Source: Thermoplasmatales archaeon
GTDB lineage: Archaea; Thermoplasmatota; E2; DHVEG-1
Direction: 5' to 3'
Assembly: GCA_030672305.1 (NCBI GenBank)
Contig: DAOVGR010000052.1
Location: 3,961 to 67,960, forward strand
DNA length: 64,000 nt
Part shown: positions 1-64,000 of the stretch, in pieces
How the letters are laid out: the number at the start of each line of letters is the position of its first letter
Numbering within the stretch: the stretch's first letter is position 1
Notes under the pieces: generated by a model
Databases searched by the model: none
What the model was told of the DNA's origin: nothing
The model's input: only the letters and a program-made list of their open reading frames with translations
Made by a program: the position numbers and the translations under genes

Positions 1-2
1 TT

Positions 3-1619
3 ACACTTGAATATTGGCATGATGTTGGAATCGATGAAATTACCTCACCAACTGGTGAAGGACATCCAAGGGAAGGAGATGAAATTCTTTGGGACAACGG
101 TGTACCCGACGGAAGAAACGGTCTACCAGGTTCAATGTACCAAGGATATAGTAACATAATTATTGATGATTTTTTAGTTAAGGAAGATTGGACAGTCCAA
201 GGTGGACATATTAATTTCGTTTGGAACAGTGGATACACAAGTAACACTGAAACAATAAGGGTGTACTTTTTCCAAGATTTAGGAGATTGTGATCCGTCTC
301 TGGATGAATTTGCTACGACAGAAGCAAACACATTTACAGAAATAGCAACTGGGAATTACTATTTCAGTCGCCCTGAGATAATCGTAGACTTCCTATTAGA
401 CGATGAAATAAAACTTACACCAGGAAAATGGTATGTAGGTATCCAACCAGATGGAATAACTGAAAATATTGCATATCTATTAACAGCTAAAGATAAAGAA
501 TGCATGGTCATGGCAGACCTTCCATATTATGGCTATCCAAGATGGTCAAGCTCTCAATATCTATGGGGTCAAGCATATGACCTTGCATGGCAACTTGATG
601 GTACAACAGGTGGACCTCCAGCAGTTAAAGCTTGGATACAACCTGGAACACAAGACATTGATACAGTTGTGAAAAACTATGGTACATTTATAAAAGAGGA
701 CCTAACTTGTTACGCTGAAATCTGGGAATACATCACAGATCCTGAAAATGGAACAAAAGTCTATACGGATGAAATCGACAATATAGATTTGACAATCCCA
801 CTTGGTGGTAAGCAAGACATACAGTTTGCTGATTTCACATTTGCAGATGAAGGACGCTATGGATTATTCCTTGAATTCCCCGCTGTACCTGATGATGAAG
901 AAAAAAATAATTATGTACGATGGGGAATAGGCGTTGATGATACTCGCCCATATTCATGGATTGAAGAAATTGATCCACCTGAGCCTGATGGTCAAAATGG
1001 TTGGTATATCAGCCCTGCCACAATAACACTGAAAGCAACTGATCCCTGGTCCAATGGAGTATCATCTGGAGTAAAAGAAATCAGATTCACAATAGATGGC
1101 GGAGCTGAACAAGTCATTCCTGGAAATATTGGAAGTATTATATTAACTGAAGATGGCAAAGACATTCTTATTGAATTCTGGGCTGTTGATTGGGTTGGAA
1201 ATGTTGAAACACCAAAGAACCAATTTACATTTGGTGGTATCGATCAAACAGTACCAGAGATATCACTAAGTTACGAGGTAACTAGTGGTAATCCAATAAC
1301 AGGTTGGATATTAACCTTTACAGCAACAGCAATTGATGCAACTAGTGGTATGGACTATGTTGAGTTCTATTTTAATGATCTATTACAAGAAATTATTATG
1401 GGCCCTGGACCAACCTATGAATGGGTTTATACATATTATGGTGGATTAACAGCAATTATAAAAGCAATTGCATATGATAAGGCAGGACTATTTGATTCTG
1501 ATGAAATTAAAGATCCAGTAAGTTCTTCAAACAGTCACACAATAAGTAGCCAAAAAAGTGTTAGCAGAAGTTATCAACAATTTATTAATCCCTTATTTAG
1601 ATTAATTAACAATCGTTAA
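3..1619 (+). CDS. 5'-truncated secreted multidomain protein with Ig-like beta-sandwich domains and a degenerate copy of the island tail
   Basis: Frame 3 is open from the window edge (TLEYWHDVGIDEITSPTGEG precedes the first Met at 135), so the gene starts upstream of the window. Beta-sandwich-like segments are present (GWYISPATITLKATD..VKEIRFTIDGG; TVPEISLSYEV). The C-terminus YQQFINPLFRLINNR weakly resembles the FPILRxL tail. No catalytic motif recognised. Confidence 0.75.
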   Translation, partial: TLEYWHDVGIDEITSPTGEGHPREGDEILWDNGVPDGRNGLPGSMYQGYSNIIIDDFLVKEDWTVQGGHINFVWNSGYTSNTETIRVYFFQDLGDCDPSLDEFATTEANTFTEIATGNYYFSRPEIIVDFLLDDEIKLTPGKWYVGIQPDGITENIAYLLTAKDKECMVMADLPYYGYPRWSSSQYLWGQAYDLAWQLDGTTGGPPAVKAWIQPGTQDIDTVVKNYGTFIKEDLTCYAEIWEYITDPENGTKVYTDEIDNIDLTIPLGGKQDIQFADFTFADEGRYGLFLEFPAVPDDEEKNNYVRWGIGVDDTRPYSWIEEIDPPEPDGQNGWYISPATITLKATDPWSNGVSSGVKEIRFTIDGGAEQVIPGNIGSIILTEDGKDILIEFWAVDWVGNVETPKNQFTFGGIDQTVPEISLSYEVTSGNPITGWILTFTATAIDATSGMDYVEFYFNDLLQEIIMGPGPTYEWVYTYYGGLTAIIKAIAYDKAGLFDSDEIKDPVSSSNSHTISSQKSVSRSYQQFINPLFRLINNR

Positions 1620-1685
1620 TATTATATATATAGTGTCTATTTTCTAATATTATTCTAATGTATTAGCTTGGAGGCAAAAAATAAT

Positions 1686-3506
1686 ATGAATATTAATTTT
1701 TTCAGGAGAATGATTTCAATAATTTTTATAATTATACTTGTTATGATAAGTATAATACCATTTGTTTCTAGTATGTCTATTAAAAGCCATACAAATTTTG
1801 AGAATCAATATGCACCACTTGATATGGATTGGTGGCCAATGTTTCATCATGATGCCGATCAGAATGGCTTTTCAACATCTTCAGCTCCAGAAACAAATAA
1901 TGTTTTATGGTCATATCAGACAGATTATCTAATTACTACTTCACCAAATGTTATAAACGGAAAGGTATACATTGGATCATTGGATAAAAAATTCTACTGT
2001 TTTGATATGATGAATGGTAGTGTTTTATGGAATTTTACCACAAAAGGTCAAATAACAGGCTCTTCAGCAGTCCATGATGGGAAAGTCTACTTTGGATCTC
2101 AAGATTCAAAATTTTATTGTTTGAATGCTGATAACGGCAGTCAAATTTGGAAATTTGATACTAATTTTATGATCGAATCATCACCAACAGTTAAAGATGA
2201 CAAAGTCTTCTTTGGCTCTAGTGATGGTTCTATTTACTGTCTAAATACTAACAATGGAAGTCTAATTTGGGAGTACTCAGTAGGAAATGTAATTTGGACA
2301 GCTCCAGCAATCTCTGATGGAAAATTATACTTTGGTTCACTTAGCGGAGATATTTTTTGTTTAGATATTACAAATGGAGATTTTGTATGGTCATATTCAA
2401 CAACTAGTGGAATATGGTCGTCTCCAGCAATATACGGAGGAAAAGTTTATTTTGGATCAAATGACAATTATGTATATTGTTTAGACGCAGATGACGGAAA
2501 TCTGATATGGAATTATAATACAGAAGGAGAAGTTCATTCTTCACCAGCAATTGCCTATGGAAATGTTTACATTGGCTCAAGCGGTCAAGGTTTGTTTTGT
2601 TTAAATGCAGAAACAGGTGATCTGGTCTGGCAATTTCTGATAAACAATGGAATCTGGTCTTCACCTGCTGTTGCAGATAATAAAGTTTTTTATGGAAATG
2701 ATCCTTGTTGTGGCACTCCTGCTTATTTTCACTGTAGTGATGCATTTACTGGAGATATGATTTGGCAATATAATATCGGTGGGGATATTGGTATGAAATC
2801 ATCTCCAGCTATTGCTGCTGGAAAAGTGTTTATTGGAGCAGGTAATGGCATGGTGTTTGCATTTGGCGGAAATGAACTTTATGCTGATGCTCATGGTTCA
2901 TATGCTGGTGTTGAAAATATACCTATTCAATTTAAAGGCAGTGCTTATGGTGGAAGACCGGATTATTCATGGCATTGGGAGTTTGGTGATGGTGAATCAT
3001 CAGATGAACAAAATCCGGTTCATTCTTATTCTATTGAGGGAAATTATATTGTGACTTTAACAGTTACAGATAATAAAAATAATATAGCAAGTGATGAGAC
3101 TTCAGCAGTAATTAAAGAAGATATTAATTATCCACCTGATACACCAGTTATTGAAGGTCCATCAAATGGTATAATTGGTGAAGAATACACTTATTGTATT
3201 TCAAATATTATTGATCCTAATGGCGATAATATTTTCGTATTTTGGGATTGGGGAGATGGTACAAATAGTGATTGGCTTGGACCATTTGCAAGCGGAGAAA
3301 AAGTATGTGAAAATCACATTTGGAATAAAAAAGGAGATTACACAATTAAGGCAAAACTTAAAGATGTAAATGATGAAGAAAGTGATTGGGGATATCTTGA
3401 AATCACAATGCCAAAATACAGCAGGACATCTTATTTACTATTCCAAAATTGGATAACCCAATTACTAAATGCTTTTCCATTAATAAGACAGTTAATAAAT
3501 CTTTAG
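1686..3506 (+). CDS. Secreted PQQ-like beta-propeller protein + PKD + DWGDG (type A) module + conserved C-terminal tail
   Basis: ATG at 1686 lies 11 nt after GGAGG; the ORF track starts at TTG 1668. Signal anchor MNINFFRRMISIIFIIILVMISIIPFVSS. About 8 repeats of G[KN]VY[FI]GS.D..[FV]YCL[DN]...G...W.[FY], typical of PQQ/BamB-like propellers. Canonical PKD segment (YSWHWEFGDGESSDEQNPVHSY). Type A module (YTYCISNIIDPNGDNIFVFWDWGDGTNSDW). Tail MPKYSRTSYLLFQNWITQLLNAFPLIRQLINL. Confidence 0.9.
   Translation: MNINFFRRMISIIFIIILVMISIIPFVSSMSIKSHTNFENQYAPLDMDWWPMFHHDADQNGFSTSSAPETNNVLWSYQTDYLITTSPNVINGKVYIGSLDKKFYCFDMMNGSVLWNFTTKGQITGSSAVHDGKVYFGSQDSKFYCLNADNGSQIWKFDTNFMIESSPTVKDDKVFFGSSDGSIYCLNTNNGSLIWEYSVGNVIWTAPAISDGKLYFGSLSGDIFCLDITNGDFVWSYSTTSGIWSSPAIYGGKVYFGSNDNYVYCLDADDGNLIWNYNTEGEVHSSPAIAYGNVYIGSSGQGLFCLNAETGDLVWQFLINNGIWSSPAVADNKVFYGNDPCCGTPAYFHCSDAFTGDMIWQYNIGGDIGMKSSPAIAAGKVFIGAGNGMVFAFGGNELYADAHGSYAGVENIPIQFKGSAYGGRPDYSWHWEFGDGESSDEQNPVHSYSIEGNYIVTLTVTDNKNNIASDETSAVIKEDINYPPDTPVIEGPSNGIIGEEYTYCISNIIDPNGDNIFVFWDWGDGTNSDWLGPFASGEKVCENHIWNKKGDYTIKAKLKDVNDEESDWGYLEITMPKYSRTSYLLFQNWITQLLNAFPLIRQLINL
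3408..3503 (+). other. Conserved C-terminal tail (copy in PQQ-propeller protein)
   Basis: MPKYSRTSYLLFQNWITQLLNAFPLIRQLINL-stop. Confidence 0.75.
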
Positions 3507-3586
3507 ATAAACCTTCTACTTTTAGTCTTTTTTTTAGCTATCTAAATAAAATCTATAACACAAAGTATTTATATTTAGCATGAATT

Positions 3587-3605
3587 CGTGTTACACGGTA
3601 ACACG
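3587..3605. promoter_or_regulatory. Perfect 8-bp inverted repeat CGTGTTAC-ACG-GTAACACG between TATA-like box and the beta-helix gene start
   Basis: Read directly. It is GC-richer than its surroundings, lies ~10 nt downstream of GTATTTATATTTA and ends 33 nt upstream of ATG 3638. Confidence 0.45.
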
Positions 3606-3637
3606 ATACATTAATGGGTAATTGTGGGTATTAATAA

Positions 3638-5497
3638 ATGTTAAAAAAAATATATTTGGTAATTGGAGTATTAATCATATTATTTAGTTTGTCCATAACT
3701 AATTCTCCAATATGCCAATCAGTAAAAAATAATAATTCTTACAATTTGAATCTCAATGGAAATATTTGGTATGTAGGCGGAAATGGATCGGGTAACTTTA
3801 CAAAAATTCAAGATGCAATAGAAAATGCAAGTGATAGTGATATTGTCTTTGTTTTGAATGAATCATCTCCATATTATGAACATGTATTTATTAACAAATC
3901 AATAAATCTAATAGGAGAAGACAAAGATTCGACAGTTATAAATGGAAATAATATTGGAAGTGTTATAACAATTACTAAAGATAATGTGACAATAAACGGA
4001 TTTACTATAGAAAAAAGTGGAGATGATTATTTTAATCGAGATTCAGGTATTTTTTTACTTTCAGATGATAACAAAATAACTGATAATAATTTAATTATTA
4101 ACCAGTATGGCATATTTTTTCTATCAGGTAAAAGAAATATAATAATAAATAATACAATTAATTATAACGAATATGGAATCTGTCTTTATGATTCCTCAAC
4201 TGAAAATTTCATCTCAGGAAATACATTAGAAAGTTGGACCTTTGATTTTAACATATACATAAGGAAGAACTGTAATAATAATACTATTTTTAATAATATT
4301 TTGACTAATTATGATGGTCATGGCATTTATATTTATGAATCAGATGATAATAATATATCAAAAAACACAATAATTGATTGTGAGATTGGGATTTCATTAT
4401 ATCAATCTAATAGCTCAGTGATTACCAATAATTATTTTCAAAATGAAGAAGATGGACTATTTATATCACAATCTACAAGAAACATAGTCTCAGAAAACAT
4501 ATTTGTTGATGATGGTTTATTTATATATGATTCATTTAACAATGAAGTGACGAATAATATTGTTAATGGTAAACCATTGATATATCTTGAAAATATTTCA
4601 AATAAAACTATCTCTGATAATCCAGGGCAAATTCTGCTTATAAATTGTGAAAATATCATCATTCAAGGAAAAAATATAATTAATACTAATATAGCAATTG
4701 AGCTGTGGGGTTCAAATAATTGTTTTATATCGGAAAATAACTTATCCTGGAATCGTCGAGATATCTATCTTCATGATTCAGATTTTAATGTTATCAAAGA
4801 TAATGAAATAAAAATTGATAAAGGAATTATCTTTATGCAGACTTTAGCATTAAAAAATTGTATTGGTAATAAAATTATTGGTAATGATTTTTTAATAAAC
4901 CATGATTATACCTATATAAAATTAGAAAAATCTCAAGAAAATCTCATCTCTAAAAACACAATTACAAGTATTCCAGAAGAGATTGCGGTTAGGTTAATCT
5001 TAACAAAAGCAAATAATAATACTGTGGAGAAGAACATATTTAACTCTGCAGCAATTAGTTTAAGTATTAGTCATTATAACACCATTGATAATAACATCTT
5101 TAATTGCGGCTGTATACAAATTCATTGGTCAATGGGAAATAAAATTTCTGACAATCAAATAACTGCTAATTTTGATGTTTGTGGTATTCCAATGGAAGGC
5201 TCTTTTGAAAATATTATTTGTAGAAACACAATTGAAGATTGTAATGGTGCTTTTTTACTCACAGATTCTCTAAGAAATGTAATCAAGAAGAATAATATAA
5301 TCAATTGTGGAAATATTCCTGCATTGTTTAGTAATTCACTTCGCAATAAATGGTGGCGTAATTACTGGGGACACCCAATGCTTAGGCCAAAAATAATACC
5401 AGGGGAAATTAGAATTTCTAGATACTATAAACCAGATTTAGTAATTCCTGTTTTTAATGTTGATTTGTTTCCAAAGCAAATTCCCTATATTTTATGA
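3638..5497 (+). CDS. Secreted right-handed parallel beta-helix repeat protein (NosD/pectate-lyase-like fold)
   Basis: Signal peptide MLKKIYLVIGVLIILFSLSITNS. Many ~22-aa repeats of the form N.I..N.....GI.L..S..N.I..N. No island tail. Confidence 0.85.
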   Translation: MLKKIYLVIGVLIILFSLSITNSPICQSVKNNNSYNLNLNGNIWYVGGNGSGNFTKIQDAIENASDSDIVFVLNESSPYYEHVFINKSINLIGEDKDSTVINGNNIGSVITITKDNVTINGFTIEKSGDDYFNRDSGIFLLSDDNKITDNNLIINQYGIFFLSGKRNIIINNTINYNEYGICLYDSSTENFISGNTLESWTFDFNIYIRKNCNNNTIFNNILTNYDGHGIYIYESDDNNISKNTIIDCEIGISLYQSNSSVITNNYFQNEEDGLFISQSTRNIVSENIFVDDGLFIYDSFNNEVTNNIVNGKPLIYLENISNKTISDNPGQILLINCENIIIQGKNIINTNIAIELWGSNNCFISENNLSWNRRDIYLHDSDFNVIKDNEIKIDKGIIFMQTLALKNCIGNKIIGNDFLINHDYTYIKLEKSQENLISKNTITSIPEEIAVRLILTKANNNTVEKNIFNSAAISLSISHYNTIDNNIFNCGCIQIHWSMGNKISDNQITANFDVCGIPMEGSFENIICRNTIEDCNGAFLLTDSLRNVIKKNNIINCGNIPALFSNSLRNKWWRNYWGHPMLRPKIIPGEIRISRYYKPDLVIPVFNVDLFPKQIPYIL

Positions 5498-5584
5498 TTA
5501 TTATAACCTACTGCTATAGTTACGAAAAATTTTTAACATTTGAAAATAAAAATATATATATACTAAATAAAAATTTATTATACT

Positions 5585-7024
5585 ATGTTTAAGGAAGTCA
5601 GGCCAACATTTATAGTGTTTTCATTATTAATTATACTGACTACTGGAATAACAAGTGCTTACAGTGAAATAGATTTTATTTTACCTGAGTGGGGTGGTGG
5701 TATGGCTCACAGCGATCCTAGTCTTTCGGATTATATTTCATTACCTGTTCCAAAAAATAATGTAAAAATTCTATGGCATCGAAGTGAACTTTTAGGGGAA
5801 AAAGCAGGTGCAAAAGGAAATGCAATTGCTGGAAATGGTGAAATTGCAGCGTGTACTTTTGCAGGGTTTGAAGATAATCTTGTCATTTATGATTATGAAG
5901 GGAATCGATTATGGTCATCAGGTGATTTGCTAAATGTTTACGCATTTTTTTCAGCACCAATGGTTGATATTCATGGCCAGGTTATTGCATGTGATAATCG
6001 TGTTGTAATTAAAGTTGATACATTTGATTGCGATAATGATAGTGAAATTGTTGAATGGATCTCAGAAATCCCCTTTGGTGGAATACCATTTAGTCCAGTT
6101 ATAACAGAAGATGGTACATTAATTATTGCTACAGATCGAGGTCCTATCTATGCATATAATATAAGCGATGGATCCCTTATTGGTTGGAAGTTTTTAGGTG
6201 AAGATGAAAAAATTCATCCACTATATCGTATATTAAATATTGATGATCCAGGATTTTTTTCAACAATAAACACACCTTGTGTTAATGGAAATCGAATATA
6301 CATTTCAACTCAATATAAAGGACCAAGAGGAAGACCGACACTACTTCATCATGCCCGTCTTTATGCTGTTGACATTGATTCAAAAAATCCAAACATTGAA
6401 AATCGGTTAAATGAAACCTGGTATTTTGAATTTGGTGGACCCAGCCAAGCAAGTCCTACACTAATTGATGAAACAATATATTTTGATGGATATAGAGAGA
6501 AACCAAGTTTGGCCAGGGATATACACTTATTTGCAATAACTGACAAAGGTAATTATTGGGAAGAAGAATGGAGGATGGAGTATCCCTTACAAACCTATGC
6601 ATCTTTTGCAATTGATCCAAGAGGAGGTTTCTGGTATATAGATCCCTTTGGTGGAAAATTAGTTCATTTTTCAACTATTAATGGTAGTATTATTGAAGAA
6701 ATTATTATTGATGATCTTATTAATGAAAATGGAAAACATTTACCTTCATCAGTTATGACTATTGCTGGAAATGATACGAATCCTGTGCTATTAGTTTCAG
6801 CATCTGCCCTTAGACCGGTTATATCTAATAGTTATGTTATTGCTATTAATCTAGAAGCAAATAATTCCTTACTTTGGAAGGTTAAATTGTTTGAAGGTTT
6901 TTTTATATCAATGGATTTAGCATTTGGTCAATACACAATTTTAATGAAAGATAATAGACCACGAGTGGTTTTTGGTAGTTTCCGTGATGGTGTATGGGCT
7001 ATTGGTAGTGAAGATAATAACTAG
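5585..7024 (+). CDS. Secreted hypothetical protein, possibly beta-propeller
   Basis: Signal peptide MFKEVRPTFIVFSLLIILTTGITSAYS. Weak PQQ-like repeats (LVIYDYEGNRLWSSG, IYAYNISDGSLIGWKF, LYAVDIDSKN). No tail. Confidence 0.7.
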   Translation: MFKEVRPTFIVFSLLIILTTGITSAYSEIDFILPEWGGGMAHSDPSLSDYISLPVPKNNVKILWHRSELLGEKAGAKGNAIAGNGEIAACTFAGFEDNLVIYDYEGNRLWSSGDLLNVYAFFSAPMVDIHGQVIACDNRVVIKVDTFDCDNDSEIVEWISEIPFGGIPFSPVITEDGTLIIATDRGPIYAYNISDGSLIGWKFLGEDEKIHPLYRILNIDDPGFFSTINTPCVNGNRIYISTQYKGPRGRPTLLHHARLYAVDIDSKNPNIENRLNETWYFEFGGPSQASPTLIDETIYFDGYREKPSLARDIHLFAITDKGNYWEEEWRMEYPLQTYASFAIDPRGGFWYIDPFGGKLVHFSTINGSIIEEIIIDDLINENGKHLPSSVMTIAGNDTNPVLLVSASALRPVISNSYVIAINLEANNSLLWKVKLFEGFFISMDLAFGQYTILMKDNRPRVVFGSFRDGVWAIGSEDNN

Positions 7025-7099
7025 GTGTAAACAAAATTTTAGCTGATAACTCTAAATAATAGATATGTTTTTTAAAAATGATGATTTTATGGTACTGCT

Positions 7100-7528
7100 A
7101 TGATTGAAAATCAAACTAGGTTTCATAAAATTATTAATAATATCGAATTCAGGATTATAAGAACTGATGATAAGTGTTGGATAAAAGTTGCTCCTTTAGT
7201 TCGAGTATCCATGCCATCTAGTCTGCATTTTATACTGAATGATGAATGTTACAATTGGGATATTTATGATAAAAAAGGAATAGAAACCTATGAAATATTT
7301 TTTGAAGGATCTAACTGTAATCCTAGTTTTTATCTTAATTCAGAAGGAAAAAATTACAGAATCGATTTTAATGATGACGGTATTAAGATAAATTCAATAA
7401 TTGATATTCATAAACAAGATAATTACATAAAGGAAAATTGTAATTGTAATTCTTCTGATTCTTCTTGTTGGGCAAAAGCTGTTTATTACACTAGTAGACC
7501 TGATAAACCACCCTTTGATGAAATGTAA
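7100..7528 (+). CDS. Hypothetical protein
   Basis: ORF only; no signal peptide or recognisable motif. Confidence 0.45.
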   Translation: MIENQTRFHKIINNIEFRIIRTDDKCWIKVAPLVRVSMPSSLHFILNDECYNWDIYDKKGIETYEIFFEGSNCNPSFYLNSEGKNYRIDFNDDGIKINSIIDIHKQDNYIKENCNCNSSDSSCWAKAVYYTSRPDKPPFDEM

Positions 7529-7681
7529 AATTTTAATTGCCCAAGATATAAGCAATGCTATTATTCTTGTTTATTCACATTTTATGTAGGTTAATCTAAT
7601 TATACATAAAATTTATTTATAAGTATGATTATAATTATAACCTAGATTGTATTAAAATTTGTAAATTGGGGGAATATCTAA

Positions 7682-10519
7682 TTGAAGCTAATATTTACTA
7701 TTATATTATCGGTTTGTCTAATTCTCCCAGGATTGACTAACTCTGCATATTCCTTAAATGATTTTACAATTGAAAATAAAGCAATTGTTGGAAGAATCGC
7801 AAATGAAATTGAAATTCAAGCTGAATCTGATTATTATGTTAAGTTTGATTTAGATAATTTATCCTTAGAGGAACAATATATCACTGCTTATACTTCTGAT
7901 TTATCTGAAAAAATCAAGGAAGCTATTGCTAAATCACCCAAATGGATTCAAAGAAAGCTTGCAAGGCAGTTCCATGGAATTGACGGAGATATGTATGCAG
8001 ATTTAATACTTGATACAAGCAAGAAATATGTAGATGAAATTGCTTTTACTATTGCCTGTTCATCAATTGGTAATGTTCCACCTGTTGATTTATTGAAGAA
8101 TAATATACTGATTCTTTACGAAAATGATGAATGGATTAATTATGCAGATATTATTGATTATGATGATGGTCAAGGTAACTATTATTCAACAATAAGGTAC
8201 TTGGTTCTTGAAAATGACATTGAAAAACAGTTTGAATATTCGCCTGAAATATATTATTGGTATGTTGTCCATCCAGAAATAGCAAGTGAAAATGCTGAAT
8301 ATGTTTATGATGAGTTTTGGAGGAGCTATCTATTTAATCATAATGATATTGGTTATCCTCTTCTTAAAGAAAAACTATCAGAGATAAACTATCTGTGGGA
8401 TTGTAAGTCTTACACTCAATATGGCCAGCGTCTATGGACTTGGAGTATAGATAATCATCCAACAGCAATCGAAGCAATTAGTTATTGGATTGGTAAAACC
8501 GTTCCAGCACAAGCAATTGGTGACAGACCAGGTCAGCCAAATATTATCGCTCATGAGCATAACGGTTGGTGTGGAGAGCTTCAGAAATTAGCAGTTGCAG
8601 CTCAGAGGACTTCTCTAATACCCTCTGTAGGAGTTTCTAATATCGGAGAGGATCATGCTTGGCGTGAATTCTATGAAAGAGGATGGCATCAGAATGACAA
8701 TTGGTGGTCTGATAGTGGAGGGACTGTTGATATTCCAGATGTTTATACTTATGGATGGGGTAAGGATATGTCAAGTGTATTTGCTTGGAAAGGTGACGAT
8801 AGTATCTATGAGGTCACTCCAACTTATATTCATTCTGAGGATAGAAAAACAATTTCCTTCCAAGTTATGGATAGATTTTTCAAACCTGTTGACGGTGCAA
8901 GAGTAACTGTTGCGGTTTGGGGTCCAAATGATATAACCTGGTTAAAGTTCAGATTTTTTGAAAAACTTCAAAGTATTTGGGACTCAATTCCTCCCGTATT
9001 ACAAGGTAAAATTATTCAGTTTTTTTTCAATAAAATATATGAAAGAATAGACAAGATTCCCGACTCTGTTGATGGACCTATCTATAGCATATGGAATTAT
9101 ACAGATATCGATGGAAGATGCATCTTTGAACTAGGCCAAAACCGAAGTTATATATTCATTATACAATATGGAAATCTTAAGAAACCATTAGGTCTTGCTA
9201 GATATAATAAAATACGAACATTAAAAAATCCAGTTGATAAAAATTATAATATTTGGTTACCTGTGCTTTCACCTATCAAAAAGAAATATTCTGATACAGA
9301 AATGCCTGAAGGAGATATTGATTTCAGGATTTCATTTGACACAATGTCATATCAGATTCATGAAAGTATTTTATGGATAGATGATAAAGGTGTATATGAC
9401 AGAGATGGGAAGGTAGATTTCTTCATTGTTGATGAAGAAAATTTTAATAAATATAGTGACGGTAAGAGATTTAATTGTTATAATTTCTTAAATTGTATAA
9501 AAAGTGATTTTATTGTTCATGCAAAGGAAAATGACTGGTATCTTGTATTTAGAAACAAAGCTCGAAATAGTAATGTTATTCTAAATTATTCAATAACAGT
9601 AGAAACATCTACTAATGATGATAAAGTACAGATTGTCTATCCAGATACAAATATTTTTGAAAGACCTATTTTCAATATTGGTGATACAATTCTAATTAAT
9701 GGTATAGCAACTGATGATATTTCTATTAATATCAATGGAAGTTCTTATGGAGTTTTAATTGAGAATTATGAATGGTCATTTGAATGGAACACAGCAAAAC
9801 TTGAACCAGGAGATTATTCACTAATTGCAGAATGTAATGATATACAAGATGAGGTTCTTATAAAATTAATTGATAAGATTCCTCCAGAAATAAAAATTGA
9901 CTCACATTCAGATGGCGAGATTGTTGAAAAAAAGATATTAACGATCGAAGGGCAAGCCTTAGATAACCAAGATATTGAAATGATCGAAGTATCATTTGAT
10001 TATGGTGAATGGAAAAAGGCAATTGGAACAGATCATTGGTCTATAGATTGGGATATTACCAATTTTGATATTGGAGACCACATACTATCAGCAAGAGCTA
10101 CAGACACTGTGGGTGGCATTTCAACACATAAAATATCTCTTATTATAAATGAAAGTGGTCATAACTGGACACCAATTATTAACAGTTTTTATCACAAACC
10201 TGATGGTCCAACAAATGTAAGTAACTTAGTGATATTTTCAAATGTAACTAAAGGTAGTCCATTTGACATAAAAAAAGTTATATTATTTTGGGATAATGGA
10301 ACAGTAGAAAAATCAACAGATATGTTCAGATATGCCGATAATCCTGTTCAAAAAAGACATGATGAAGATCCATTGAATAATGAGTCAAACGATCCTATAT
10401 TTGGACTGGAGCTTGGACAGTTCCCAAATAATACTACTATTAATTATTGGATTAAAGCAATTGATACTGCAAATAATACGATAACTTCTGAAAAGAAATC
10501 TTTTACAATAATAGGCTAA
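7682..10519 (+). CDS. Secreted transglutaminase-like (Cys-His-Asp core) protein with C-terminal Ig-like domains
   Basis: TTG start 8 nt after GGGGG, and the signal peptide begins at once (KLIFTIILSVCLILPGLTNSAYS). Transglutaminase core NGWCGELQKLAVAAQR ... EDHAWREFYERGWHQND. Ig-like segments near the C-terminus. Confidence 0.85.
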   Translation: MKLIFTIILSVCLILPGLTNSAYSLNDFTIENKAIVGRIANEIEIQAESDYYVKFDLDNLSLEEQYITAYTSDLSEKIKEAIAKSPKWIQRKLARQFHGIDGDMYADLILDTSKKYVDEIAFTIACSSIGNVPPVDLLKNNILILYENDEWINYADIIDYDDGQGNYYSTIRYLVLENDIEKQFEYSPEIYYWYVVHPEIASENAEYVYDEFWRSYLFNHNDIGYPLLKEKLSEINYLWDCKSYTQYGQRLWTWSIDNHPTAIEAISYWIGKTVPAQAIGDRPGQPNIIAHEHNGWCGELQKLAVAAQRTSLIPSVGVSNIGEDHAWREFYERGWHQNDNWWSDSGGTVDIPDVYTYGWGKDMSSVFAWKGDDSIYEVTPTYIHSEDRKTISFQVMDRFFKPVDGARVTVAVWGPNDITWLKFRFFEKLQSIWDSIPPVLQGKIIQFFFNKIYERIDKIPDSVDGPIYSIWNYTDIDGRCIFELGQNRSYIFIIQYGNLKKPLGLARYNKIRTLKNPVDKNYNIWLPVLSPIKKKYSDTEMPEGDIDFRISFDTMSYQIHESILWIDDKGVYDRDGKVDFFIVDEENFNKYSDGKRFNCYNFLNCIKSDFIVHAKENDWYLVFRNKARNSNVILNYSITVETSTNDDKVQIVYPDTNIFERPIFNIGDTILINGIATDDISININGSSYGVLIENYEWSFEWNTAKLEPGDYSLIAECNDIQDEVLIKLIDKIPPEIKIDSHSDGEIVEKKILTIEGQALDNQDIEMIEVSFDYGEWKKAIGTDHWSIDWDITNFDIGDHILSARATDTVGGISTHKISLIINESGHNWTPIINSFYHKPDGPTNVSNLVIFSNVTKGSPFDIKKVILFWDNGTVEKSTDMFRYADNPVQKRHDEDPLNNESNDPIFGLELGQFPNNTTINYWIKAIDTANNTITSEKKSFTIIG

Positions 10520-10582
10520 TTATATTGAAATTACATCATAAGATAAAGATTTATTAATAGCATTTTCTTATTGATAATTGAA

Positions 10583-11047
10583 ATGGAAATAGCAACTTTT
10601 GGAGCAGGATGTTTCTGGGGAGTAGAAGCAACATTTCAAAAATTAAAAGGTGTATTAAAGACAACTGTTGGATATATGGGTGGTAATCTAAAAAATCCCA
10701 CCTATGAACAGGTATGCACAGATAAAACAGGACATGCCGAGGTAATAGAAATTGAATATGATGAAGAACAAATTACATATGAAAAATTACTTGAAATTTT
10801 CTGGGAGATTCATGATCCAACACAACTAAACAGGCAAGGAGCAGATATCGGAAAGCATTACAGATCAGTAATATTTTACCAAAATGATTTGCAAAAAAAT
10901 CTTGCAGAGGAATCAAAAAAACAAATTCAAAAAAAATTTGATAAAAAAATTGCTACCGAAATTATACCTGCAAAAAAAATTTATCCAGCCGAAGAATATC
11001 ATCAAAAATATCTACAAAAACAAGGTAGGGCTTCTTGCAGATTATAA
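10583..11047 (+). CDS. msrA: Peptide-methionine (S)-S-oxide reductase
   Basis: GAGCFWGVE active-site motif, HAEV, YHQKYL. ATG 10583 preferred over TTG 10571. Confidence 0.93.
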   Translation: MEIATFGAGCFWGVEATFQKLKGVLKTTVGYMGGNLKNPTYEQVCTDKTGHAEVIEIEYDEEQITYEKLLEIFWEIHDPTQLNRQGADIGKHYRSVIFYQNDLQKNLAEESKKQIQKKFDKKIATEIIPAKKIYPAEEYHQKYLQKQGRASCRL

Positions 11048-11050
11048 GTT

Positions 11051-11458
11051 TTATTCTTTTTTGAAATTTAGACTTGTCGAATTTATACAATATCTCTTTC
11101 CAGTTGGTTTAGGACCATCATCAAAAACATGACCAAGATGGCTGCCACATCGTTTACACAAAACCTCAATTCGCCTCATACCCAGACTAATATCTGACTT
11201 TGGTTCAACACTTCCCTCTGATATTACATCCCAAAAACTTGGCCATCCTGTACCAGAGTCAAACTTTTTATCTGATGAAAACAAATTATTGTTACACCCT
11301 TTACAAACATAAACTCCTTTATCTTTATTTAAAATATATTTTCCACTAAAAGGAGGTTCAGTACCTTTTTTTCTTAAAATATAAAATTCTTGATCAGTTA
11401 GTATTTCTTTCCATTCCTTTTCTGAACTTGGAAATTGTTTTTTTGCCATATATCTCAT
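11051..11458 (-). CDS. msrB: Peptide-methionine (R)-S-oxide reductase
   Basis: Zinc CxxC pairs (CKGC, CKRC), GWPSF, HLGHVFDDGP, RYCINS catalytic Cys motif. Confidence 0.93.
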   Translation of the reverse strand: MRYMAKKQFPSSEKEWKEILTDQEFYILRKKGTEPPFSGKYILNKDKGVYVCKGCNNNLFSSDKKFDSGTGWPSFWDVISEGSVEPKSDISLGMRRIEVLCKRCGSHLGHVFDDGPKPTGKRYCINSTSLNFKKE

Positions 11459-11480
11459 TAAGGATAGTAATAATCCTTAA

Positions 11481-13670
11481 TTAGAAATGTAAAAAAAAGT
11501 GTAATAATTTATATAGATTTGGACAAAGATGTGATAACCTCATTAATAATAGATTGTTAATGTTCTTTTCCCGTAGAATATTTATTTCTAATTCCTTCCA
11601 GAGGCTTTCAGCATCGTATGGATCTTTTGATTTGGCTTTTATTGTAAAAGTACTTTTTTCAGACCATGAGTGTGATTTAACTATTACTTCCCCTGAATTA
11701 AAAGGACCAAACCATCCAGTATTTGTTTCATCTCCCCAGTCAATATAGTACCAAACAATTGTACCTTCTGGATCAGTTGCTAAAAATGTGTAATCATACG
11801 ATATTCCTGGTTTTCCAGTTGTTGGACCATCAATGCTTAATTGAACTGGTGGATCATTTGATTCTTGAATCCAAGACCAAGTATAATCACTTGAAGAATT
11901 TCCAATATCATCTGTAATTGTTAAAGAAACCGAATAGTTTCCTGGTGTAGTATATGTGTATGATGGATTCTGCTCATCAGAAGAACCTCCATCACCAAAA
12001 TCCCATTCCCAGCTGTAGGGAGGATATCCACCAAATGCATATCCCTTGAATTGCACAGGTTCATTAATCAATCCATAATAAGGACCATATGCTTCAGCTT
12101 CTAAGGTCTCTCCAGCAGCAAAGATATAATCTATTCCATCAGTTGAAGGCCCTGAATAACGTTCAGATGAGTAAATATTCTCATTTGTATCCCAATGCTC
12201 ATGAACACCAAGACTATCCGATATGTATTTCCCATCATTTTCAGGATCGTAGACGTTTTCTGGTGGATCTGCTGATTGATGTAAATAGTTTTGTGATCCC
12301 TCACACGGATTAGATTCTTCAAGGAGAAAATCGTACATAACTGAATCTAATGCAACAGAGTCCTGTGAGAAGAAAAGACTGTTTGTCCAGTCGTTGTTGA
12401 ATGGATACATTTGAAATTTACCAATTGTAGCATGATCATAAGGTGTTGCAAAAATTCCATCTCCAATATTTAAAACAACCTTTCCACCAACATCCTTATG
12501 GGCAAAAAGATCTGTTTGTGGTGCTGGATTTCCTAATGTAAAGGATATATCATGATAATTATGAATTGCTGAAACAGGTTCCATCCATGTACCAAAGAAA
12601 TTCTTACCTGCCAGGGTTACACCTGTACTTATCGGATGTCTCTTAAGTATTGGCATATTGATAAGATAATCAGCTTCGACAATACAAGTAGGAAGTGTTC
12701 TATATTCACAGCTACCGGCTGCAAAATAAATCCTTTCGGTGCTTGCAATAACCTTTTCTCGACCAGATGCACCTCCAGAGGAATCTTCATAGTGAATATT
12801 TTCAAATTCAGGTATTAAAGGATCAGCAGGATATTCTTCATAGTAAACACGATTGTAGAGCCAGTTTGCCATTTGACGGGATGCATCATAAATTGTGATA
12901 TCCTCTTGAGCAACATTTAAAACGTTAACAAGCTGTCTAAGAAGTGCCTTGATTACATAAGGACTTGCATCTCTTTGATTATCTTCACCTGTGTATGATC
13001 CACAGTTATTTAGATTGATTTTTATTGCTATTTTCTCACCAGGCTGGTAACCTACATCCCCATAACCATGTTCCTGGTTGAAATGGCTAAAAAGAAGGTC
13101 CCATGCTGAGTAATCATCATTTGTATCAGCCAATGTCTTTAATCCTAAAGAAAACATCTGATCAATTATAGTTTGATTGTTGTTTTGTTTTTCCCACCAA
13201 TATCCATTTAGATTTTCTTCTGAGGCATTAGCATTCCATCCCCATACTACTCGTCCAGGTTTATAACCTTGAGGAGTCCCGATTGGTTCTTTAGGTATTG
13301 GGTCCCACCTTGTGATTTTATTTTCATCCTTTGTTTCATTAACAGCATATACATTACTTGTAATCGAGAAGATTAAGACAAAAGCAACTAAAATAACAGG
13401 TGCAATAGCAGCTGTTTTATATTTTACTCTTCTAAACCACAAACCAAGTCCATGAAATATTGCACTCCACAATAAACTCCAAAAAGCAATATATCCAACT
13501 GCTACTGAAACAGATATTTGCTGACAGGGATAACGAATTCGATCAGGTCTAGGTAACACTCTAAGCAGGAACCAGATGATAGCTGCTAGTCCTGCTAAAT
13601 GAAATAATATACCTTGATGGCTAGATAATTTCATTAATAAATTTGATTTATTTTTATGATGTTTGCTCAT
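11481..13670 (-). CDS. Membrane-anchored (3-4 TM) DUF362-like domain protein + PKD + type A module + degenerate tail
   Basis: N-terminal hydrophobic helices (GILFHLAGLAAIIWFLLRVL; VAVGYIAFWSLLWSAIFHGLGLWF; AAIAPVILVAFVLIFSITS). The central ~400 aa is assigned to DUF362 from memory only. PKD segment (YSWEWDFGDGGSSDEQNPSYTY). Type A module (YDYTFLATDPEGTIVWYYIDWGDETNTGW). C-terminus LREKNINNLLLMRLSHLCPNLYKLLHFFLHF. Confidence 0.8.
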   Translation of the reverse strand: MSKHHKNKSNLLMKLSSHQGILFHLAGLAAIIWFLLRVLPRPDRIRYPCQQISVSVAVGYIAFWSLLWSAIFHGLGLWFRRVKYKTAAIAPVILVAFVLIFSITSNVYAVNETKDENKITRWDPIPKEPIGTPQGYKPGRVVWGWNANASEENLNGYWWEKQNNNQTIIDQMFSLGLKTLADTNDDYSAWDLLFSHFNQEHGYGDVGYQPGEKIAIKINLNNCGSYTGEDNQRDASPYVIKALLRQLVNVLNVAQEDITIYDASRQMANWLYNRVYYEEYPADPLIPEFENIHYEDSSGGASGREKVIASTERIYFAAGSCEYRTLPTCIVEADYLINMPILKRHPISTGVTLAGKNFFGTWMEPVSAIHNYHDISFTLGNPAPQTDLFAHKDVGGKVVLNIGDGIFATPYDHATIGKFQMYPFNNDWTNSLFFSQDSVALDSVMYDFLLEESNPCEGSQNYLHQSADPPENVYDPENDGKYISDSLGVHEHWDTNENIYSSERYSGPSTDGIDYIFAAGETLEAEAYGPYYGLINEPVQFKGYAFGGYPPYSWEWDFGDGGSSDEQNPSYTYTTPGNYSVSLTITDDIGNSSSDYTWSWIQESNDPPVQLSIDGPTTGKPGISYDYTFLATDPEGTIVWYYIDWGDETNTGWFGPFNSGEVIVKSHSWSEKSTFTIKAKSKDPYDAESLWKELEINILREKNINNLLLMRLSHLCPNLYKLLHFFLHF

Positions 13671-13906
13671 TTATATTTCTCCATAAATAAAATTTAATAA
13701 TATTGTTATATATTAATTTGATTTAAGATTATCCCAGCAGAGTATTAACAACTAAAAGAGATTACCCTTCCGATTATATGGGCCCTATTTGGAATTAATA
13801 ATGAATTTTTAGGTAAACCTTCCTTTTCATACTTTTCTCCCTCCCTCAGCTAGACCCTTTTTAATTTATCTTTTTATTGAACTTAGCACTTTATTTCAGT
13901 TATTGT

Positions 13907-13933
13907 AACATTTAAATATCCAACTTCTGATGT
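13907..13933 (+). promoter_or_regulatory. BRE/TATA promoter with conserved downstream box (cyclophilin gene)
   Basis: AACATTTAAATATCCAACTTCTGATGT lies 51 nt before ATG 13958, followed by GAGGGAGG. Near-identical to 16114-16140. Confidence 0.7.
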
Positions 13934-13957
13934 TATTATTGAGGGAGGCAATAATGA

Positions 13958-14692
13958 ATGAAAAAATATACAATGTTACTAACTGTTTTTATGGTGATTA
14001 ATATAGGATTTTTAAGCATTACAACAAATAATAGTAATGCAACTCATTTAACAGATAATAAAATATCAAAGAATTTTGTTATACAAAATATAAATTATGA
14101 TAATAAAACCTTTGGGCCTAATCCTTATGCAATTATTGAAACTTCTTTGGGAACTATTAGAATTGAACTTTTTAAGGATTTAGTGCCTAATACAGTTGAT
14201 AATTTTATAAATCTTACAAAAATTAGTTTTTATAATGGTCTTGTGTTTCACAGAGTAATTGATGATTTTGTAATACAAGGAGGCGGGCATTATCCTAATG
14301 GTACACGTAAGGAAAGCCCATATGGACCCATAGATTTAGAAATCCATCCTAATGCTAGGCATGTAAATGGTGCAATCGGAATGGCTAGAACATCTGATCC
14401 AAACAGTGCCACAAGTCAATTCTATATTTGTGATGGCCCTCAACATTTTTTAGATGATGAATACGCAGTATTTGGAAAAGTAACAGTAGGAACTATGTCG
14501 GTGGTAAGAAAAATTGCTGCAGTAGAAACTACAACTAAATATGGAATGGAAGATTGGCCAGTCGATGATGTTATAATAAATTCCTTGATAATAAAAGCAA
14601 AATCAGAAGAGGTAAATACGCCCTTACTAAACATCCTAGAAGGTTATCCAAATCTATTCCCGATACTACGATATATACTTGGATTTCAATAA
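13958..14692 (+). CDS. Secreted cyclophilin-type peptidyl-prolyl cis-trans isomerase with conserved C-terminal tail
   Basis: Signal peptide MKKYTMLLTVFMVINIGFLSITTNNSNA. Cyclophilin motifs FHRVIDDFVIQGGG, GAIGMARTSDPNSATSQFYI. Tail LLNILEGYPNLFPILRYILGFQ joins the enzyme directly, with no pre-tail module. Confidence 0.92.
   Translation: MKKYTMLLTVFMVINIGFLSITTNNSNATHLTDNKISKNFVIQNINYDNKTFGPNPYAIIETSLGTIRIELFKDLVPNTVDNFINLTKISFYNGLVFHRVIDDFVIQGGGHYPNGTRKESPYGPIDLEIHPNARHVNGAIGMARTSDPNSATSQFYICDGPQHFLDDEYAVFGKVTVGTMSVVRKIAAVETTTKYGMEDWPVDDVIINSLIIKAKSEEVNTPLLNILEGYPNLFPILRYILGFQ
14618..14689 (+). other. Conserved C-terminal tail (copy in cyclophilin)
   Basis: TPLLNILEGYPNLFPILRYILGFQ-stop. 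Confidence 0.75.
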
Positions 14693-14772
14693 TCTCCTTC
14701 TATTTTTTTAGATTATGTTGACTAAGGAAAAAATTGATATAATAGTCCAAGATTGAGGGGGTGAGAATAATT

Positions 14773-14922
14773 ATGATTTTATGGTATTATTGTAACAGTT
14801 GCATGAAAGAATTTAGCCATGTATTTACTGGTAGTAATGATGCCAATCGTTGTACATCATGTAGTTCCACGGATATTAAACGAATCGTTAGGAGAGCTAA
14901 ACTAAAGAGAATTTTGTATTAG
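14773..14922 (+). CDS. Small zinc-ribbon protein (49 aa)
   Basis: Below the ORF-track size cutoff. Strong SD GGGGGTGA 7 nt upstream. Translation MILWYYCNSCMKEFSHVFTGSNDANRCTSCSSTDIKRIVRRAKLKRILY has CxxC..17..CxxC. Confidence 0.6.
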   Translation: MILWYYCNSCMKEFSHVFTGSNDANRCTSCSSTDIKRIVRRAKLKRILY

Positions 14923-15018
14923 AATTAAAATATCCAATCTTTTTTTCATAATTTTAATTCAAAAAACTCTGTTTATATTTTGATTTAAGGTTTTATTCTA
15001 GTAGCTGTAGTATTATTT

Positions 15019-15915
15019 TCAATTGCCTATGAAGTTTTTCAAAATTTGATCTTTTAGGTCAATTGCAAAATTAATATGATGCTCCTTAATTTTACTTCTC
15101 TCAAGTAATGCAAGAGCATATGCAATCCGTAAAATTGAAAATTCAAGACTTCTATATGAAACCCCCTCAATATTTGCATCTGCATTTAAAATATAATCCT
15201 TAATTGCTTTTTTAATCGCAGGTCCTTCAGCGGGATCAATACGAGTTTTTGCTTTTCGAGCCCAATCTAAATATCCTTTGACAACAAGGGAATAATCTTT
15301 TGCATTTTTACCCATAAAACTATCGATAATATCTGAAACGTACTCTGCTCGTTGTATCCTTGAAACTCTTTCAACTTTAAAAGGAAAATCAAAACGATCA
15401 ACTAGAGGTTGCTGAATCTTATTAATATCGTTACAGCTTGCAATTACACGAATTTCTGCTTTAAAGGCTTGTCGATTCTTTCCTTTAGTGATAACATACT
15501 TACCTTCTTCCATAGTCTGCAGAAGACCATTTTGATCATCTGAAGACATTTTATCAAGTTCATCTGCTAAAAGAACATTACCATTACATTGAGCAAGTAA
15601 ACCTGGATGTATTGTTTTGCCTCGAGCATCACCTACAAGACCAGTTTTTGAGGTAAGTTCAGAATTAATAAAAATGCCATTCATCTTTTGCTGCCACCAT
15701 CCTAAAAACTCTGATTTACCTGTACCCGGTCCACCACATAGTAAAATATGAAGTCTCATCCTCATATTAGGACGGTCATTTGTAACACCTAACAAAAGTG
15801 CACATTTACGAATTATATCCCACTGAGTACCTACTAGATATGGACAGATGTGCTTTGAAAGAAACTCCAAAGGATTTTCTTTGGAAATAATCTGAAAATA
15901 TTCCTCCACTGTCAT
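15019..15915 (-). CDS. Stand-alone AAA+ ATPase of the MCM / Mg-chelatase clade (no N-terminal DNA-binding domain)
   Basis: Walker A LLCGGPGTGKSEF; Walker B VLLADELDKM; MEEGKYVITKGK..FKAEIRVIASCN (sensor 1); PLVDRFDF, resembling the MCM SRFD arginine-finger region. Only 298 aa. Confidence 0.8.
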   Translation of the reverse strand: MTVEEYFQIISKENPLEFLSKHICPYLVGTQWDIIRKCALLLGVTNDRPNMRMRLHILLCGGPGTGKSEFLGWWQQKMNGIFINSELTSKTGLVGDARGKTIHPGLLAQCNGNVLLADELDKMSSDDQNGLLQTMEEGKYVITKGKNRQAFKAEIRVIASCNDINKIQQPLVDRFDFPFKVERVSRIQRAEYVSDIIDSFMGKNAKDYSLVVKGYLDWARKAKTRIDPAEGPAIKKAIKDYILNADANIEGVSYRSLEFSILRIAYALALLERSKIKEHHINFAIDLKDQILKNFIGN

Positions 15916-16113
15916 TAATATCTAATATCATAAAATCGTATTTAGTATATTATTATTTTTAATAAAACAAATAAGACATATTTATTTGAAAATAATTATT
16001 AATTTTCGAAAAAAATAAGCATATTTTATATTTATATATAATGTATTAGAAATCTTAATTTTATTATGGATTTTTAAATATTGTTGTAATGTTATTATTT
16101 AAACAGAATGTGG

Positions 16114-16140
16114 AACATTTAAATATCCAATATCTAATGT
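16114..16140 (+). promoter_or_regulatory. BRE/TATA promoter with conserved downstream box (subtilisin gene)
   Basis: AACATTTAAATATCCAATATCTAATGT lies 49 nt before ATG 16163, followed by CAGGGAGGT. Confidence 0.7.
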
Positions 16141-16162
16141 AATTGTACAGGGAGGTAACGAA

Positions 16163-18193
16163 ATGAAAATAAAAAAGCAATATTATTTAACTGCAATATT
16201 AGTTGTTATAGCGTTAGTATTATCCAATGCATCTGGATTTGCTGATACACTTGATGATGACAATAAAGAAATTGTTTCAGTATTAGTTTATTTAAAAGAT
16301 CAAGCTGATCTTAATTCAATCACAGATCAGATGGATGAGCAAAGGGCATCACTACAACTTCGCCATGAGACAGTAGTCAGCGAACTTCAGAATATTGCAT
16401 CTGAAACGCAAACTGATCTTGTTGAATATTTAAATGAACTTAAAAGTCAATATCTTGTAAAAGACTTTAAGTGTTTTTGGATAGGTAATATTATTCGAGT
16501 TGATACCTATCAGCATGTTGTTGATCAAATCGCTAAGCGTGATGAAGTATTAAAGGTGTATCCAAACTATATTGTTGAACTTATTGAACCTGTAAATGAA
16601 AAAATTGAAAATAAACCTGATTTTAATAGAGACGTTGAAATTGGTCTTGAAGCAATAAGAGCTCCAGAGGTTTGGGAAATGGGTATCACTGGTGAAGGTG
16701 TCCTTGTTGCAACAATTGATACTGGTGTAGATGGAGATCATCCTGCACTTGCTAGTAGATGGGCAGGTGTAGCATATCCCAGATATGAAGGGCATCCAGA
16801 GTGGGCATGGCTTGACTCATTTGCTGGTCAAAATAATTTTCCTTTTGATTATAGTAACCACGGCACCCATACAATGGGTACTGTTTGTGGTGGTGCTCCA
16901 GGTGATCAAATTGGTGTTGCACCAGGTGCCCTGTGGATATCTGCAGGTTGGGAATATACGGACGTTTCTCAATTTGTTTCAGATATGATAGAATCATTCG
17001 AATGGATGGTTGATCCTGACAGTGATCCATCGACTAATTGGGATGTTCCAGCAGTTTGTTCAAATTCATGGGGATTATCTGATGCTTTTGGAGTTCCAGA
17101 TTGTGATGAAACATTTTGGACTTACCTTGATGCTTGTGAAGCTGCAGGAATTGTTATAATCTTTTCAGCGGGAAACGAAGGCTCTGAGGGTTTACGTAGA
17201 CCTGCTGACCGGGCAACTGATGATTATAGATGCTTTGCAGTGGCCGCTGTTGATGGAAACAATCCAGACTGGCCGATTGCAGATTTCTCATCTAGAGGGC
17301 CAACATATTGTACACCAACTGGTGATGAAGCAATTAAACCAGATATAGCAGCACCTGGTGTTAGCGTACGCTCATCAGTTCCTGGTGGTGGTTATGATTC
17401 ATTTTCGGGTACTTCAATGGCCTCACCACATATCAATGGTGTTGTTGCACTAATGCGTCAAGCTGCTCCAAATATGAGTGTTGAACATATTAAAGAAATC
17501 ATTTTCCAAACAGCATATGACTTGGGCGATGAAGGTGAGGATAACACTTATGGTTGGGGAATGGTCGATGCATATGAAGCGGTTATGAATTCTAATCAAC
17601 CTCCTTATAAACCCATAATTGAAGGTCCAACAAATGGAACCACAGGTGTCTCTTATGATTTTACGGTAAATTCAGAAGATCCTGAAGCTGATGACATCTA
17701 TTACTTTATTGACTGGGGAGATGGCACCTCCGAACAATGGATTGGACCTTATTCATCTGGTGAAGTTATAACTGTGAGTCATGAGTGGGAAGAAACAGGC
17801 GAATATGAGATAATTGCGAAATCAAAGGATAATAATTATGAAAGTGATTGGTCAGACCCTTTAATAATTGAAATAGTACCTTTGATTGAAATACAGTCTA
17901 TAACAGGTGGATTTTTCAAGTTAGATGCAGTGCTAAAAAACAATGGTGATGAGGAAATAACATGTGTAAAATGGAATATCAATCTCGAGGGTGGGGCATT
18001 TATTGGAAAAGAATCCTCTGGAGAAGTGGATATCCCAGCGGGTGAAGAAACAACTATAAAATCAGGGTTAATACTTGGATTTGGAGAAACAAAGATAACT
18101 GTTTCTGCAGAGGTACCCGAATGCTCAGATACAAAAAATAAAGGCGGATTTGTATATTTAATTTATGTACATGTAAACTTTGGAGGCGAGTAA
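16163..18193 (+). CDS. Secreted subtilisin-like serine protease (S8) with I9-like propeptide, type A module and CARDB-like C-terminal domain (no tail)
   Basis: Signal peptide. Catalytic triad motifs ATIDTGVD, NHGTHTMGTV, SGTSMASPHINGV. Type A module (YDFTVNSEDPEADDIYYFIDWGDGTSEQW). Terminal domain IEIQSITGGFFKLDAVLKNNGDEEITCVKWNINLEGG. Confidence 0.93.
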   Translation: MKIKKQYYLTAILVVIALVLSNASGFADTLDDDNKEIVSVLVYLKDQADLNSITDQMDEQRASLQLRHETVVSELQNIASETQTDLVEYLNELKSQYLVKDFKCFWIGNIIRVDTYQHVVDQIAKRDEVLKVYPNYIVELIEPVNEKIENKPDFNRDVEIGLEAIRAPEVWEMGITGEGVLVATIDTGVDGDHPALASRWAGVAYPRYEGHPEWAWLDSFAGQNNFPFDYSNHGTHTMGTVCGGAPGDQIGVAPGALWISAGWEYTDVSQFVSDMIESFEWMVDPDSDPSTNWDVPAVCSNSWGLSDAFGVPDCDETFWTYLDACEAAGIVIIFSAGNEGSEGLRRPADRATDDYRCFAVAAVDGNNPDWPIADFSSRGPTYCTPTGDEAIKPDIAAPGVSVRSSVPGGGYDSFSGTSMASPHINGVVALMRQAAPNMSVEHIKEIIFQTAYDLGDEGEDNTYGWGMVDAYEAVMNSNQPPYKPIIEGPTNGTTGVSYDFTVNSEDPEADDIYYFIDWGDGTSEQWIGPYSSGEVITVSHEWEETGEYEIIAKSKDNNYESDWSDPLIIEIVPLIEIQSITGGFFKLDAVLKNNGDEEITCVKWNINLEGGAFIGKESSGEVDIPAGEETTIKSGLILGFGETKITVSAEVPECSDTKNKGGFVYLIYVHVNFGGE

Positions 18194-18308
18194 CTTCTAG
18201 GATATAAAGCAATGAGTAAGGATACTATCATTTCATAATTCTTTAGTTTCAGAATTATATAATAAAATGCTTCTCCCTTAAGAGGATTTTCCCCAATTTT
18301 TCTACTAA

Positions 18309-19409
18309 TTATAATATTTTGTAGATGTCCATTATATCCTTTGAGGTATTGATATCGTTATGTGCAAAAGTTTCAATAATATGTAAACCAGATTTTATAT
18401 CAATTACCCATTCAAATGGCGCTTCATCATCGGTATGGACAATTTCATCATCAACAAAAAACTCTACCTTGTTTGCATTTTCTACACTTAGTTCAAGAGT
18501 AATTTTTCCTATAATTCTTGGAGCAGCTTTTTGTATCTCTAAATTCTTAAAAATTGTTGGTAATTGAAATCCTAAAAAATATGTATGCTTAATTAAAGGT
18601 CTTTCAATCTGTATTTTTGGTACATCAGGTTTTAAATTTCCATAGACTCCATCAATGTACATGATACCTGTCCCAGGACCATACCAGTCAGCAAAAATAT
18701 TTGCATCATATGCCATTCTGAACCAGCCATCTTCGCCCCATTTTGTTCCCCAGCTATTTTTTACAATCCAACATTCTTCACTATCATCATATCCAACAAT
18801 TGTTACTACATGTCCTCCAGCTCTACCACCCCATCTAGGTTTGTAAACACCACCAGAATAATAGAAGAAATCTTGAAAAAAACGAAAACAAATAACAAGA
18901 GGACCATATTCAATCAAAGCAGTTTTTATAGATTCAATATCGTAATCAACCCAGCCCCAATCCTGTATCTTAACAGTTCTATTTTCCCATCCTTGCAGAC
19001 TTTCAAAGGGATAATCAAATGCTCTATGTGGATCAGGAAAGCAACCCTCATCTGGAACACCAATATCAACTAGATAGTTTGCTGCATCAATAAGATTAAC
19101 ATATCCTGATTGATATGTTCCTCCAGCATAAAAATAAAGGTGACATTCTGATAGATCAGGTTCATATAACTCTCCAGTTTGATATTGCATAATCGTTTCC
19201 ATGGATGCGACTAAACCATATGCCTCACAAGTGGGAGCTGGAGATTGGTCTTTGATGGGTGTGGTATAATCAATACCATCTATATTTTGCCAGCTGAAGT
19301 AAGATGGATGACCTGATTTTTCTCCAGTTTTATCTAACTTTTCAGCACTAACAGGAAAAAACTGGATTATCATAAGAATAATAATTAAGAGTGTGATAGT
19401 TTTTTTCAT
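18309..19409 (-). CDS. Secreted papain-like cysteine peptidase (C1)
   Basis: Signal peptide. DQSPAPTCEAYG (Cys), GGHVVTIVGYDD (His), WIVKNSWGTKWGEDGWF (Asn/Trp). Its start overlaps the stop of the upstream gene by 4 nt. Confidence 0.88.
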   Translation of the reverse strand: MKKTITLLIIILMIIQFFPVSAEKLDKTGEKSGHPSYFSWQNIDGIDYTTPIKDQSPAPTCEAYGLVASMETIMQYQTGELYEPDLSECHLYFYAGGTYQSGYVNLIDAANYLVDIGVPDEGCFPDPHRAFDYPFESLQGWENRTVKIQDWGWVDYDIESIKTALIEYGPLVICFRFFQDFFYYSGGVYKPRWGGRAGGHVVTIVGYDDSEECWIVKNSWGTKWGEDGWFRMAYDANIFADWYGPGTGIMYIDGVYGNLKPDVPKIQIERPLIKHTYFLGFQLPTIFKNLEIQKAAPRIIGKITLELSVENANKVEFFVDDEIVHTDDEAPFEWVIDIKSGLHIIETFAHNDINTSKDIMDIYKIL

Positions 19410-21613
19410 ATCTTTGCGCCTTGATTAAGTATATTTATTCGAAATATGATATTTAATATTTCTGATAGTCGATTTATTACAAAATCACCTTTTAATAGTT
19501 GTAAAAGACTTGATTTAACAATACTTTTTCCTCTTGGTATTTCTACAGTTAGTGATCCAAAATCACCCATCGCACCCCATTGATCTCCTGCTTGAGCTGT
19601 TATAGTATAAGTATCTTTACTTGTCCAGGAATGTGAAGCAGTAGCTTCAGTGCCCTGTGGAAAAACTCCTAATACTTGTTCAATTCCATCTCCCCAATCA
19701 ATAAGATAATGCAGTTCATCACCTTCATCATCTGTTGAGTTAAAGGTATAATTATAATCAATCCCTGTTTTTCCTGTTGATGGTCCTTTTATCTTTGGAG
19801 CACTTGGAGGATTATTATCACCACCAATTAACACCCAAGTAGAATCACGGATAGTAATATCATTTCCATCAGTGACAGATAAAGTCACAGTAAAATTACC
19901 TTCATTACTATATGTATGAGTTGGATTTTGCTCATCAGAAGCATTACCATCTCCAAAAATCCAATGATATTCATATGGTGGTGTTCCATTTTCTGCTGAA
20001 CCTGTAAATTGCACTGGTCCACCAATTGCGCCATGATAAGGACCATGAGTAATTACATTAAAACCTATAATTGAAAAATCAGATGAAGAAACTGCAAAAG
20101 CACTGTCTGATGATGTAGTAGCAATTACCTTAATTCTACAATTATCAGATCCACCCGCGTCAACCAACCATTGATAACAACCATTATTTGGAATTTCTGA
20201 AACAACAGTATCCCATGGACCAGAATCACCAGTAAGTGATACCAGAATGTCAACAGTTGAATCACCTTGTGATGGAGGAACTGCTGAAAGCCAACGTATA
20301 TTACGAATTGATCCGCTCCTAAATGTTTCTCCCCCATGAGGCATTTGCATTAAGGCAGATAGATCAGTTGGTTCTTGATATGGAGAAAAAGCTTTAAGAT
20401 GATTTTGATAATAAGGCCAATCATCTTCTTCTGCTTGTATTACAATATCCTCACGACCATCATGGTCAAAATCTCCATCAACAACAAATGCTGAGTATCC
20501 ACCATCAGAAGGCATTGTAAATGTTGCATCAGAATCCCAATTACCATTTCCATCTCCAAGATATAAGTAACCTGTTGGTCCAGAATATGCAACTATATCT
20601 AGAAATCCATCTCCATTGATATCTCCAAATTGCGGATAATAAGTACCATAATTGGGTAGGCCACTAGAAGCTAAATCCCAATCATTATTTTGTTTATCAT
20701 ATTTGTAACAATGAACTCCCGTAGAGTAAAATCCAATTACTAAATCATCAAATCCATCATTATTCATATCTCCAACATCTAGACCTCTCCAACTTGAAGT
20801 TGGAAGACCACTTTGTGTGATGGTAAAACCAAAAGAACCATCTCCAAGGTACACATTGGTTCCCTCGCGATTTCCAACAAAATCAGGATTTCCATCAGAA
20901 TTAAAATCTCCTATCTCAATATTATTGTAGGTATTTCCACCCGATACAGACCATTCGTGACTCCATGTTCCATCTCCATGATTCTTATACAGGTGATATC
21001 CGTTGCAACAACCAAATGATTGAGATACAAGATCAAGTAGACCATTACAATCAAAATCAGCAAGATCTGTTGCAAACATACCATAATCCTCACCACCAGT
21101 TCCAAGACCTTCTGCCCAAGGTATCCAATTTGAAGCAGTTCCATCACCTAATGCTGCACCAATTAAAGTATCACCAAATCCTGGATCACCATAGTCATGA
21201 TGTACCCCCCAAACTATATCAAGAAACCCATCTAAATTTAAATCTCCAGCTTCACAACCCCCATAACCAAAATTACCAACTTGAATAACTGACCATGTAT
21301 CAATTCCATCCCCAAGCCAAACCATGATTCCATGCTGCTCACTATTAATATAAGGAGAACCATGATCACCAACACAAATTATGTCTAAATGTCCATCATT
21401 ATTTATGTCAGCAAGTTCTAGTTCGGTTTTACCTCCTTCTTTTTCAGGATTATTAAGGCCCATGGATTTCTCGATAAAGGTAACCATTCCATTGGTTGTA
21501 TTAGAATTTTTAAGTATCATAATTTCGCTAACAGCAAATGAAGATACTGTTGAAAAAAGGAAAACGAAAATTAGCAATATTGTAATACTTTTTTTTAGCT
21601 TGCTGTTCTTCAT
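19406..21613 (-). CDS. Secreted FG-GAP/VCBS-repeat beta-propeller protein + PKD + type A module + degenerate tail
   Basis: Repeated Ca-binding-like loops DINNDGHLDI, GDLNLDGFLDIV, GDFNSDGNPDFV, GDMNNDGFDDLV, GDINGDGFLDIV, GDFDHDGREDIV. PKD segment (YEYHWIFGDGNASDEQNPTHTY). Type A module (YNYTFNSTDDEGDELHYLIDWGDG). Ends IPRGKSIVKSSLLQLLKGDFVINRLSEILNIIFRINILNQGAKI. Confidence 0.9.
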   Translation of the reverse strand: MKNSKLKKSITILLIFVFLFSTVSSFAVSEIMILKNSNTTNGMVTFIEKSMGLNNPEKEGGKTELELADINNDGHLDIICVGDHGSPYINSEQHGIMVWLGDGIDTWSVIQVGNFGYGGCEAGDLNLDGFLDIVWGVHHDYGDPGFGDTLIGAALGDGTASNWIPWAEGLGTGGEDYGMFATDLADFDCNGLLDLVSQSFGCCNGYHLYKNHGDGTWSHEWSVSGGNTYNNIEIGDFNSDGNPDFVGNREGTNVYLGDGSFGFTITQSGLPTSSWRGLDVGDMNNDGFDDLVIGFYSTGVHCYKYDKQNNDWDLASSGLPNYGTYYPQFGDINGDGFLDIVAYSGPTGYLYLGDGNGNWDSDATFTMPSDGGYSAFVVDGDFDHDGREDIVIQAEEDDWPYYQNHLKAFSPYQEPTDLSALMQMPHGGETFRSGSIRNIRWLSAVPPSQGDSTVDILVSLTGDSGPWDTVVSEIPNNGCYQWLVDAGGSDNCRIKVIATTSSDSAFAVSSSDFSIIGFNVITHGPYHGAIGGPVQFTGSAENGTPPYEYHWIFGDGNASDEQNPTHTYSNEGNFTVTLSVTDGNDITIRDSTWVLIGGDNNPPSAPKIKGPSTGKTGIDYNYTFNSTDDEGDELHYLIDWGDGIEQVLGVFPQGTEATASHSWTSKDTYTITAQAGDQWGAMGDFGSLTVEIPRGKSIVKSSLLQLLKGDFVINRLSEILNIIFRINILNQGAKI

Positions 21614-21726
21614 AAATCATGCCTCTTAAACCATAAATATAAGGTTAAGTAAATTTTTAAATGTTATTTTACTTCATGTTCTAAATAAACCTTATTTTTG
21701 AAATAATCCAATGGTATTCTTTCCCA

Positions 21727-23736
21727 TTATAGATTTATAATATTCCATAATATCGGGAATAAGTTTTGGACTCTTTCTAGGAGTAATTGTAATATCGGTC
21801 TGGATAAGCTCCTTGTTCTAGGGATATTTACCGATAAAGGATCAGACCAATCACTTTCATATTCATGAACATCCTTTGATTTTACTTTAATCTGATAATT
21901 ACCTGCTGCAGTCCATGTATGGGTTGATTCTATAGTTTCACCAGAATAATACGGTCCTTCCCAATCAGATGTTGTTCCATCATCCCAGTCCCATTGGTAA
22001 TATACTTTATCACCATCTCCATCAAAAGTTTTTGTTGAATATGTATATGCCTCACCTGCTTTTCCATTTTTTGGACCTGAAGGTTTAGATGGATTATCTG
22101 GAGCATCATTAACAACGGATACTTGAATAATGTCAGAATACCACCAGGTTTGACCAAATATTTCTTCTGTACCATCAGTTCCTTCAAGCATTTCATAATA
22201 TGAGTCATTTGTTCGTTCTTTTATCATTCGCAGATAGGAATTATCTCCATAAATATCTGGGCGAAGAACATCTGCATAAACTTGATCGACTTGAGCTTTT
22301 ACTACAAAATAATAATCTCCAGGAGTACTGATATATAAATTACCGTCGTGAATTACACCATTTGTTGTTCCACTTTCTGCACCGTCCCATCCAGTTCCAC
22401 CAACATACTCTCCAGCATATTCATCATGATCAGGTGTACTATGATCGAAATTATTTATTGGATCTGGATCAGTTCCCCATTGAATATACGTATGATCAAC
22501 AACTAAGCTACCATTAACCTGCCATCTCAATGGAATTGTTGTTCCAGGAGGAACTTCACCTCCATTCTCAATTGTGCTAGGATGCCATCTAACATAAGGT
22601 TGTGCAAGATCTGTTTGATGTAGGACATACCGGCGAACCTCTGCACCATATCGATGAACTGTGTCATTACCAAATTCACTTTCAGGTATATTTTTTGTAG
22701 TTGACATCTCAGGAGAAAGCCAAAGTAGTCCAGATCCAGGATAATCACCATTTACATAAGGCGCCTCAGCTGGATTTTTATCAATATCTGCTGCATATGC
22801 CCATGGTGCAATACCACCTTTTATTTCGTATGTAAGTAAAGCACTTATAGGTCCAATATTGCCAGAATTTAAATCTCCACCATAGTTGCCCATAAAATCA
22901 CCAACTCTTAATGAGCTTACATCATAAAAATAAAAATCAGGAGGAGCATGACTATATGTACTTCCTGAAATAGGGCTTTTTCCACTAACATCAGGATGTG
23001 TCATAGCCCAAGAATAAAGAAGCATTCGAACTCCAGCATGAAAATCACATCCTATTCTACACAAATGATTATTAATAAATTCAACTAATGTTTTTCCTGG
23101 AACACTAGCCCAAATCCCACCAGTTGGGGTTCCAGGTCCATCATAATCGGCTTCACGGTTAAGGTCCCAACCATTTCCATCATATCTTTGTGGACCATGA
23201 TCATATCCATATGGATTGTGTAAGACTTCTATGTAGATTTCTCTATTATCTATTATCCATTGGAGATATTCTTTAGAAAATTCATCATTAGTTTCATCTG
23301 TAAATGCCATTCGCATTAACCAATCAGTAAACCAATAAAGGCCAACTCCACCTGCAACTTCATCACCATGTGGGCTCCCTAGAAAAAGAACTTCAGGTTT
23401 ATGTAAACCAAGTGCTTCATTTGTAATTCTTACATAATAGCAATCATATCCTCCTGTTGCAGTTCCAGTTTCATATAATTCATTTGCCTTAAAAACTTCA
23501 ATATAATCTGGATATTTTGACTCCAATGTTAGATACCAACTTACAAGCTCATCATAAGAACTAGGTTTATCATACCAATCTGGAGCCATTAACGGATTCA
23601 TCTCGTTTTCTTCTGATACTAAATATTCATCAGTTTCTTTTAGCATATCATTTGAATAAGCAGTTGCAAAAGTTGCGTTTACTAGCATCAATAAGACAAT
23701 TCCAACAATTAATGGACTAGCTATCTTTTTTATCAT
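21727..23736 (-). CDS. Secreted M14 zinc carboxypeptidase + type A module + conserved tail
   Basis: Signal peptide. HxxE zinc motif LGSPHGDEVAG and downstream DFHAG. Type A module (YTYSTKTFDGDGDKVYYQWDWDDGTTSDW). Tail IPRTRSLSRPILQLLLERVQNLFPILWNIINL. Confidence 0.9.
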   Translation of the reverse strand: MIKKIASPLIVGIVLLMLVNATFATAYSNDMLKETDEYLVSEENEMNPLMAPDWYDKPSSYDELVSWYLTLESKYPDYIEVFKANELYETGTATGGYDCYYVRITNEALGLHKPEVLFLGSPHGDEVAGGVGLYWFTDWLMRMAFTDETNDEFSKEYLQWIIDNREIYIEVLHNPYGYDHGPQRYDGNGWDLNREADYDGPGTPTGGIWASVPGKTLVEFINNHLCRIGCDFHAGVRMLLYSWAMTHPDVSGKSPISGSTYSHAPPDFYFYDVSSLRVGDFMGNYGGDLNSGNIGPISALLTYEIKGGIAPWAYAADIDKNPAEAPYVNGDYPGSGLLWLSPEMSTTKNIPESEFGNDTVHRYGAEVRRYVLHQTDLAQPYVRWHPSTIENGGEVPPGTTIPLRWQVNGSLVVDHTYIQWGTDPDPINNFDHSTPDHDEYAGEYVGGTGWDGAESGTTNGVIHDGNLYISTPGDYYFVVKAQVDQVYADVLRPDIYGDNSYLRMIKERTNDSYYEMLEGTDGTEEIFGQTWWYSDIIQVSVVNDAPDNPSKPSGPKNGKAGEAYTYSTKTFDGDGDKVYYQWDWDDGTTSDWEGPYYSGETIESTHTWTAAGNYQIKVKSKDVHEYESDWSDPLSVNIPRTRSLSRPILQLLLERVQNLFPILWNIINL
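21730..21825 (-). other. Conserved C-terminal tail (copy in M14 carboxypeptidase)
   Basis: IPRTRSLSRPILQLLLERVQNLFPILWNIINL-stop. Confidence 0.8.
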
Positions 23737-23868
23737 ATTTTATATCCCCCTTAATTAACGGCTGTTAATGTAATGGTTACTAAATATAAAAAACTTCGTT
23801 TTAAAAATAATATTAAAAACTTATATTTATATAGGAATAAATTAATATATAGATAAACAGTTATTAAA

Positions 23869-24447
23869 ATGAGAGTTATTAATATGAAGAGTTCATTTAT
23901 TCAAAGGAATATTGTCTCAATAATTATTGCATTATTTATTTTTTCAAACGTGGTAGGAGCTAGCTCAGTATACAATGTAAAAATAATTAATCCTAATGAA
24001 AAAACATTTTGTACTATTTATTCACGAACAGATGAATTTGTGGAAACCATTTTAGATATTTCTGGTAATCAACCTCCAGATACACCAGATATCAGTGGAC
24101 CTACTAATGGAAAACCGGGTATTGAATTAGGTTATACAATTGTATCTTCTGATCCAGAAGGGAATGATATAGTGTATTGTTTCGATTGGGGAGATGACTC
24201 GGGTCAAGTATGCATTGGACCTTATCCCTCTGGAGAGGAGGTAACTATATCACATACATGGAACGAAAATGGAACGTATACAATTACAGTAAAAGCATCA
24301 GATATTTTAGGCGAAGAAAGTGGTCTTGCAACATTGAAAGTTAGAATATCAACAAGTAGAACCACTACACATTATAGAATTATACTATATGAAATATTTC
24401 ATGTTTTGAAAAAAATAAAGAACGAGATTTTAGACTTCTATCTATAA
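23869..24447 (+). CDS. Small secreted protein: signal peptide + type A module + degenerate tail only
   Basis: Alternative start ATG 23884 (MKSSFIQRNIVSIIIALFIFSNVVGASS). Type A module GNQPPDTPDISGPTNGKPGIELGYTIVSSDPEGNDIVYCFDWGDD. C-terminus STSRTTTHYRIILYEIFHVLKKIKNEILDFYL. Confidence 0.75.
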   Translation: MRVINMKSSFIQRNIVSIIIALFIFSNVVGASSVYNVKIINPNEKTFCTIYSRTDEFVETILDISGNQPPDTPDISGPTNGKPGIELGYTIVSSDPEGNDIVYCFDWGDDSGQVCIGPYPSGEEVTISHTWNENGTYTITVKASDILGEESGLATLKVRISTSRTTTHYRIILYEIFHVLKKIKNEILDFYL

Positions 24448-24515
24448 AAATCATATAAACCTATTTTACGTAATTAACTTATATCTTTTAATAAAAGTAC
24501 AAGTTAACTATCGTT

Positions 24516-24550
24516 AACATTTATATATGGGGTATCCAATATCTATTAAT
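24516..24550 (+). promoter_or_regulatory. BRE/TATA promoter with conserved downstream box (tail-less C25-like peptidase gene)
   Basis: AACATTTATATATGGGGTATCCAATATCTATTAAT. Same BRE/TATA and the same ATCCAATATCTA box, with a short insertion between them. Confidence 0.6.
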
Positions 24551-24565
24551 TGAAGGGGTTGAAAT

Positions 24566-26311
24566 ATGAAAAAAATATTTACAATTCTAATACTTCAAAT
24601 ATTAGTATTTAGTACAATTGGAGCTATTGCTATACCAGAATTAAATCGTTTAGATGAAAAAGTTATCAATGAATCCATAATAATTTCAAAACCAATTACT
24701 AAAGAGGAAAGTGAATTTTTAACAGTAAGTTTAGAAGAAGGAAATTCTTACTTATTAGAACCAAACAAACCAATGATTCCTATTGTAACCAGAGTTTATA
24801 TTCTACCTTTTAAATCAGAAATTAAAAGCGTTGATATAAATTATTATGGAAATAATGAAATTTTATTGACTAAAGATATAATACCTGCTAAAACACCAAC
24901 ACCGATAGGTATGAATGTAAAGATAGAAAAAGATATTGAAATATATAGAAATTCTGAAATATTTCCTCAAGATAAATTTGCCTATAGAACAGGTAGTGGA
25001 ATTTCAAATAATGAACATGTATTATTTTTAACAGTTCAATGTTATCCTATATGTTATAATCCTGGTGAAAATATTTTATATTATTGCGATAGTTTTGAAA
25101 TTGAAATATCTTATAATGAAGGTGGTTATGAAAATACTGCTGGCGCAGGATATGATCTTGTTGTGATTTCACCAAATGTTTTTTCTTCAATTCTTCAAAA
25201 ATTAATTGATCATAAAAATAGTTATGGTGTAAATACTTATTTTAAGGATGTGAAAGAAATATATAACGAGTTTTCTGGAAGAGATAAACCTGAACAGATT
25301 AAAAACTACATTAGATATGCAATTGAGAATTTGGATATTTCCTATGTACTTTTAGTCGGTAGTCTTGACCATATCCCAATTAGGAGTACTGCTATTGGCT
25401 GGAAACATTCATCAATGGATCTGCCAACAGATCTCTATTATGCAGACATCTATAATGAAAGTGGTGATTTTTGTACATGGGATTCAAATAACAATAACAT
25501 TTTTGGTGAGTATAACTGGGATGATGGTAACATCGATGAAGTTGATCTTTATGCAGATGTTTATTTAGGAAGAATACCTTGTCAAAAGAATCTCGATCTA
25601 AATATAGTAATTAAAAAGATTATTCATTATGAAAATAATGCTTATGGTTCAGATTGGTTCAAAAGGATTTTATTACTGGGAGGCGACACTTTCCCAAACC
25701 ATGGCATAATTGAAGGGGAGTATGTAACTAGTCGTATTGCAGAAGAAATGGATGGTTTTAATCCAATATTTCTATGGACATCTAAAAACACTTTCAAACC
25801 TTTAAAAATTAACTCTGAAACGACCAAGGGTGCTGGTTTTATTAGTTATTCTGGTCATGGTTATATTCATGGTTTTGGTACTTCTCCACCAAATGTAGAG
25901 AGAAGAATCGAATATTTCACTTGGTATTTACCTGGAATGTTTAATGGTAATAAGTTGCCAATTGTATTCTTTGATGCATGCCTTACTGCAACTTTGGATC
26001 ATAAGTTGCTAAATATTATTAATTTTCCAGGTTTTGCTTATAGTATTGTGAAAAAACCTTTTGGGGGAGCAGTAGCTTCAATTGGTGCAACACGTGTTGC
26101 TTTTACAGATGTTGATTGGCAAGGTATCAATGGTGGTGCTGGTTATTTGAACCTTCACTTTTTTATGAACTATGAGAAAGGAATATCTGTCTCTGAAATG
26201 CTTACAAAAGCTCAGAACGATTATATAAATTATGTATTTGAAGATTGTATTACTTTAGAAGAATTTATTCTCATAGGAGATCCATCTTTAAAGACTGGAG
26301 GATATCCTTAA
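24566..26311 (+). CDS. Secreted C25 (gingipain)-like clan-CD cysteine peptidase, no tail
   Basis: Signal peptide. C25-propeptide-like N-terminus (EPNKPMIPIVTRVYILP), YVLLVGSLDHIPIR. His-Gly dyad SYSGHGYIHGF and LPIVFFDACLTA (catalytic Cys after a hydrophobic strand). Confidence 0.85.
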   Translation: MKKIFTILILQILVFSTIGAIAIPELNRLDEKVINESIIISKPITKEESEFLTVSLEEGNSYLLEPNKPMIPIVTRVYILPFKSEIKSVDINYYGNNEILLTKDIIPAKTPTPIGMNVKIEKDIEIYRNSEIFPQDKFAYRTGSGISNNEHVLFLTVQCYPICYNPGENILYYCDSFEIEISYNEGGYENTAGAGYDLVVISPNVFSSILQKLIDHKNSYGVNTYFKDVKEIYNEFSGRDKPEQIKNYIRYAIENLDISYVLLVGSLDHIPIRSTAIGWKHSSMDLPTDLYYADIYNESGDFCTWDSNNNNIFGEYNWDDGNIDEVDLYADVYLGRIPCQKNLDLNIVIKKIIHYENNAYGSDWFKRILLLGGDTFPNHGIIEGEYVTSRIAEEMDGFNPIFLWTSKNTFKPLKINSETTKGAGFISYSGHGYIHGFGTSPPNVERRIEYFTWYLPGMFNGNKLPIVFFDACLTATLDHKLLNIINFPGFAYSIVKKPFGGAVASIGATRVAFTDVDWQGINGGAGYLNLHFFMNYEKGISVSEMLTKAQNDYINYVFEDCITLEEFILIGDPSLKTGGYP

Positions 26312-26334
26312 TTTAATAATTAAGGTGTTGATTG

Positions 26335-28968
26335 ATGAAGAATGCTATAAAAATATCTTTGGTTCTGATAATTATTCTTTTATTTATAACACCAACAAAT
26401 ATAGATGCAGATATTGATAACATAGATCCGAATAAACAGGATGGAAGATTTATTTCCAAATTAGAATGGATCTCTCCAAATGGAGAATTACCAGGAACTT
26501 ATGAAGAATATTTATTAGAGCATCCTCAAAAATCAATATTGTTTTTTGAATCCCAAGATTTTGAGCCTAATGTTATTACCTCTAGTAAGTCAATTTCAAT
26601 TTTAGTTGATCAATTATTATATTTAAACATAAAATCCGCTGTTGATGAATATATAACAGATCTTCAAGCAGAAAAATATTTTGTTCATCTCCAGAAAATC
26701 ATTGGTGGTTCTCCAGAGGATATTAAGCTATGGGTAAAAGATCGTTATAATTCTGGTAGTGAAGGTTTCGTTTTTATTGGCGATATTACAGCTGCTTGGG
26801 CTGAAGTATCTGGTTCTGTTTTTCCATGTGATCTTTTTTATATGGATTTAGATGGAAATTGGGAGGACCAAGACAGTGATGGTGATTACGAGATACATAC
26901 AGCAGGTAATGGAGATATGGGACCAGAGGTTTATGCAGGTCGTATTTATGCTCATTCTCTTACTTATGATTCAGAGCAAAATATGGTTAATGAATATCTA
27001 TCAAAAGCACATGCTTATCGCATTGGCCAACTTACCCAAACCTGGAAGGGTCTTGAATATATTGATGAAGATTGGTTTAATATGGATGTCTATCTTCGAT
27101 ATATATATGGAGAGGATGTAACTCGTTTTGATTCTGGTTACAATACTACATCTGAAGGTTATTTAGAACAACTGGATCTCGGGCAACATTTTGTACAGGT
27201 TGGTGCTCATAGCTATTCTGGAGGGCATCATTTTGGTACACGGCCTACTGAATCAGCAAGTTATATTCATACTTATATTTACAGTCCAACAACCCGTTTT
27301 GCAAAGCTTCTTATAGGAAGTGATGACGGAATAAAGGTTTGGTTAAATTCAGAAAATGTTTATACAAATGATAGATATGGTGGTTGGAATCCTGACAATT
27401 TTGAAGTTGATGTAAGATTAAACGAAGGATGGAATAATTTATTATGCAAAATTAGTCAGGATGGTGGTACTTACTATTTTTCAGTTCGTTTAACTGATCT
27501 TAATTATAACACATTTGATGACCTTGAATATCAGATAAACAATCCTGATCTTTATGACGGAGAAGCAGAATTTATCCGAAGTTGGCTATTGAATGGATTT
27601 CATCAAGATATTTCTGACAATTTCTGGAATTATTTGACAACTAATTATCTAGGTGTGGACGAAGAAAGCATTAATCCTCAGGACGGTGAGGTTATGGGTG
27701 GAAATACCTGGACATGTTATGACTCTGGAAATCCTTATATCGACATGGGTAGCCATTGTAATGACGCAGATTTTGGAGTATGTTATGCTTTTGCTAGAAT
27801 TAATGCTTTTACTAATACCTCCTGTCAATTATGGATGGGATATGAGGATGGTGCACGTGTTTGGTTGAATGGCAACGAAGTGTTATATGATAATCGATAT
27901 GGTGGTTTCGAAGCGGATATGATGAAAATCAATATTACTTTACAACCTGGAGAAAATAGATTACTGATAAAAATATCAGAATGGATGGGAAATCATGGCT
28001 TTAGTGCTCGTTTATGTAAACCTGATGGAACACCTGTTCAAGGATTAACATTTGATCCACCACCTATTCCAATCTCATATATTGGAACATGGCTAATTAA
28101 TGGTCCATATTTTAACCCGGATCAATCAACAAGATTGAGTACAGATTATCTTGGCGATGAAGTAAATGCAACCCCAAGTGAAGGAGATTTTGCACCTCTT
28201 GGTACATGGGAACGTGGGATAGATAATGGTTGTCCTTTTAATCTCGGGGAATACTTTAATCATGGTGGTTGGGTACTTTCTGAAGATATTCAAATACATG
28301 ATCCTCCAGTATTATTCTATAATCTATTTGCGTGTGGACCAGGACGTTTCACAGATGAAAACTATCTTGCTGGGGCATACATCTTCAATACAACCAATGC
28401 ATTAATTACTGTAGCCTCATCAAAAAGTGGAAGTATGCTTAACTTTGATGATTTTAATCATCCTTTGAGTGAGCAGAAAACAATTGGAGAAGCATTTCGA
28501 GAATGGTTCGATGCTCAAGCTCCTTATGAATTATGGGAAAAGGAATGGTATTATGGAATGGTAGTCTGTGGAGACCCAACATTATTTATTATAAAAAATG
28601 ATCATCCTAGATCTCCAGATATTAACGGTCCCATTAATGGAAAATTAAGGATAAATTATGATTATATTTTTGAATCAGATGACCCTGACGATGAGAATAT
28701 ATATTATTATGTAGACTGGGGAGACGAAACAAATAGCGGATGGCTTGGTCCTTATTCATCTGGATATGAACTCACACTAAGTCATTCTTGGACTAAAAAT
28801 AGAACATATGAAATCAAAGTGCGTGTAAAGGATGTAAATAACTTATTGAGCCCATGGACCACGCTTGAGGTTAATATACCTAGAACTCAGCAAAATAGAA
28901 TTATTAACTGGTTTTATACACATCCTTTTTTACAATATATCTTACAGATATTGCTAAATATTCTTTAA
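26335..28968 (+). CDS. Secreted clan-CD (C25-like) peptidase homolog with two PA14-like insertions + type A module + tail-like C-terminus
   Basis: FVFIGDITAAW, VGAHSYSGGHHFG, VLFYNLFACGPGRF. Two PA14-like segments (GSDDGIKVWLNSENVYTNDRYGGW; GYEDGARVWLNGNEVLYDNRYGGF). Type A module (YDYIFESDDPDDENIYYYVDWGDETNSGW). Ends IPRTQQNRIINWFYTHPFLQYILQILLNIL. Confidence 0.85.
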   Translation: MKNAIKISLVLIIILLFITPTNIDADIDNIDPNKQDGRFISKLEWISPNGELPGTYEEYLLEHPQKSILFFESQDFEPNVITSSKSISILVDQLLYLNIKSAVDEYITDLQAEKYFVHLQKIIGGSPEDIKLWVKDRYNSGSEGFVFIGDITAAWAEVSGSVFPCDLFYMDLDGNWEDQDSDGDYEIHTAGNGDMGPEVYAGRIYAHSLTYDSEQNMVNEYLSKAHAYRIGQLTQTWKGLEYIDEDWFNMDVYLRYIYGEDVTRFDSGYNTTSEGYLEQLDLGQHFVQVGAHSYSGGHHFGTRPTESASYIHTYIYSPTTRFAKLLIGSDDGIKVWLNSENVYTNDRYGGWNPDNFEVDVRLNEGWNNLLCKISQDGGTYYFSVRLTDLNYNTFDDLEYQINNPDLYDGEAEFIRSWLLNGFHQDISDNFWNYLTTNYLGVDEESINPQDGEVMGGNTWTCYDSGNPYIDMGSHCNDADFGVCYAFARINAFTNTSCQLWMGYEDGARVWLNGNEVLYDNRYGGFEADMMKINITLQPGENRLLIKISEWMGNHGFSARLCKPDGTPVQGLTFDPPPIPISYIGTWLINGPYFNPDQSTRLSTDYLGDEVNATPSEGDFAPLGTWERGIDNGCPFNLGEYFNHGGWVLSEDIQIHDPPVLFYNLFACGPGRFTDENYLAGAYIFNTTNALITVASSKSGSMLNFDDFNHPLSEQKTIGEAFREWFDAQAPYELWEKEWYYGMVVCGDPTLFIIKNDHPRSPDINGPINGKLRINYDYIFESDDPDDENIYYYVDWGDETNSGWLGPYSSGYELTLSHSWTKNRTYEIKVRVKDVNNLLSPWTTLEVNIPRTQQNRIINWFYTHPFLQYILQILLNIL

Positions 28969-29052
28969 TATTTTTCAGCTTATCAATAACATTATATAAA
29001 CAAATAATAAGTTTTAAAATAGGAATATGTTATATTGTTTAAGGAGATGGGA

Positions 29053-30180
29053 ATGAATAATAAATTTCTGATAATTTTATTATTTTTTAGTTTTACCTTT
29101 TTAATTTTTAGTGGTTGTACAGATACTTTTTCACCACTAGATAAAGATTCCGTTAGTAATGGAAAATTAATATTTAATTATCCTCCAGTTGATTTGGATA
29201 AGGTTGCTTTTATCGAACCTATGGGAAGTATGATTGGAAATCATGTGACACCAATTGATCACCAGTATTATCCTTCGACAGATTTCTTGGAAGGTCAAGA
29301 AATTAAAATTGATGTGTACTCACCTGCTGATGGAGTAATAACAAATATCCAACATATGGGTTCTTTTAATAGTTCTATGGATGATTATAGACTGGTGATT
29401 CAACATACTAATTCTATTTCAAGTGTTTTTATCCATATTGATAATCTTTCAGAAAAAATTGCTAAATATGCTCCTTCTGAGGGTGAATATGTAAGTGTAA
29501 GTATTTCTGTTTCAGCAGGTGAATTAATTGGAAACTATAGTGGTTCTGTTGATTACAATGTTGTTGATTATGATATAGTCCTAACTGGATTTATTAATCA
29601 AGAAAGTTATAGGTTTGAACCTTGGAAGATACATACTCCTGATCCTTTCAATTATTTTAATGTATCAATAAAAAATCAATTAATCGAGAAATGTTTGCGC
29701 TCAGAAGATCCGATAGGGGGGAAGATTGATCATGATATCGATGGAAGGTTAGTTGGTAATTGGTTTAAGGAAGGTACAAATGGGTATGGCGGTCTTGAAA
29801 AGGATAATTATTGGGTAGGACATTTAGCAATTGCGTATAATAGTGTAGATCCAGCTCATATACTTGTTTCATTTGGTTCATATGATGGTGAACCAAAACA
29901 ATTTGGAGTAAAAAATAATACACCCAATCCTACGAATGTTAGTACTGAATCAGGTCTTGTAATATATGAACTGGTTGATTATGATTTTTATAATGAAAGT
30001 GAACTTTGGGATAGAGGAAGTCTCATTAAAGGACTTAAAATAAAAAATTATAATCATGTTCATGGAGTTGTTTTATTTCAATTGATAGAAGATAGAAAAC
30101 TTAATGTTGAAATTTTACCTGATACAACAATAGATGAAGTTGAAGGATTTACAAACAATGCAATTATTTATATTAGATAA
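29053..30180 (+). CDS. Putative lipoprotein, possibly degenerate M23/LytM-like barrel
   Basis: ATG 29053 lies after AAGGAG. Lipobox-like LIFSGCTD. The pattern SPADGVITNIQH..YRLVIQHTNSISSVFIHIDNL..VSAGELIGN resembles the M23 fold, but the HxH motif is absent. Family call is weak. Confidence 0.65.
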   Translation: MNNKFLIILLFFSFTFLIFSGCTDTFSPLDKDSVSNGKLIFNYPPVDLDKVAFIEPMGSMIGNHVTPIDHQYYPSTDFLEGQEIKIDVYSPADGVITNIQHMGSFNSSMDDYRLVIQHTNSISSVFIHIDNLSEKIAKYAPSEGEYVSVSISVSAGELIGNYSGSVDYNVVDYDIVLTGFINQESYRFEPWKIHTPDPFNYFNVSIKNQLIEKCLRSEDPIGGKIDHDIDGRLVGNWFKEGTNGYGGLEKDNYWVGHLAIAYNSVDPAHILVSFGSYDGEPKQFGVKNNTPNPTNVSTESGLVIYELVDYDFYNESELWDRGSLIKGLKIKNYNHVHGVVLFQLIEDRKLNVEILPDTTIDEVEGFTNNAIIYIR

Positions 30181-30283
30181 AAATCACATAAAAAAACACA
30201 AGTTTTAATTAAAATTGTCGACTGCAAACTTATAATAGAATTAGTATATTTCAATTCTCTAACAAAAAATAAATGGTGTAAAA

Positions 30284-30658
30284 ATGAAAAAACAGATTAT
30301 TATAATTAGTATAGCTGTTCTATTGATCTGCATCTGTTTTAGCGGGTGTAATGAAAATTCAAAAAAAATTAACATAAAAAATAAATTAATCGGAATATGG
30401 TCAGGAACTTCATATTTTCTAAATGATACTACAAATATAACACTAACTTTTTATAAAGATGATACAGCAAAACAAGAAGACGATCAATCCCATATACATT
30501 GGTTTAACTTTGATATTGATGATAATTGTTTGAATTTAATATTACCAGAACTACCTCCAGAATATGCTATTTGTTATACCTATGAATTCTCAAATAATGA
30601 TAATGCCTTAACCCTTACAAACGAGAGTCTTGATACAATAATACTTAACAAACAATAA
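30284..30658 (+). CDS. Small putative lipoprotein
   Basis: MKKQIIIISIAVLLICICFSGCNE has a lipobox-like FSGC; no other motif. Confidence 0.6.
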   Translation: MKKQIIIISIAVLLICICFSGCNENSKKINIKNKLIGIWSGTSYFLNDTTNITLTFYKDDTAKQEDDQSHIHWFNFDIDDNCLNLILPELPPEYAICYTYEFSNNDNALTLTNESLDTIILNKQ

Positions 30659-30674
30659 AGAAATAATAAAAATT

Positions 30675-31331
30675 CTAATTATTCCTTTTAATAAGAAAAT
30701 TCTCAGCTTTTGATTTCAAGGTTTTACGTGTACTATTTAGATGTTTTTCGATAAAAGTAATAACCTCTCCTTTATTTTCAACCTTATCAAAAAACATACT
30801 AAATGATAAAATCGCTTGTTCTGTAATAACCTTCTTACATTCAGGTGTGAGATGAGATGTTATCTTAATATTCTCAACTTTTAAAAGCTCCTCAGTAATC
30901 TTATTAATAAGATGAGGTTTAGCCATTGCAATCTTACCAGAGTGACCAACTAAATTTGCAACTGTAACCATATAGTCATTATTTATAAAACTATAATATT
31001 TATTAAAAACTTGATCGAACTTTTTTTCCTTATCAACTTTTGTTAAATTTGCAATAATTGCCATTGATTGCCAAATTAGTATTCTATATTGACTATCTAA
31101 AAGCTTTACAAAAAAATCCATATATGGATACAATTTTTCTGGATTTTCTTCGCTAATATCCATTAAAACTTTCCCACATCCATATCTAATAGCTGCCTTT
31201 GATGAACTCATACCATTTACTATCTCTGGTAGTAAATCATAATTATTTTTTACTTTATCGAATAAATCTTTTTTTGAAATTGTTTTATCTACTAATTCAT
31301 CTACTAATTTTTTTCCCATAAGATACCTCAA
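30675..31331 (-). CDS. Cytoplasmic alpha-helical repeat (HEAT/ARM-like) hypothetical protein
   Basis: No signal peptide. Helix-rich composition with repeats of ~35-40 aa. No family recognised. Confidence 0.6.
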   Translation of the reverse strand: MRYLMGKKLVDELVDKTISKKDLFDKVKNNYDLLPEIVNGMSSSKAAIRYGCGKVLMDISEENPEKLYPYMDFFVKLLDSQYRILIWQSMAIIANLTKVDKEKKFDQVFNKYYSFINNDYMVTVANLVGHSGKIAMAKPHLINKITEELLKVENIKITSHLTPECKKVITEQAILSFSMFFDKVENKGEVITFIEKHLNSTRKTLKSKAENFLIKRNN

Positions 31332-31458
31332 TGATGACTTGTATAGAAAATTCTTTTTTTAATTATTATGATAATTTTTGTTTATTAAGCGTAATTATTA
31401 AATATCAATAATATTATTCATTAAGTAATATCTTTAAATTTTAGAGCGGAGGTAAGAA

Positions 31459-32748
31459 ATGAAAACTAAAAAAAATAGATTAGTTGGAGCGGGTGTTTTC
31501 ATGATTTCTTTGTTGTTGATTTTATCATCAAGTGTGACAATTGCAAATACAGTTGATATAAATCAAACAGAAGCAACAGCAGCAATTGATACTGCAGATA
31601 TGGAATACCCAGTAAATGTTGATTATAAGAACGAAGTTTATGAAATTGGTAGTTCTCAAAGAGTCACTTGTTATGCAACTAATCTTCATAATGATCCAAA
31701 TGACAATCTTGCATGGTTCTATTCAGATATTCCAGATGACTTTATTCATATAGCAGATATCTCATCTGTTGATTTCCTTGGAGGTGGGTGCTTTGCTGGA
31801 GAAGTTGGAGATGATGTCTGGTGGGCTTGTGAATATAGTGCGGTCGAAGACAGTAATATTTGGCAAATAGATGAAGAAACAGGTGCAATGTATCTGATTG
31901 GAAATGCAGGTGTTGGTTTAAATGGTTTAGCATATGATCCTTCTACAGATACTTTATATGGATGTGGAAGTGCAGACCTCTTTATCATTAATCAAGAAAC
32001 AGGCGATGCAACAACTGTAGGTGCATTTGGGACAGGTGGATTAATGATAGGAATTGCATGTGATACTAGTGGAAAAATATATGGAGAGGACTTAGGAACA
32101 GATAGCCTTTATGATATAAATCCTGCAACAGGAGAAGCTACACTAATAGGTGCAATTGGTATAAACCTCAACGATGCACAGGATATAGCATATGATAAAG
32201 ATCATGACATACTATATAGTACTGGTTACAAAGGAAGTACAAATGGTGGCGGAGCATTAGGTACACTTGATCTAAATGATGGTCATTATACATATATTGG
32301 TGATTTTCCAATAGGTGTCAGTGGTGTACCATCTGAAATTGCTTGTTTTGGTATTCCCTATGGAATTCCAAATGAACCACCAGAGGCTCCCGAGATTGAT
32401 GGTCCACCTTCTGGACCCAATGGGGAAGAATTATGCTGGACATTTCATTCTGATGACCCAAATGGTGATCAACTAAAGTACTTTATCGACTGGGGAGATG
32501 GATCAACAGATGAAACAGATTGTTATCCAACTTGTACACCCGTTGAAGCATGTCATATATATGAAAAGCAAGGAAAATATACAATAACAGCTTATGCACA
32601 AGAATGTCCTGATGGTTTAACAAGTGAAGTAAGTGAATTTGGAGTAGCAATTCCAAGAACTAGAACAGCTTATCATCCACTGCTTTTGAGATTTTTCGAG
32701 CGCTTTCCAAATACCTTCATAATATTAAGGGCTCTCTTAGGGATTTAA
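31459..32748 (+). CDS. Secreted beta-propeller-like protein + Cys-containing type B module + conserved tail
   Basis: Signal peptide. Repeats L[YF].I[ND]..TG.AT.[IV]GA.G. Type B module ELCWTFHSDDPNGDQLKYFIDWGDGSTDETDCYPTCTPVEACH. Tail IPRTRTAYHPLLLRFFERFPNTFIILRALLGI. Confidence 0.88.
   Translation: MKTKKNRLVGAGVFMISLLLILSSSVTIANTVDINQTEATAAIDTADMEYPVNVDYKNEVYEIGSSQRVTCYATNLHNDPNDNLAWFYSDIPDDFIHIADISSVDFLGGGCFAGEVGDDVWWACEYSAVEDSNIWQIDEETGAMYLIGNAGVGLNGLAYDPSTDTLYGCGSADLFIINQETGDATTVGAFGTGGLMIGIACDTSGKIYGEDLGTDSLYDINPATGEATLIGAIGINLNDAQDIAYDKDHDILYSTGYKGSTNGGGALGTLDLNDGHYTYIGDFPIGVSGVPSEIACFGIPYGIPNEPPEAPEIDGPPSGPNGEELCWTFHSDDPNGDQLKYFIDWGDGSTDETDCYPTCTPVEACHIYEKQGKYTITAYAQECPDGLTSEVSEFGVAIPRTRTAYHPLLLRFFERFPNTFIILRALLGI
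32650..32745 (+). other. Conserved C-terminal tail (copy in propeller/type B protein)
   Basis: IPRTRTAYHPLLLRFFERFPNTFIILRALLGI-stop. Confidence 0.85.
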
Positions 32749-32779
32749 AATAAAATAAATCTCTCTTTTTTTCTTTTTA
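32739..32779 (+). terminator. Hairpin + oligo-T terminator overlapping the last codons and stop of 31459-32748
   Basis: AGGGATTTA (32739-32747) pairs with TAAATCTCT (32756-32764; one G.U), followed by CTTTTTTTCTTTTT. Confidence 0.55.
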
Positions 32780-32815
32780 TAAAATAATTTTAAAGCTAGG
32801 AAATACTGTTTTTAA

Positions 32816-33202
32816 TTAAAAAACTAAAGCAAATAAAATCCATTCCTCTTCAAAATTAAAAGAACCATTTGGGATTTCTTGTCCTATTCCATATATAAAC
32901 GCAGTTACATTCCGTTCAGTAGTAACATCCAATCTAATAGGAAAAAATCTAATTAACACAAACTGTACATAATTAAATTTGATTATTCCAATATTACCAA
33001 AAACACCTAATTGTCTTCCACTACTAGCATTTCCATGAACTAAAACCCTAAAAAAAAACTTAGGAATAAGTCCTGATGGTTTAGAAGAATATTGTAAATT
33101 ATCTATTTGGTTATTTTGTGAAACTACACTTAATAAACAACTGTTCGTTAGAATTGTTACTATTATAAAAATTAATACTATCCTCCCTTTCAATTGTATC
33201 AA
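32816..33202 (-). CDS. Hypothetical small exported protein
   Basis: TTG start and an N-terminal hydrophobic segment (IVLIFIIVTILTNSCLL). No homology recognised. Confidence 0.4.
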   Translation of the reverse strand: MIQLKGRIVLIFIIVTILTNSCLLSVVSQNNQIDNLQYSSKPSGLIPKFFFRVLVHGNASSGRQLGVFGNIGIIKFNYVQFVLIRFFPIRLDVTTERNVTAFIYGIGQEIPNGSFNFEEEWILFALVF

Positions 33203-33361
33203 CTCATAATGATATTTAATTTCTAGTATATATAATTTATAGAAATTTTTTCTAAATTATAATTTTTTAAAAATCGTTATATGGTTTTTTTATTTATAAT
33301 AAATTTAATGCAAGCCAAATTAAAAAATCACTTGTTTTTAAACGATAACTATAAATATTAG

Positions 33362-33381
33362 ATGTGATATACATATCACAT
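33362..33381. promoter_or_regulatory. Perfect 9-bp inverted repeat ATGTGATAT-AC-ATATCACAT; candidate operator of the XRE-HTH operon
   Basis: Read directly. Lies immediately downstream of an ATAAATATTA TATA-like box and 84 nt upstream of ATG 33465. Confidence 0.5.
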
Positions 33382-33464
33382 AATGTTAGAAATATACAAT
33401 AAAATGTTATTTCTAGCAAATAATAAGTTAGAAATAAATAATAAATTGAAAAGGAGGTAAAAAA

Positions 33465-33869
33465 ATGAAAGATAAAATAGGAATTTTAATAGGCATTGGA
33501 ATAGCAGCATTAGTAATAGCAACAATATTCTTTTATGTATTGAATGCTGGTGCCCTTGAATTTAGTGAAATATTACCCATAGTGATAGTGTTTATATTAG
33601 TAACATCCACACTCTATATATTGTGGGACAGAATAAAAAATGTAAAAAAGGGATTACCTGCACAAGATGAACGGTTAAAAATAACAAATTATAAAGCATG
33701 TTACTATGGATTTATTGCATCAATTTGGAGTGCTGTTGGCGCTCCATTAATTTCAGGAATACTCTTTGATCATGAACTATCAGGACATCATGTTACAGCT
33801 GTTGTTGTATTATGTGGAGGAATAGCGTTTATGATATCCTATATTTACTTAGCCTGGAAAGGGGACTAA
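33465..33869 (+). CDS. Small integral membrane protein (4 predicted TM)
   Basis: AAGGAGG RBS. Four hydrophobic helices. Its stop lies 2 nt before the HTH gene start. Confidence 0.75.
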
Positions 33870-33871
33870 GT

Positions 33872-34069
33872 ATGAAAACAAGAATAAAGGAACTTAGAGC
33901 CCGATATGATTTAACACAAGAAGACCTAGCTAAAAAAGTAGGAGTGCGTAGAGAAACTATTTTATTTATTGAAAAAGGAAAATACAATCCTTCCCTAAAA
34001 CTAGCATATGACATTGCAAAAGAATTGAAAACGACAATAGATGAGTTATTTATTTTTGATAAAGATTAA
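33872..34069 (+). CDS. XRE-family helix-turn-helix transcriptional regulator (65 aa)
   Basis: [52 protein letters not shown] is a classic Cro/C1-type HTH. ATG 33872 chosen over the ORF-track 33812, which would overlap the upstream gene. Confidence 0.88.
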
Positions 34070-34101
34070 ATAAAAAAAAATGAAAAAAGAGGTAGATTTT
34101 T

Positions 34102-34977
34102 TTATTTATATGTAGTTTCTTTCAATTCACCTTTGATATCTAACATGATATCGTTTGTATTTATTTCTGCTAGGGCTTTGATATAATTACCAGCTGAAGG
34201 TGCATAGTATAAAGAACCCAATAATCCCTGGAAGAACTCAATATTGTATGCTGTATAATTTTTTCCTAAAACAGTTACCTGCTCTTCCTTAGCGGTGTAC
34301 ATAAGCATAGGTAGAGTAACATTTTGTTCAAGATAAATTTCCTCTGGAAAATCACTTAAAAGAGAATGAAGAATCTTGAGGACTATTGATTCCACCCTTA
34401 AATTTGTAGAAAGAGTGGTTTCAGGTAGAATACCTTCCTTTCCATCATAGAGCGGGAAATCAATAAGTGGTCTTGGGGTTTCTTGAATAATGTTTATTGT
34501 AATTGTTAAGGGAAGTGGAATAGGTATTGGAAACATAAAAGGATGGTTTAATAATAAGGCTATTGATCTAATTACTATATTTGCTTCTTCAGCTGCTAAA
34601 TCAGCTTGACGGATTTTTAAATCACCAGAAATTTTTGTAATGAAAAGAATTCCTCCTAGGGTTGTTCCTGCACCATCATCGTAATCAAATATTCCTCCAA
34701 TATTCCCTGAAAGACTCATTTGATAAGATGTTGCTGTTATTCCTACTACACTAACTAAAAGATCATTTAAGGACAAATCCAGTGACATAATTTGACCAGT
34801 TTGATTAAGCTGAAAATTTAGTTTTCCAATTTCATATCTCCAAGAATCACCATTTTCCCATATTGGTACATCATCATCTATGGTTATACTATCTATTTCT
34901 GTTGTGATATTATATGCTAATCCTGACATACTAAACATCAACATTGTACATAATATTAAACAAACTAATCTTTTCAT
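34102..34977 (-). CDS. Secreted hypothetical protein
   Basis: Signal peptide MKRLVCLILCTMLMFSMSGLAYN. No recognisable domain and no tail. Confidence 0.65.
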   Translation of the reverse strand: MKRLVCLILCTMLMFSMSGLAYNITTEIDSITIDDDVPIWENGDSWRYEIGKLNFQLNQTGQIMSLDLSLNDLLVSVVGITATSYQMSLSGNIGGIFDYDDGAGTTLGGILFITKISGDLKIRQADLAAEEANIVIRSIALLLNHPFMFPIPIPLPLTITINIIQETPRPLIDFPLYDGKEGILPETTLSTNLRVESIVLKILHSLLSDFPEEIYLEQNVTLPMLMYTAKEEQVTVLGKNYTAYNIEFFQGLLGSLYYAPSAGNYIKALAEINTNDIMLDIKGELKETTYK

Positions 34978-35057
34978 AATATTCTACCTTCCCAAGAAAT
35001 AATAGTTTTTATTGTTTATATACCATTTGGTGAAATTTATCTTATTACGACACTCAA

Positions 35058-35085
35058 TTAAAAGAAAAGAGGGTATTAAAACCCT
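35058..35085 (-). terminator. Hairpin + oligo-T terminator overlapping the stop of 35076-36671
   Basis: Sense strand: AGGGT-TTTAAT-ACCCT, then CTTTTCTTTT. Confidence 0.5.
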
Positions 35086-36671
35086 AATAGATGCCTTAAA
35101 ATTGGGAACGCATTCGGAAATCTTTCGAATAACCTGAGGAAAAATGGATTATAAACAGCTTTGTTTCTTGGTGTTAGAAGATACACATCAATCTCACAGG
35201 AGTCACTTGAATCATCTGAGTTGACTACTTTTACTGTTCCAGTAAATTCTGTTTCTTTATCATCCGGTGCAACAACTTCAACATCAACTGTTATTGAATC
35301 TCCAAGAGGTAGACCTGTTCCACTAGCAGGAGTAAATGTCCATTCGCCCCATTCTGGGTATTCATCAACTTCCCAGTTTAGTTCAGATCCAGGTTCACCC
35401 ATGCTTTTCACAATGAAGCTACCCTGTACAGTGCCTCCTTGTGGTGCACTTTCCCATCTTAATTCACCCTCACAATATAAATTAGATTCATATCCAGGGA
35501 TGTATTTGTAAACTCCACCAGTATACTCATCTTGACTGAAGGAACCAGCCCAACCTATTATGCCTTCTACCCAAGTTGTTGCAAACAGTTGAATTCCAGA
35601 TACTTCAGTCCATTCTATCCAGGTATGACCGCCATCAAAGCTATATGAAGCTCCTTGATATGTAGGATCACTTGAATATACACCAGTACTTATATATAAA
35701 TTATCAGTACCTGGAACATAATCAAAATCACCTGAGTAACATAGTCCAGTTTGATCTATCATTGTCCAGGTTTCACCACCATCTGATGTTTCGGCAATAA
35801 TTCCTTCTGTTGATTCACGCTTATCCATTGCAAGACCATTATTTTGATCCTTGAATCGAGTATCTACCCAACAACCACTGCCAAATGGGGTATCTGCAAC
35901 AGTCCAATGGTAACCTCTATCTGTTGATTTGAAAACACGTCCTCTATCTGCTGAATATTGAGTACCCCACCAAACGGTATCTCCGACAACATCATAATAT
36001 CCAACTGTACCATACTCACCAGAACCCAAAGGTTCAGGTATATTTTCCTCTGGAACTCTCACCCAAGTATCTCCACCATCAGTTGTTGTATACATCTCAT
36101 AATATCCATCAACTGGATCGCCCTGGCAAAAACCATCGTTTTCGTCCCAGAAATGTACAACGTTAGGAAATGATCCAGTTTCATTATAAACTGCTGTATC
36201 TTGATGAACCCATGTAATTCCACCATCAGATGTTTTCCAAATACCTTGAGGATTACCAGAATGCATCGCAATCCATGCTGTATTTTCATCTAATGCATAA
36301 ATCATAGCAATTCTTCCATCATCTGGTGCTTCGCTTATAATATCTGCAAACCACTCATCACCACCATTTGTAGTTTTTGTAAATTCTCGACAAGGACTGG
36401 TTCCAGATAGTCCATCATATGCAGCAGCCCAAACAACATTTTCATCTACGGCATGCATAAAAGTCAAACCTCTGCTTGGCTCCCAAAATCCTGTAGCTTG
36501 TTCAACCCATCCAGGACCCTTTGATAATAATAATTTTAAGGGATCATTTACTATATTCTGAGGTTTTATAGTATCTCTTTGGTTAATCATTGCTGACGCT
36601 GGCATCACAAAAGCAAAAACTATAGCAAAAATTATAGTTGCTTTCAATATATTTTTTCCAATTTTTTTCAT
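35076..36671 (-). CDS. Secreted BNR/Asp-box beta-propeller protein + type C module + conserved tail
   Basis: Signal peptide. Asp-box repeats TTNGGDEW, SDGGITW, TTDGGDTW, STDRGYHW, SDGGETW, FDGGHTW. Type C module CEGELRWES..GSELNWEVDEYPEWGEWTFTPASGTGL. Tail TPRNKAVYNPFFLRLFERFPNAFPILRHLLGF. Confidence 0.9.
   Translation of the reverse strand: MKKIGKNILKATIIFAIVFAFVMPASAMINQRDTIKPQNIVNDPLKLLLSKGPGWVEQATGFWEPSRGLTFMHAVDENVVWAAAYDGLSGTSPCREFTKTTNGGDEWFADIISEAPDDGRIAMIYALDENTAWIAMHSGNPQGIWKTSDGGITWVHQDTAVYNETGSFPNVVHFWDENDGFCQGDPVDGYYEMYTTTDGGDTWVRVPEENIPEPLGSGEYGTVGYYDVVGDTVWWGTQYSADRGRVFKSTDRGYHWTVADTPFGSGCWVDTRFKDQNNGLAMDKRESTEGIIAETSDGGETWTMIDQTGLCYSGDFDYVPGTDNLYISTGVYSSDPTYQGASYSFDGGHTWIEWTEVSGIQLFATTWVEGIIGWAGSFSQDEYTGGVYKYIPGYESNLYCEGELRWESAPQGGTVQGSFIVKSMGEPGSELNWEVDEYPEWGEWTFTPASGTGLPLGDSITVDVEVVAPDDKETEFTGTVKVVNSDDSSDSCEIDVYLLTPRNKAVYNPFFLRLFERFPNAFPILRHLLGF
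35079..35174 (-). other. Conserved C-terminal tail (copy in BNR-propeller protein)
   Basis: TPRNKAVYNPFFLRLFERFPNAFPILRHLLGF-stop. Confidence 0.85.
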
Positions 36672-36832
36672 TTTTCATCTCCATATAAAAATGTTTTATA
36701 TAATTTATATAATAATCTATTAAAATATAAAGTTAACGAATTTCAACACATAAACTCAATTATTATTAATATAATATATTATTAATGTTAATAAGTTACT
36801 AATTTTAAATAAAAATTTGTTATATAAAAGAT

Positions 36833-36872
36833 AAAAATAAAATAGAAAAGAGAGGGCTAATTTTATAGCCCT
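36833..36872 (-). terminator. Hairpin + oligo-T terminator overlapping the stop of 36863-38011
   Basis: Sense strand: AGGGCT-ATAAAATT-AGCCCT, then CTCTTTTCTATTTTATTTT. Confidence 0.5.
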
Positions 36873-38011
36873 AATAGCTGTCTTAATATCGGGAACGCAT
36901 TTGGGAAACGCTCGAAAATCCTGTACAAGAACGGAAAATTCACTGTCTTACTTCTCGGTGTCAAAACATACACATCAATTCTACAGAAATCACTAGGATC
37001 ATTAGAGTTGATAACCTTAATATCGCCAAAGAATTCCATCTCTGAATCAGGTGGAGCAACAAAAGATACATCAACTGTAACAGGTCCAGCTTCTGGAGTC
37101 AAACCAGTACCACTAGCAGGAGTAAAAGTCCAATCAGAACCCCACTCAGGATACTCAGAAACCTCCCAATCAAGCTCAGAACCAGCATCGCCACCATTCT
37201 CAACAGTAAAACTACCGGTAACAGTAGAACCAGGTGTAACATCTTCCAATCTAAGCTCACCAGCACATTTCAGATCAGGGAAACTTGGCCAACCCTCTAC
37301 TAAAGACATACCATCATAATAGACCTCAGTAGCAGCATTTGCAAAAAGATCTACAGCAGCAATATCTAAGAGACCAAGACCTTCGTTACCGGGTCCTGCT
37401 GTCCAAGCCTTCTCGGCCAAGAGTTGTCCATTATAATAGAACTTGAACAAGTCTACATCAAGATCGATTAATGTTAACAACTCAACCCATTGGCCTGTTA
37501 TCAACGGCAAATTAATTGCATCGTGTTCTGATTCAGCTACCTGATTTAGTGCATCGAATCTAATCTGTATAGCCCATTTATTTTCCTGTCCAGCACCATC
37601 TAAATAGTCACTTAACAAGATAAAATATGAGTTACCCGAAAAATCTTCTGGTATATACTGATATGCAACATAAGACCATTGCCCACTAGTATAACCCTCG
37701 TATTCATGTACTAGATCTACATTGTCTACAACTTCCACTGATTTTACACCATCATAAGCTTGGGTATCCACAACATATGCACCATATGCTGAATCACCGT
37801 CCCAACCTTTCCAGCCACCATCTGCAGGATCTGATTCATTATCTAAATAATGCCCTACAGCATAGCTTTCAAAGTCATCAGACCAACTTCTGCCTGATGG
37901 TAAAACACCTTTCTTCATAGATACACTGCTTACACTAGATCCAAAAGCAGCTACAACAAATAGGACCACTAATCCTATCACCGACATCTTACTTAATAGC
38001 TTTTTATTCAT
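36863..38011 (-). CDS. Secreted protein (unassigned beta-rich domain) + type C module + conserved tail
   Basis: ATG 38011 lies after GGAGGTGA (MNKKLLSKMSVIGLVVLFVVAAFGSSVSS); the ORF-track start at 38146 would add 45 non-signal residues. Type C module CAGELRLED..GSELDWEVSEYPEWGSDWTFTPASGTGL. Tail TPRSKTVNFPFLYRIFERFPNAFPILRQLLGL. Confidence 0.85.
   Translation of the reverse strand: MNKKLLSKMSVIGLVVLFVVAAFGSSVSSVSMKKGVLPSGRSWSDDFESYAVGHYLDNESDPADGGWKGWDGDSAYGAYVVDTQAYDGVKSVEVVDNVDLVHEYEGYTSGQWSYVAYQYIPEDFSGNSYFILLSDYLDGAGQENKWAIQIRFDALNQVAESEHDAINLPLITGQWVELLTLIDLDVDLFKFYYNGQLLAEKAWTAGPGNEGLGLLDIAAVDLFANAATEVYYDGMSLVEGWPSFPDLKCAGELRLEDVTPGSTVTGSFTVENGGDAGSELDWEVSEYPEWGSDWTFTPASGTGLTPEAGPVTVDVSFVAPPDSEMEFFGDIKVINSNDPSDFCRIDVYVLTPRSKTVNFPFLYRIFERFPNAFPILRQLLGL
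36866..36961 (-). other. Conserved C-terminal tail (copy in type C protein)
   Basis: TPRSKTVNFPFLYRIFERFPNAFPILRQLLGL-stop. Confidence 0.85.
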
Positions 38012-38217
38012 TTTACCAATTTCACCTCCCTTTTTATTATATATAACATAACTGGGTTTTAAAATTTTCGGCGTTAAAAATAATTCATTTCCAATAAATT
38101 TACAACAATAATATTTTATATCTTCTATAACATTACAAATTATCACTATTCACAAAAGACGATAGAGTTATATAATATTAAAAGCAATTATATATTTAAT
38201 TGAAGAGGTGTAAAACT

Positions 38218-40119
38218 ATGAAAAAGTTATTACCACTTCTAGTGGTAGGGATTTTAGCCCTGGGAGGTTTTGGAGCTTTTGCTATATCTTTAAGCGAAAA
38301 ACAAAATTTTGAACAAACAACAATCTATTTTTCAGAACCAACAATAAAGGTTAATGAGAAGTATATATCTTTAGATTTACCAGAAACAACCACCTTTACT
38401 TGGGAAACAGATAAACCAATGTTACCTGTTTATACGAAAGTATATACATTTTCCTTTGGAACAAAAATAAATAGTGTGGATGTTAAGTTTTCAAATCCTA
38501 TTGAACAAGAAATATCAATGCCAATTAAGCCAGTATATGAGTCAAAAATACAATCAATATATGCATCTCATAAAATTGAAGAATCTGAAAATTTGTTTAC
38601 TTATTCGGATATTGATATTTATCCAGACCATCAATTCAGTTTTAGAACAGGTGTAGGTTTAAAGAATCTAGAACATGCAACTATACTAACAGTACATCTC
38701 TACCCTATCCAATATACTCCAAAAGAAAACAAAATTACCTATTCAAAATCTGCAACAGTTGATATCTATTATTCCTCACCTCAAGAAATTGTTGATTTCC
38801 AGGATGTGTATGACTTTTTAATTATCACCTACGACAAATTCCAATCAGCTTTGCAGCCTCTTGTGGATCTTAAAAATCAAAATGAAATAAATACAAAAAT
38901 GGTTACACTTGATGATGTCTATGATGGCACATATTTTGAGGTTGAAGGTATTGATGCACCAGAAAAAATTAAATATTTTATTAAAAATGCTTTAGAACAC
39001 TGGAATATTCATTATCTGCTTCTTGTTGGTAGTGGTGTTGAAGGTGCAGAAAAATTTCCAGTAAGATATGCCTACATGCCAGATCCACCTCATGAAGAAC
39101 AATTCGGAAGTGTTCTTTATTATGCTGACATATACAAAGAGGGGGGTGAATTTGCAGATTGGGATTATGATAACGATAGTCGTTATGCTGAGTATCCTCA
39201 AGATGTACTAGATGTAGATCTTTATCCAGATGTTTGCCTTGGATTGTTGCCTTGTAACAATGCCAGAGAAGTCAAAGCAATTGTAAATAAAATAATTAAT
39301 TACAAAGCACATAATAAAATGACAAATAAGATTGTACAAATTGGCGGTGATACCTTTCCAGGAGATCCTGAGCATATATATGAAGGAGAATTTGCAAATG
39401 AATGTGTCATGGAAGTATTACCTGGATATAGTACAACCCGATATTGGGCTTCTGAAGAAGAACTAACAAAAGCAAATATTGCAAAAGGTTTTAAGAGCAG
39501 CGTAGATTTTATGGATTTTTCTGGTCATGGTGGAACTACAGTATGGGGAACACATCCACCTGAAGATGAGGAAAAATGGGTGCCTGCAGCAACTCTAAGA
39601 TCACCCTATTTCTATTACTTTAATTTCGATTTTGATCTATACTTTGTAAACAATAATAAAAAATTACCAGTAGTAGTCTATAACGCATGTTCAAATAATA
39701 AATGGACAAACTCTGAGCAGTGTCTTGGTTACAAAACACTTAGTAAAAAGAATGGTGGAGGTATTGCATCATTTGCTGCTTCAGCATTAGGATTTGGAGA
39801 TCATGGAAGTCAAGAATGTGAAAGAAGATGGGGTTGGTGTGAAGTTCATACTTTTGAAGGATTAGTCAATGACAAAATACTCGGGAATGTATGGACTGAT
39901 GTCATAACAAACTATGTTGATAATTTTTCTTCACTAAGTTGGGATCGAATAGACCAAAAAACAATGCTAGGATATTCAATGTTTGGAGATCCAACTCTAG
40001 CAATTGAAGATGGTGATGACCCAGTTTATCTTCCTGAAAACAAACCATTGTTCAATTTTTTTGAGAAGATATTAGATTTTTTATCTAGAATAGTAAAGAT
40101 ACTTCAACAAATTCTATAA
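38218..40119 (+). CDS. Secreted C25 (gingipain)-like clan-CD cysteine peptidase, paralog of 24566-26311
   Basis: ATG 38218 lies after GAGGTG. Signal peptide MKKLLPLLVVGILALGGFGAFA. ETDKPMLPVYTKVYTF, YLLLVGSG, DFSGHGGTTVWG (His), LPVVVYNACSNN (Cys). C-terminus PLFNFFEKILDFLSRIVKILQQIL is tail-like but degenerate. Confidence 0.85.
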   Translation: MKKLLPLLVVGILALGGFGAFAISLSEKQNFEQTTIYFSEPTIKVNEKYISLDLPETTTFTWETDKPMLPVYTKVYTFSFGTKINSVDVKFSNPIEQEISMPIKPVYESKIQSIYASHKIEESENLFTYSDIDIYPDHQFSFRTGVGLKNLEHATILTVHLYPIQYTPKENKITYSKSATVDIYYSSPQEIVDFQDVYDFLIITYDKFQSALQPLVDLKNQNEINTKMVTLDDVYDGTYFEVEGIDAPEKIKYFIKNALEHWNIHYLLLVGSGVEGAEKFPVRYAYMPDPPHEEQFGSVLYYADIYKEGGEFADWDYDNDSRYAEYPQDVLDVDLYPDVCLGLLPCNNAREVKAIVNKIINYKAHNKMTNKIVQIGGDTFPGDPEHIYEGEFANECVMEVLPGYSTTRYWASEEELTKANIAKGFKSSVDFMDFSGHGGTTVWGTHPPEDEEKWVPAATLRSPYFYYFNFDFDLYFVNNNKKLPVVVYNACSNNKWTNSEQCLGYKTLSKKNGGGIASFAASALGFGDHGSQECERRWGWCEVHTFEGLVNDKILGNVWTDVITNYVDNFSSLSWDRIDQKTMLGYSMFGDPTLAIEDGDDPVYLPENKPLFNFFEKILDFLSRIVKILQQIL

Positions 40120-40680
40120 AACAAATTTAAAATTAGCAATACAAAAATTCCTTTTTTTCTTTTTTATTTTTATATGATTAAATGCTCAGAATAAATACAA
40201 TAAATAAATTCTTAAAATACTAATAAAATTAATCTATTATGTTTTTCTAATACGTCAAATATATGCAATAATTTTATTACTAGCTTCACAACCAGAAATA
40301 AATTTATTTGATAAATCAGAGTATTGGAAACTGATAATAGTTATATTGTTAATCATTATCTCTATTATTAGTACTGTTAAACTCATAACTCTAAAAAAAT
40401 TTGATAGGCCCCTGATGAAAAACTATTTGGAGTTATTAATTCTGCATTTGGTGCTTTCCAATTACAGGGTATATTGTTTTTAACATAATTTTATATGGAA
40501 AACCAATGGAACCAGATATTTAGCTAAACCTTAAATATTCCAGTAAATTGGTTGAGTTCAATATATATTACTATCTTTTTTTCTATTGAGTAAACTTTTT
40601 TAATATCGTTTAATTACTCAATTAAAAATTAGAATGTAAAATTAAAAAGACTATGGCATAAAAAATTATTTGATTTTAAT

Positions 40681-40690
40681 TTTTTATATG
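40681..40690 (+). promoter_or_regulatory. TATA-like box for tRNA-Ile
   Basis: TTTTTATATG ends 25 nt upstream of the mature tRNA 5' end. Confidence 0.5.
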
Positions 40691-40714
40691 AAAACAATAA
40701 TATATGGACTAATT

Positions 40715-40789
40715 GGGCCAGTAGCTTAGCTTGGTTGGAGCACCCGGCTGATAACCGGGAGGTCGAGAGTTCGAATCTCTCCTGGCCCA
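40715..40789 (+). tRNA. tRNA-Ile (anticodon GAU)
   Basis: Cloverleaf folded by hand. Acceptor GGGCCAG/CTGGCCC; D arm GCTT..GAGC; anticodon stem CCCGG/CCGGG with loop CTGATAA; T arm GAGAG-TTCGAAT-CTCTC; discriminator A. CCA is not encoded. 75 nt. Confidence 0.9.
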
Positions 40790-40819
40790 TTATTCTTTGA
40801 TTAGGAGAATAATTTAGTT

Positions 40820-41998
40820 ATGGATAAAATAGATCCAATATGTGGGATGAAAGGTACCATCCCCGCTCATGATCATTATTTTTGCAGCGAGCATTGTATT
40901 AAAAAATATGAAGAGCAACATGGCATATCAGAAGAAAAAAAGTATTGTCCAAGTTGTGCTGTAAAAGCTGGAACACCTTGGTATAAAGAAAGAATTTTTA
41001 TTGTAACATTAATAACATTGATAGTTCTTTCTCTTGGATATTTTTTAGATCCTGAAAAAAAAATCTTTAATGCTTTTATGGATTATTTATTATTAATATG
41101 GTGGGCAGTGTTAATAGGTTTTTTAATAGGTGGAATAATTGACTATTTTATACCAAGATCATATATTGAAAAATATTTATCTCGCCATCAAAAGAGAACT
41201 ATTGTATATTCAATAATATTTGGATTTCTAATGAGTGCTTGTTCACATGGAATTTTAGCAATAGCAATAGAATTATATAAAAAAGGAGCAAGCACCTCCT
41301 CAGTTGTTTCATTTCTATTAGCATCTCCATGGGCTAATCTCCCAATTACTTTTTTACTATTCGGATTTTTTGGAATTAAAGCGGGGTTAATAATAGTCTC
41401 TGCAATTATTATTGCTCTTATCACAGGTTTGATATTTCAAAGACTAGAAAAAAAAGGTTGGGTAGAATGTGATAAATGTAAAATCGGAGAGGATAAAGCC
41501 GTACTTTCTGATTTTTCTATTATTAAAGACATTAAACGGAGATTTAAAGAATATAAGTTTTCAGCAAAAAACAACATAACAGCAATAAAAGGTACATTTA
41601 GGGGTTCATGGGCATTGACAAAGATGGTGATGTGGTGGTTAATAATGGGAATGTTAATGGCTGCATTTGCTCGTGCATACATTCCTCATGAATTATTCAA
41701 ACAATATATGGGGCCAACATTTCTTGGATTAATTGTAACATTAATCTTTGCAACGATTATTGAAGTATGCTCAGAAGGAAGCTCTCCACTTGCTTTTGAA
41801 ATATACGAAAAATCACTTGAAGCAGGAGCACCTGCATTTGGTAACTCTTTTACATTTTTAATGGCAGGAGTTGCTACAGATTACACAGAAATTGGACTTA
41901 TCTGGCATAATATTGGAAGAAGAGCAGCTCTATGGATACCTCTAATTACAGTTCCACAAATTCTCATCTTGGGTTATTTATTTAATATACTATTATAA
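40820..41998 (+). CDS. Polytopic permease (PF03773/ArsP-like predicted permease family) with N-terminal YHS/TRASH-type Cys-rich metal-binding domain
   Basis: N-terminus DPICGMKGTIPAHDHYFCSEHC..CPSC, followed by about 8 hydrophobic helices. The permease family call is from memory of overall architecture, not a search. Confidence 0.75.
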   Translation: MDKIDPICGMKGTIPAHDHYFCSEHCIKKYEEQHGISEEKKYCPSCAVKAGTPWYKERIFIVTLITLIVLSLGYFLDPEKKIFNAFMDYLLLIWWAVLIGFLIGGIIDYFIPRSYIEKYLSRHQKRTIVYSIIFGFLMSACSHGILAIAIELYKKGASTSSVVSFLLASPWANLPITFLLFGFFGIKAGLIIVSAIIIALITGLIFQRLEKKGWVECDKCKIGEDKAVLSDFSIIKDIKRRFKEYKFSAKNNITAIKGTFRGSWALTKMVMWWLIMGMLMAAFARAYIPHELFKQYMGPTFLGLIVTLIFATIIEVCSEGSSPLAFEIYEKSLEAGAPAFGNSFTFLMAGVATDYTEIGLIWHNIGRRAALWIPLITVPQILILGYLFNILL

Positions 41999-42120
41999 AA
42001 TAAAATTAAAATCGTTTATTTTTTGGATATATTCTCATAATTAACAGAAAATTTTATATTACCATGGTGTTTAATAAATAATAAATATATAATAAAGTAA
42101 TTGTAATTGGGAGGTTGTAA

Positions 42121-44217
42121 ATGAAGAAAATTTTACCATTAATATTAATAGGAATTTTAGTACTTAGTGGATTTGGAGCTGTAGCAATAAATAGTGACAA
42201 TGAAAAACTTCAATTAAAAACAATAAGATCAATCACACCTATTAAAGGAGGGCGTGATTTTACCCATCCGGTTCTTGGGGAGTTTGGTACTGCTACCTGG
42301 TGTGGTTATTGTAAATTTGCACACTCGGCATTAAAGGAAATCTACAGCGAGGGATTTTATCCATTTCATTATATATCAATGGTTGGGGATAAAAATAAGA
42401 ATGCTTATGATAGAATAAAAGAGGATTATAATCTCTATGGTTATCCAACATTATGGTTTGATGGCGGTTATATAGTAAATGTTGGTGCAGGAAGTACTGA
42501 AGGTGCTAAAGCTACATATAATACAAGCATAAATTCATGTGGAAGCAGAGGTGTAAATGATGTTGATATATCACTTGACGTCGAATGGCTTGGACCGGAT
42601 AATCCCAATCCAGCAGATGGTATTACTGAAGTAGCTATTGAGAAATGTCTTAGTTGGACAAACTCAGAAATGAAGATTTCAGTTACAGTTGATAATAATG
42701 AAGGGAGTACATACGAAGGTACCCTACGTGTATATGTAAACGAAGTTGTATCTTCAATGGACTGGGATGATCAATTTGGCAATCCATATACTTTCCCATT
42801 TTTAGATTTTGCATTTGAGGAGGAAATTTCAATAAATGCTGGACAAACATGGGGAGACAATACATACTGGGATGGTAAAAATTATAATGATGGATATGGA
42901 AACGATTTTAGAGATATAACTCAAGAAAATATAATGGTAATTGCTGCGGTATTTGATGATGAAGTGCATGATGGATATTCTTATCCTCCAAGTGGATATC
43001 CATTTGATGCATATTACGTTGATGAAACTGAAGGTTTTCTTGCAGGTGTTGACACGGATCCAAAAACATTTGATGTCTATTTTGGTGAAAGTAGTCCTCC
43101 ACCTAAAGTATCCAGTAATCAATCCGATTTGGAGTATTGTCCCAATAATCTAGAATTCAGTACAACATATTATTGGCAAATTGTGTTATGGGATAATCAG
43201 GGATCCTCATTTACCGGACCAATATGGAGTTTCACAACAAGAGGTAATGATCCTCCAAATTCACCAAGTGATCCCGATCCAGAAGATGGAGAAACTGATA
43301 TTCCCATCAACACCTGTATTAGCTGGATATCTGATGATCCTGATGGTGATAATGTAACCTATGATATCTATTTTGGTGACATTAATCCCCCACCAAAAGT
43401 ATCCAGTAATCAGAGCAGTACAACATATTGCCCTGATGAGGTACTCGAATTTGATACAATTTATTATTGGAAGATTGTTGCGTGGGACGAATATGGAGAA
43501 ATTTCAATTGGAGCAACATGGAATTTCAAAACCGAACCAAATTATCCACCAAATACACCGAGTGATCCTGATCCTCCAGACGGAGCAAATGATGTATCTA
43601 TTAACAAGCTTCTAAAATGGGTTGGTGGAGACCCGAATCAGGGAGACAAGGTTATGTATGATGTATACTTTGGCACGAGTAGTCCTCCTCCACTAGTAGT
43701 TGAAGACCTACTTCAAACAGCTTATGATCCTGGTATAATGGAAGTAGAAACAATATATTATTGGCAGATAATTGCAGAAGATATGGAGAGTATAACTACA
43801 ACAGGACCATTATGGTATTTCACAACAGAAGTTGAACACAATGAACCACCTACACTACCAGATATTGATGGCCCAGTAAGGGGATCAGCAAATGTGGAGT
43901 TATGCTGGACATTTCATTCAGATGATCCTAATGATCACTTTATCAGATATAATATTGACTGGGGAGATGGAAACTCTGAAGTAACATTGTATTATGAACC
44001 TTGTACACCAAAAGAAGTATGTCATACCTACGAGAAAAAAGGGTCATATATCATAAAAGCTACTGCTGAAGACGAAGAAGGACTTTTTAGCGGAGAAAGC
44101 ACATTTGAATTAATAATTCCAAGAAACAGAGCAATATACAATCGATTTCTCTTACGGTTGTTTGAACGATTTTTAAATGAAAATCTGATCCTCAAATATA
44201 TTCTAGGGATATTTTAG
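42121..44217 (+). CDS. Secreted thioredoxin-fold (WCGYC) protein + 3 FN3-like repeats + type B module + conserved tail
   Basis: Signal peptide MKKILPLILIGILVLSGFGAVA. Trx-like EFGTATWCGYCKFAH..YGYPTLWFDGGY. Three repeats with D[VI]YFG..PP..V...YYW.I. Type B module ELCWTFHSDDPNDHFIRYNIDWGDGN..CTPKEVCH. Tail IPRNRAIYNRFLLRLFERFLNENLILKYILGIF. Confidence 0.9.
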   Translation: MKKILPLILIGILVLSGFGAVAINSDNEKLQLKTIRSITPIKGGRDFTHPVLGEFGTATWCGYCKFAHSALKEIYSEGFYPFHYISMVGDKNKNAYDRIKEDYNLYGYPTLWFDGGYIVNVGAGSTEGAKATYNTSINSCGSRGVNDVDISLDVEWLGPDNPNPADGITEVAIEKCLSWTNSEMKISVTVDNNEGSTYEGTLRVYVNEVVSSMDWDDQFGNPYTFPFLDFAFEEEISINAGQTWGDNTYWDGKNYNDGYGNDFRDITQENIMVIAAVFDDEVHDGYSYPPSGYPFDAYYVDETEGFLAGVDTDPKTFDVYFGESSPPPKVSSNQSDLEYCPNNLEFSTTYYWQIVLWDNQGSSFTGPIWSFTTRGNDPPNSPSDPDPEDGETDIPINTCISWISDDPDGDNVTYDIYFGDINPPPKVSSNQSSTTYCPDEVLEFDTIYYWKIVAWDEYGEISIGATWNFKTEPNYPPNTPSDPDPPDGANDVSINKLLKWVGGDPNQGDKVMYDVYFGTSSPPPLVVEDLLQTAYDPGIMEVETIYYWQIIAEDMESITTTGPLWYFTTEVEHNEPPTLPDIDGPVRGSANVELCWTFHSDDPNDHFIRYNIDWGDGNSEVTLYYEPCTPKEVCHTYEKKGSYIIKATAEDEEGLFSGESTFELIIPRNRAIYNRFLLRLFERFLNENLILKYILGIF
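43050..43835 (+). repeat. Three in-frame FN3-like coding repeats (~90-95 aa each) inside 42121-44217
   Basis: Repeating PP.[ST]PSDP.P.DG..D[VI]......W...DP.....V.YD[VI]YFG....PP.V.......Y.P...E..T.YYW.I.A.D..G.....G..W.F.T. Coordinates are approximate. Confidence 0.8.
44116..44214 (+). other. Conserved C-terminal tail (copy in Trx fusion 1)
   Basis: IPRNRAIYNRFLLRLFERFLNENLILKYILGIF-stop. Confidence 0.8.
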
Positions 44218-44339
44218 TCCAAAATTCTCTTTCTTTTTTTTTTTATTTTTCAGATTATTAATGGAAAATTTTAAAATACTAGGTAAATTATTAACAATTG
44301 TAAATATACTAAAAAGCAATTTTACAAAGGGGGTAGAAA

Positions 44340-46424
44340 ATGAAGAAAATTTTACCGTTATTAGTAATAGGAATTTTGATTCTTAGCGGATTTGGAGCTG
44401 TTGCACTAAATAGTGACAATGAAAAACTTATTTTTGAAAAAATAGAAAATGAAAAGAATGGTGATAAAGGAAATGAGTTCACTCATACTATTCTTGGAGA
44501 ATTCGGTACAGCTACATGGTGTGGCCATTGTTGGAAGGCACATGGTGCTTTAAAAAATATATATGCAGGTGGATGGCATCCTTTTTATTATGTTTCTTTA
44601 GTTGATGACGTAAATGTGCATTCTGAAAATAGAGTTGATGAATTGGTTATTAGCGGATATCCAACAGTATGGTTTGATGGTGGCTACAAAAAGGATGTAG
44701 GAGCAGCGAGTGTTGAAAGCGCTCAGGCACTTTATAACACTAGTATTGTTTCCTGTGGTGAAAGAGAAGTTTATGATATTGATATTGACCTGGATGTTAC
44801 TTGGAATGGAAATGCAGAGATGGATATAGATGTCTCTGTTGATAATAATGAAGATAGCTCATATAGTGGACACTTGCATGTATATGTATCAGAAATTCAG
44901 TCTTCTATGGGTTGGGAGGATACATCAGGAGTTCCCTATACTTTTCCATTTTTAGACTATGCATTTAATGAGGATATATCTATTTCAAGCGGAGGTACAT
45001 GGCAAGATTCTATTACTTGGGATGGACATAATTATAATAACGGTTATGGAGATGATTTTGGAGATATTACATATGGAAATATTATGGTTATTGGAGCAGT
45101 TTTTGATTCAGAAGAAGAATATGTTGATGACGCAACAGGATATAGAGTAGGTGATAATGCCGCTCCATATACTCCAAGCGATCCTGATCCAGAGGATGGT
45201 GATACAGATATTATCGTAGAGACTGATATTAGTTGGACTTGTACTGACCCTGATTTTGATGTTTTATCTTTTGATATATATCTTGGTGAAAGTTCTAATC
45301 CACCATTAGTAGCATCAGACATTGTTGGTACATCATATAATCCAGGATTACTAGATTTTAATACCAAATATTACTGGAAAATAGTTGCTAATGATCCTCA
45401 GGGGGCTTCAACATCCGGACCAATATGGGATTTCACAACTAGAGATAATGATCCACCGAACTCACCAAGCGATCCAAATCCAGCGGATGAAGAAACTGGT
45501 GTCCCAATAAATACTTGTATAAGCTGGACATGTGATGATCCTGATGGCGATGATGTAACTTATGATGTCTACTTCGGTAAGAATGGGGAAAACCTAATAT
45601 TAGTTTCGAGCAATCAAAGTAGTACAAATTATTGTCCCGAAGAACTTCTTGAATTTGAAACACGTTATGATTGGAAGATTATCGCTTGGGATGTATATGG
45701 ATTTTCAACAGTTGGTTCAACATGGTATTTCATAACTGAAAAAAACATTCCTCCAAATACACCAAGTGAACCAAATCCCCAAGATGGAGAAATTGACGTC
45801 CCAATTATCAAGCTTCTCAGATGGACAGGCGGAGACCAAAACCAAGGAGATAAAGTATATTATGATGTATACTTTGGCATAAGTAGCTCTCCTCCACTTG
45901 TTGCTGAAGATCTACTTCAAAACGCTTATGACCCTGGTACAATGGAAGTGGATACAACATATTATTGGCAGATTGTTTCAGAGGATAGTTCAGGTGCAAC
46001 CACAGCCGGTCCAATATGGCATTTCACTACTGAAGCAGAACCCAATCAACCACCAACTTCACCAGACATTGATGGTCCATCACAAGGGTCTGCAGGAACA
46101 GAGTTAAGCTGGACATTTCATTCAGATGATCCTGATGAAAACGATATCAAGTACATAATCGACTGGGGAGATGGAAAAAACTCTACAGAGACTGATTATT
46201 ATCCAGCATGTACACCTGTAGAGGTATGCCATATCTATGCAGAAGAAGGAACATATATTATAACAGCCACAGCAGAAGATATAAAAGGATCTAAAAGCGA
46301 TGAGAGTACATTTGAAATCACAATTCCAAGAACGAGGACTGTGCATCACCCTATACTCTTAAGAGTTTATGAAAAACTCCTAAATATGTTTCCAATAATA
46401 AGAAACTTGTTTGGACTAGAATAG
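44340..46424 (+). CDS. Tandem paralog: secreted thioredoxin-fold (WCGHC) protein + 3 FN3-like repeats + type B module + conserved tail
   Basis: Same architecture as 42121-44217, with nucleotide-level similarity in the signal peptide and repeat regions. EFGTATWCGHCWKAH; type B ELSWTFHSDDPDENDIKYIIDWGDGK..CTPVEVCH. Tail IPRTRTVHHPILLRVYEKLLNMFPIIRNLFGLE. Confidence 0.9.
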   Translation: MKKILPLLVIGILILSGFGAVALNSDNEKLIFEKIENEKNGDKGNEFTHTILGEFGTATWCGHCWKAHGALKNIYAGGWHPFYYVSLVDDVNVHSENRVDELVISGYPTVWFDGGYKKDVGAASVESAQALYNTSIVSCGEREVYDIDIDLDVTWNGNAEMDIDVSVDNNEDSSYSGHLHVYVSEIQSSMGWEDTSGVPYTFPFLDYAFNEDISISSGGTWQDSITWDGHNYNNGYGDDFGDITYGNIMVIGAVFDSEEEYVDDATGYRVGDNAAPYTPSDPDPEDGDTDIIVETDISWTCTDPDFDVLSFDIYLGESSNPPLVASDIVGTSYNPGLLDFNTKYYWKIVANDPQGASTSGPIWDFTTRDNDPPNSPSDPNPADEETGVPINTCISWTCDDPDGDDVTYDVYFGKNGENLILVSSNQSSTNYCPEELLEFETRYDWKIIAWDVYGFSTVGSTWYFITEKNIPPNTPSEPNPQDGEIDVPIIKLLRWTGGDQNQGDKVYYDVYFGISSSPPLVAEDLLQNAYDPGTMEVDTTYYWQIVSEDSSGATTAGPIWHFTTEAEPNQPPTSPDIDGPSQGSAGTELSWTFHSDDPDENDIKYIIDWGDGKNSTETDYYPACTPVEVCHIYAEEGTYIITATAEDIKGSKSDESTFEITIPRTRTVHHPILLRVYEKLLNMFPIIRNLFGLE
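45160..46040 (+). repeat. Three in-frame FN3-like coding repeats inside 44340-46424
   Basis: Same repeat family as 43050-43835. Coordinates are approximate. Confidence 0.8.
46323..46421 (+). other. Conserved C-terminal tail (copy in Trx fusion 2)
   Basis: IPRTRTVHHPILLRVYEKLLNMFPIIRNLFGLE-stop. Confidence 0.8.
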
Positions 46425-46448
46425 TCCAAATTTCTCTCTTTTTTTTTA
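46410..46448 (+). terminator. Hairpin + oligo-T terminator overlapping the stop of 44340-46424
   Basis: TTTGGACTA-GAA-TAGTCCAAA is a perfect 9-bp stem with the stop TAG in its 3' arm. It is followed by TTTCTCTCTTTTTTTTT. Confidence 0.6.
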
Positions 46449-46486
46449 TTAATTTATAAAAACTACATAGAAATAATAATATTAAA

Positions 46487-47506
46487 CTAGGATAAAATCT
46501 CATCAAATTGATAGTTTTCCCATTTTTTAAATCCTAATAAAATATCAAGTTCAATAGGTGTTATTATTGGAACTTTATATTGCATATAATCATCAATTGC
46601 AACCCTTGGACAAGCTGTAGAAACAAAACAATCAATATCTTTAAGGCCCTCTAAATAAAATGGAGAAAAATGATTTAATGAAAAAATATATGATTTCTTT
46701 TTTTTCGAATCAAGTATTTCCTTAATTTTATATGCTAATTCAATACGTTGTTGACCTAATTTTGTACCAATAATAATTCCAAAAACTTTTGCGTCTTTTG
46801 AGCGAGCAATAGCGCCATAACGCTGTCTAAGTATCATATCTTTCAAATCTGCTAATTCTTTTTCTCTTACCTCATTTGTATAAGGATCACATACTATAAC
46901 CTGTTTTTTAGTAATGAGAATCAAACCTAAAGGATGAAAATTTCCACTACCTATAAATAAAAATGTATCTACCTCATCTGCAATTGATTTTGCTGCTGAA
47001 AAATTACATCCAAGAATCTGACCATTTAATTCAATACGATCATCTCCTTTTCCAATAATTGGTTCAAATTTATTATCAGTAAGTATTTTTTTTACTTTTT
47101 CAAACATATGTATATGTTGCCCAGTTGAAATCAATCCAACTTTTTTTCCTTTGATTTTTGGAATAGCTTTTTCTACAACCTTTGAAATATCTAAAATAGA
47201 TACAACATCAACAAATACAGTTTGAATTTTCGGATTTTTAATTACAGGAATAGAGGTATGGCCTATATGAATAATTAATTCAACATCTAACTTTTTTAAA
47301 TCATATGTTGGAATATCACATGCTCCAAAGCAGGGATCTGCAGAAATTATTACCTTAGCATTTGTTTTTTCTTCAATGAAATCAACAAATTTAAAAAAAT
47401 GGGTTTTTAATCCATCTGGAACCTGTAATAAAACTTGTTGGTAATTATTTTTATTTATATTTTTAACAACATTTTCTAAGTTAATTTCATATCCTGTTAT
47501 TTTCAA
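46487..47506 (-). CDS. dph2: Diphthamide biosynthesis protein Dph2 (2-(3-amino-3-carboxypropyl)histidine synthase)
   Basis: Archaeal Dph2 length (339 aa) and motifs LLQVPDGLK, SADPCFGACD, GCNF, STACPR. Confidence 0.88.
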   Translation of the reverse strand: MKITGYEINLENVVKNINKNNYQQVLLQVPDGLKTHFFKFVDFIEEKTNAKVIISADPCFGACDIPTYDLKKLDVELIIHIGHTSIPVIKNPKIQTVFVDVVSILDISKVVEKAIPKIKGKKVGLISTGQHIHMFEKVKKILTDNKFEPIIGKGDDRIELNGQILGCNFSAAKSIADEVDTFLFIGSGNFHPLGLILITKKQVIVCDPYTNEVREKELADLKDMILRQRYGAIARSKDAKVFGIIIGTKLGQQRIELAYKIKEILDSKKKKSYIFSLNHFSPFYLEGLKDIDCFVSTACPRVAIDDYMQYKVPIITPIELDILLGFKKWENYQFDEILS

Positions 47507-47562
47507 AATTTAACCCTCACTTACTTTTTTTTAAAGTTTTCTTAAGGCATCAATCCCCAACT

Positions 47563-48165
47563 CTATCTTTTTTCCATCCCAATTATGTTCCAATACTCAG
47601 GTGGATCTAATTCAGTATCCACAGTTATATGTTTAATAAGGAGCTTGGGGTAGATACCTTTTAAATCGTCCAAATCTACGTTTTCGAATTTCTTCAAGTT
47701 ATTAAGATAAGCTTGTTCTGTTAGAGCATTTGATTCGTAGTTTTCTTTAGTTCTTTTCAATATTCGATTGATACTCGCATCTTTGGAACAATTGGTCTGT
47801 AGAATCACAAAGATTTTGTTCTGTGCTGCAGCAATACCCGCAGCTCTTCTCCGGAGCTCTTGAGTTACGAAAGTCGCATCTAAAATTACGCCACCATCTT
47901 TTTGCAAAGTCTCTTCTGCACGTTTGAACATCTCGTCATATACACGTTTTCGTATCTCATAATTATTAGCTATCTTCTCATCGAAGATATCCATGTCTTT
48001 AAGTACTTCACGTCTAATCAAATCGGTTCTAAGTATAGGAAATCCTTTCATCTTTGACACTTCCGCTGTAGTTTCAGTCTTCCAAGATCCTGGAAGACCA
48101 CATGCAATAAGAAGAGTTCCCGGTTCAAGTTCATTTTCTATAAATTTTGCAAAAGGTTCCTTCAT
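47563..48165 (-). CDS. P-loop kinase/ATP-binding protein (AAA_33-like)
   Basis: Walker A CGLPGSWKTE, with the Walker B-like region ILDATF. Confidence 0.75.
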   Translation of the reverse strand: MKEPFAKFIENELEPGTLLIACGLPGSWKTETTAEVSKMKGFPILRTDLIRREVLKDMDIFDEKIANNYEIRKRVYDEMFKRAEETLQKDGGVILDATFVTQELRRRAAGIAAAQNKIFVILQTNCSKDASINRILKRTKENYESNALTEQAYLNNLKKFENVDLDDLKGIYPKLLIKHITVDTELDPPEYWNIIGMEKR

Positions 48166-48259
48166 ATCTTCACAACCTTATGATAGTAACTTAAATCACT
48201 TCTCCTAAATATCATCATATATATATTATTAATTTTCTAGTCCCTCCCTATAATTAATC

Positions 48260-49276
48260 TTAGATATAAGAATATGCCAATGCAAAATATCGCTGAGCCG
48301 TATCTCTTGATTCAATTTTTTTATCATCGGACACAGAAGAATCTTTCAATATGAAACTTGTGACCTTTCCTCTCACGTAAGCTCTGTATATCTTGTAAAA
48401 GTTTATAAGACAATGGATAAGTTGATCATCCTTCTCACCTACATGGATTAGATAGGCTTTACAAAGCTGTTTAGACAAACTCATACCACCGTTAAACTCA
48501 AGATCCATAAGGAGAAAGGCGATATCAGAGAGAGTATCTGAGTATCTAAACCTATCATTGAACTCAATGCAGTCAAAGATGATAATTGGATCTGTAAGAC
48601 AGATATGCTCCATATGAAGGTCGCCATGACAATCTCTAATTTTACCGTTCTTAACCCGTTGAGCTAATAGTTCCCTATTTTCTTTATAAAACTTGTCAGT
48701 CCAGTTTTTTAAGCCATGGTATTGTTCTTTTGAAATAGAATCGCCAACAAATTCTGCTGTCTGTTTGAAGTTTTCATCTGTATTGAATTTGACAACATTA
48801 AGGTTACCGAATTTATCGATTTCTTTTGACTCTTGAGACACCTTGTGAAAAGCAGCAATTGCATCAGCGATTTTCTCAAGATCATTTACAGTAACAGTGC
48901 CTTTCATAAATCTTGATTTTAAGAGATCTTCATCTGATAACCGTCTCATCTTTACTGCATAGTCTACAATCTCTCCTTTTCCATTGATGGTATGTTTTGT
49001 ACCGTCGAAGGTCACAGGGTAAACACCGAGGTAGACATCCTGGGAAAAACGGTTATTTAGTTCAACCTCCTTATTGCAAAAATAGTTTCTTTTTACCAGG
49101 GTTGAGAAATCCAGAAACTGAAAATTCACTGGTTTCTTAATCTTGTAGACAAATTCGTCCCCAATGAAAACAGTGGAGATGTGTGTTTGGGCCAATTTAA
49201 TCTTATCGGGCATCTCAGGATAAGCTGAAGGTTGCATTAAATCGTCAATCAGTTTTGATTGTTCCATTGATATCAT
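48260..49276 (-). CDS. Aminoglycoside-phosphotransferase-like (protein-kinase fold) protein
   Basis: Catalytic loop CHGDLHMEHI and IFDCIEFND (DxD-like metal site), typical of the APH/choline-kinase family. Confidence 0.78.
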   Translation of the reverse strand: MISMEQSKLIDDLMQPSAYPEMPDKIKLAQTHISTVFIGDEFVYKIKKPVNFQFLDFSTLVKRNYFCNKEVELNNRFSQDVYLGVYPVTFDGTKHTINGKGEIVDYAVKMRRLSDEDLLKSRFMKGTVTVNDLEKIADAIAAFHKVSQESKEIDKFGNLNVVKFNTDENFKQTAEFVGDSISKEQYHGLKNWTDKFYKENRELLAQRVKNGKIRDCHGDLHMEHICLTDPIIIFDCIEFNDRFRYSDTLSDIAFLLMDLEFNGGMSLSKQLCKAYLIHVGEKDDQLIHCLINFYKIYRAYVRGKVTSFILKDSSVSDDKKIESRDTAQRYFALAYSYI

Positions 49277-49300
49277 GGAAAAGCTGATCTTTTAAAAGTT

Positions 49301-50590
49301 TTATCTATAAAATAAGACTATAATACTTGTTTGAACAATCAATAACCAAATAACAGCAGGAACATACATCTTATACATACGTGTTGTATCGGTTTTCAAA
49401 TAATCACTACTTACTACATTACAAAGATGTATCGGAGAGATAAGATATCCAACTAATGAACTGATGAAAATTAAACTCGCAAATCCGACTATATTAAGAC
49501 CTGTATATTCAAAAAATGGTTCTATAAGGAAATATGATAATGCTATTGCCCCAAAATTGTATCCCGTTATTAACCCCATTATTAAAGGAACAATTATAAC
49601 TATGAAAATTGGGTGAAACGGCAAACCACCAATCATTGTCGCTATTAATTCATTAGCTTCTGATACTTCTATCATCTGTCTAAAAACCATAATTCCAATA
49701 ATTGCATAAGCAAGATTTAAAGACAAAGAACGTTTTATAATTTCATAGTATTTCTTCCAGTCTATTTTTACGAGAAAATAAAGGGAAAAAATACTAAAAA
49801 CCACTCCAACTATAAAGATACCTCTTTGGAAATCTTTAAGATTTTCAATTCCAATTACTGTGAAAGTTGAGAAAAAAATTATATAAATAATAATAGGTAT
49901 GATAGGTGGCAGGAGATATATTAAACCACTATATTCCTTTTTAGGTGTTGTAGTAGGAGATGGTATTTTTTTAATGTAAAATTTCAAAAATGTTAAACCT
50001 ATTATTATAAATGTAATAAAAGCTGGAAAATTTGCAACTATCAATTCATAGATATCAATATTTGCAAAATCAGAACTGATAATTAACATCATTGCAGATG
50101 AAACAGGAAATATTGGAAACCAAATATGCCTGAACCAAACATTTAAAAAATTTTTTTGACTTTGATTTAATTTATATTTTTCGCCTTCTTTGTCTATTAA
50201 TGGAGCTGAAAAAAGAGCACCTCCTGGAACTGGCATAAGTCCATATACTGCAGGTATTATTCCAAGTGTTCCTCCCTTGTAAAAAATAGATCTTAGGCTT
50301 TTTATCATTTTTTTTATTGCACCAGTTTCTTGCATACTTTTTGCTAGAATAAATATAAGCGTGAGAAGAATAGCTAATTCAATTGTCTGAAAGTCAAATA
50401 CTTGATTATCATAATCATAAATCAATGCTTTGCCAAAAGCTATTGGTATTTTAATTAGATCTATTTCGGGTAAAGTAAATATTACTACAATGAATGAACC
50501 GAAGATTAAAGACAAACCAAAATTATATTTTTTACGAATTAAATAAATAACAACTATGAATGCAACAATTATCCCAATCAGGTTGAGCAT
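49301..50590 (-). CDS. Polytopic integral membrane protein (about 10-12 TM), transporter-like (possibly DUF401 family)
   Basis: Continuous hydrophobic helices across 429 aa. Family name is tentative. Confidence 0.75.
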   Translation of the reverse strand: MLNLIGIIVAFIVVIYLIRKKYNFGLSLIFGSFIVVIFTLPEIDLIKIPIAFGKALIYDYDNQVFDFQTIELAILLTLIFILAKSMQETGAIKKMIKSLRSIFYKGGTLGIIPAVYGLMPVPGGALFSAPLIDKEGEKYKLNQSQKNFLNVWFRHIWFPIFPVSSAMMLIISSDFANIDIYELIVANFPAFITFIIIGLTFLKFYIKKIPSPTTTPKKEYSGLIYLLPPIIPIIIYIIFFSTFTVIGIENLKDFQRGIFIVGVVFSIFSLYFLVKIDWKKYYEIIKRSLSLNLAYAIIGIMVFRQMIEVSEANELIATMIGGLPFHPIFIVIIVPLIMGLITGYNFGAIALSYFLIEPFFEYTGLNIVGFASLIFISSLVGYLISPIHLCNVVSSDYLKTDTTRMYKMYVPAVIWLLIVQTSIIVLFYR

Positions 50591-50650
50591 GAATGCAACG
50601 AAACAAAACTAGGTATAATTAATTAACCATCATCGGTAATTTTCTAGATT

Positions 50651-51085
50651 TTATTTTTCATCCTGTTCCATTCGTGATCCTTGAGCCCACATCTCATTAA
50701 ATTCCAGATTTAATTTTTGAACAATGTCCTTTTCAACTGTCCAAAAACCTAATTCATCCTTTTTTATAGGACCTGCAAGAATCAATGCTCTGTCATCACC
50801 AAGAATGAAATTTCCTTTTATTCCTTTATGCTCTTTAACATCCAGTCCATCAAGCATCTCTTTGCTCTTATACTTCTTAACAATTATTTTCGAATCCTTT
50901 GGGAGTTCGACATCTGATAAATATTCTGCCATTATTCTTGGATTAGATATCTCTGAGATATTCCAACTTTTTGTATGCTTTGAGGCCGGTGGTACTTGTG
51001 ATGTTTTCTTTATACCAATCTCTATTGCTAGACCAACAACTACAACTCCAATAGCAAATCCTATAATCAATGAAACTATATCCAT
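50651..51085 (-). CDS. Membrane-anchored hypothetical protein
   Basis: N-terminal TM MDIVSLIIGFAIGVVVVGLAIEIGI followed by a ~110-aa soluble domain. No motif recognised. Confidence 0.6.
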   Translation of the reverse strand: MDIVSLIIGFAIGVVVVGLAIEIGIKKTSQVPPASKHTKSWNISEISNPRIMAEYLSDVELPKDSKIIVKKYKSKEMLDGLDVKEHKGIKGNFILGDDRALILAGPIKKDELGFWTVEKDIVQKLNLEFNEMWAQGSRMEQDEK

Positions 51086-51227
51086 GCTCCATCCACCTAA
51101 TATATGGTATATTTAAACATAGATATAATAGTTTGGTTTGTATATATGGTCTGGATAAATTTGAGGGTAATCTTTATTTTGAACTTTGTATTATGGGCTG
51201 AGGAAATAGGTTTAGGGTCTTATTATT

Positions 51228-52142
51228 ATGAACAGGAAAAACATAGAAAAAATAGATGAACTTAGAAAAAAACATAATGTAATAATTTTAGCACATAACT
51301 ATCAGCTTCCTGAGATTCAAGATATTGCAGATTTTTTAGGTGATTCCTTAGATTTAGCAATAAAAGCTACGAAAACAGATGCTGAAAACATTATTTTTTG
51401 TGGCGTTGATTTCATGGCAGAATCTACAAAGATATTAAATCCAGATAAAAATGTTATACATCCAGATATTGAAGCTGAATGTCCAATGGCAAATACAGTT
51501 AATCCTAATGAACTTTTAAAATTAAAAAATAGTACTCCTGATGCAGAAGTTGTTTCTTATATTAATACTACAGCTGAAACAAAAGCAATATCTGATATTT
51601 GTTGTACTTCTGCAAATGGTAGAAAGGTTGTTGAAAGTCTATCCTCAAAAAAAATAATTTTTGTTCCAGATAAAAATTTAGGGGCTTATATCCAGAGACA
51701 TGTTAAAGATAAAGAGCTAACTATTTGGCCCGGTGTTTGCCCAACTCATCATAGAATTCGAAAAGAGGAAATTTTAAGAATAAAAAAGATGCATCCAGAT
51801 GCAGAGATTCTTGTCCATCCAGAATGTAGACCTGAAGTCATAGATATATCAGATTATGCTTTATCAACAAATGGTATGGTAAACTATGTGAAAAAATCAG
51901 ATGCAAATGGATTTATCATTGGAACTGAAAAAGAACTTTGTTATAGGTTAAAAAATGAAAATCCTGATAAGATATTTTATCCAATAAAAAAAGCTATTTG
52001 CCCAAATATGAAGAAAATCACATTTGAAAAAGTCTTAAATAGCCTTGAATCCTTAGAACCAAAGGTTGAATTACCAGAAGAATTAATGGAAAAGGCAAAA
52101 GTACCTCTTAAGAAAATGATGGATATTGGTCGGGGAGATTAA
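51228..52142 (+). CDS. nadA: Quinolinate synthase
   Basis: ILAHNYQ, GDSLDLA, CGVDFMAES and conserved Cys (ECPMA, GVCPTH, ICPNM) for the 4Fe-4S cluster. Confidence 0.92.
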   Translation: MNRKNIEKIDELRKKHNVIILAHNYQLPEIQDIADFLGDSLDLAIKATKTDAENIIFCGVDFMAESTKILNPDKNVIHPDIEAECPMANTVNPNELLKLKNSTPDAEVVSYINTTAETKAISDICCTSANGRKVVESLSSKKIIFVPDKNLGAYIQRHVKDKELTIWPGVCPTHHRIRKEEILRIKKMHPDAEILVHPECRPEVIDISDYALSTNGMVNYVKKSDANGFIIGTEKELCYRLKNENPDKIFYPIKKAICPNMKKITFEKVLNSLESLEPKVELPEELMEKAKVPLKKMMDIGRGD

Positions 52143-53312
52143 ATGAAAAAGGTATTCATAGATTATGCCTCAACAACACCTGTTGATAAAGAAGTTTTAG
52201 AAGAAATGCTTCCTTATTTTGATAAAAATTATGGTAATGCCTCCTCAATCCATTATTATGGAAGAAATGCATTTGATGCAAATGAAGTTGCGAGGGAGCA
52301 AGTTGGTAGTCTATTGAATGCCAGTCCAGATGAGATAATTTTTACATCTGGAGGAACTGAATCTGATAATCTTGGTATTAAGGGTGTAGCATTTAATAAC
52401 AAGAAAAAAAGAGGAACTAAAGGATATCATATAATAACCTCTGAAGTTGAACATCCTGCTGTTCTTGAGACCTGCAAGCATCTAGAAAAACTAGGTTTTA
52501 ATTTAAAATATTTACCTGTTGATAAATATGGACTGATAAATCCTAGTGATTTAGAAGATGCAATTTCCGAAAATACTTTTCTTGTAACAATTATGTTTGG
52601 AAATAATGAAATCGGAACAATTGAACCTATTAAGGAAATAGGAAAATTAACAAAAAAACATGATATATTATTTCATACTGATGCAGTTCAAGCAATTGGA
52701 AAGATCCCAATAGATGTTAATAAATTAAATATTGATTTACTATCAATTTCTTCTCATAAAATATATGGACCAAAGGGCGTAGGTGCACTATATGTAAGAG
52801 AGGGTGTAAAGTTACAAACAATTGCACATGGTGGCGGCCAGGAGAAAGGGTTGAGAAGTAGCACCCATAATACACCTGGAATTGTTGGTCTTGGAAAAGC
52901 ATGTGAACTTGGAAAAAAGAGAATGAGTAAGGATGTATCTCATCTTACAAAACTAAGAGAGATGCTAATTAAAGAAATTCAAAAAATAGAACAGTGTTAT
53001 CTTAATGGTCACCCTGAAAAAAGACTAGCAAACAATGCTCATTTTTGTTTTGTTGCAATTGAAGGAGAATCATTAAATCTTATGCTTGATGATAGGGGGA
53101 TAGCTGCATCCACTGGTTCTGCTTGTTCATCACAGAAATTACAAGCATCTCATGTACTGTTAGCTATTGGACTTGATCCAGAGGAAGCTCATGGATCTAT
53201 CAGATTAACTCTTGGTAGAATGAGTACAAAAGATGATGTTGAATATGTAGTAAATGTATTACCTGAAGTTGTACAAAAACTCAGAAAAATGTCTCCATTA
53301 TGGAATAGATAA
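52143..53312 (+). CDS. iscS: Cysteine desulfurase (NifS/IscS type)
   Basis: PLP-lysine motif SSHKIYGPKGVGALY and active-site loop STGSACSS. Its start abuts the nadA stop. Confidence 0.92.
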   Translation: MKKVFIDYASTTPVDKEVLEEMLPYFDKNYGNASSIHYYGRNAFDANEVAREQVGSLLNASPDEIIFTSGGTESDNLGIKGVAFNNKKKRGTKGYHIITSEVEHPAVLETCKHLEKLGFNLKYLPVDKYGLINPSDLEDAISENTFLVTIMFGNNEIGTIEPIKEIGKLTKKHDILFHTDAVQAIGKIPIDVNKLNIDLLSISSHKIYGPKGVGALYVREGVKLQTIAHGGGQEKGLRSSTHNTPGIVGLGKACELGKKRMSKDVSHLTKLREMLIKEIQKIEQCYLNGHPEKRLANNAHFCFVAIEGESLNLMLDDRGIAASTGSACSSQKLQASHVLLAIGLDPEEAHGSIRLTLGRMSTKDDVEYVVNVLPEVVQKLRKMSPLWNR

Positions 53313-53323
53313 GGAGATTCTGT

Positions 53324-53704
53324 ATGAAAGATATGTATACTGAAAAAGTGTTGGATCATTTCCGCAATCCTAGAAATATTGGTGAGATAAAAGATGCAGA
53401 TGGTATTGGGACAGTGGGTAATCCTGTTTGCGGTGATGTAATGACAATATATATCAAAGTAAAAAATGATATTATTGAGGATATTAAATTTAAAACCTAT
53501 GGTTGTGCAGCAGCTATTGCTAGTAGTAGCATAGCAACTGAGTTGGTTAAGGGTAAGACTCTTGATGAAGCTTTAAAACTAACTAGAAATGATGTTGCTG
53601 AAGAACTTGGAGGACTGCCTGCCTATAAAATGCATTGTTCTAATCTTGCAGCAGATGCAATATGTAAAGCAATAAAAGATTATAAGAAGAAAAAGAATAA
53701 GTGA
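53324..53704 (+). CDS. iscU: Fe-S cluster assembly scaffold (IscU/NifU N-terminal type)
   Basis: Three conserved Cys: GNPVCGD, YGCAAAIASS, MHCSNLA. Confidence 0.92.
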   Translation: MKDMYTEKVLDHFRNPRNIGEIKDADGIGTVGNPVCGDVMTIYIKVKNDIIEDIKFKTYGCAAAIASSSIATELVKGKTLDEALKLTRNDVAEELGGLPAYKMHCSNLAADAICKAIKDYKKKKNK

Positions 53705-54195
53705 TACCAATGAGTTCCTATATTGAAGTTGACGGTTGGAAATCAAATATACGGTTTTCTTCAGCTCACATAATACCCGAATATGAAAAATGTGGCCGTC
53801 TTCATGGTCATACGTATGCTGTTCATATAAAGATTAGTGGTGAACCAGATAAAAATGGTATAATTTTAGATTTCTCCATATTAAAAAACATACTTAGAAA
53901 AATTACTTATGAACTTGACCATAAGGTTTTAATCCCTGAAAAAAGTAAGTCAATAAAAATTGTGAAAGAAAAAAAGACTGTAAAAATTACATCCCTTGGA
54001 AAAAACTATATGTTTCCATTGAGTGATTGTATCTTTTTACCAATTAGTTCTACATCAGCTGAAAATCTTGCTAGTTATATACTTGATAAAATACTCAAAA
54101 AGATATCTTTTCCAGATAATGTTGATGGTATTGAGATTGGTGTAGATGAAGGATATGGTCAAGGTGCAAGAATTTCTAAAATTTTTAATAAATAA
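53701..54195 (+). CDS. queD: 6-carboxy-5,6,7,8-tetrahydropterin synthase / 6-pyruvoyl-tetrahydropterin synthase family
   Basis: SSAHIIPEYEKCGRLHGHTY (Cys..HGH zinc/catalytic motif). GTG 53701 or ATG 53710 as start. Confidence 0.85.
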   Translation: MIPMSSYIEVDGWKSNIRFSSAHIIPEYEKCGRLHGHTYAVHIKISGEPDKNGIILDFSILKNILRKITYELDHKVLIPEKSKSIKIVKEKKTVKITSLGKNYMFPLSDCIFLPISSTSAENLASYILDKILKKISFPDNVDGIEIGVDEGYGQGARISKIFNK

Positions 54196-54908
54196 TGGTT
54201 TTTATGAAAAAGAAAGCGGTCTGTCTTATTTCTGGTGGTATTGATTCATGCGTTTCTGCTTATTTAGCAAAAAATGAAAACTATTCAATATATGCACTAA
54301 CTATCAATTATGGTCAGCAGCATAAAAAAGAAATTATTTCTGCAAAAAAAATCGCTCAATTAATAGGAGTAGAAGAACATATTATTTTAAATATTGATTT
54401 TAACAAATTTGGTGGTTCATCACTAACAGACAAATCAGTTGATCTTGAAATCAATCGAAGCTTAAACGATATCGGAAAAAATATTCCATCTACTTACGTT
54501 CCAGCAAGAAATACAGTTTTTTTATCAATTGCCTTAGCATATGCAGAGGCAATCGATGCAGAAGAAATATTTATTGGAGTAACATCCACAGATTTTTCAG
54601 GATACCCAGATTGTAGACCAGAATATATTCAAGCTTATCAAAAAATGGCAAAACTTGCAACAAAAAAGGGAATCCAAGGAAAATCTATCAAAATTAATGC
54701 ACCACTCCTTTATAAATCAAAAGCTGAGATAATTAAAATGGGATTAAATCTTAAAGTTCCCTTTGATAAAACATGGTCTTGTTATAAAGGTAGCAAAAAA
54801 GCTTGTGGAAGATGTGATTCCTGTCTCTTAAGATTGAAAGGTTTTAAGGAATCTAGAGCTAATGATCCAATTGAATATGATTATTTTCCAGATTGGTATG
54901 AAAATTAG
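54195..54908 (+). CDS. queC: 7-cyano-7-deazaguanine synthase
   Basis: PP-loop CLISGGIDS and C-terminal zinc Cys cluster CYKGSKKACGRCDSCLLR. Alternative start ATG 54204. TAATG overlap with queD. Confidence 0.92.
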   Translation: MVFMKKKAVCLISGGIDSCVSAYLAKNENYSIYALTINYGQQHKKEIISAKKIAQLIGVEEHIILNIDFNKFGGSSLTDKSVDLEINRSLNDIGKNIPSTYVPARNTVFLSIALAYAEAIDAEEIFIGVTSTDFSGYPDCRPEYIQAYQKMAKLATKKGIQGKSIKINAPLLYKSKAEIIKMGLNLKVPFDKTWSCYKGSKKACGRCDSCLLRLKGFKESRANDPIEYDYFPDWYEN

Positions 54909-55729
54909 GATTTTATTTTTTTCTTTTCTTTATAATAACCGTACAAATCTAATGATATTGGAATTGAAATAAGAATTATTATTAGTATAATTAGACTTAT
55001 AATACAATCTTGAGGTACATTACCAAGTGTACTTTTACCATTGGTAACGTCATTAAATACAAGATTTAATGTTCCAATCCAAGGGAGCTCACATCGAGCT
55101 TTACCTGAAACCCACTCTACTTTTATAGGTTGATCACAGATTCCACCGGGTGATTGATCAGCTCTATCATTAGTAACTGGATTATCACCTTTTGTAATAT
55201 ATCCTGAATGTGGCGGATTAGGAATATAATTATTAAGTCCTAATCCTTGAATTGTAATTGAAGTGACGTTGTATAGATCGTATCCTTCTACTGTAAAGGT
55301 TTTATCATCTTCGTTGTAATCTATCCAACACATTGCTCTATGTATGATTTGATCCCTATTTTCATTACCATAAGGACGATAAACAATTACATCTCCAAAG
55401 TCTCCATAATGATAGTTATTGGGATCTTTATCAATTTGTGTAATTATATCACTTCGATGGTTTACATTTACCAATAGAACCATATCTCCTGCATTAATTG
55501 TACCATATCTCCCAAAAGGTTCATTTTGATGCATCATACTTCCGGATTCAATTGCAACCATTGGTGCACCAAACCACTGACCAGTATAGGTCCATAGAGC
55601 AGTTAAAATAATTAAAACAAGTATCAAGGCAACAACAACATCTCTTACTAAGGATATTTTACTGTTATCGCTACGCCAAAATTTTATAAATTTTTTTTTA
55701 ATTTTTTCTAAAATATCCTTATAACTCAT
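54905..55729 (-). CDS. Signal peptidase I, archaeal/eukaryotic Sec11 (S26B) type
   Basis: N-terminal TM, catalytic Ser motif IESGSMMH, His motif QIIHRAM, C-terminal TM. The segment between the boxes is longer than I would expect for this family. Confidence 0.82.
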   Translation of the reverse strand: MSYKDILEKIKKKFIKFWRSDNSKISLVRDVVVALILVLIILTALWTYTGQWFGAPMVAIESGSMMHQNEPFGRYGTINAGDMVLLVNVNHRSDIITQIDKDPNNYHYGDFGDVIVYRPYGNENRDQIIHRAMCWIDYNEDDKTFTVEGYDLYNVTSITIQGLGLNNYIPNPPHSGYITKGDNPVTNDRADQSPGGICDQPIKVEWVSGKARCELPWIGTLNLVFNDVTNGKSTLGNVPQDCIISLIILIIILISIPISLDLYGYYKEKKKIKS

Positions 55730-56268
55730 TCTTTATCACTACGGTTATTGATGACTTTTTTGTTAGAGACAATATTCCTCGTTTCAGTTCCACATATAGG
55801 GCATATCTTTATACTATCTTTGAATTTTTTACCGCATCCACGACATCGACAGCCCCATTTAAACCTTTTTGTTATTCCTACTTGGTTGATTGCTTCAAAT
55901 TTCAAATTTAATGTATTAGCAACGTTTTGAATAGAATAGTCATCAGTTAGAATTATAATCTCAAAGTTTTTATGTTTTTTAAGTTCTAAAGCTAAAGCTA
56001 AGACTTCAATATCTGTTTTTGATAACCTATTCTTGTCTCCAGTTGTATTAGAAATTTTTTGTACTTCATCAACTGCATCTTTATCCGGAGATAGAACAAC
56101 CAATCCCTTCTCTCTTAGATATTGAAAATTTTGGTAGTCTCGTCCACCAGGACTCAGCTCATCTGAGACTCTAGATGTAGTAACAATTTCTGCTTCACCG
56201 AGGTCTATCGGTTTTCCAGAGAGAATTGCTGATGTGTCAAGTACATATTTCTTTATTTTCTTATTCAT
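55726..56268 (-). CDS. nob1: Nob1-type endonuclease (PIN domain + C-terminal zinc ribbon)
   Basis: PIN acidic residues (VLDTSAI, TDIEVLALA, ILTDDYSIQN) followed by CRCRGCGKKF..CPICG. Confidence 0.85.
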   Translation of the reverse strand: MNKKIKKYVLDTSAILSGKPIDLGEAEIVTTSRVSDELSPGGRDYQNFQYLREKGLVVLSPDKDAVDEVQKISNTTGDKNRLSKTDIEVLALALELKKHKNFEIIILTDDYSIQNVANTLNLKFEAINQVGITKRFKWGCRCRGCGKKFKDSIKICPICGTETRNIVSNKKVINNRSDKE

Positions 56269-56329
56269 TGTTAGGACACCTAAAAGAGTTCCAATATTTT
56301 ATATTAACCAAAAAAATTATATTAAATGA

Positions 56330-57613
56330 TTATTGAATAGAATTTATTATACTTTTTATTTTTATGAGTTTTTGTTCTCCCGTTTCCATATCTCTTATTG
56401 TTACAGAATCCTTTTCAATTTCTTTTGGACCAATAATTATAGCTTTTTTTGCATTTATCGAACTTGCATATTTAAGAGATTTTCCTAGACCTCGTCTTAA
56501 CAGATCTAAATCAACAGTAAAGCCTTGATCTCTTAAAGTTTGAACAATATTAATTGCTTTTTCAATAATATCTTCAGCCAGCGGTATCACATAAACATCC
56601 ATTTTTGTTATGGGAAACTTAAAATTTTCAGATTCTAAGGCAACTATTGTACGGTCAAATCCGATTGCAAAACCAGCAGTTGAGGAGTCTTTCCCGCCAA
56701 ATAGAGAAATTAGATCGTATGCTCCTCCACCACAAAGTTGTTTTTCAGCTCCAAGAATTGGTGCTTCTATTTCAAACACAAGTCCCTTATAGTAATCTAG
56801 GCCTCGAACAATATTCATTTGTATTTGAAAATGTTTAATTCCAAATGCTTTTTCTAATAATGTAAGTATTTTTTCAAGTTTTTCAAGTTCCTTTTTTGCT
56901 AAATTATTTTTTATAAATTTATTAACAATTTTAATATCTGTTGTTTTCAGTAATTCTATTAGATCTTTTGCATCTTTATTTACAATATCAAAATCTTTCA
57001 AAGCGTCAAAAACATCTTCAAACATAGATTTATCAATAAGGGGGATTAGATATTTTTGTTGTTCTTTTGTTAATTTTAGTTGGTTGAATATTGATGATAA
57101 AATAGTTAGATTTCCAATATTTAATTTAAGATTTTCAACCCCTGAATTTTTTAATATTTTATAAGCTAGAGTAATAAGTTCAGCATATGCTTCAGGAGAA
57201 TCTGTTCCGATTATTTCGCATCCTGCCTGGCTAAACTCTCGGTATCTTCCTTTCTGTGGTCTATCATATCTATAACAATTACCAAAGTAAAATAACTTAA
57301 GTGGTTTTGGTTCCATTTGAAGTCTTTCAACATAAAAACGAATCACTGGAGCAGTTAATTCTGGTCTTAATGCTAGATCTCTATCACCCTTATCTTTAAA
57401 AAAATATAATTCCTCAATTATTTCCTGACCAGATTTTGCCTTAAAAAGCTCAAGGGTTTCAAAAGTTGGGGTTTGAATCTCGTGGTAACCAAACGATATA
57501 AAAGTAGATCGCATAATTTCTTCAATGTATCTACGTTTTTGCATTTCTTTTGACGTAAAATCTCTGGTTCCTCTTGGTAGATTAAACACGTTTTGATTGT
57601 ATAAATATATCAT
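56330..57613 (-). CDS. hisS: Histidine--tRNA ligase
   Basis: LPRGTRDF, LALRPELTAP, CYRYDRPQKGRYREFSQ (motif 2), GGGAYD, GFAIGFDR (motif 3). Confidence 0.94.
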   Translation of the reverse strand: MIYLYNQNVFNLPRGTRDFTSKEMQKRRYIEEIMRSTFISFGYHEIQTPTFETLELFKAKSGQEIIEELYFFKDKGDRDLALRPELTAPVIRFYVERLQMEPKPLKLFYFGNCYRYDRPQKGRYREFSQAGCEIIGTDSPEAYAELITLAYKILKNSGVENLKLNIGNLTILSSIFNQLKLTKEQQKYLIPLIDKSMFEDVFDALKDFDIVNKDAKDLIELLKTTDIKIVNKFIKNNLAKKELEKLEKILTLLEKAFGIKHFQIQMNIVRGLDYYKGLVFEIEAPILGAEKQLCGGGAYDLISLFGGKDSSTAGFAIGFDRTIVALESENFKFPITKMDVYVIPLAEDIIEKAINIVQTLRDQGFTVDLDLLRRGLGKSLKYASSINAKKAIIIGPKEIEKDSVTIRDMETGEQKLIKIKSIINSIQ

Positions 57614-57938
57614 TTAATACTGTTTCGACTAAAATAAATTTATAACAAATTATGTTGTTATACCAAAACATTTATATCTATGTATTCTTTATTTTAATAT
57701 TAATAAGAAAATATATGGGAGAGCGATTTATATTAGAAAAAAAATATTTACTCTATTAATATGCCTAGTTTTATTTGGTTCTTTTTCAGGCGCATCAACT
57801 TTTCAAATAACTCCAATTGATATTATAAATACAGCATCTATTAATCAAAATTATACACATACTGTATTTGCTGGAGTAGCGGCGTCTCAATCTTGTACCC
57901 CTTGTCATAACTGGAGTGAGAACATTTATAATATATAT

Positions 57939-59420
57939 ATGACTGGATTATACGATTTTGAATATTCCACCATGATTTGTTTTGACGAAGAAGGTCTGCC
58001 ACTAAATTATGATGCAATATATTGGGCACTCAATTATAGTATTGACCAATTTCCTACAACTTTTTTTGATGGGAATTATAAAAAAATAAAAGGTGATTAT
58101 ATCGAAAAACTACCTGATGTATTAGATACCTGTGGTAATAGAACAGTAGCAAATATTACTGCAAATATAACAGCTGTATTAGTTGAAAATGCAACTATAA
58201 ACATTTCAATAATAATTGAAAACAACGAAGAATTTCATTATAACGGTTATATAAGAGCATTTATTACAGAGATTGTATCCAGATATAAAACTCCTTTTGA
58301 TGATCCCTTTCATTTTGGTTTTTTAGATTTTGCTTTTGATGAGAGTATCACGATAAATCCCGGAAATATCTATACAGATTCCACTATCTGGAATGGTTAT
58401 GAGCATCAGGATGCTCATGGTGATGATTTTGGTGATTTAAAAGCAAACAATATCCAGGTAGCTCTAATTGTTTATAATAATAGTAATGGATATGTCGATG
58501 ATACAGTAATTACGCAGATCCCAAATAATCCACCATTTAAGGCAATTGATCCTTATCCTGAGAATGGTGCAATAGATGTTAGAGCTGATGTTGATCTGAG
58601 CTGGAATTGTACCGATCCAGATGGAGATGAATTAGTTTATGATGTTTATTTAGGAACTACAAATCCCCCACCTCTTGTTGCATCAAATGTACCTGAAACT
58701 TTTTTTGATCCGGGTCTTCTTGAATTTCAGACACCTTATTATTGGTTTATTGTTTCTAATGATAATCGAGGTGGTACAAACGAAAGTATTATCTGGAATT
58801 TTACAACAAAGTTTAATTATATTCCTGATGTACCTGCAATACCATATGGGCCAACTGAGGGAGATGCAGGAGAAGAACTTGTATACGTGACAACTACTTT
58901 TGATCCTGATGGAGACGATTTGTATTATTGGTTTGAGTGGGGTAATGGAAATAATAGTGGATGGGTAGGACCATTTCAATCTAATGAAATTGCAAATGCA
59001 AGTTATATTTGGCCTGAGGGCAGAAATTATACAATAAAGGTTAAAGCAAAAGATGAATATGGAGCAGAAAGTATATTTTCAAGAGGTTTTTCAATTCATA
59101 TCAATGAACCAAAACTTCAAATCGATAATATTTCTGGAGGTTTATTTAGGGTTTCTACAGATATAAACAATATCGGTGATGGGGAAGCAAGAAATATAGA
59201 TTGGAATATCAAGTTAAGCACTGGTATTGTAATTATTGGTAGAGAATCATTTGGTGAAATCGATAATATCTTAACTGGTGAAGAAGAACATATCCAATCT
59301 AGACTTATTATTGGTATAGGAAAAACCAAAATTATTTTAGAAGCAAATGTTCAATATGGCGAGTCTGATACAATAACATTAGATGCGTTTTTACTAGGAT
59401 GTTTTATCTTGATAAGATAA
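57939..59420 (+). CDS. Third thioredoxin-fusion paralog (N-terminus unresolved): Trx-like remnant + 1 FN3-like repeat + type A-like module + CARDB-like terminal domain
   Basis: The minimal ORF starts at Met 57939, but the same frame is open to 57633. That stretch encodes a signal peptide and the CxxC segment (SQSCTPCHNW) with no canonical start codon; see the finding on the A8 tract. Downstream: DVYLGTTNPPPLV..YYWFIV, FEWGNGNNSGW, LQIDNISGGLFRVSTDINNIGDGEARNIDWNIKL. Confidence 0.8.
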   Translation: MTGLYDFEYSTMICFDEEGLPLNYDAIYWALNYSIDQFPTTFFDGNYKKIKGDYIEKLPDVLDTCGNRTVANITANITAVLVENATINISIIIENNEEFHYNGYIRAFITEIVSRYKTPFDDPFHFGFLDFAFDESITINPGNIYTDSTIWNGYEHQDAHGDDFGDLKANNIQVALIVYNNSNGYVDDTVITQIPNNPPFKAIDPYPENGAIDVRADVDLSWNCTDPDGDELVYDVYLGTTNPPPLVASNVPETFFDPGLLEFQTPYYWFIVSNDNRGGTNESIIWNFTTKFNYIPDVPAIPYGPTEGDAGEELVYVTTTFDPDGDDLYYWFEWGNGNNSGWVGPFQSNEIANASYIWPEGRNYTIKVKAKDEYGAESIFSRGFSIHINEPKLQIDNISGGLFRVSTDINNIGDGEARNIDWNIKLSTGIVIIGRESFGEIDNILTGEEEHIQSRLIIGIGKTKIILEANVQYGESDTITLDAFLLGCFILIR

Positions 59421-59442
59421 GATTTTATTATGTAAAATTAAT

Positions 59443-60654
59443 CTATTTTAATCTTTTTTTCATAAAAGATTCCAGATTATTAAAAGCATGTTCAAGTGTT
59501 TCAATTGTAGGTAAGATCACTGCTCTAAAATGATTTTTACCATATGTTTCACAAAAACCTGATCCATGAACAACTAAAACATGTGCTTCATTTAATAGAT
59601 CTAAAACAAATTCTTTATCTGTTTTCCATATTCCACTATTCATTGCCTCAATTTTTGGAAATATGTAAAATGCACCATCTGGTCTTGCAGTAGAAATTCC
59701 TTCTATTTCATTTAATCTTTTATAGGAGAAATCACGTCGTTTTCTTAGTTTATTATTAACTTCAATTATATGATCTTGAGGACCTTTTAAAGCTGCTATA
59801 CAAGCACGTTGACATATAGAACTTGCACATAACCTAGATCGCGCAATTCGCATAAATGCATCTTGTACTTCATTAAGTTCACCAGAATGATGAAACAAGA
59901 CATAGCCCGTACGCCATCCAGGTACTAAATAGACCTTTGAAAAACCATTGAAAGTAATAACTGGGATATCTTTTCCTAGTGTAGATGTAGCATATTGTTT
60001 TTCATCAAAGGTCATATCATCATAGATTTCATCAGATATGATTGGAATCTTATATTCTCCTGCGATATCGATTATTTCTTTTATCACATTTTTAGAATAA
60101 AGTGCACCAGTTGGATTGTTGGGATTTATAATAACAATTCCTTTTGTTTTGTCTGAAATCTGTTTACGAATACTATCTACATCAGGTTGCCATCCTTGCT
60201 CTTCAATACATCTATAAGGTATAGGAATTGCATCATTGAATCTTGTAATAAGTGTATATTGTGGATAGGTAGGACCTGGAATTAAAAGTTCATCATTTGG
60301 ATCAAGAAAGGCATTAATAAGGATTTGAAGGGCTTCCGTTACACCTGTAGTAACACATATTTCATCTAATTGATAATCAATATTGTTTCTTGTTTTTTCA
60401 CGTTCAATTATTGCCTGTCTGAGCTCCAATTCCCCCTCAGAGGGCGAATATCCATTATATCCTTGGTTTGTTGCATCAAACAAAGAATCTCTCATATGTT
60501 GTGGAGTGTCAAAATCATATTTATTTGGATCACCAATGTTAAGGTGAAATACTTTTATTCCTTTTTCTTCTAATTTCCTTGCAGGTAAAACTACCTCTCT
60601 GATCGCATAAGAAATACCTTTTGAGCGTTTAGAAGCCTTGATCATAACTTCCAC
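59443..60654 (-). CDS. Class I/II pyridoxal-phosphate aminotransferase (AlaAT/AspAT type)
   Basis: INPNNPTG and the PLP-lysine region NGFSKVYLVPGWRTGY. Confidence 0.88.
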   Translation of the reverse strand: MEVMIKASKRSKGISYAIREVVLPARKLEEKGIKVFHLNIGDPNKYDFDTPQHMRDSLFDATNQGYNGYSPSEGELELRQAIIEREKTRNNIDYQLDEICVTTGVTEALQILINAFLDPNDELLIPGPTYPQYTLITRFNDAIPIPYRCIEEQGWQPDVDSIRKQISDKTKGIVIINPNNPTGALYSKNVIKEIIDIAGEYKIPIISDEIYDDMTFDEKQYATSTLGKDIPVITFNGFSKVYLVPGWRTGYVLFHHSGELNEVQDAFMRIARSRLCASSICQRACIAALKGPQDHIIEVNNKLRKRRDFSYKRLNEIEGISTARPDGAFYIFPKIEAMNSGIWKTDKEFVLDLLNEAHVLVVHGSGFCETYGKNHFRAVILPTIETLEHAFNNLESFMKKRLK

Positions 60655-60727
60655 GGAGGCATAGTATTATAAATTAAAATAAATAGTTGGTGGTAAAAAA
60701 TTATATTTAAGAGGATTTTTTAGAGGA

Positions 60728-61870
60728 TTAATCCGCTTTAACTATGCATCTGAAAGAATTTTTATCCTTGATATATTGAAAATTCTCATAAACAAGAAAT
60801 GTAGAACCATCCTTTCGCTTATGTATTGTTTTAAAGCTAAAGTGACTATTTTTCTTAGCGTTATCTATCTTTTCTTTAATATCTTGCATTGTTTCAAGAG
60901 CATCAAAATCAGTAATATTTAAAGAAAGCATCTCGTTTTTACTATATCCTAATTTTTTATACATGGAATCAGTGCATGCTAAGATATTTGCATTTTCATC
61001 AAATATAAAAATATAGTCTATTTTATGCTCCTCTAATTTTTCATCCTGTTTTTTTGAATTAGTTTCTGAGGACGCTATTTCTTTTTCTGAGTTACGCTCA
61101 TTTAAAAGCTCGGTAATTTCCGTTTTTAAATCTGATAATTTTGTATTTAATTCCTTAATTTTATTTTCAGCTTCTTTTTCAGTTGTAATGTCAGTATTTA
61201 TTCCTCTATATCCCAATAAGTTCCCAGACTCATCTAAAAGAGGCATCCCATTTGTCCTGACACAGATTTTTTCGCCATTTTTATTAACAATCCAGTTCTC
61301 AAGATTATTTATTGGAGAATTATTCTTAATTGCCTCATTGAATATCTGCTTTGATTTTTCAACATTTTCAACAGATATTGTATCAAAAAAACTCTTACCA
61401 ACTATATCTTCCGGGGTGTATCCTAAAAACTTTGAAATATTTCCTGAACAAAAAGTGTAATTTCCTTTTGAGTCAGTTTCCCATGTCCATCCTGATATGC
61501 TGTCAAATAAATCATCTTGTTTATTCATTGTTACTTCTTTTCCTTTTTCATTATCCCCAAATATCTCACCTTTTTTTACACCAACCTTATGAATCGCGAG
61601 TTTTAAGCTTGCCATAATTCTATTCAGTGAGTCAGTTAAGTTGTTAATTTCATGAATTTCACTTGAAGCAAGAGTAACATCTAATTTTCCTTTAGATATA
61701 TCAATGATGTTATCTGTTAATTTTTCAAGAGGTCTAGTTATCAAATATGAAATCATAATTGAAACAACAAAAGTAACTAAGAAGATTATTCCAATTAACA
61801 GAAATGAGGACTCAAATCCCTCAATACCTCCAATTATACCAATTGGAATGGTTGATATAGCAATACACAT
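60728..61870 (-). CDS. Membrane-anchored HAMP + tandem PAS sensor protein without output domain
   Basis: N-terminal TM, HAMP-like LITRPLEKLTDNIIDISKGKLDV..NLTDSLNRIMASL, then two PAS-like segments (WTWETDSKGNYTFCS; IFIFDENANILACTD). No HisKA/HATPase. Confidence 0.8.
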   Translation of the reverse strand: MCIAISTIPIGIIGGIEGFESSFLLIGIIFLVTFVVSIMISYLITRPLEKLTDNIIDISKGKLDVTLASSEIHEINNLTDSLNRIMASLKLAIHKVGVKKGEIFGDNEKGKEVTMNKQDDLFDSISGWTWETDSKGNYTFCSGNISKFLGYTPEDIVGKSFFDTISVENVEKSKQIFNEAIKNNSPINNLENWIVNKNGEKICVRTNGMPLLDESGNLLGYRGINTDITTEKEAENKIKELNTKLSDLKTEITELLNERNSEKEIASSETNSKKQDEKLEEHKIDYIFIFDENANILACTDSMYKKLGYSKNEMLSLNITDFDALETMQDIKEKIDNAKKNSHFSFKTIHKRKDGSTFLVYENFQYIKDKNSFRCIVKAD

Positions 61871-61887
61871 AATTACTAATAATGTTC

Positions 61888-63312
61888 TTAATTTCGTTCT
61901 AACACCTCATCCTCTGGAGCATCATAAGCTGCATCATTTTTCTTATTTATAATTGTTTTTTCTTCACCAAAAATTCCCCCAATTTTATATTTAAAATTTG
62001 TTCCTTTCTCTTGTGGAATAATATGTAAATCGGTTAGTGAATTAATATATTCAAATAGATCATCCTTACCCAGGGCATTCTTGCTTTTTAAGTCATTGAA
62101 CTCTGAATTACCAAGTGGCCCAAGGACCGTTTTGAATTCCTCACAGATTTTCTTTTCAATTAATTTCTTTGATGAAAACAGTACTTTTATTGGTTCTATA
62201 TTCTTAATTGGTTTTAAAGGTATGGTAAACGAAAACTTACTTCCCTTATCTTGTTTGCTTTCTACCCATATTTTCCCTTTTTGAGCTTCAACAATTCCTC
62301 TGCATATCGCAAGACCTAAACCGGTTCCACCGTGTTTTCGACGAGATGAACTTTCTACCTGAAAGAAGGGTTCAAAAATCCTTATTTGATTTTCAGAGGT
62401 CAACCCACAGCCATAATCTCTAACAGAAAAGAGGATATGATCTTCTTTTAATTTTGCATCAATTTCTATTTTAGAATTTTCTTCTGAAAATTTTATTGCA
62501 TTATTAACAAGATTTCTTAGTACCTGACTTAACCTATCAGGATCTACTTCAATTATTGGAATTTTATCTACATTTATTACAAGGCTTATGTTCTTTTCCT
62601 TTGCAAATCCTTCCATAAATTTTGTTGTTTCATCTATAATTTGTGATATATCAGTTTCTTTAAAATTAAATTTTAATCTTGCTGCTTCTATTCTTGATAT
62701 TTCCAAAAAGTCTACAATTATATTATCAAGTCTATCAGAGTTTCTTGTAATAATTTCCAAACTTTCTTTTTGTTTTTTATTTAACTTACCAAAATATCCT
62801 TCTTGAATCATCTGAAGCTGGGCTTTCATAGGAGTCATTGGGCTTCTAAGCTCATGGGAGGTTATACTTAAAAACTCTGTTTTTGCATTATCAATTTCTT
62901 TTCTTTCTTGCTCTAATCTTCCAAGAGCTGCTGTTGTCAAGTTAAATGCATTTCCCAATTCTGAAATTTCATCATCAGTCTTAATTTCTAATTTAACATC
63001 ATAATTTCCTTTTTCAAGTTCTAAGGTTGCCTTGTATAATTCCTTTATTGGTTTTGAGATAGACCTAGTTACAAAAAATCCAATTACTCCTGCATTGACT
63101 ATACTAATTAAAATAATAATAAAAACAGCAGTTGTTCTAAGTAGAGCTGCTTGTTCTGAAAATAAACCAGATGGAAATGAAGATGCCAGTATATAATAAA
63201 ATAAGAAAATTCCAAGAGCAGGAGCCATCAATGCTACAATAACAAGAAGTGAAAGTTTTCTATTTATCTTTGAAAAGATTAGGTTTTTTAAGCTGAATTT
63301 TTTAGCATCCAT
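61888..63312 (-). CDS. Sensor histidine kinase (2 TM, HAMP, HisKA, HATPase_c) with ~100-aa C-terminal extension
   Basis: H-box SITSHELRSPMTPM, N-box LRNLVNNAIKFS, G-boxes RDYGCGL and GGTGLGLAICR. Only a short loop separates the TM helices. Confidence 0.9.
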   Translation of the reverse strand: MDAKKFSLKNLIFSKINRKLSLLVIVALMAPALGIFLFYYILASSFPSGLFSEQAALLRTTAVFIIILISIVNAGVIGFFVTRSISKPIKELYKATLELEKGNYDVKLEIKTDDEISELGNAFNLTTAALGRLEQERKEIDNAKTEFLSITSHELRSPMTPMKAQLQMIQEGYFGKLNKKQKESLEIITRNSDRLDNIIVDFLEISRIEAARLKFNFKETDISQIIDETTKFMEGFAKEKNISLVINVDKIPIIEVDPDRLSQVLRNLVNNAIKFSEENSKIEIDAKLKEDHILFSVRDYGCGLTSENQIRIFEPFFQVESSSRRKHGGTGLGLAICRGIVEAQKGKIWVESKQDKGSKFSFTIPLKPIKNIEPIKVLFSSKKLIEKKICEEFKTVLGPLGNSEFNDLKSKNALGKDDLFEYINSLTDLHIIPQEKGTNFKYKIGGIFGEEKTIINKKNDAAYDAPEDEVLERN

Positions 63313-63363
63313 CCCATGGCCCCTCGTTTGTTTAGGTGTCTAATTAAAGTCTTTTAGTATAAA

Positions 63364-63720
63364 TCAACCATTTAGTATAAACTCAACTCTATCAACCAAG
63401 TCAGATACATTAAAGGGTTTTTGAAAAAAATCAACTATATTTGGTTGAGAACAAAGACCCCTTCTTCTTGCATCAGAAATTCTTACCACACTCATATAGG
63501 CAATTTTGATATCCTGTATTTGTTTGATAATCTCACCTACAGGTTTACCTGGCATCATAATGTCTAATAGTATTAGATCAGGTTTTATATCTCGTAATTT
63601 TTGTAGACAGTCATCTCCATCTACTGCAGTTTCGACTGTATAACCATTTGCATTTAGTATTGTTTTAACACTCTCTCTAACATCTTCTTCATCATCAACT
63701 ATTAGGATTATTTTTGGCAT
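63364..63720 (-). CDS. Stand-alone response regulator receiver (CheY-like)
   Basis: LIVDDEEDVRE, phospho-acceptor DLILLDIMMPG, conserved Lys in FQKPF. Confidence 0.9.
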   Translation of the reverse strand: MPKIILIVDDEEDVRESVKTILNANGYTVETAVDGDDCLQKLRDIKPDLILLDIMMPGKPVGEIIKQIQDIKIAYMSVVRISDARRRGLCSQPNIVDFFQKPFNVSDLVDRVEFILNG

Positions 63721-64000
63721 TTTTCACCTATTATTTGAGTATTTAGAATAGAGTTTATTTTGGTTGAATCCCATCTCTATTGAATTTTGTATCTGTTTTT
63801 TATGTATATACTTTTACCAGCAAACTTTTATATAATAAGATTTACTGGTTTTTCGTCTATTTTCTCCCCATATTTAAACTTTACGGCATTAGTCGTGTTA
63901 ATCGTTAACAATATTATTCTTTATGAATGTACTTTTCTGTTGTATACTGAGAGTAGGGATAAGGTATTATTATTCAATTCCCCATTTAATTTAGTATATA

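Follow-up and report, generated by a model that had tools for sequence, protein, structure and literature searches.

A tail of about 32 residues sits at the extreme C-terminus of many exported proteins encoded in the 64,000 nucleotide stretch of Thermoplasmatales archaeon DNA analysed here (contig DAOVGR010000052.1, positions 3,961 to 67,960; "the window" below), and it is very probably a sorting or retention signal for the proteins that carry it. Its consensus is [M/T/I]-P-x-[N/S]-x, a spacer of 6–9 residues, and then the C-terminal LLxRLFERFPNAFPILRxLLGL. The tail is unannotated in the copies of Pfam and NCBIfam that were searched.

Eight ORFs of the window had been described as ending in nearly the same sequence, and they are present as written. 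When a profile made from 145 tails, all from outside the window, was searched against all 872 stop-to-stop ORFs of at least 30 aa, these eight took the top eight ranks (E = 2.5e-19 to 3.6e-3), and the next-ranked ORF had E = 0.46. All eight matches stop 0–2 residues short of the stop codon. The tails, each read from the translation, are as follows:

32650..32745, plus strand: tail IPRTRTAYHPLLLRFFERFPNTFIILRALLGI of carrier 31459-32748 (DUF4394-like and PKD); profile E = 2e-13, ending 1 aa from the stop; AlphaFold2 helix-turn-helix.
35079..35174, minus strand: tail TPRNKAVYNPFFLRLFERFPNAFPILRHLLGF of carrier 35076-36671 (BNR/Ycf48-like and Ig-like sandwich); profile E = 7.6e-19; AlphaFold2 helix 103-111, FPN turn, helix 115-122.
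36866..36961, minus strand: tail TPRSKTVNFPFLYRIFERFPNAFPILRQLLGL of carrier 36863-38011 (Ig-like sandwich ahead of the tail); profile E = 2.5e-19; signal peptide from the ATG at 38011.
44116..44214, plus strand: tail IPRNRAIYNRFLLRLFERFLNENLILKYILGIF of carrier 42121-44217 (weak thioredoxin and PKD, Pfam); profile E = 3.3e-9.
46323..46421, plus strand: tail IPRTRTVHHPILLRVYEKLLNMFPIIRNLFGLE of carrier 44340-46424 (PKD, Pfam); profile E = 5.2e-10.
21730..21825, minus strand: tail IPRTRSLSRPILQLLLERVQNLFPILWNIINL of carrier 21727-23736 (M14 carboxypeptidase and PKD, Pfam); profile E = 1.8e-5.
3408..3503, plus strand: tail MPKYSRTSYLLFQNWITQLLNAFPLIRQLINL of carrier 1686-3506 (PQQ propeller and PKD, Pfam); profile E = 3.6e-3, the weakest of the eight.
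14618..14689, plus strand: short tail TPLLNILEGYPNLFPILRYILGFQ of carrier 13958-14692 (cyclophilin, Pfam), without the P-x-N start and the spacer; profile E = 1.2e-9 (profile positions 6-32).

At related loci the stop codon lies at most 3 residues past the tail end in 105 of 119 matches, nearly all of the best 150 of 818 database matches likewise end within 3 residues of the stop, and exactly 5 residues follow P-I-L-R in 118 of 137 tails. Eleven positions, among them E, R, P, N, P and R, are conserved at 83–99%; at the domain boundary, [M/T/I]-P-x-[N/S]-x shows moderate conservation, below that of the hairpin described further on. In one variant Ser replaces Phe and Ile residues, and xPNAxPxLRQLL is still present. 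Between the window tails, 33–79% of identical residues (median about 60%) use different codons, so the likeness is held at the protein level and is not that of a DNA repeat. The basic PRxR/K start that the original prediction gave as a general feature does not hold up: position 3 is Val in 27% of the outside tails, and the commonest start is "MPVNQ".

Six further ORFs had been said to end in degenerate versions that can be aligned to the family. Scored against 300 composition-preserving shuffles and 689 control C-termini, these do not stand by the profile alone: five reach 3.1–6.3 bits, are matched by 3–14 of the 300 shuffles and rank 13–20 among the controls, and the sixth is at chance level:

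28876..28965, plus strand: short-turn variant IPRTQQNRIINWFYTHPFLQYILQILLNIL of carrier 26335-28968 (also given as 26332-28968; weak C25 and PKD-like); 6.3 bits, 4/300 shuffles.
40030..40116, plus strand: divergent tail LPENKPLFNFFEKILDFLSRIVKILQQIL directly behind the C25 domain of peptidase 38218-40119 (also given as 38200-40119); 4.4 bits, 4/300 shuffles.
11484..11579, minus strand: divergent tail ILREKNINNLLLMRLSHLCPNLYKLLHFFLHF of carrier 11481-13670 (DUF362 and PKD); 3.5 bits, 14/300 shuffles.
19409..19540, minus strand: divergent, longer tail IPRGKSIVKSSLLQLLKGDFVINRLSEILNIIFRINILNQGAKI of carrier 19406-21613 (FG-GAP and PKD, Pfam); 4.4 bits, 3/300 shuffles.
24346..24444, plus strand: possible decayed tail ISTSRTTTHYRIILYEIFHVLKKIKNEILDFYL of the small PKD protein 23869-24447; -1.2 bits, 104/300 shuffles, chance level by profile.
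1536..1616, plus strand: very weak candidate ...SVSRSYQQFINPLFRLINNR of the N-terminally truncated ORF 3-1619; 3.1 bits, 7/300 shuffles, its sole support.

What does support common descent with the canonical tails is the retention of variants by orthologues and the existence of intermediate forms. The L003 orthologue of 26335-28968 (81% identical) retains the tail ...THPFLKYLIQVLQNIF, and the L001 orthologue of the C25 peptidase (88% identical) retains its divergent tail; other C25 homologues are tail-less and end in ...GDPSLxIGGY. Other proteins whose match to 11481-13670 covers part of that carrier (28–30%) bear canonical tails at their C-termini, as do homologues of 23869-24447, in the same position and at about equal length. 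ORF 3-1619, which matches no Pfam domain, is the weakest case. The window thus holds eight canonical and up to six divergent tails within 46 kb.

An N-terminal hydrophobic segment is present in 101 of 109 N-terminally complete carriers (93%), and both of the exceptions that were checked are artefacts (an ORF running across masked sequence and a start codon called too early). The profile matches are overwhelmingly exported proteins, and not mainly the cytoplasmic ones that had been named beforehand as evidence against the idea. Within the window a signal peptide or signal anchor was found on all complete carriers, as claimed; the start proposed earlier for 36863-38011 (ATG at 38011) yields the signal peptide MNKKLLSKMSVIGLVVLFVVAAFG. 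Of the passenger domains, PQQ propeller, FG-GAP, M14, cyclophilin, DUF362 and the C25 domain of 38200-40119 are recognized by Pfam; BNR/sortilin, thioredoxin and the C25 domain of 26332-28968 fall below its cut-offs and are weak. The tail is portable, as had been proposed, and is found behind PKD domains, a second Ig-like sandwich, cyclophilin, a C25 domain and a subtilase. The 101 carriers contain 49 Pfam families, and the passengers are unrelated extracellular modules. Some match NCBIfam "choice-of-anchor" families or a myxosortase-dependent peptidase family, whose members bear known sorting signals in other lineages.

Among 1.84 billion proteins, 818 cluster representatives bear the tail, and species-representative genomes hold 190 confirmed sites. 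Of these, 80 were retrieved, from about 30 MAGs, 27 of them named Thermoplasmatota or Thermoplasmatales. Copies per genome run from several to many (at least 15 loci in one MAG). The tail-bearing archaea are uncultured and form a common group in sediment. No Pfam-A or NCBIfam 20.0 model matches the tails alone even at E ≤ 10, and the 101 full-length carriers reach no described sorting-domain model in either collection, so the tail lies outside the models of both, where a match to a described sorting domain would have counted against its novelty; text searches of the papers available found no description of it.

Two independent AlphaFold2 runs (carriers 35076-36671 and 31459-32748) predict a coil, a helix (103-111), a turn and a second helix (115-122), in line with the amphipathic helix, Pro-Asn break and second short helix foreseen earlier; confidence in the tail is moderate (pLDDT about 73), and the models carry no placement of the hairpin relative to the membrane. 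In both models the tail stands apart from the domain before it. Both predicted helices show hydrophobic faces, with a hydrophobic moment of up to 0.7–0.94. By the Hessa apparent free energy (summed, position-independent, best 19-residue stretch per tail) the tails range from +8.4 to +19.8 kcal/mol with a mean of +13.4, and the controls (signal peptides taken from these carriers, and a polytopic protein) give about -3.5 to +0.8. On this scale the tail is far too polar for a membrane-spanning helix.

Like PGF-CTERM with archaeosortase A and the other tripartite signals (LPXTG, PEP-CTERM, GlyGly-CTERM, MYXO-CTERM, CGP-CTERM), the tail is short, conserved, at the extreme C-terminus and carried by many unrelated signal-peptide proteins per genome; it is also lineage-restricted and presumably sets protein fate at the cell surface. 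The layout nevertheless differs, as had been noted: there is no uninterrupted hydrophobic helix (2–3 prolines together with E, R and R), the chain ends in LLGL without a terminal Arg/Lys cluster, and conservation peaks in the helical core and not in a short motif ahead of it. It also matches no curated model. The window encodes DUF401, an ArsP permease and a DUF6249-like protein as its polytopic proteins, and neither there nor in the families listed for polytopic neighbours was an exosortase or archaeosortase found.

Our tentative first choice for its function is a retained, non-covalent hairpin anchor. Sec would export the carrier by way of its N-terminal signal peptide; the last 24 or so residues would fold as two short amphipathic helices around the FPN(A)F turn; and the hairpin would rest at the outward-facing interface of the cytoplasmic membrane, held by a putative conserved partner, so that the exoenzyme or folding catalyst would remain on the cell. 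The least secure step is that the tail would stay on the mature protein. The working model is the anchor of E. coli PBP5 and PBP6, Sec-exported enzymes that a C-terminal amphipathic helix holds to the outside of the cytoplasmic membrane without crossing the bilayer. The tail differs from these in having two helices and a fixed Pro-Asn turn, in its extreme conservation across hundreds of protein families at a fixed distance from the C-terminus, and in being a portable module that dozens of proteins in a genome carry.

Conservation so far above what is usual for lipid-binding amphipathic anchors speaks against a hairpin anchor, and we propose that the 11 conserved positions and the Ser variant reflect recognition by a partner rather than by lipid alone. 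Anchoring rather than release is suggested by the cyclophilin and thioredoxin-like carriers, since folding catalysts would be useless if they diffused away. Two comparisons would also favour anchoring: a tail-less cyclophilin homologue in L086 has an N-terminal lipobox-like FLATC instead, and some divergent tails that are kept in orthologues have lost the motif and retained amphipathicity. Against a retained tail, the well-studied short C-terminal tags with many copies per genome (LPXTG, PGF-CTERM, GlyGly-CTERM, MYXO-CTERM and the T9SS C-terminal domain) are, as far as is known, all cleaved, and cleavage might take place at the boundary element [M/T/I]-P-x-[N/S]-x.

A cleaved sorting signal is possible, though we think it doubtful. 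The hairpin would then park the precursor at the membrane for a dedicated endopeptidase or transpeptidase, which would read the core and cut near [M/T/I]-P-x-[N/S]-x. The mature protein would end up in covalent linkage with a lipid or with a component of the envelope, in the manner of ArtA/PGF-CTERM or myxosortase/MYXO-CTERM. The high conservation of the core, its fixed distance from the C-terminus and the general fit to the search criteria for sorting signals (C-terminal, many copies per genome, conserved motif, unrelated exported proteins; bioRxiv 10.1101/2023.06.07.544157) favour it. However, the tail lacks both a transmembrane segment and a basic cluster that could hold the motif at a membrane-embedded active site, and the hairpin is better conserved than the putative cleavage motif, whereas in known signals the order is the opposite.

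One candidate enzyme is a 250-aa CPBP/Rce1-like intramembrane protease, encoded in L055 with intact EExxxR, FxxxH and HxxxN motifs 1.5 kb from three carriers. Its best 120 matches are 67–99% identical, and almost every one is 250 aa long (the few with an organism name are Thermoplasmatota). Of eight genomic contexts, five have a tail or tail-like carrier no more than 5 kb from the gene. Members of CPBP subfamilies have been proposed to sort four further C-terminal signals, including the archaeal CGP-CTERM (bioRxiv 10.1101/2023.06.07.544157). Yet these contexts are not independent, the region beside the gene is a variable island with integrases in it, which may make the linkage a coincidence, and the window has no CPBP gene; myxosortase-type signals, moreover, have an invariant Cys and a tripartite layout, and the tail has no Cys. 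We take the protease as a weak lead.

The other candidate is a C25-family peptidase; such peptidases are common near tails, with 21 homologues in 19 of 81 loci. Type IX secretion (T9SS) offers a parallel, in which many unrelated exported proteins of C25-rich genomes share a C-terminal signal, frequently behind Ig-like domains; its C25-family sortase PorU keeps its own C-terminal domain, and some C25 proteins of the tail system bear variant tails themselves. The T9SS signal, however, is a beta-sandwich of 70–100 residues and not a 32-residue helical element, the carriers match no T9SS model, the C25 protein scores 43 bits against a PorU cut-off of 420, and the hosts are archaea without a known outer membrane or T9SS. 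Cleavage by an Arg/Lys-specific C25 enzyme is made less likely by the 27% of tails that begin without any basic residue. The eukaryotic GPI-attachment signal, defined by physical properties only, shares a small boundary residue (N/S/A), a spacer of 6–9 and a hydrophobic C-terminal stretch without basic residues; the tail differs in its nearly invariant sequence, and the residue two places past the candidate site is not small.

We consider it unlikely that the tail serves in docking or assembly, as a peptide that binds the S-layer or a receptor scaffold, or bundles with other tails into a cell-bound exoenzyme complex with a function like that of dockerin-cohesin. Its conserved polar and proline residues do suggest protein-protein recognition, the Ser-for-Phe variant loses hydrophobicity and keeps PNAxPxLR, the hydrophobic faces of both helices could pack as a bundle, and carriers are grouped in islands; but among the neighbours no protein with repeated binding modules was found that could be the receptor, and the tail resembles neither dockerin nor any Pfam domain. 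Least probable of all is a temporary tether or pro-peptide that holds new enzymes at the membrane, or inactive, until a protease frees them into the sediment: many carriers are hydrolases, their lineage is reported to be rich in genes for extracellular peptidases (PMC6461988, PMC9585477), and the boundary motif and variable spacer could form an exposed cleavage site, but the passengers (propellers, lectin-like domains, cyclophilin) vary too widely to share one inhibitory pro-peptide, the presence of folding catalysts favours retention, and the tail's predicted separation from the preceding domain also counts against it. Most likely, then, the tail keeps exported enzymes on the surface of these archaeal cells, where it would be read by a putative partner.

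Positions 1-46,400 of the window, whose G+C content is about 32%, form an island of genes for signal-peptide proteins, and the rest of it carries housekeeping genes. An archaeal source fits the gene for diphthamide synthesis that the window encodes and the TFIIB and A/V-type ATPase genes of the related loci (numbered L001-L094, all outside the window). One carrier, as we call the proteins that end in the tail, has a close relative among the annotated proteins of a closed "Thermoplasmatales archaeon" MAG. The eight strong tails of the window are identical on direct translation to those written out in the original prediction. To avoid circularity they were scored with a profile made of 145 tails that all come from outside the window; among the 872 stop-to-stop ORFs of at least 30 aa in the window they take the first eight ranks (E 2.5e-19 to 3.6e-3), the ninth-ranked ORF has E = 0.46, and in all eight the match ends 0-2 residues from the stop. 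When the window tails are compared pairwise, different codons are used at 33-79% of the identical residues (median about 60%). Selection has therefore acted on the peptide, and an origin of the tails as a DNA repeat or by recent duplication is rejected. The island also encodes a small protein of 134 aa, with four transmembrane segments by prediction and a weak DUF6249 match, which occupies the same place in the window (33465-33869) and in its two closest relatives (L001 7373-7774 and L003 3102-3503).

The tails are 24-34 residues long. Their consensus starts [M/T/I]-P(99%)-[R/K/V]-[N/S]-[K/Q/R], where the value for Pro is inflated because of the way in which the tails were selected; 6-9 variable residues follow, and then a core that runs to the C-terminus, (P)-L-L-x-[R/W]-L-[F/L]-E94-R83-F92-P98-N88-A76-F99-P95-I89-L93-R97-[Y/H/Q]-L-L-G85-L82 (numbers are percentages). 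The signature motif ERFPNAFPILR is thus 76-99% conserved per position, and exactly five residues, mostly hydrophobic, follow the last Arg of P-I-L-R in 118 of 137 tails. The cyclophilin carrier has the core only, so this helix-turn-helix core must be the essential unit. A basic start, PRxR/K, had been taken as a general feature of the tail, and this does not hold, since position 3 is Val in 27% and the commonest start is MPVNQ. The proposed amphipathic helix, Pro-Asn break and second short helix, on the other hand, are predicted by AlphaFold2 on both of two different carriers (54 and 102 aligned sequences), in which a beta-sandwich (pLDDT about 97) is followed by a tail made of coil, a helix at 103-111, an FPN turn and a helix at 115-122 (pLDDT 71-78). 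The hydrophobic moment reaches 0.7-0.94, and the spacing of charged residues at i, i+3 and i+4 is as described. A PDB sequence search with the tail profile gave only chance-level matches (best E = 0.23), and a Foldseek search of the model against the PDB gave only generic Ig-like or PapD-like matches, all of them to the preceding sandwich.

Carriers are overwhelmingly exported proteins, as had been predicted: an N-terminal hydrophobic segment is present in 101 of the 109 that are N-terminally complete, whereas among the other genes of these loci 255 of 548 have one. Two of the exceptions were inspected and are not genuine, one being an ORF that crosses masked sequence and the other having its start codon called too early; the remaining six resemble fragments or ORFs that were mis-called. 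Pfam families represented in the 101 carriers from outside the window number 49, among them NosD/beta-helix, FG-GAP, cadherin-like, CBM96, clostripain and BNR. A PKD domain precedes the tail in 60 of these 101 and a second Ig-like sandwich in many others, and the tail is also joined directly to a cyclophilin, a C25 domain or a subtilase; thus the tail alone is portable, beyond any unit made of PKD plus tail, and its description as an independent, shuffled unit stands. NCBIfam models that match carriers include the "choice-of-anchor" J and D domains and a myxosortase-dependent M36 peptidase family, whose members bear known sorting signals in other lineages. The tail occupies the normal place of a sorting signal.

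A 22-sequence tail profile gave 818 matches at E <= 0.001, 25 of them at E <= 1e-10, among 1.84 billion cluster representatives, and in nearly all of the best 150 of the 818 the match ends at the C-terminal end of the protein. A scan of one genome per species gave 295 pattern matches, of which 190 were confirmed as sites. The best 80 of these 190 lie in about 30 MAGs; judged by their titles only, 27 of these are Thermoplasmatota, Thermoplasmatales or Thermoplasmata, two are "Methanobacteriota archaeon" and one is "uncultured archaeon". [quoted passage not shown] The related loci hold 119 tail-bearing ORFs, up to five per 20 kb, and in 105 of these the tail comes to within 3 residues of the stop codon. 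Tails occur in multiple copies per genome: one MAG has at least 15 loci, the closed MAGs have 4-6 each, and the window has 8 canonical tails. In a closed Thermoplasmatales MAG, a heliorhodopsin gene (L029 1348-2106, Pfam E = 1.6e-93) adjoins a cluster of five carriers.

The six tails of the window that had been called degenerate fared less uniformly: most are tied to the family by orthologues or intermediates, and none was picked up by the profile. Five score 3.1-6.3 bits, which corresponds to 3-14 of 300 shuffles and to ranks 13-20 among 689 control C-termini, and the sixth, that of 23869-24447, is at chance level by profile. In homologues of 23869-24447 the C-terminus is a canonical tail of similar length, and variant tails are kept by the orthologues of two others, that of 26332-28968 in L003 (81% identical) and that of 38218-40119 in L001 (88% identical). 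Related genomes also contain intermediate forms without NAFP, such as ...LEQFPMLQKLLLFLK and ...WLDRFPLLQRLMGWFIW, on the following carriers.

Carriers with the "short-turn" subtype of tail, which is without the four residues NAFP
L018, 5535-7304: short-turn tail
L027, 13162-15222, minus strand: short-turn tail
L027, 15108-16676, minus strand: short-turn tail
L032, 19439-20056: short-turn tail
L040, 10252-11472: short-turn tail

This subtype is a bridge from the canonical tail to the divergent tails of the window, which we count as divergent or decaying copies of the canonical tail; the membership of 3-1619 is doubtful. In two database proteins, P0279 and P0300, Ser replaces conserved Phe and Ile (...NQSPNASPSLRQLLVR), so that the tail is much less hydrophobic, and the pattern Pro-Asn-Ala-x-Pro-x-Leu-Arg survives. 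Internal tails are rare. Database protein P0127 has a tail in mid-protein and then a further module with a tail of its own at the end, apparently through fusion of two neighbouring carrier genes by stop loss, and in L012 10875-11570 about 150 further residues follow the tail.

Known C-terminal sorting signals are tripartite: the motif is followed by a transmembrane helix and then by an end rich in Arg (bioRxiv 10.1101/2023.06.07.544157). The tail resembles this class (LPXTG, PEP-CTERM, PGF-CTERM, GlyGly-CTERM, MYXO-CTERM) in its C-terminal position, in its many copies per genome on unrelated signal-peptide proteins, and in having a conserved motif, ERFPNAFPILR with the boundary [M/T/I]-P-x-[N/S]-x. 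Unlike these signals, and in agreement with the original prediction, it has neither an uninterrupted membrane-spanning hydrophobic segment nor a C-terminal basic cluster, and the chain ends [Y/H/Q]-L-L-G-L. Its novelty likewise withstood comparison with described models: no sorting-domain model in NCBIfam 20.0 or Pfam-A matched the tails alone at E <= 10, the canonical tails from outside the window had no match among curated models, and none is present among the 25 NCBIfam and Pfam families most often matched by the 101 carriers. Text searches of the literature for the tail motif, and for archaeosortases or sorting signals in Thermoplasmatota or MBG-D, found no description of it. The C-terminal domain of the T9SS is a beta-sandwich of 70-100 residues, whereas the tail is 24-34 residues long and predicted to be helical, and no T9SS sorting-domain family is among those listed for carriers. 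Dockerins, with a duplicated calcium-binding segment of about 70 residues, differ in length and predicted fold, and no Pfam model matched the tail region. With the in-plane anchors of the PBP5/6 type, a functional class and not a homology family, the tail shares a C-terminal, amphipathic, non-spanning helix on an exported protein. The tail is a real, widespread C-terminal signal of unusual architecture, apparently undescribed, and is new within a known kind of system.

What has been demonstrated is where the tail lies, that it is portable and conserved, that its carriers have export signals and that it is not transmembrane; its mode of action can then be considered. The predicted hairpin might lie at the outer membrane interface and so keep the protein on the cell, and we tentatively favour a retained anchor, at somewhat less than even chances. 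Retention is supported by the presence of folding catalysts among the carriers (the cyclophilin, and weak thioredoxin matches), by the lipobox-like FLATC that opens a tail-less cyclophilin homologue, and by the conservation in orthologues of variant tails that are amphipathic and without the motif. A protein partner is favoured by the near invariance of E, R, P, N, P and R, by the fixed distance to the C-terminus, and by the retention of PNAxPxLR in the variant with Ser for Phe and Ile. That the tail is instead a signal that is cleaved, the protein then being covalently re-attached, seems to us only a little less likely than a retained anchor, and slightly less likely again is a complete new sorting system in which a dedicated enzyme would read the amphipathic helix-turn-helix signal, cut at P-x-N/S and fix exoenzymes covalently to the envelope. 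For such an enzyme a 250-aa CPBP protein conserved in this lineage would be the best candidate and a C25-family transpeptidase the alternative. Arginine-specific cleavage at PRxR by gingipain-like C25 peptidases is weakened because the common start MPVNQQ has no basic residue. A transmembrane anchor is rejected on hydrophobicity: the tail core holds E, R, N, R and 2-3 Pro, and on a position-independent Hessa scale the summed free energy of its best 19-mer is +8.4 to +19.8 kcal/mol (mean +13.4), against about -3.5 to +0.8 for the carriers' signal peptides and a polytopic control.

Lipobox-like N-termini were seen in window 29035-30180 (...LIFSGCTD) and in the tail-less cyclophilin homologue L086 2304-3170 (...FFLATCST), and they suggest that, within the same gene islands, anchoring as a lipoprotein serves in place of the tail. 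C25 homologues (window 24566-26311, and others in L005, L039, L042, L048 and L074) mostly end tail-less in ...GDPSLxIGGY; 38218-40119, unlike most of them, has a 29-residue amphipathic extension straight after this point. As a PorU-type sortase 38218-40119 is rejected, its 43 bits against PorU (cut-off 420) and 43 against the PorU-related model (cut-off 450) showing general C25 homology only.

The search for a partner gave one weak lead. No exosortase or archaeosortase is encoded in the window, as first reported, and no recurrent non-carrier neighbour emerged when 881 genes from 80 loci and the window were clustered; the neighbours that recur most (a B12/radical-SAM enzyme, a Big_7 protein and an unannotated protein) appear to belong to ordinary multi-copy families. 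Polytopic neighbours of tails are mostly transporters, UbiA enzymes and the like, with 10 of the 88 scanned matching the UbiA prenyltransferase family. Arrays of polytopic paralogues lie near carriers, with six consecutive copies, each of about 340 aa, in L044 (291-6891) and three in L017 (2592-8375); they are taken to account for most of the UbiA matches, the scan not specifying which members matched, and have no established link to the tail. C25 peptidases are frequent near tails (21 homologues in 19 of 81 loci), with scores far below the PorU cut-offs. The lead is a CPBP/Rce1-like intramembrane protease, 250 aa long and with its catalytic motifs intact, encoded at L055 847-1596, 1.5 kb from three carriers; the window has no CPBP gene. 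The best 120 matches to the protease share 67-99% identity and almost all have its length of 250 aa, and the few with an organism name are Thermoplasmatota. The gene lies in a fixed block of HpaB, a variable island, CPBP, NDK and a 135-aa protein (L055 and L082-L094, with CPBP at about 10001-10753 in most), in which the island carries secreted proteins, tail carriers or integrases according to the genome. A tail or tail-like carrier is present in the island or flank in 5 of 8 contexts, and in two lineages a C25+PKD protein ends 110-170 bp before the CPBP gene. Because these contexts share ancestry and the island holds integrases, we regard the CPBP protease as a lead and not as evidence.

The tail is a widespread signal that lies outside the tripartite rule, and searches based on that rule would miss it and others like it. 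With a tail profile, hundreds of families that at present are called just "PKD domain protein" or "hypothetical" would receive a specific name, and the profile is a query with which a partner can be sought by phylogenetic profiling. Marine Benthic Group D (Thermoprofundales) is among the commonest archaea of marine sediments and is thought to break down buried protein by means of exported peptidases (PMC6461988, PMC9585477). Whether such enzymes are free or held on the cell alters models of MBG-D ecology and kinetics, and the tail singles out a large and definable group of exported proteins that probably stay on the cell.
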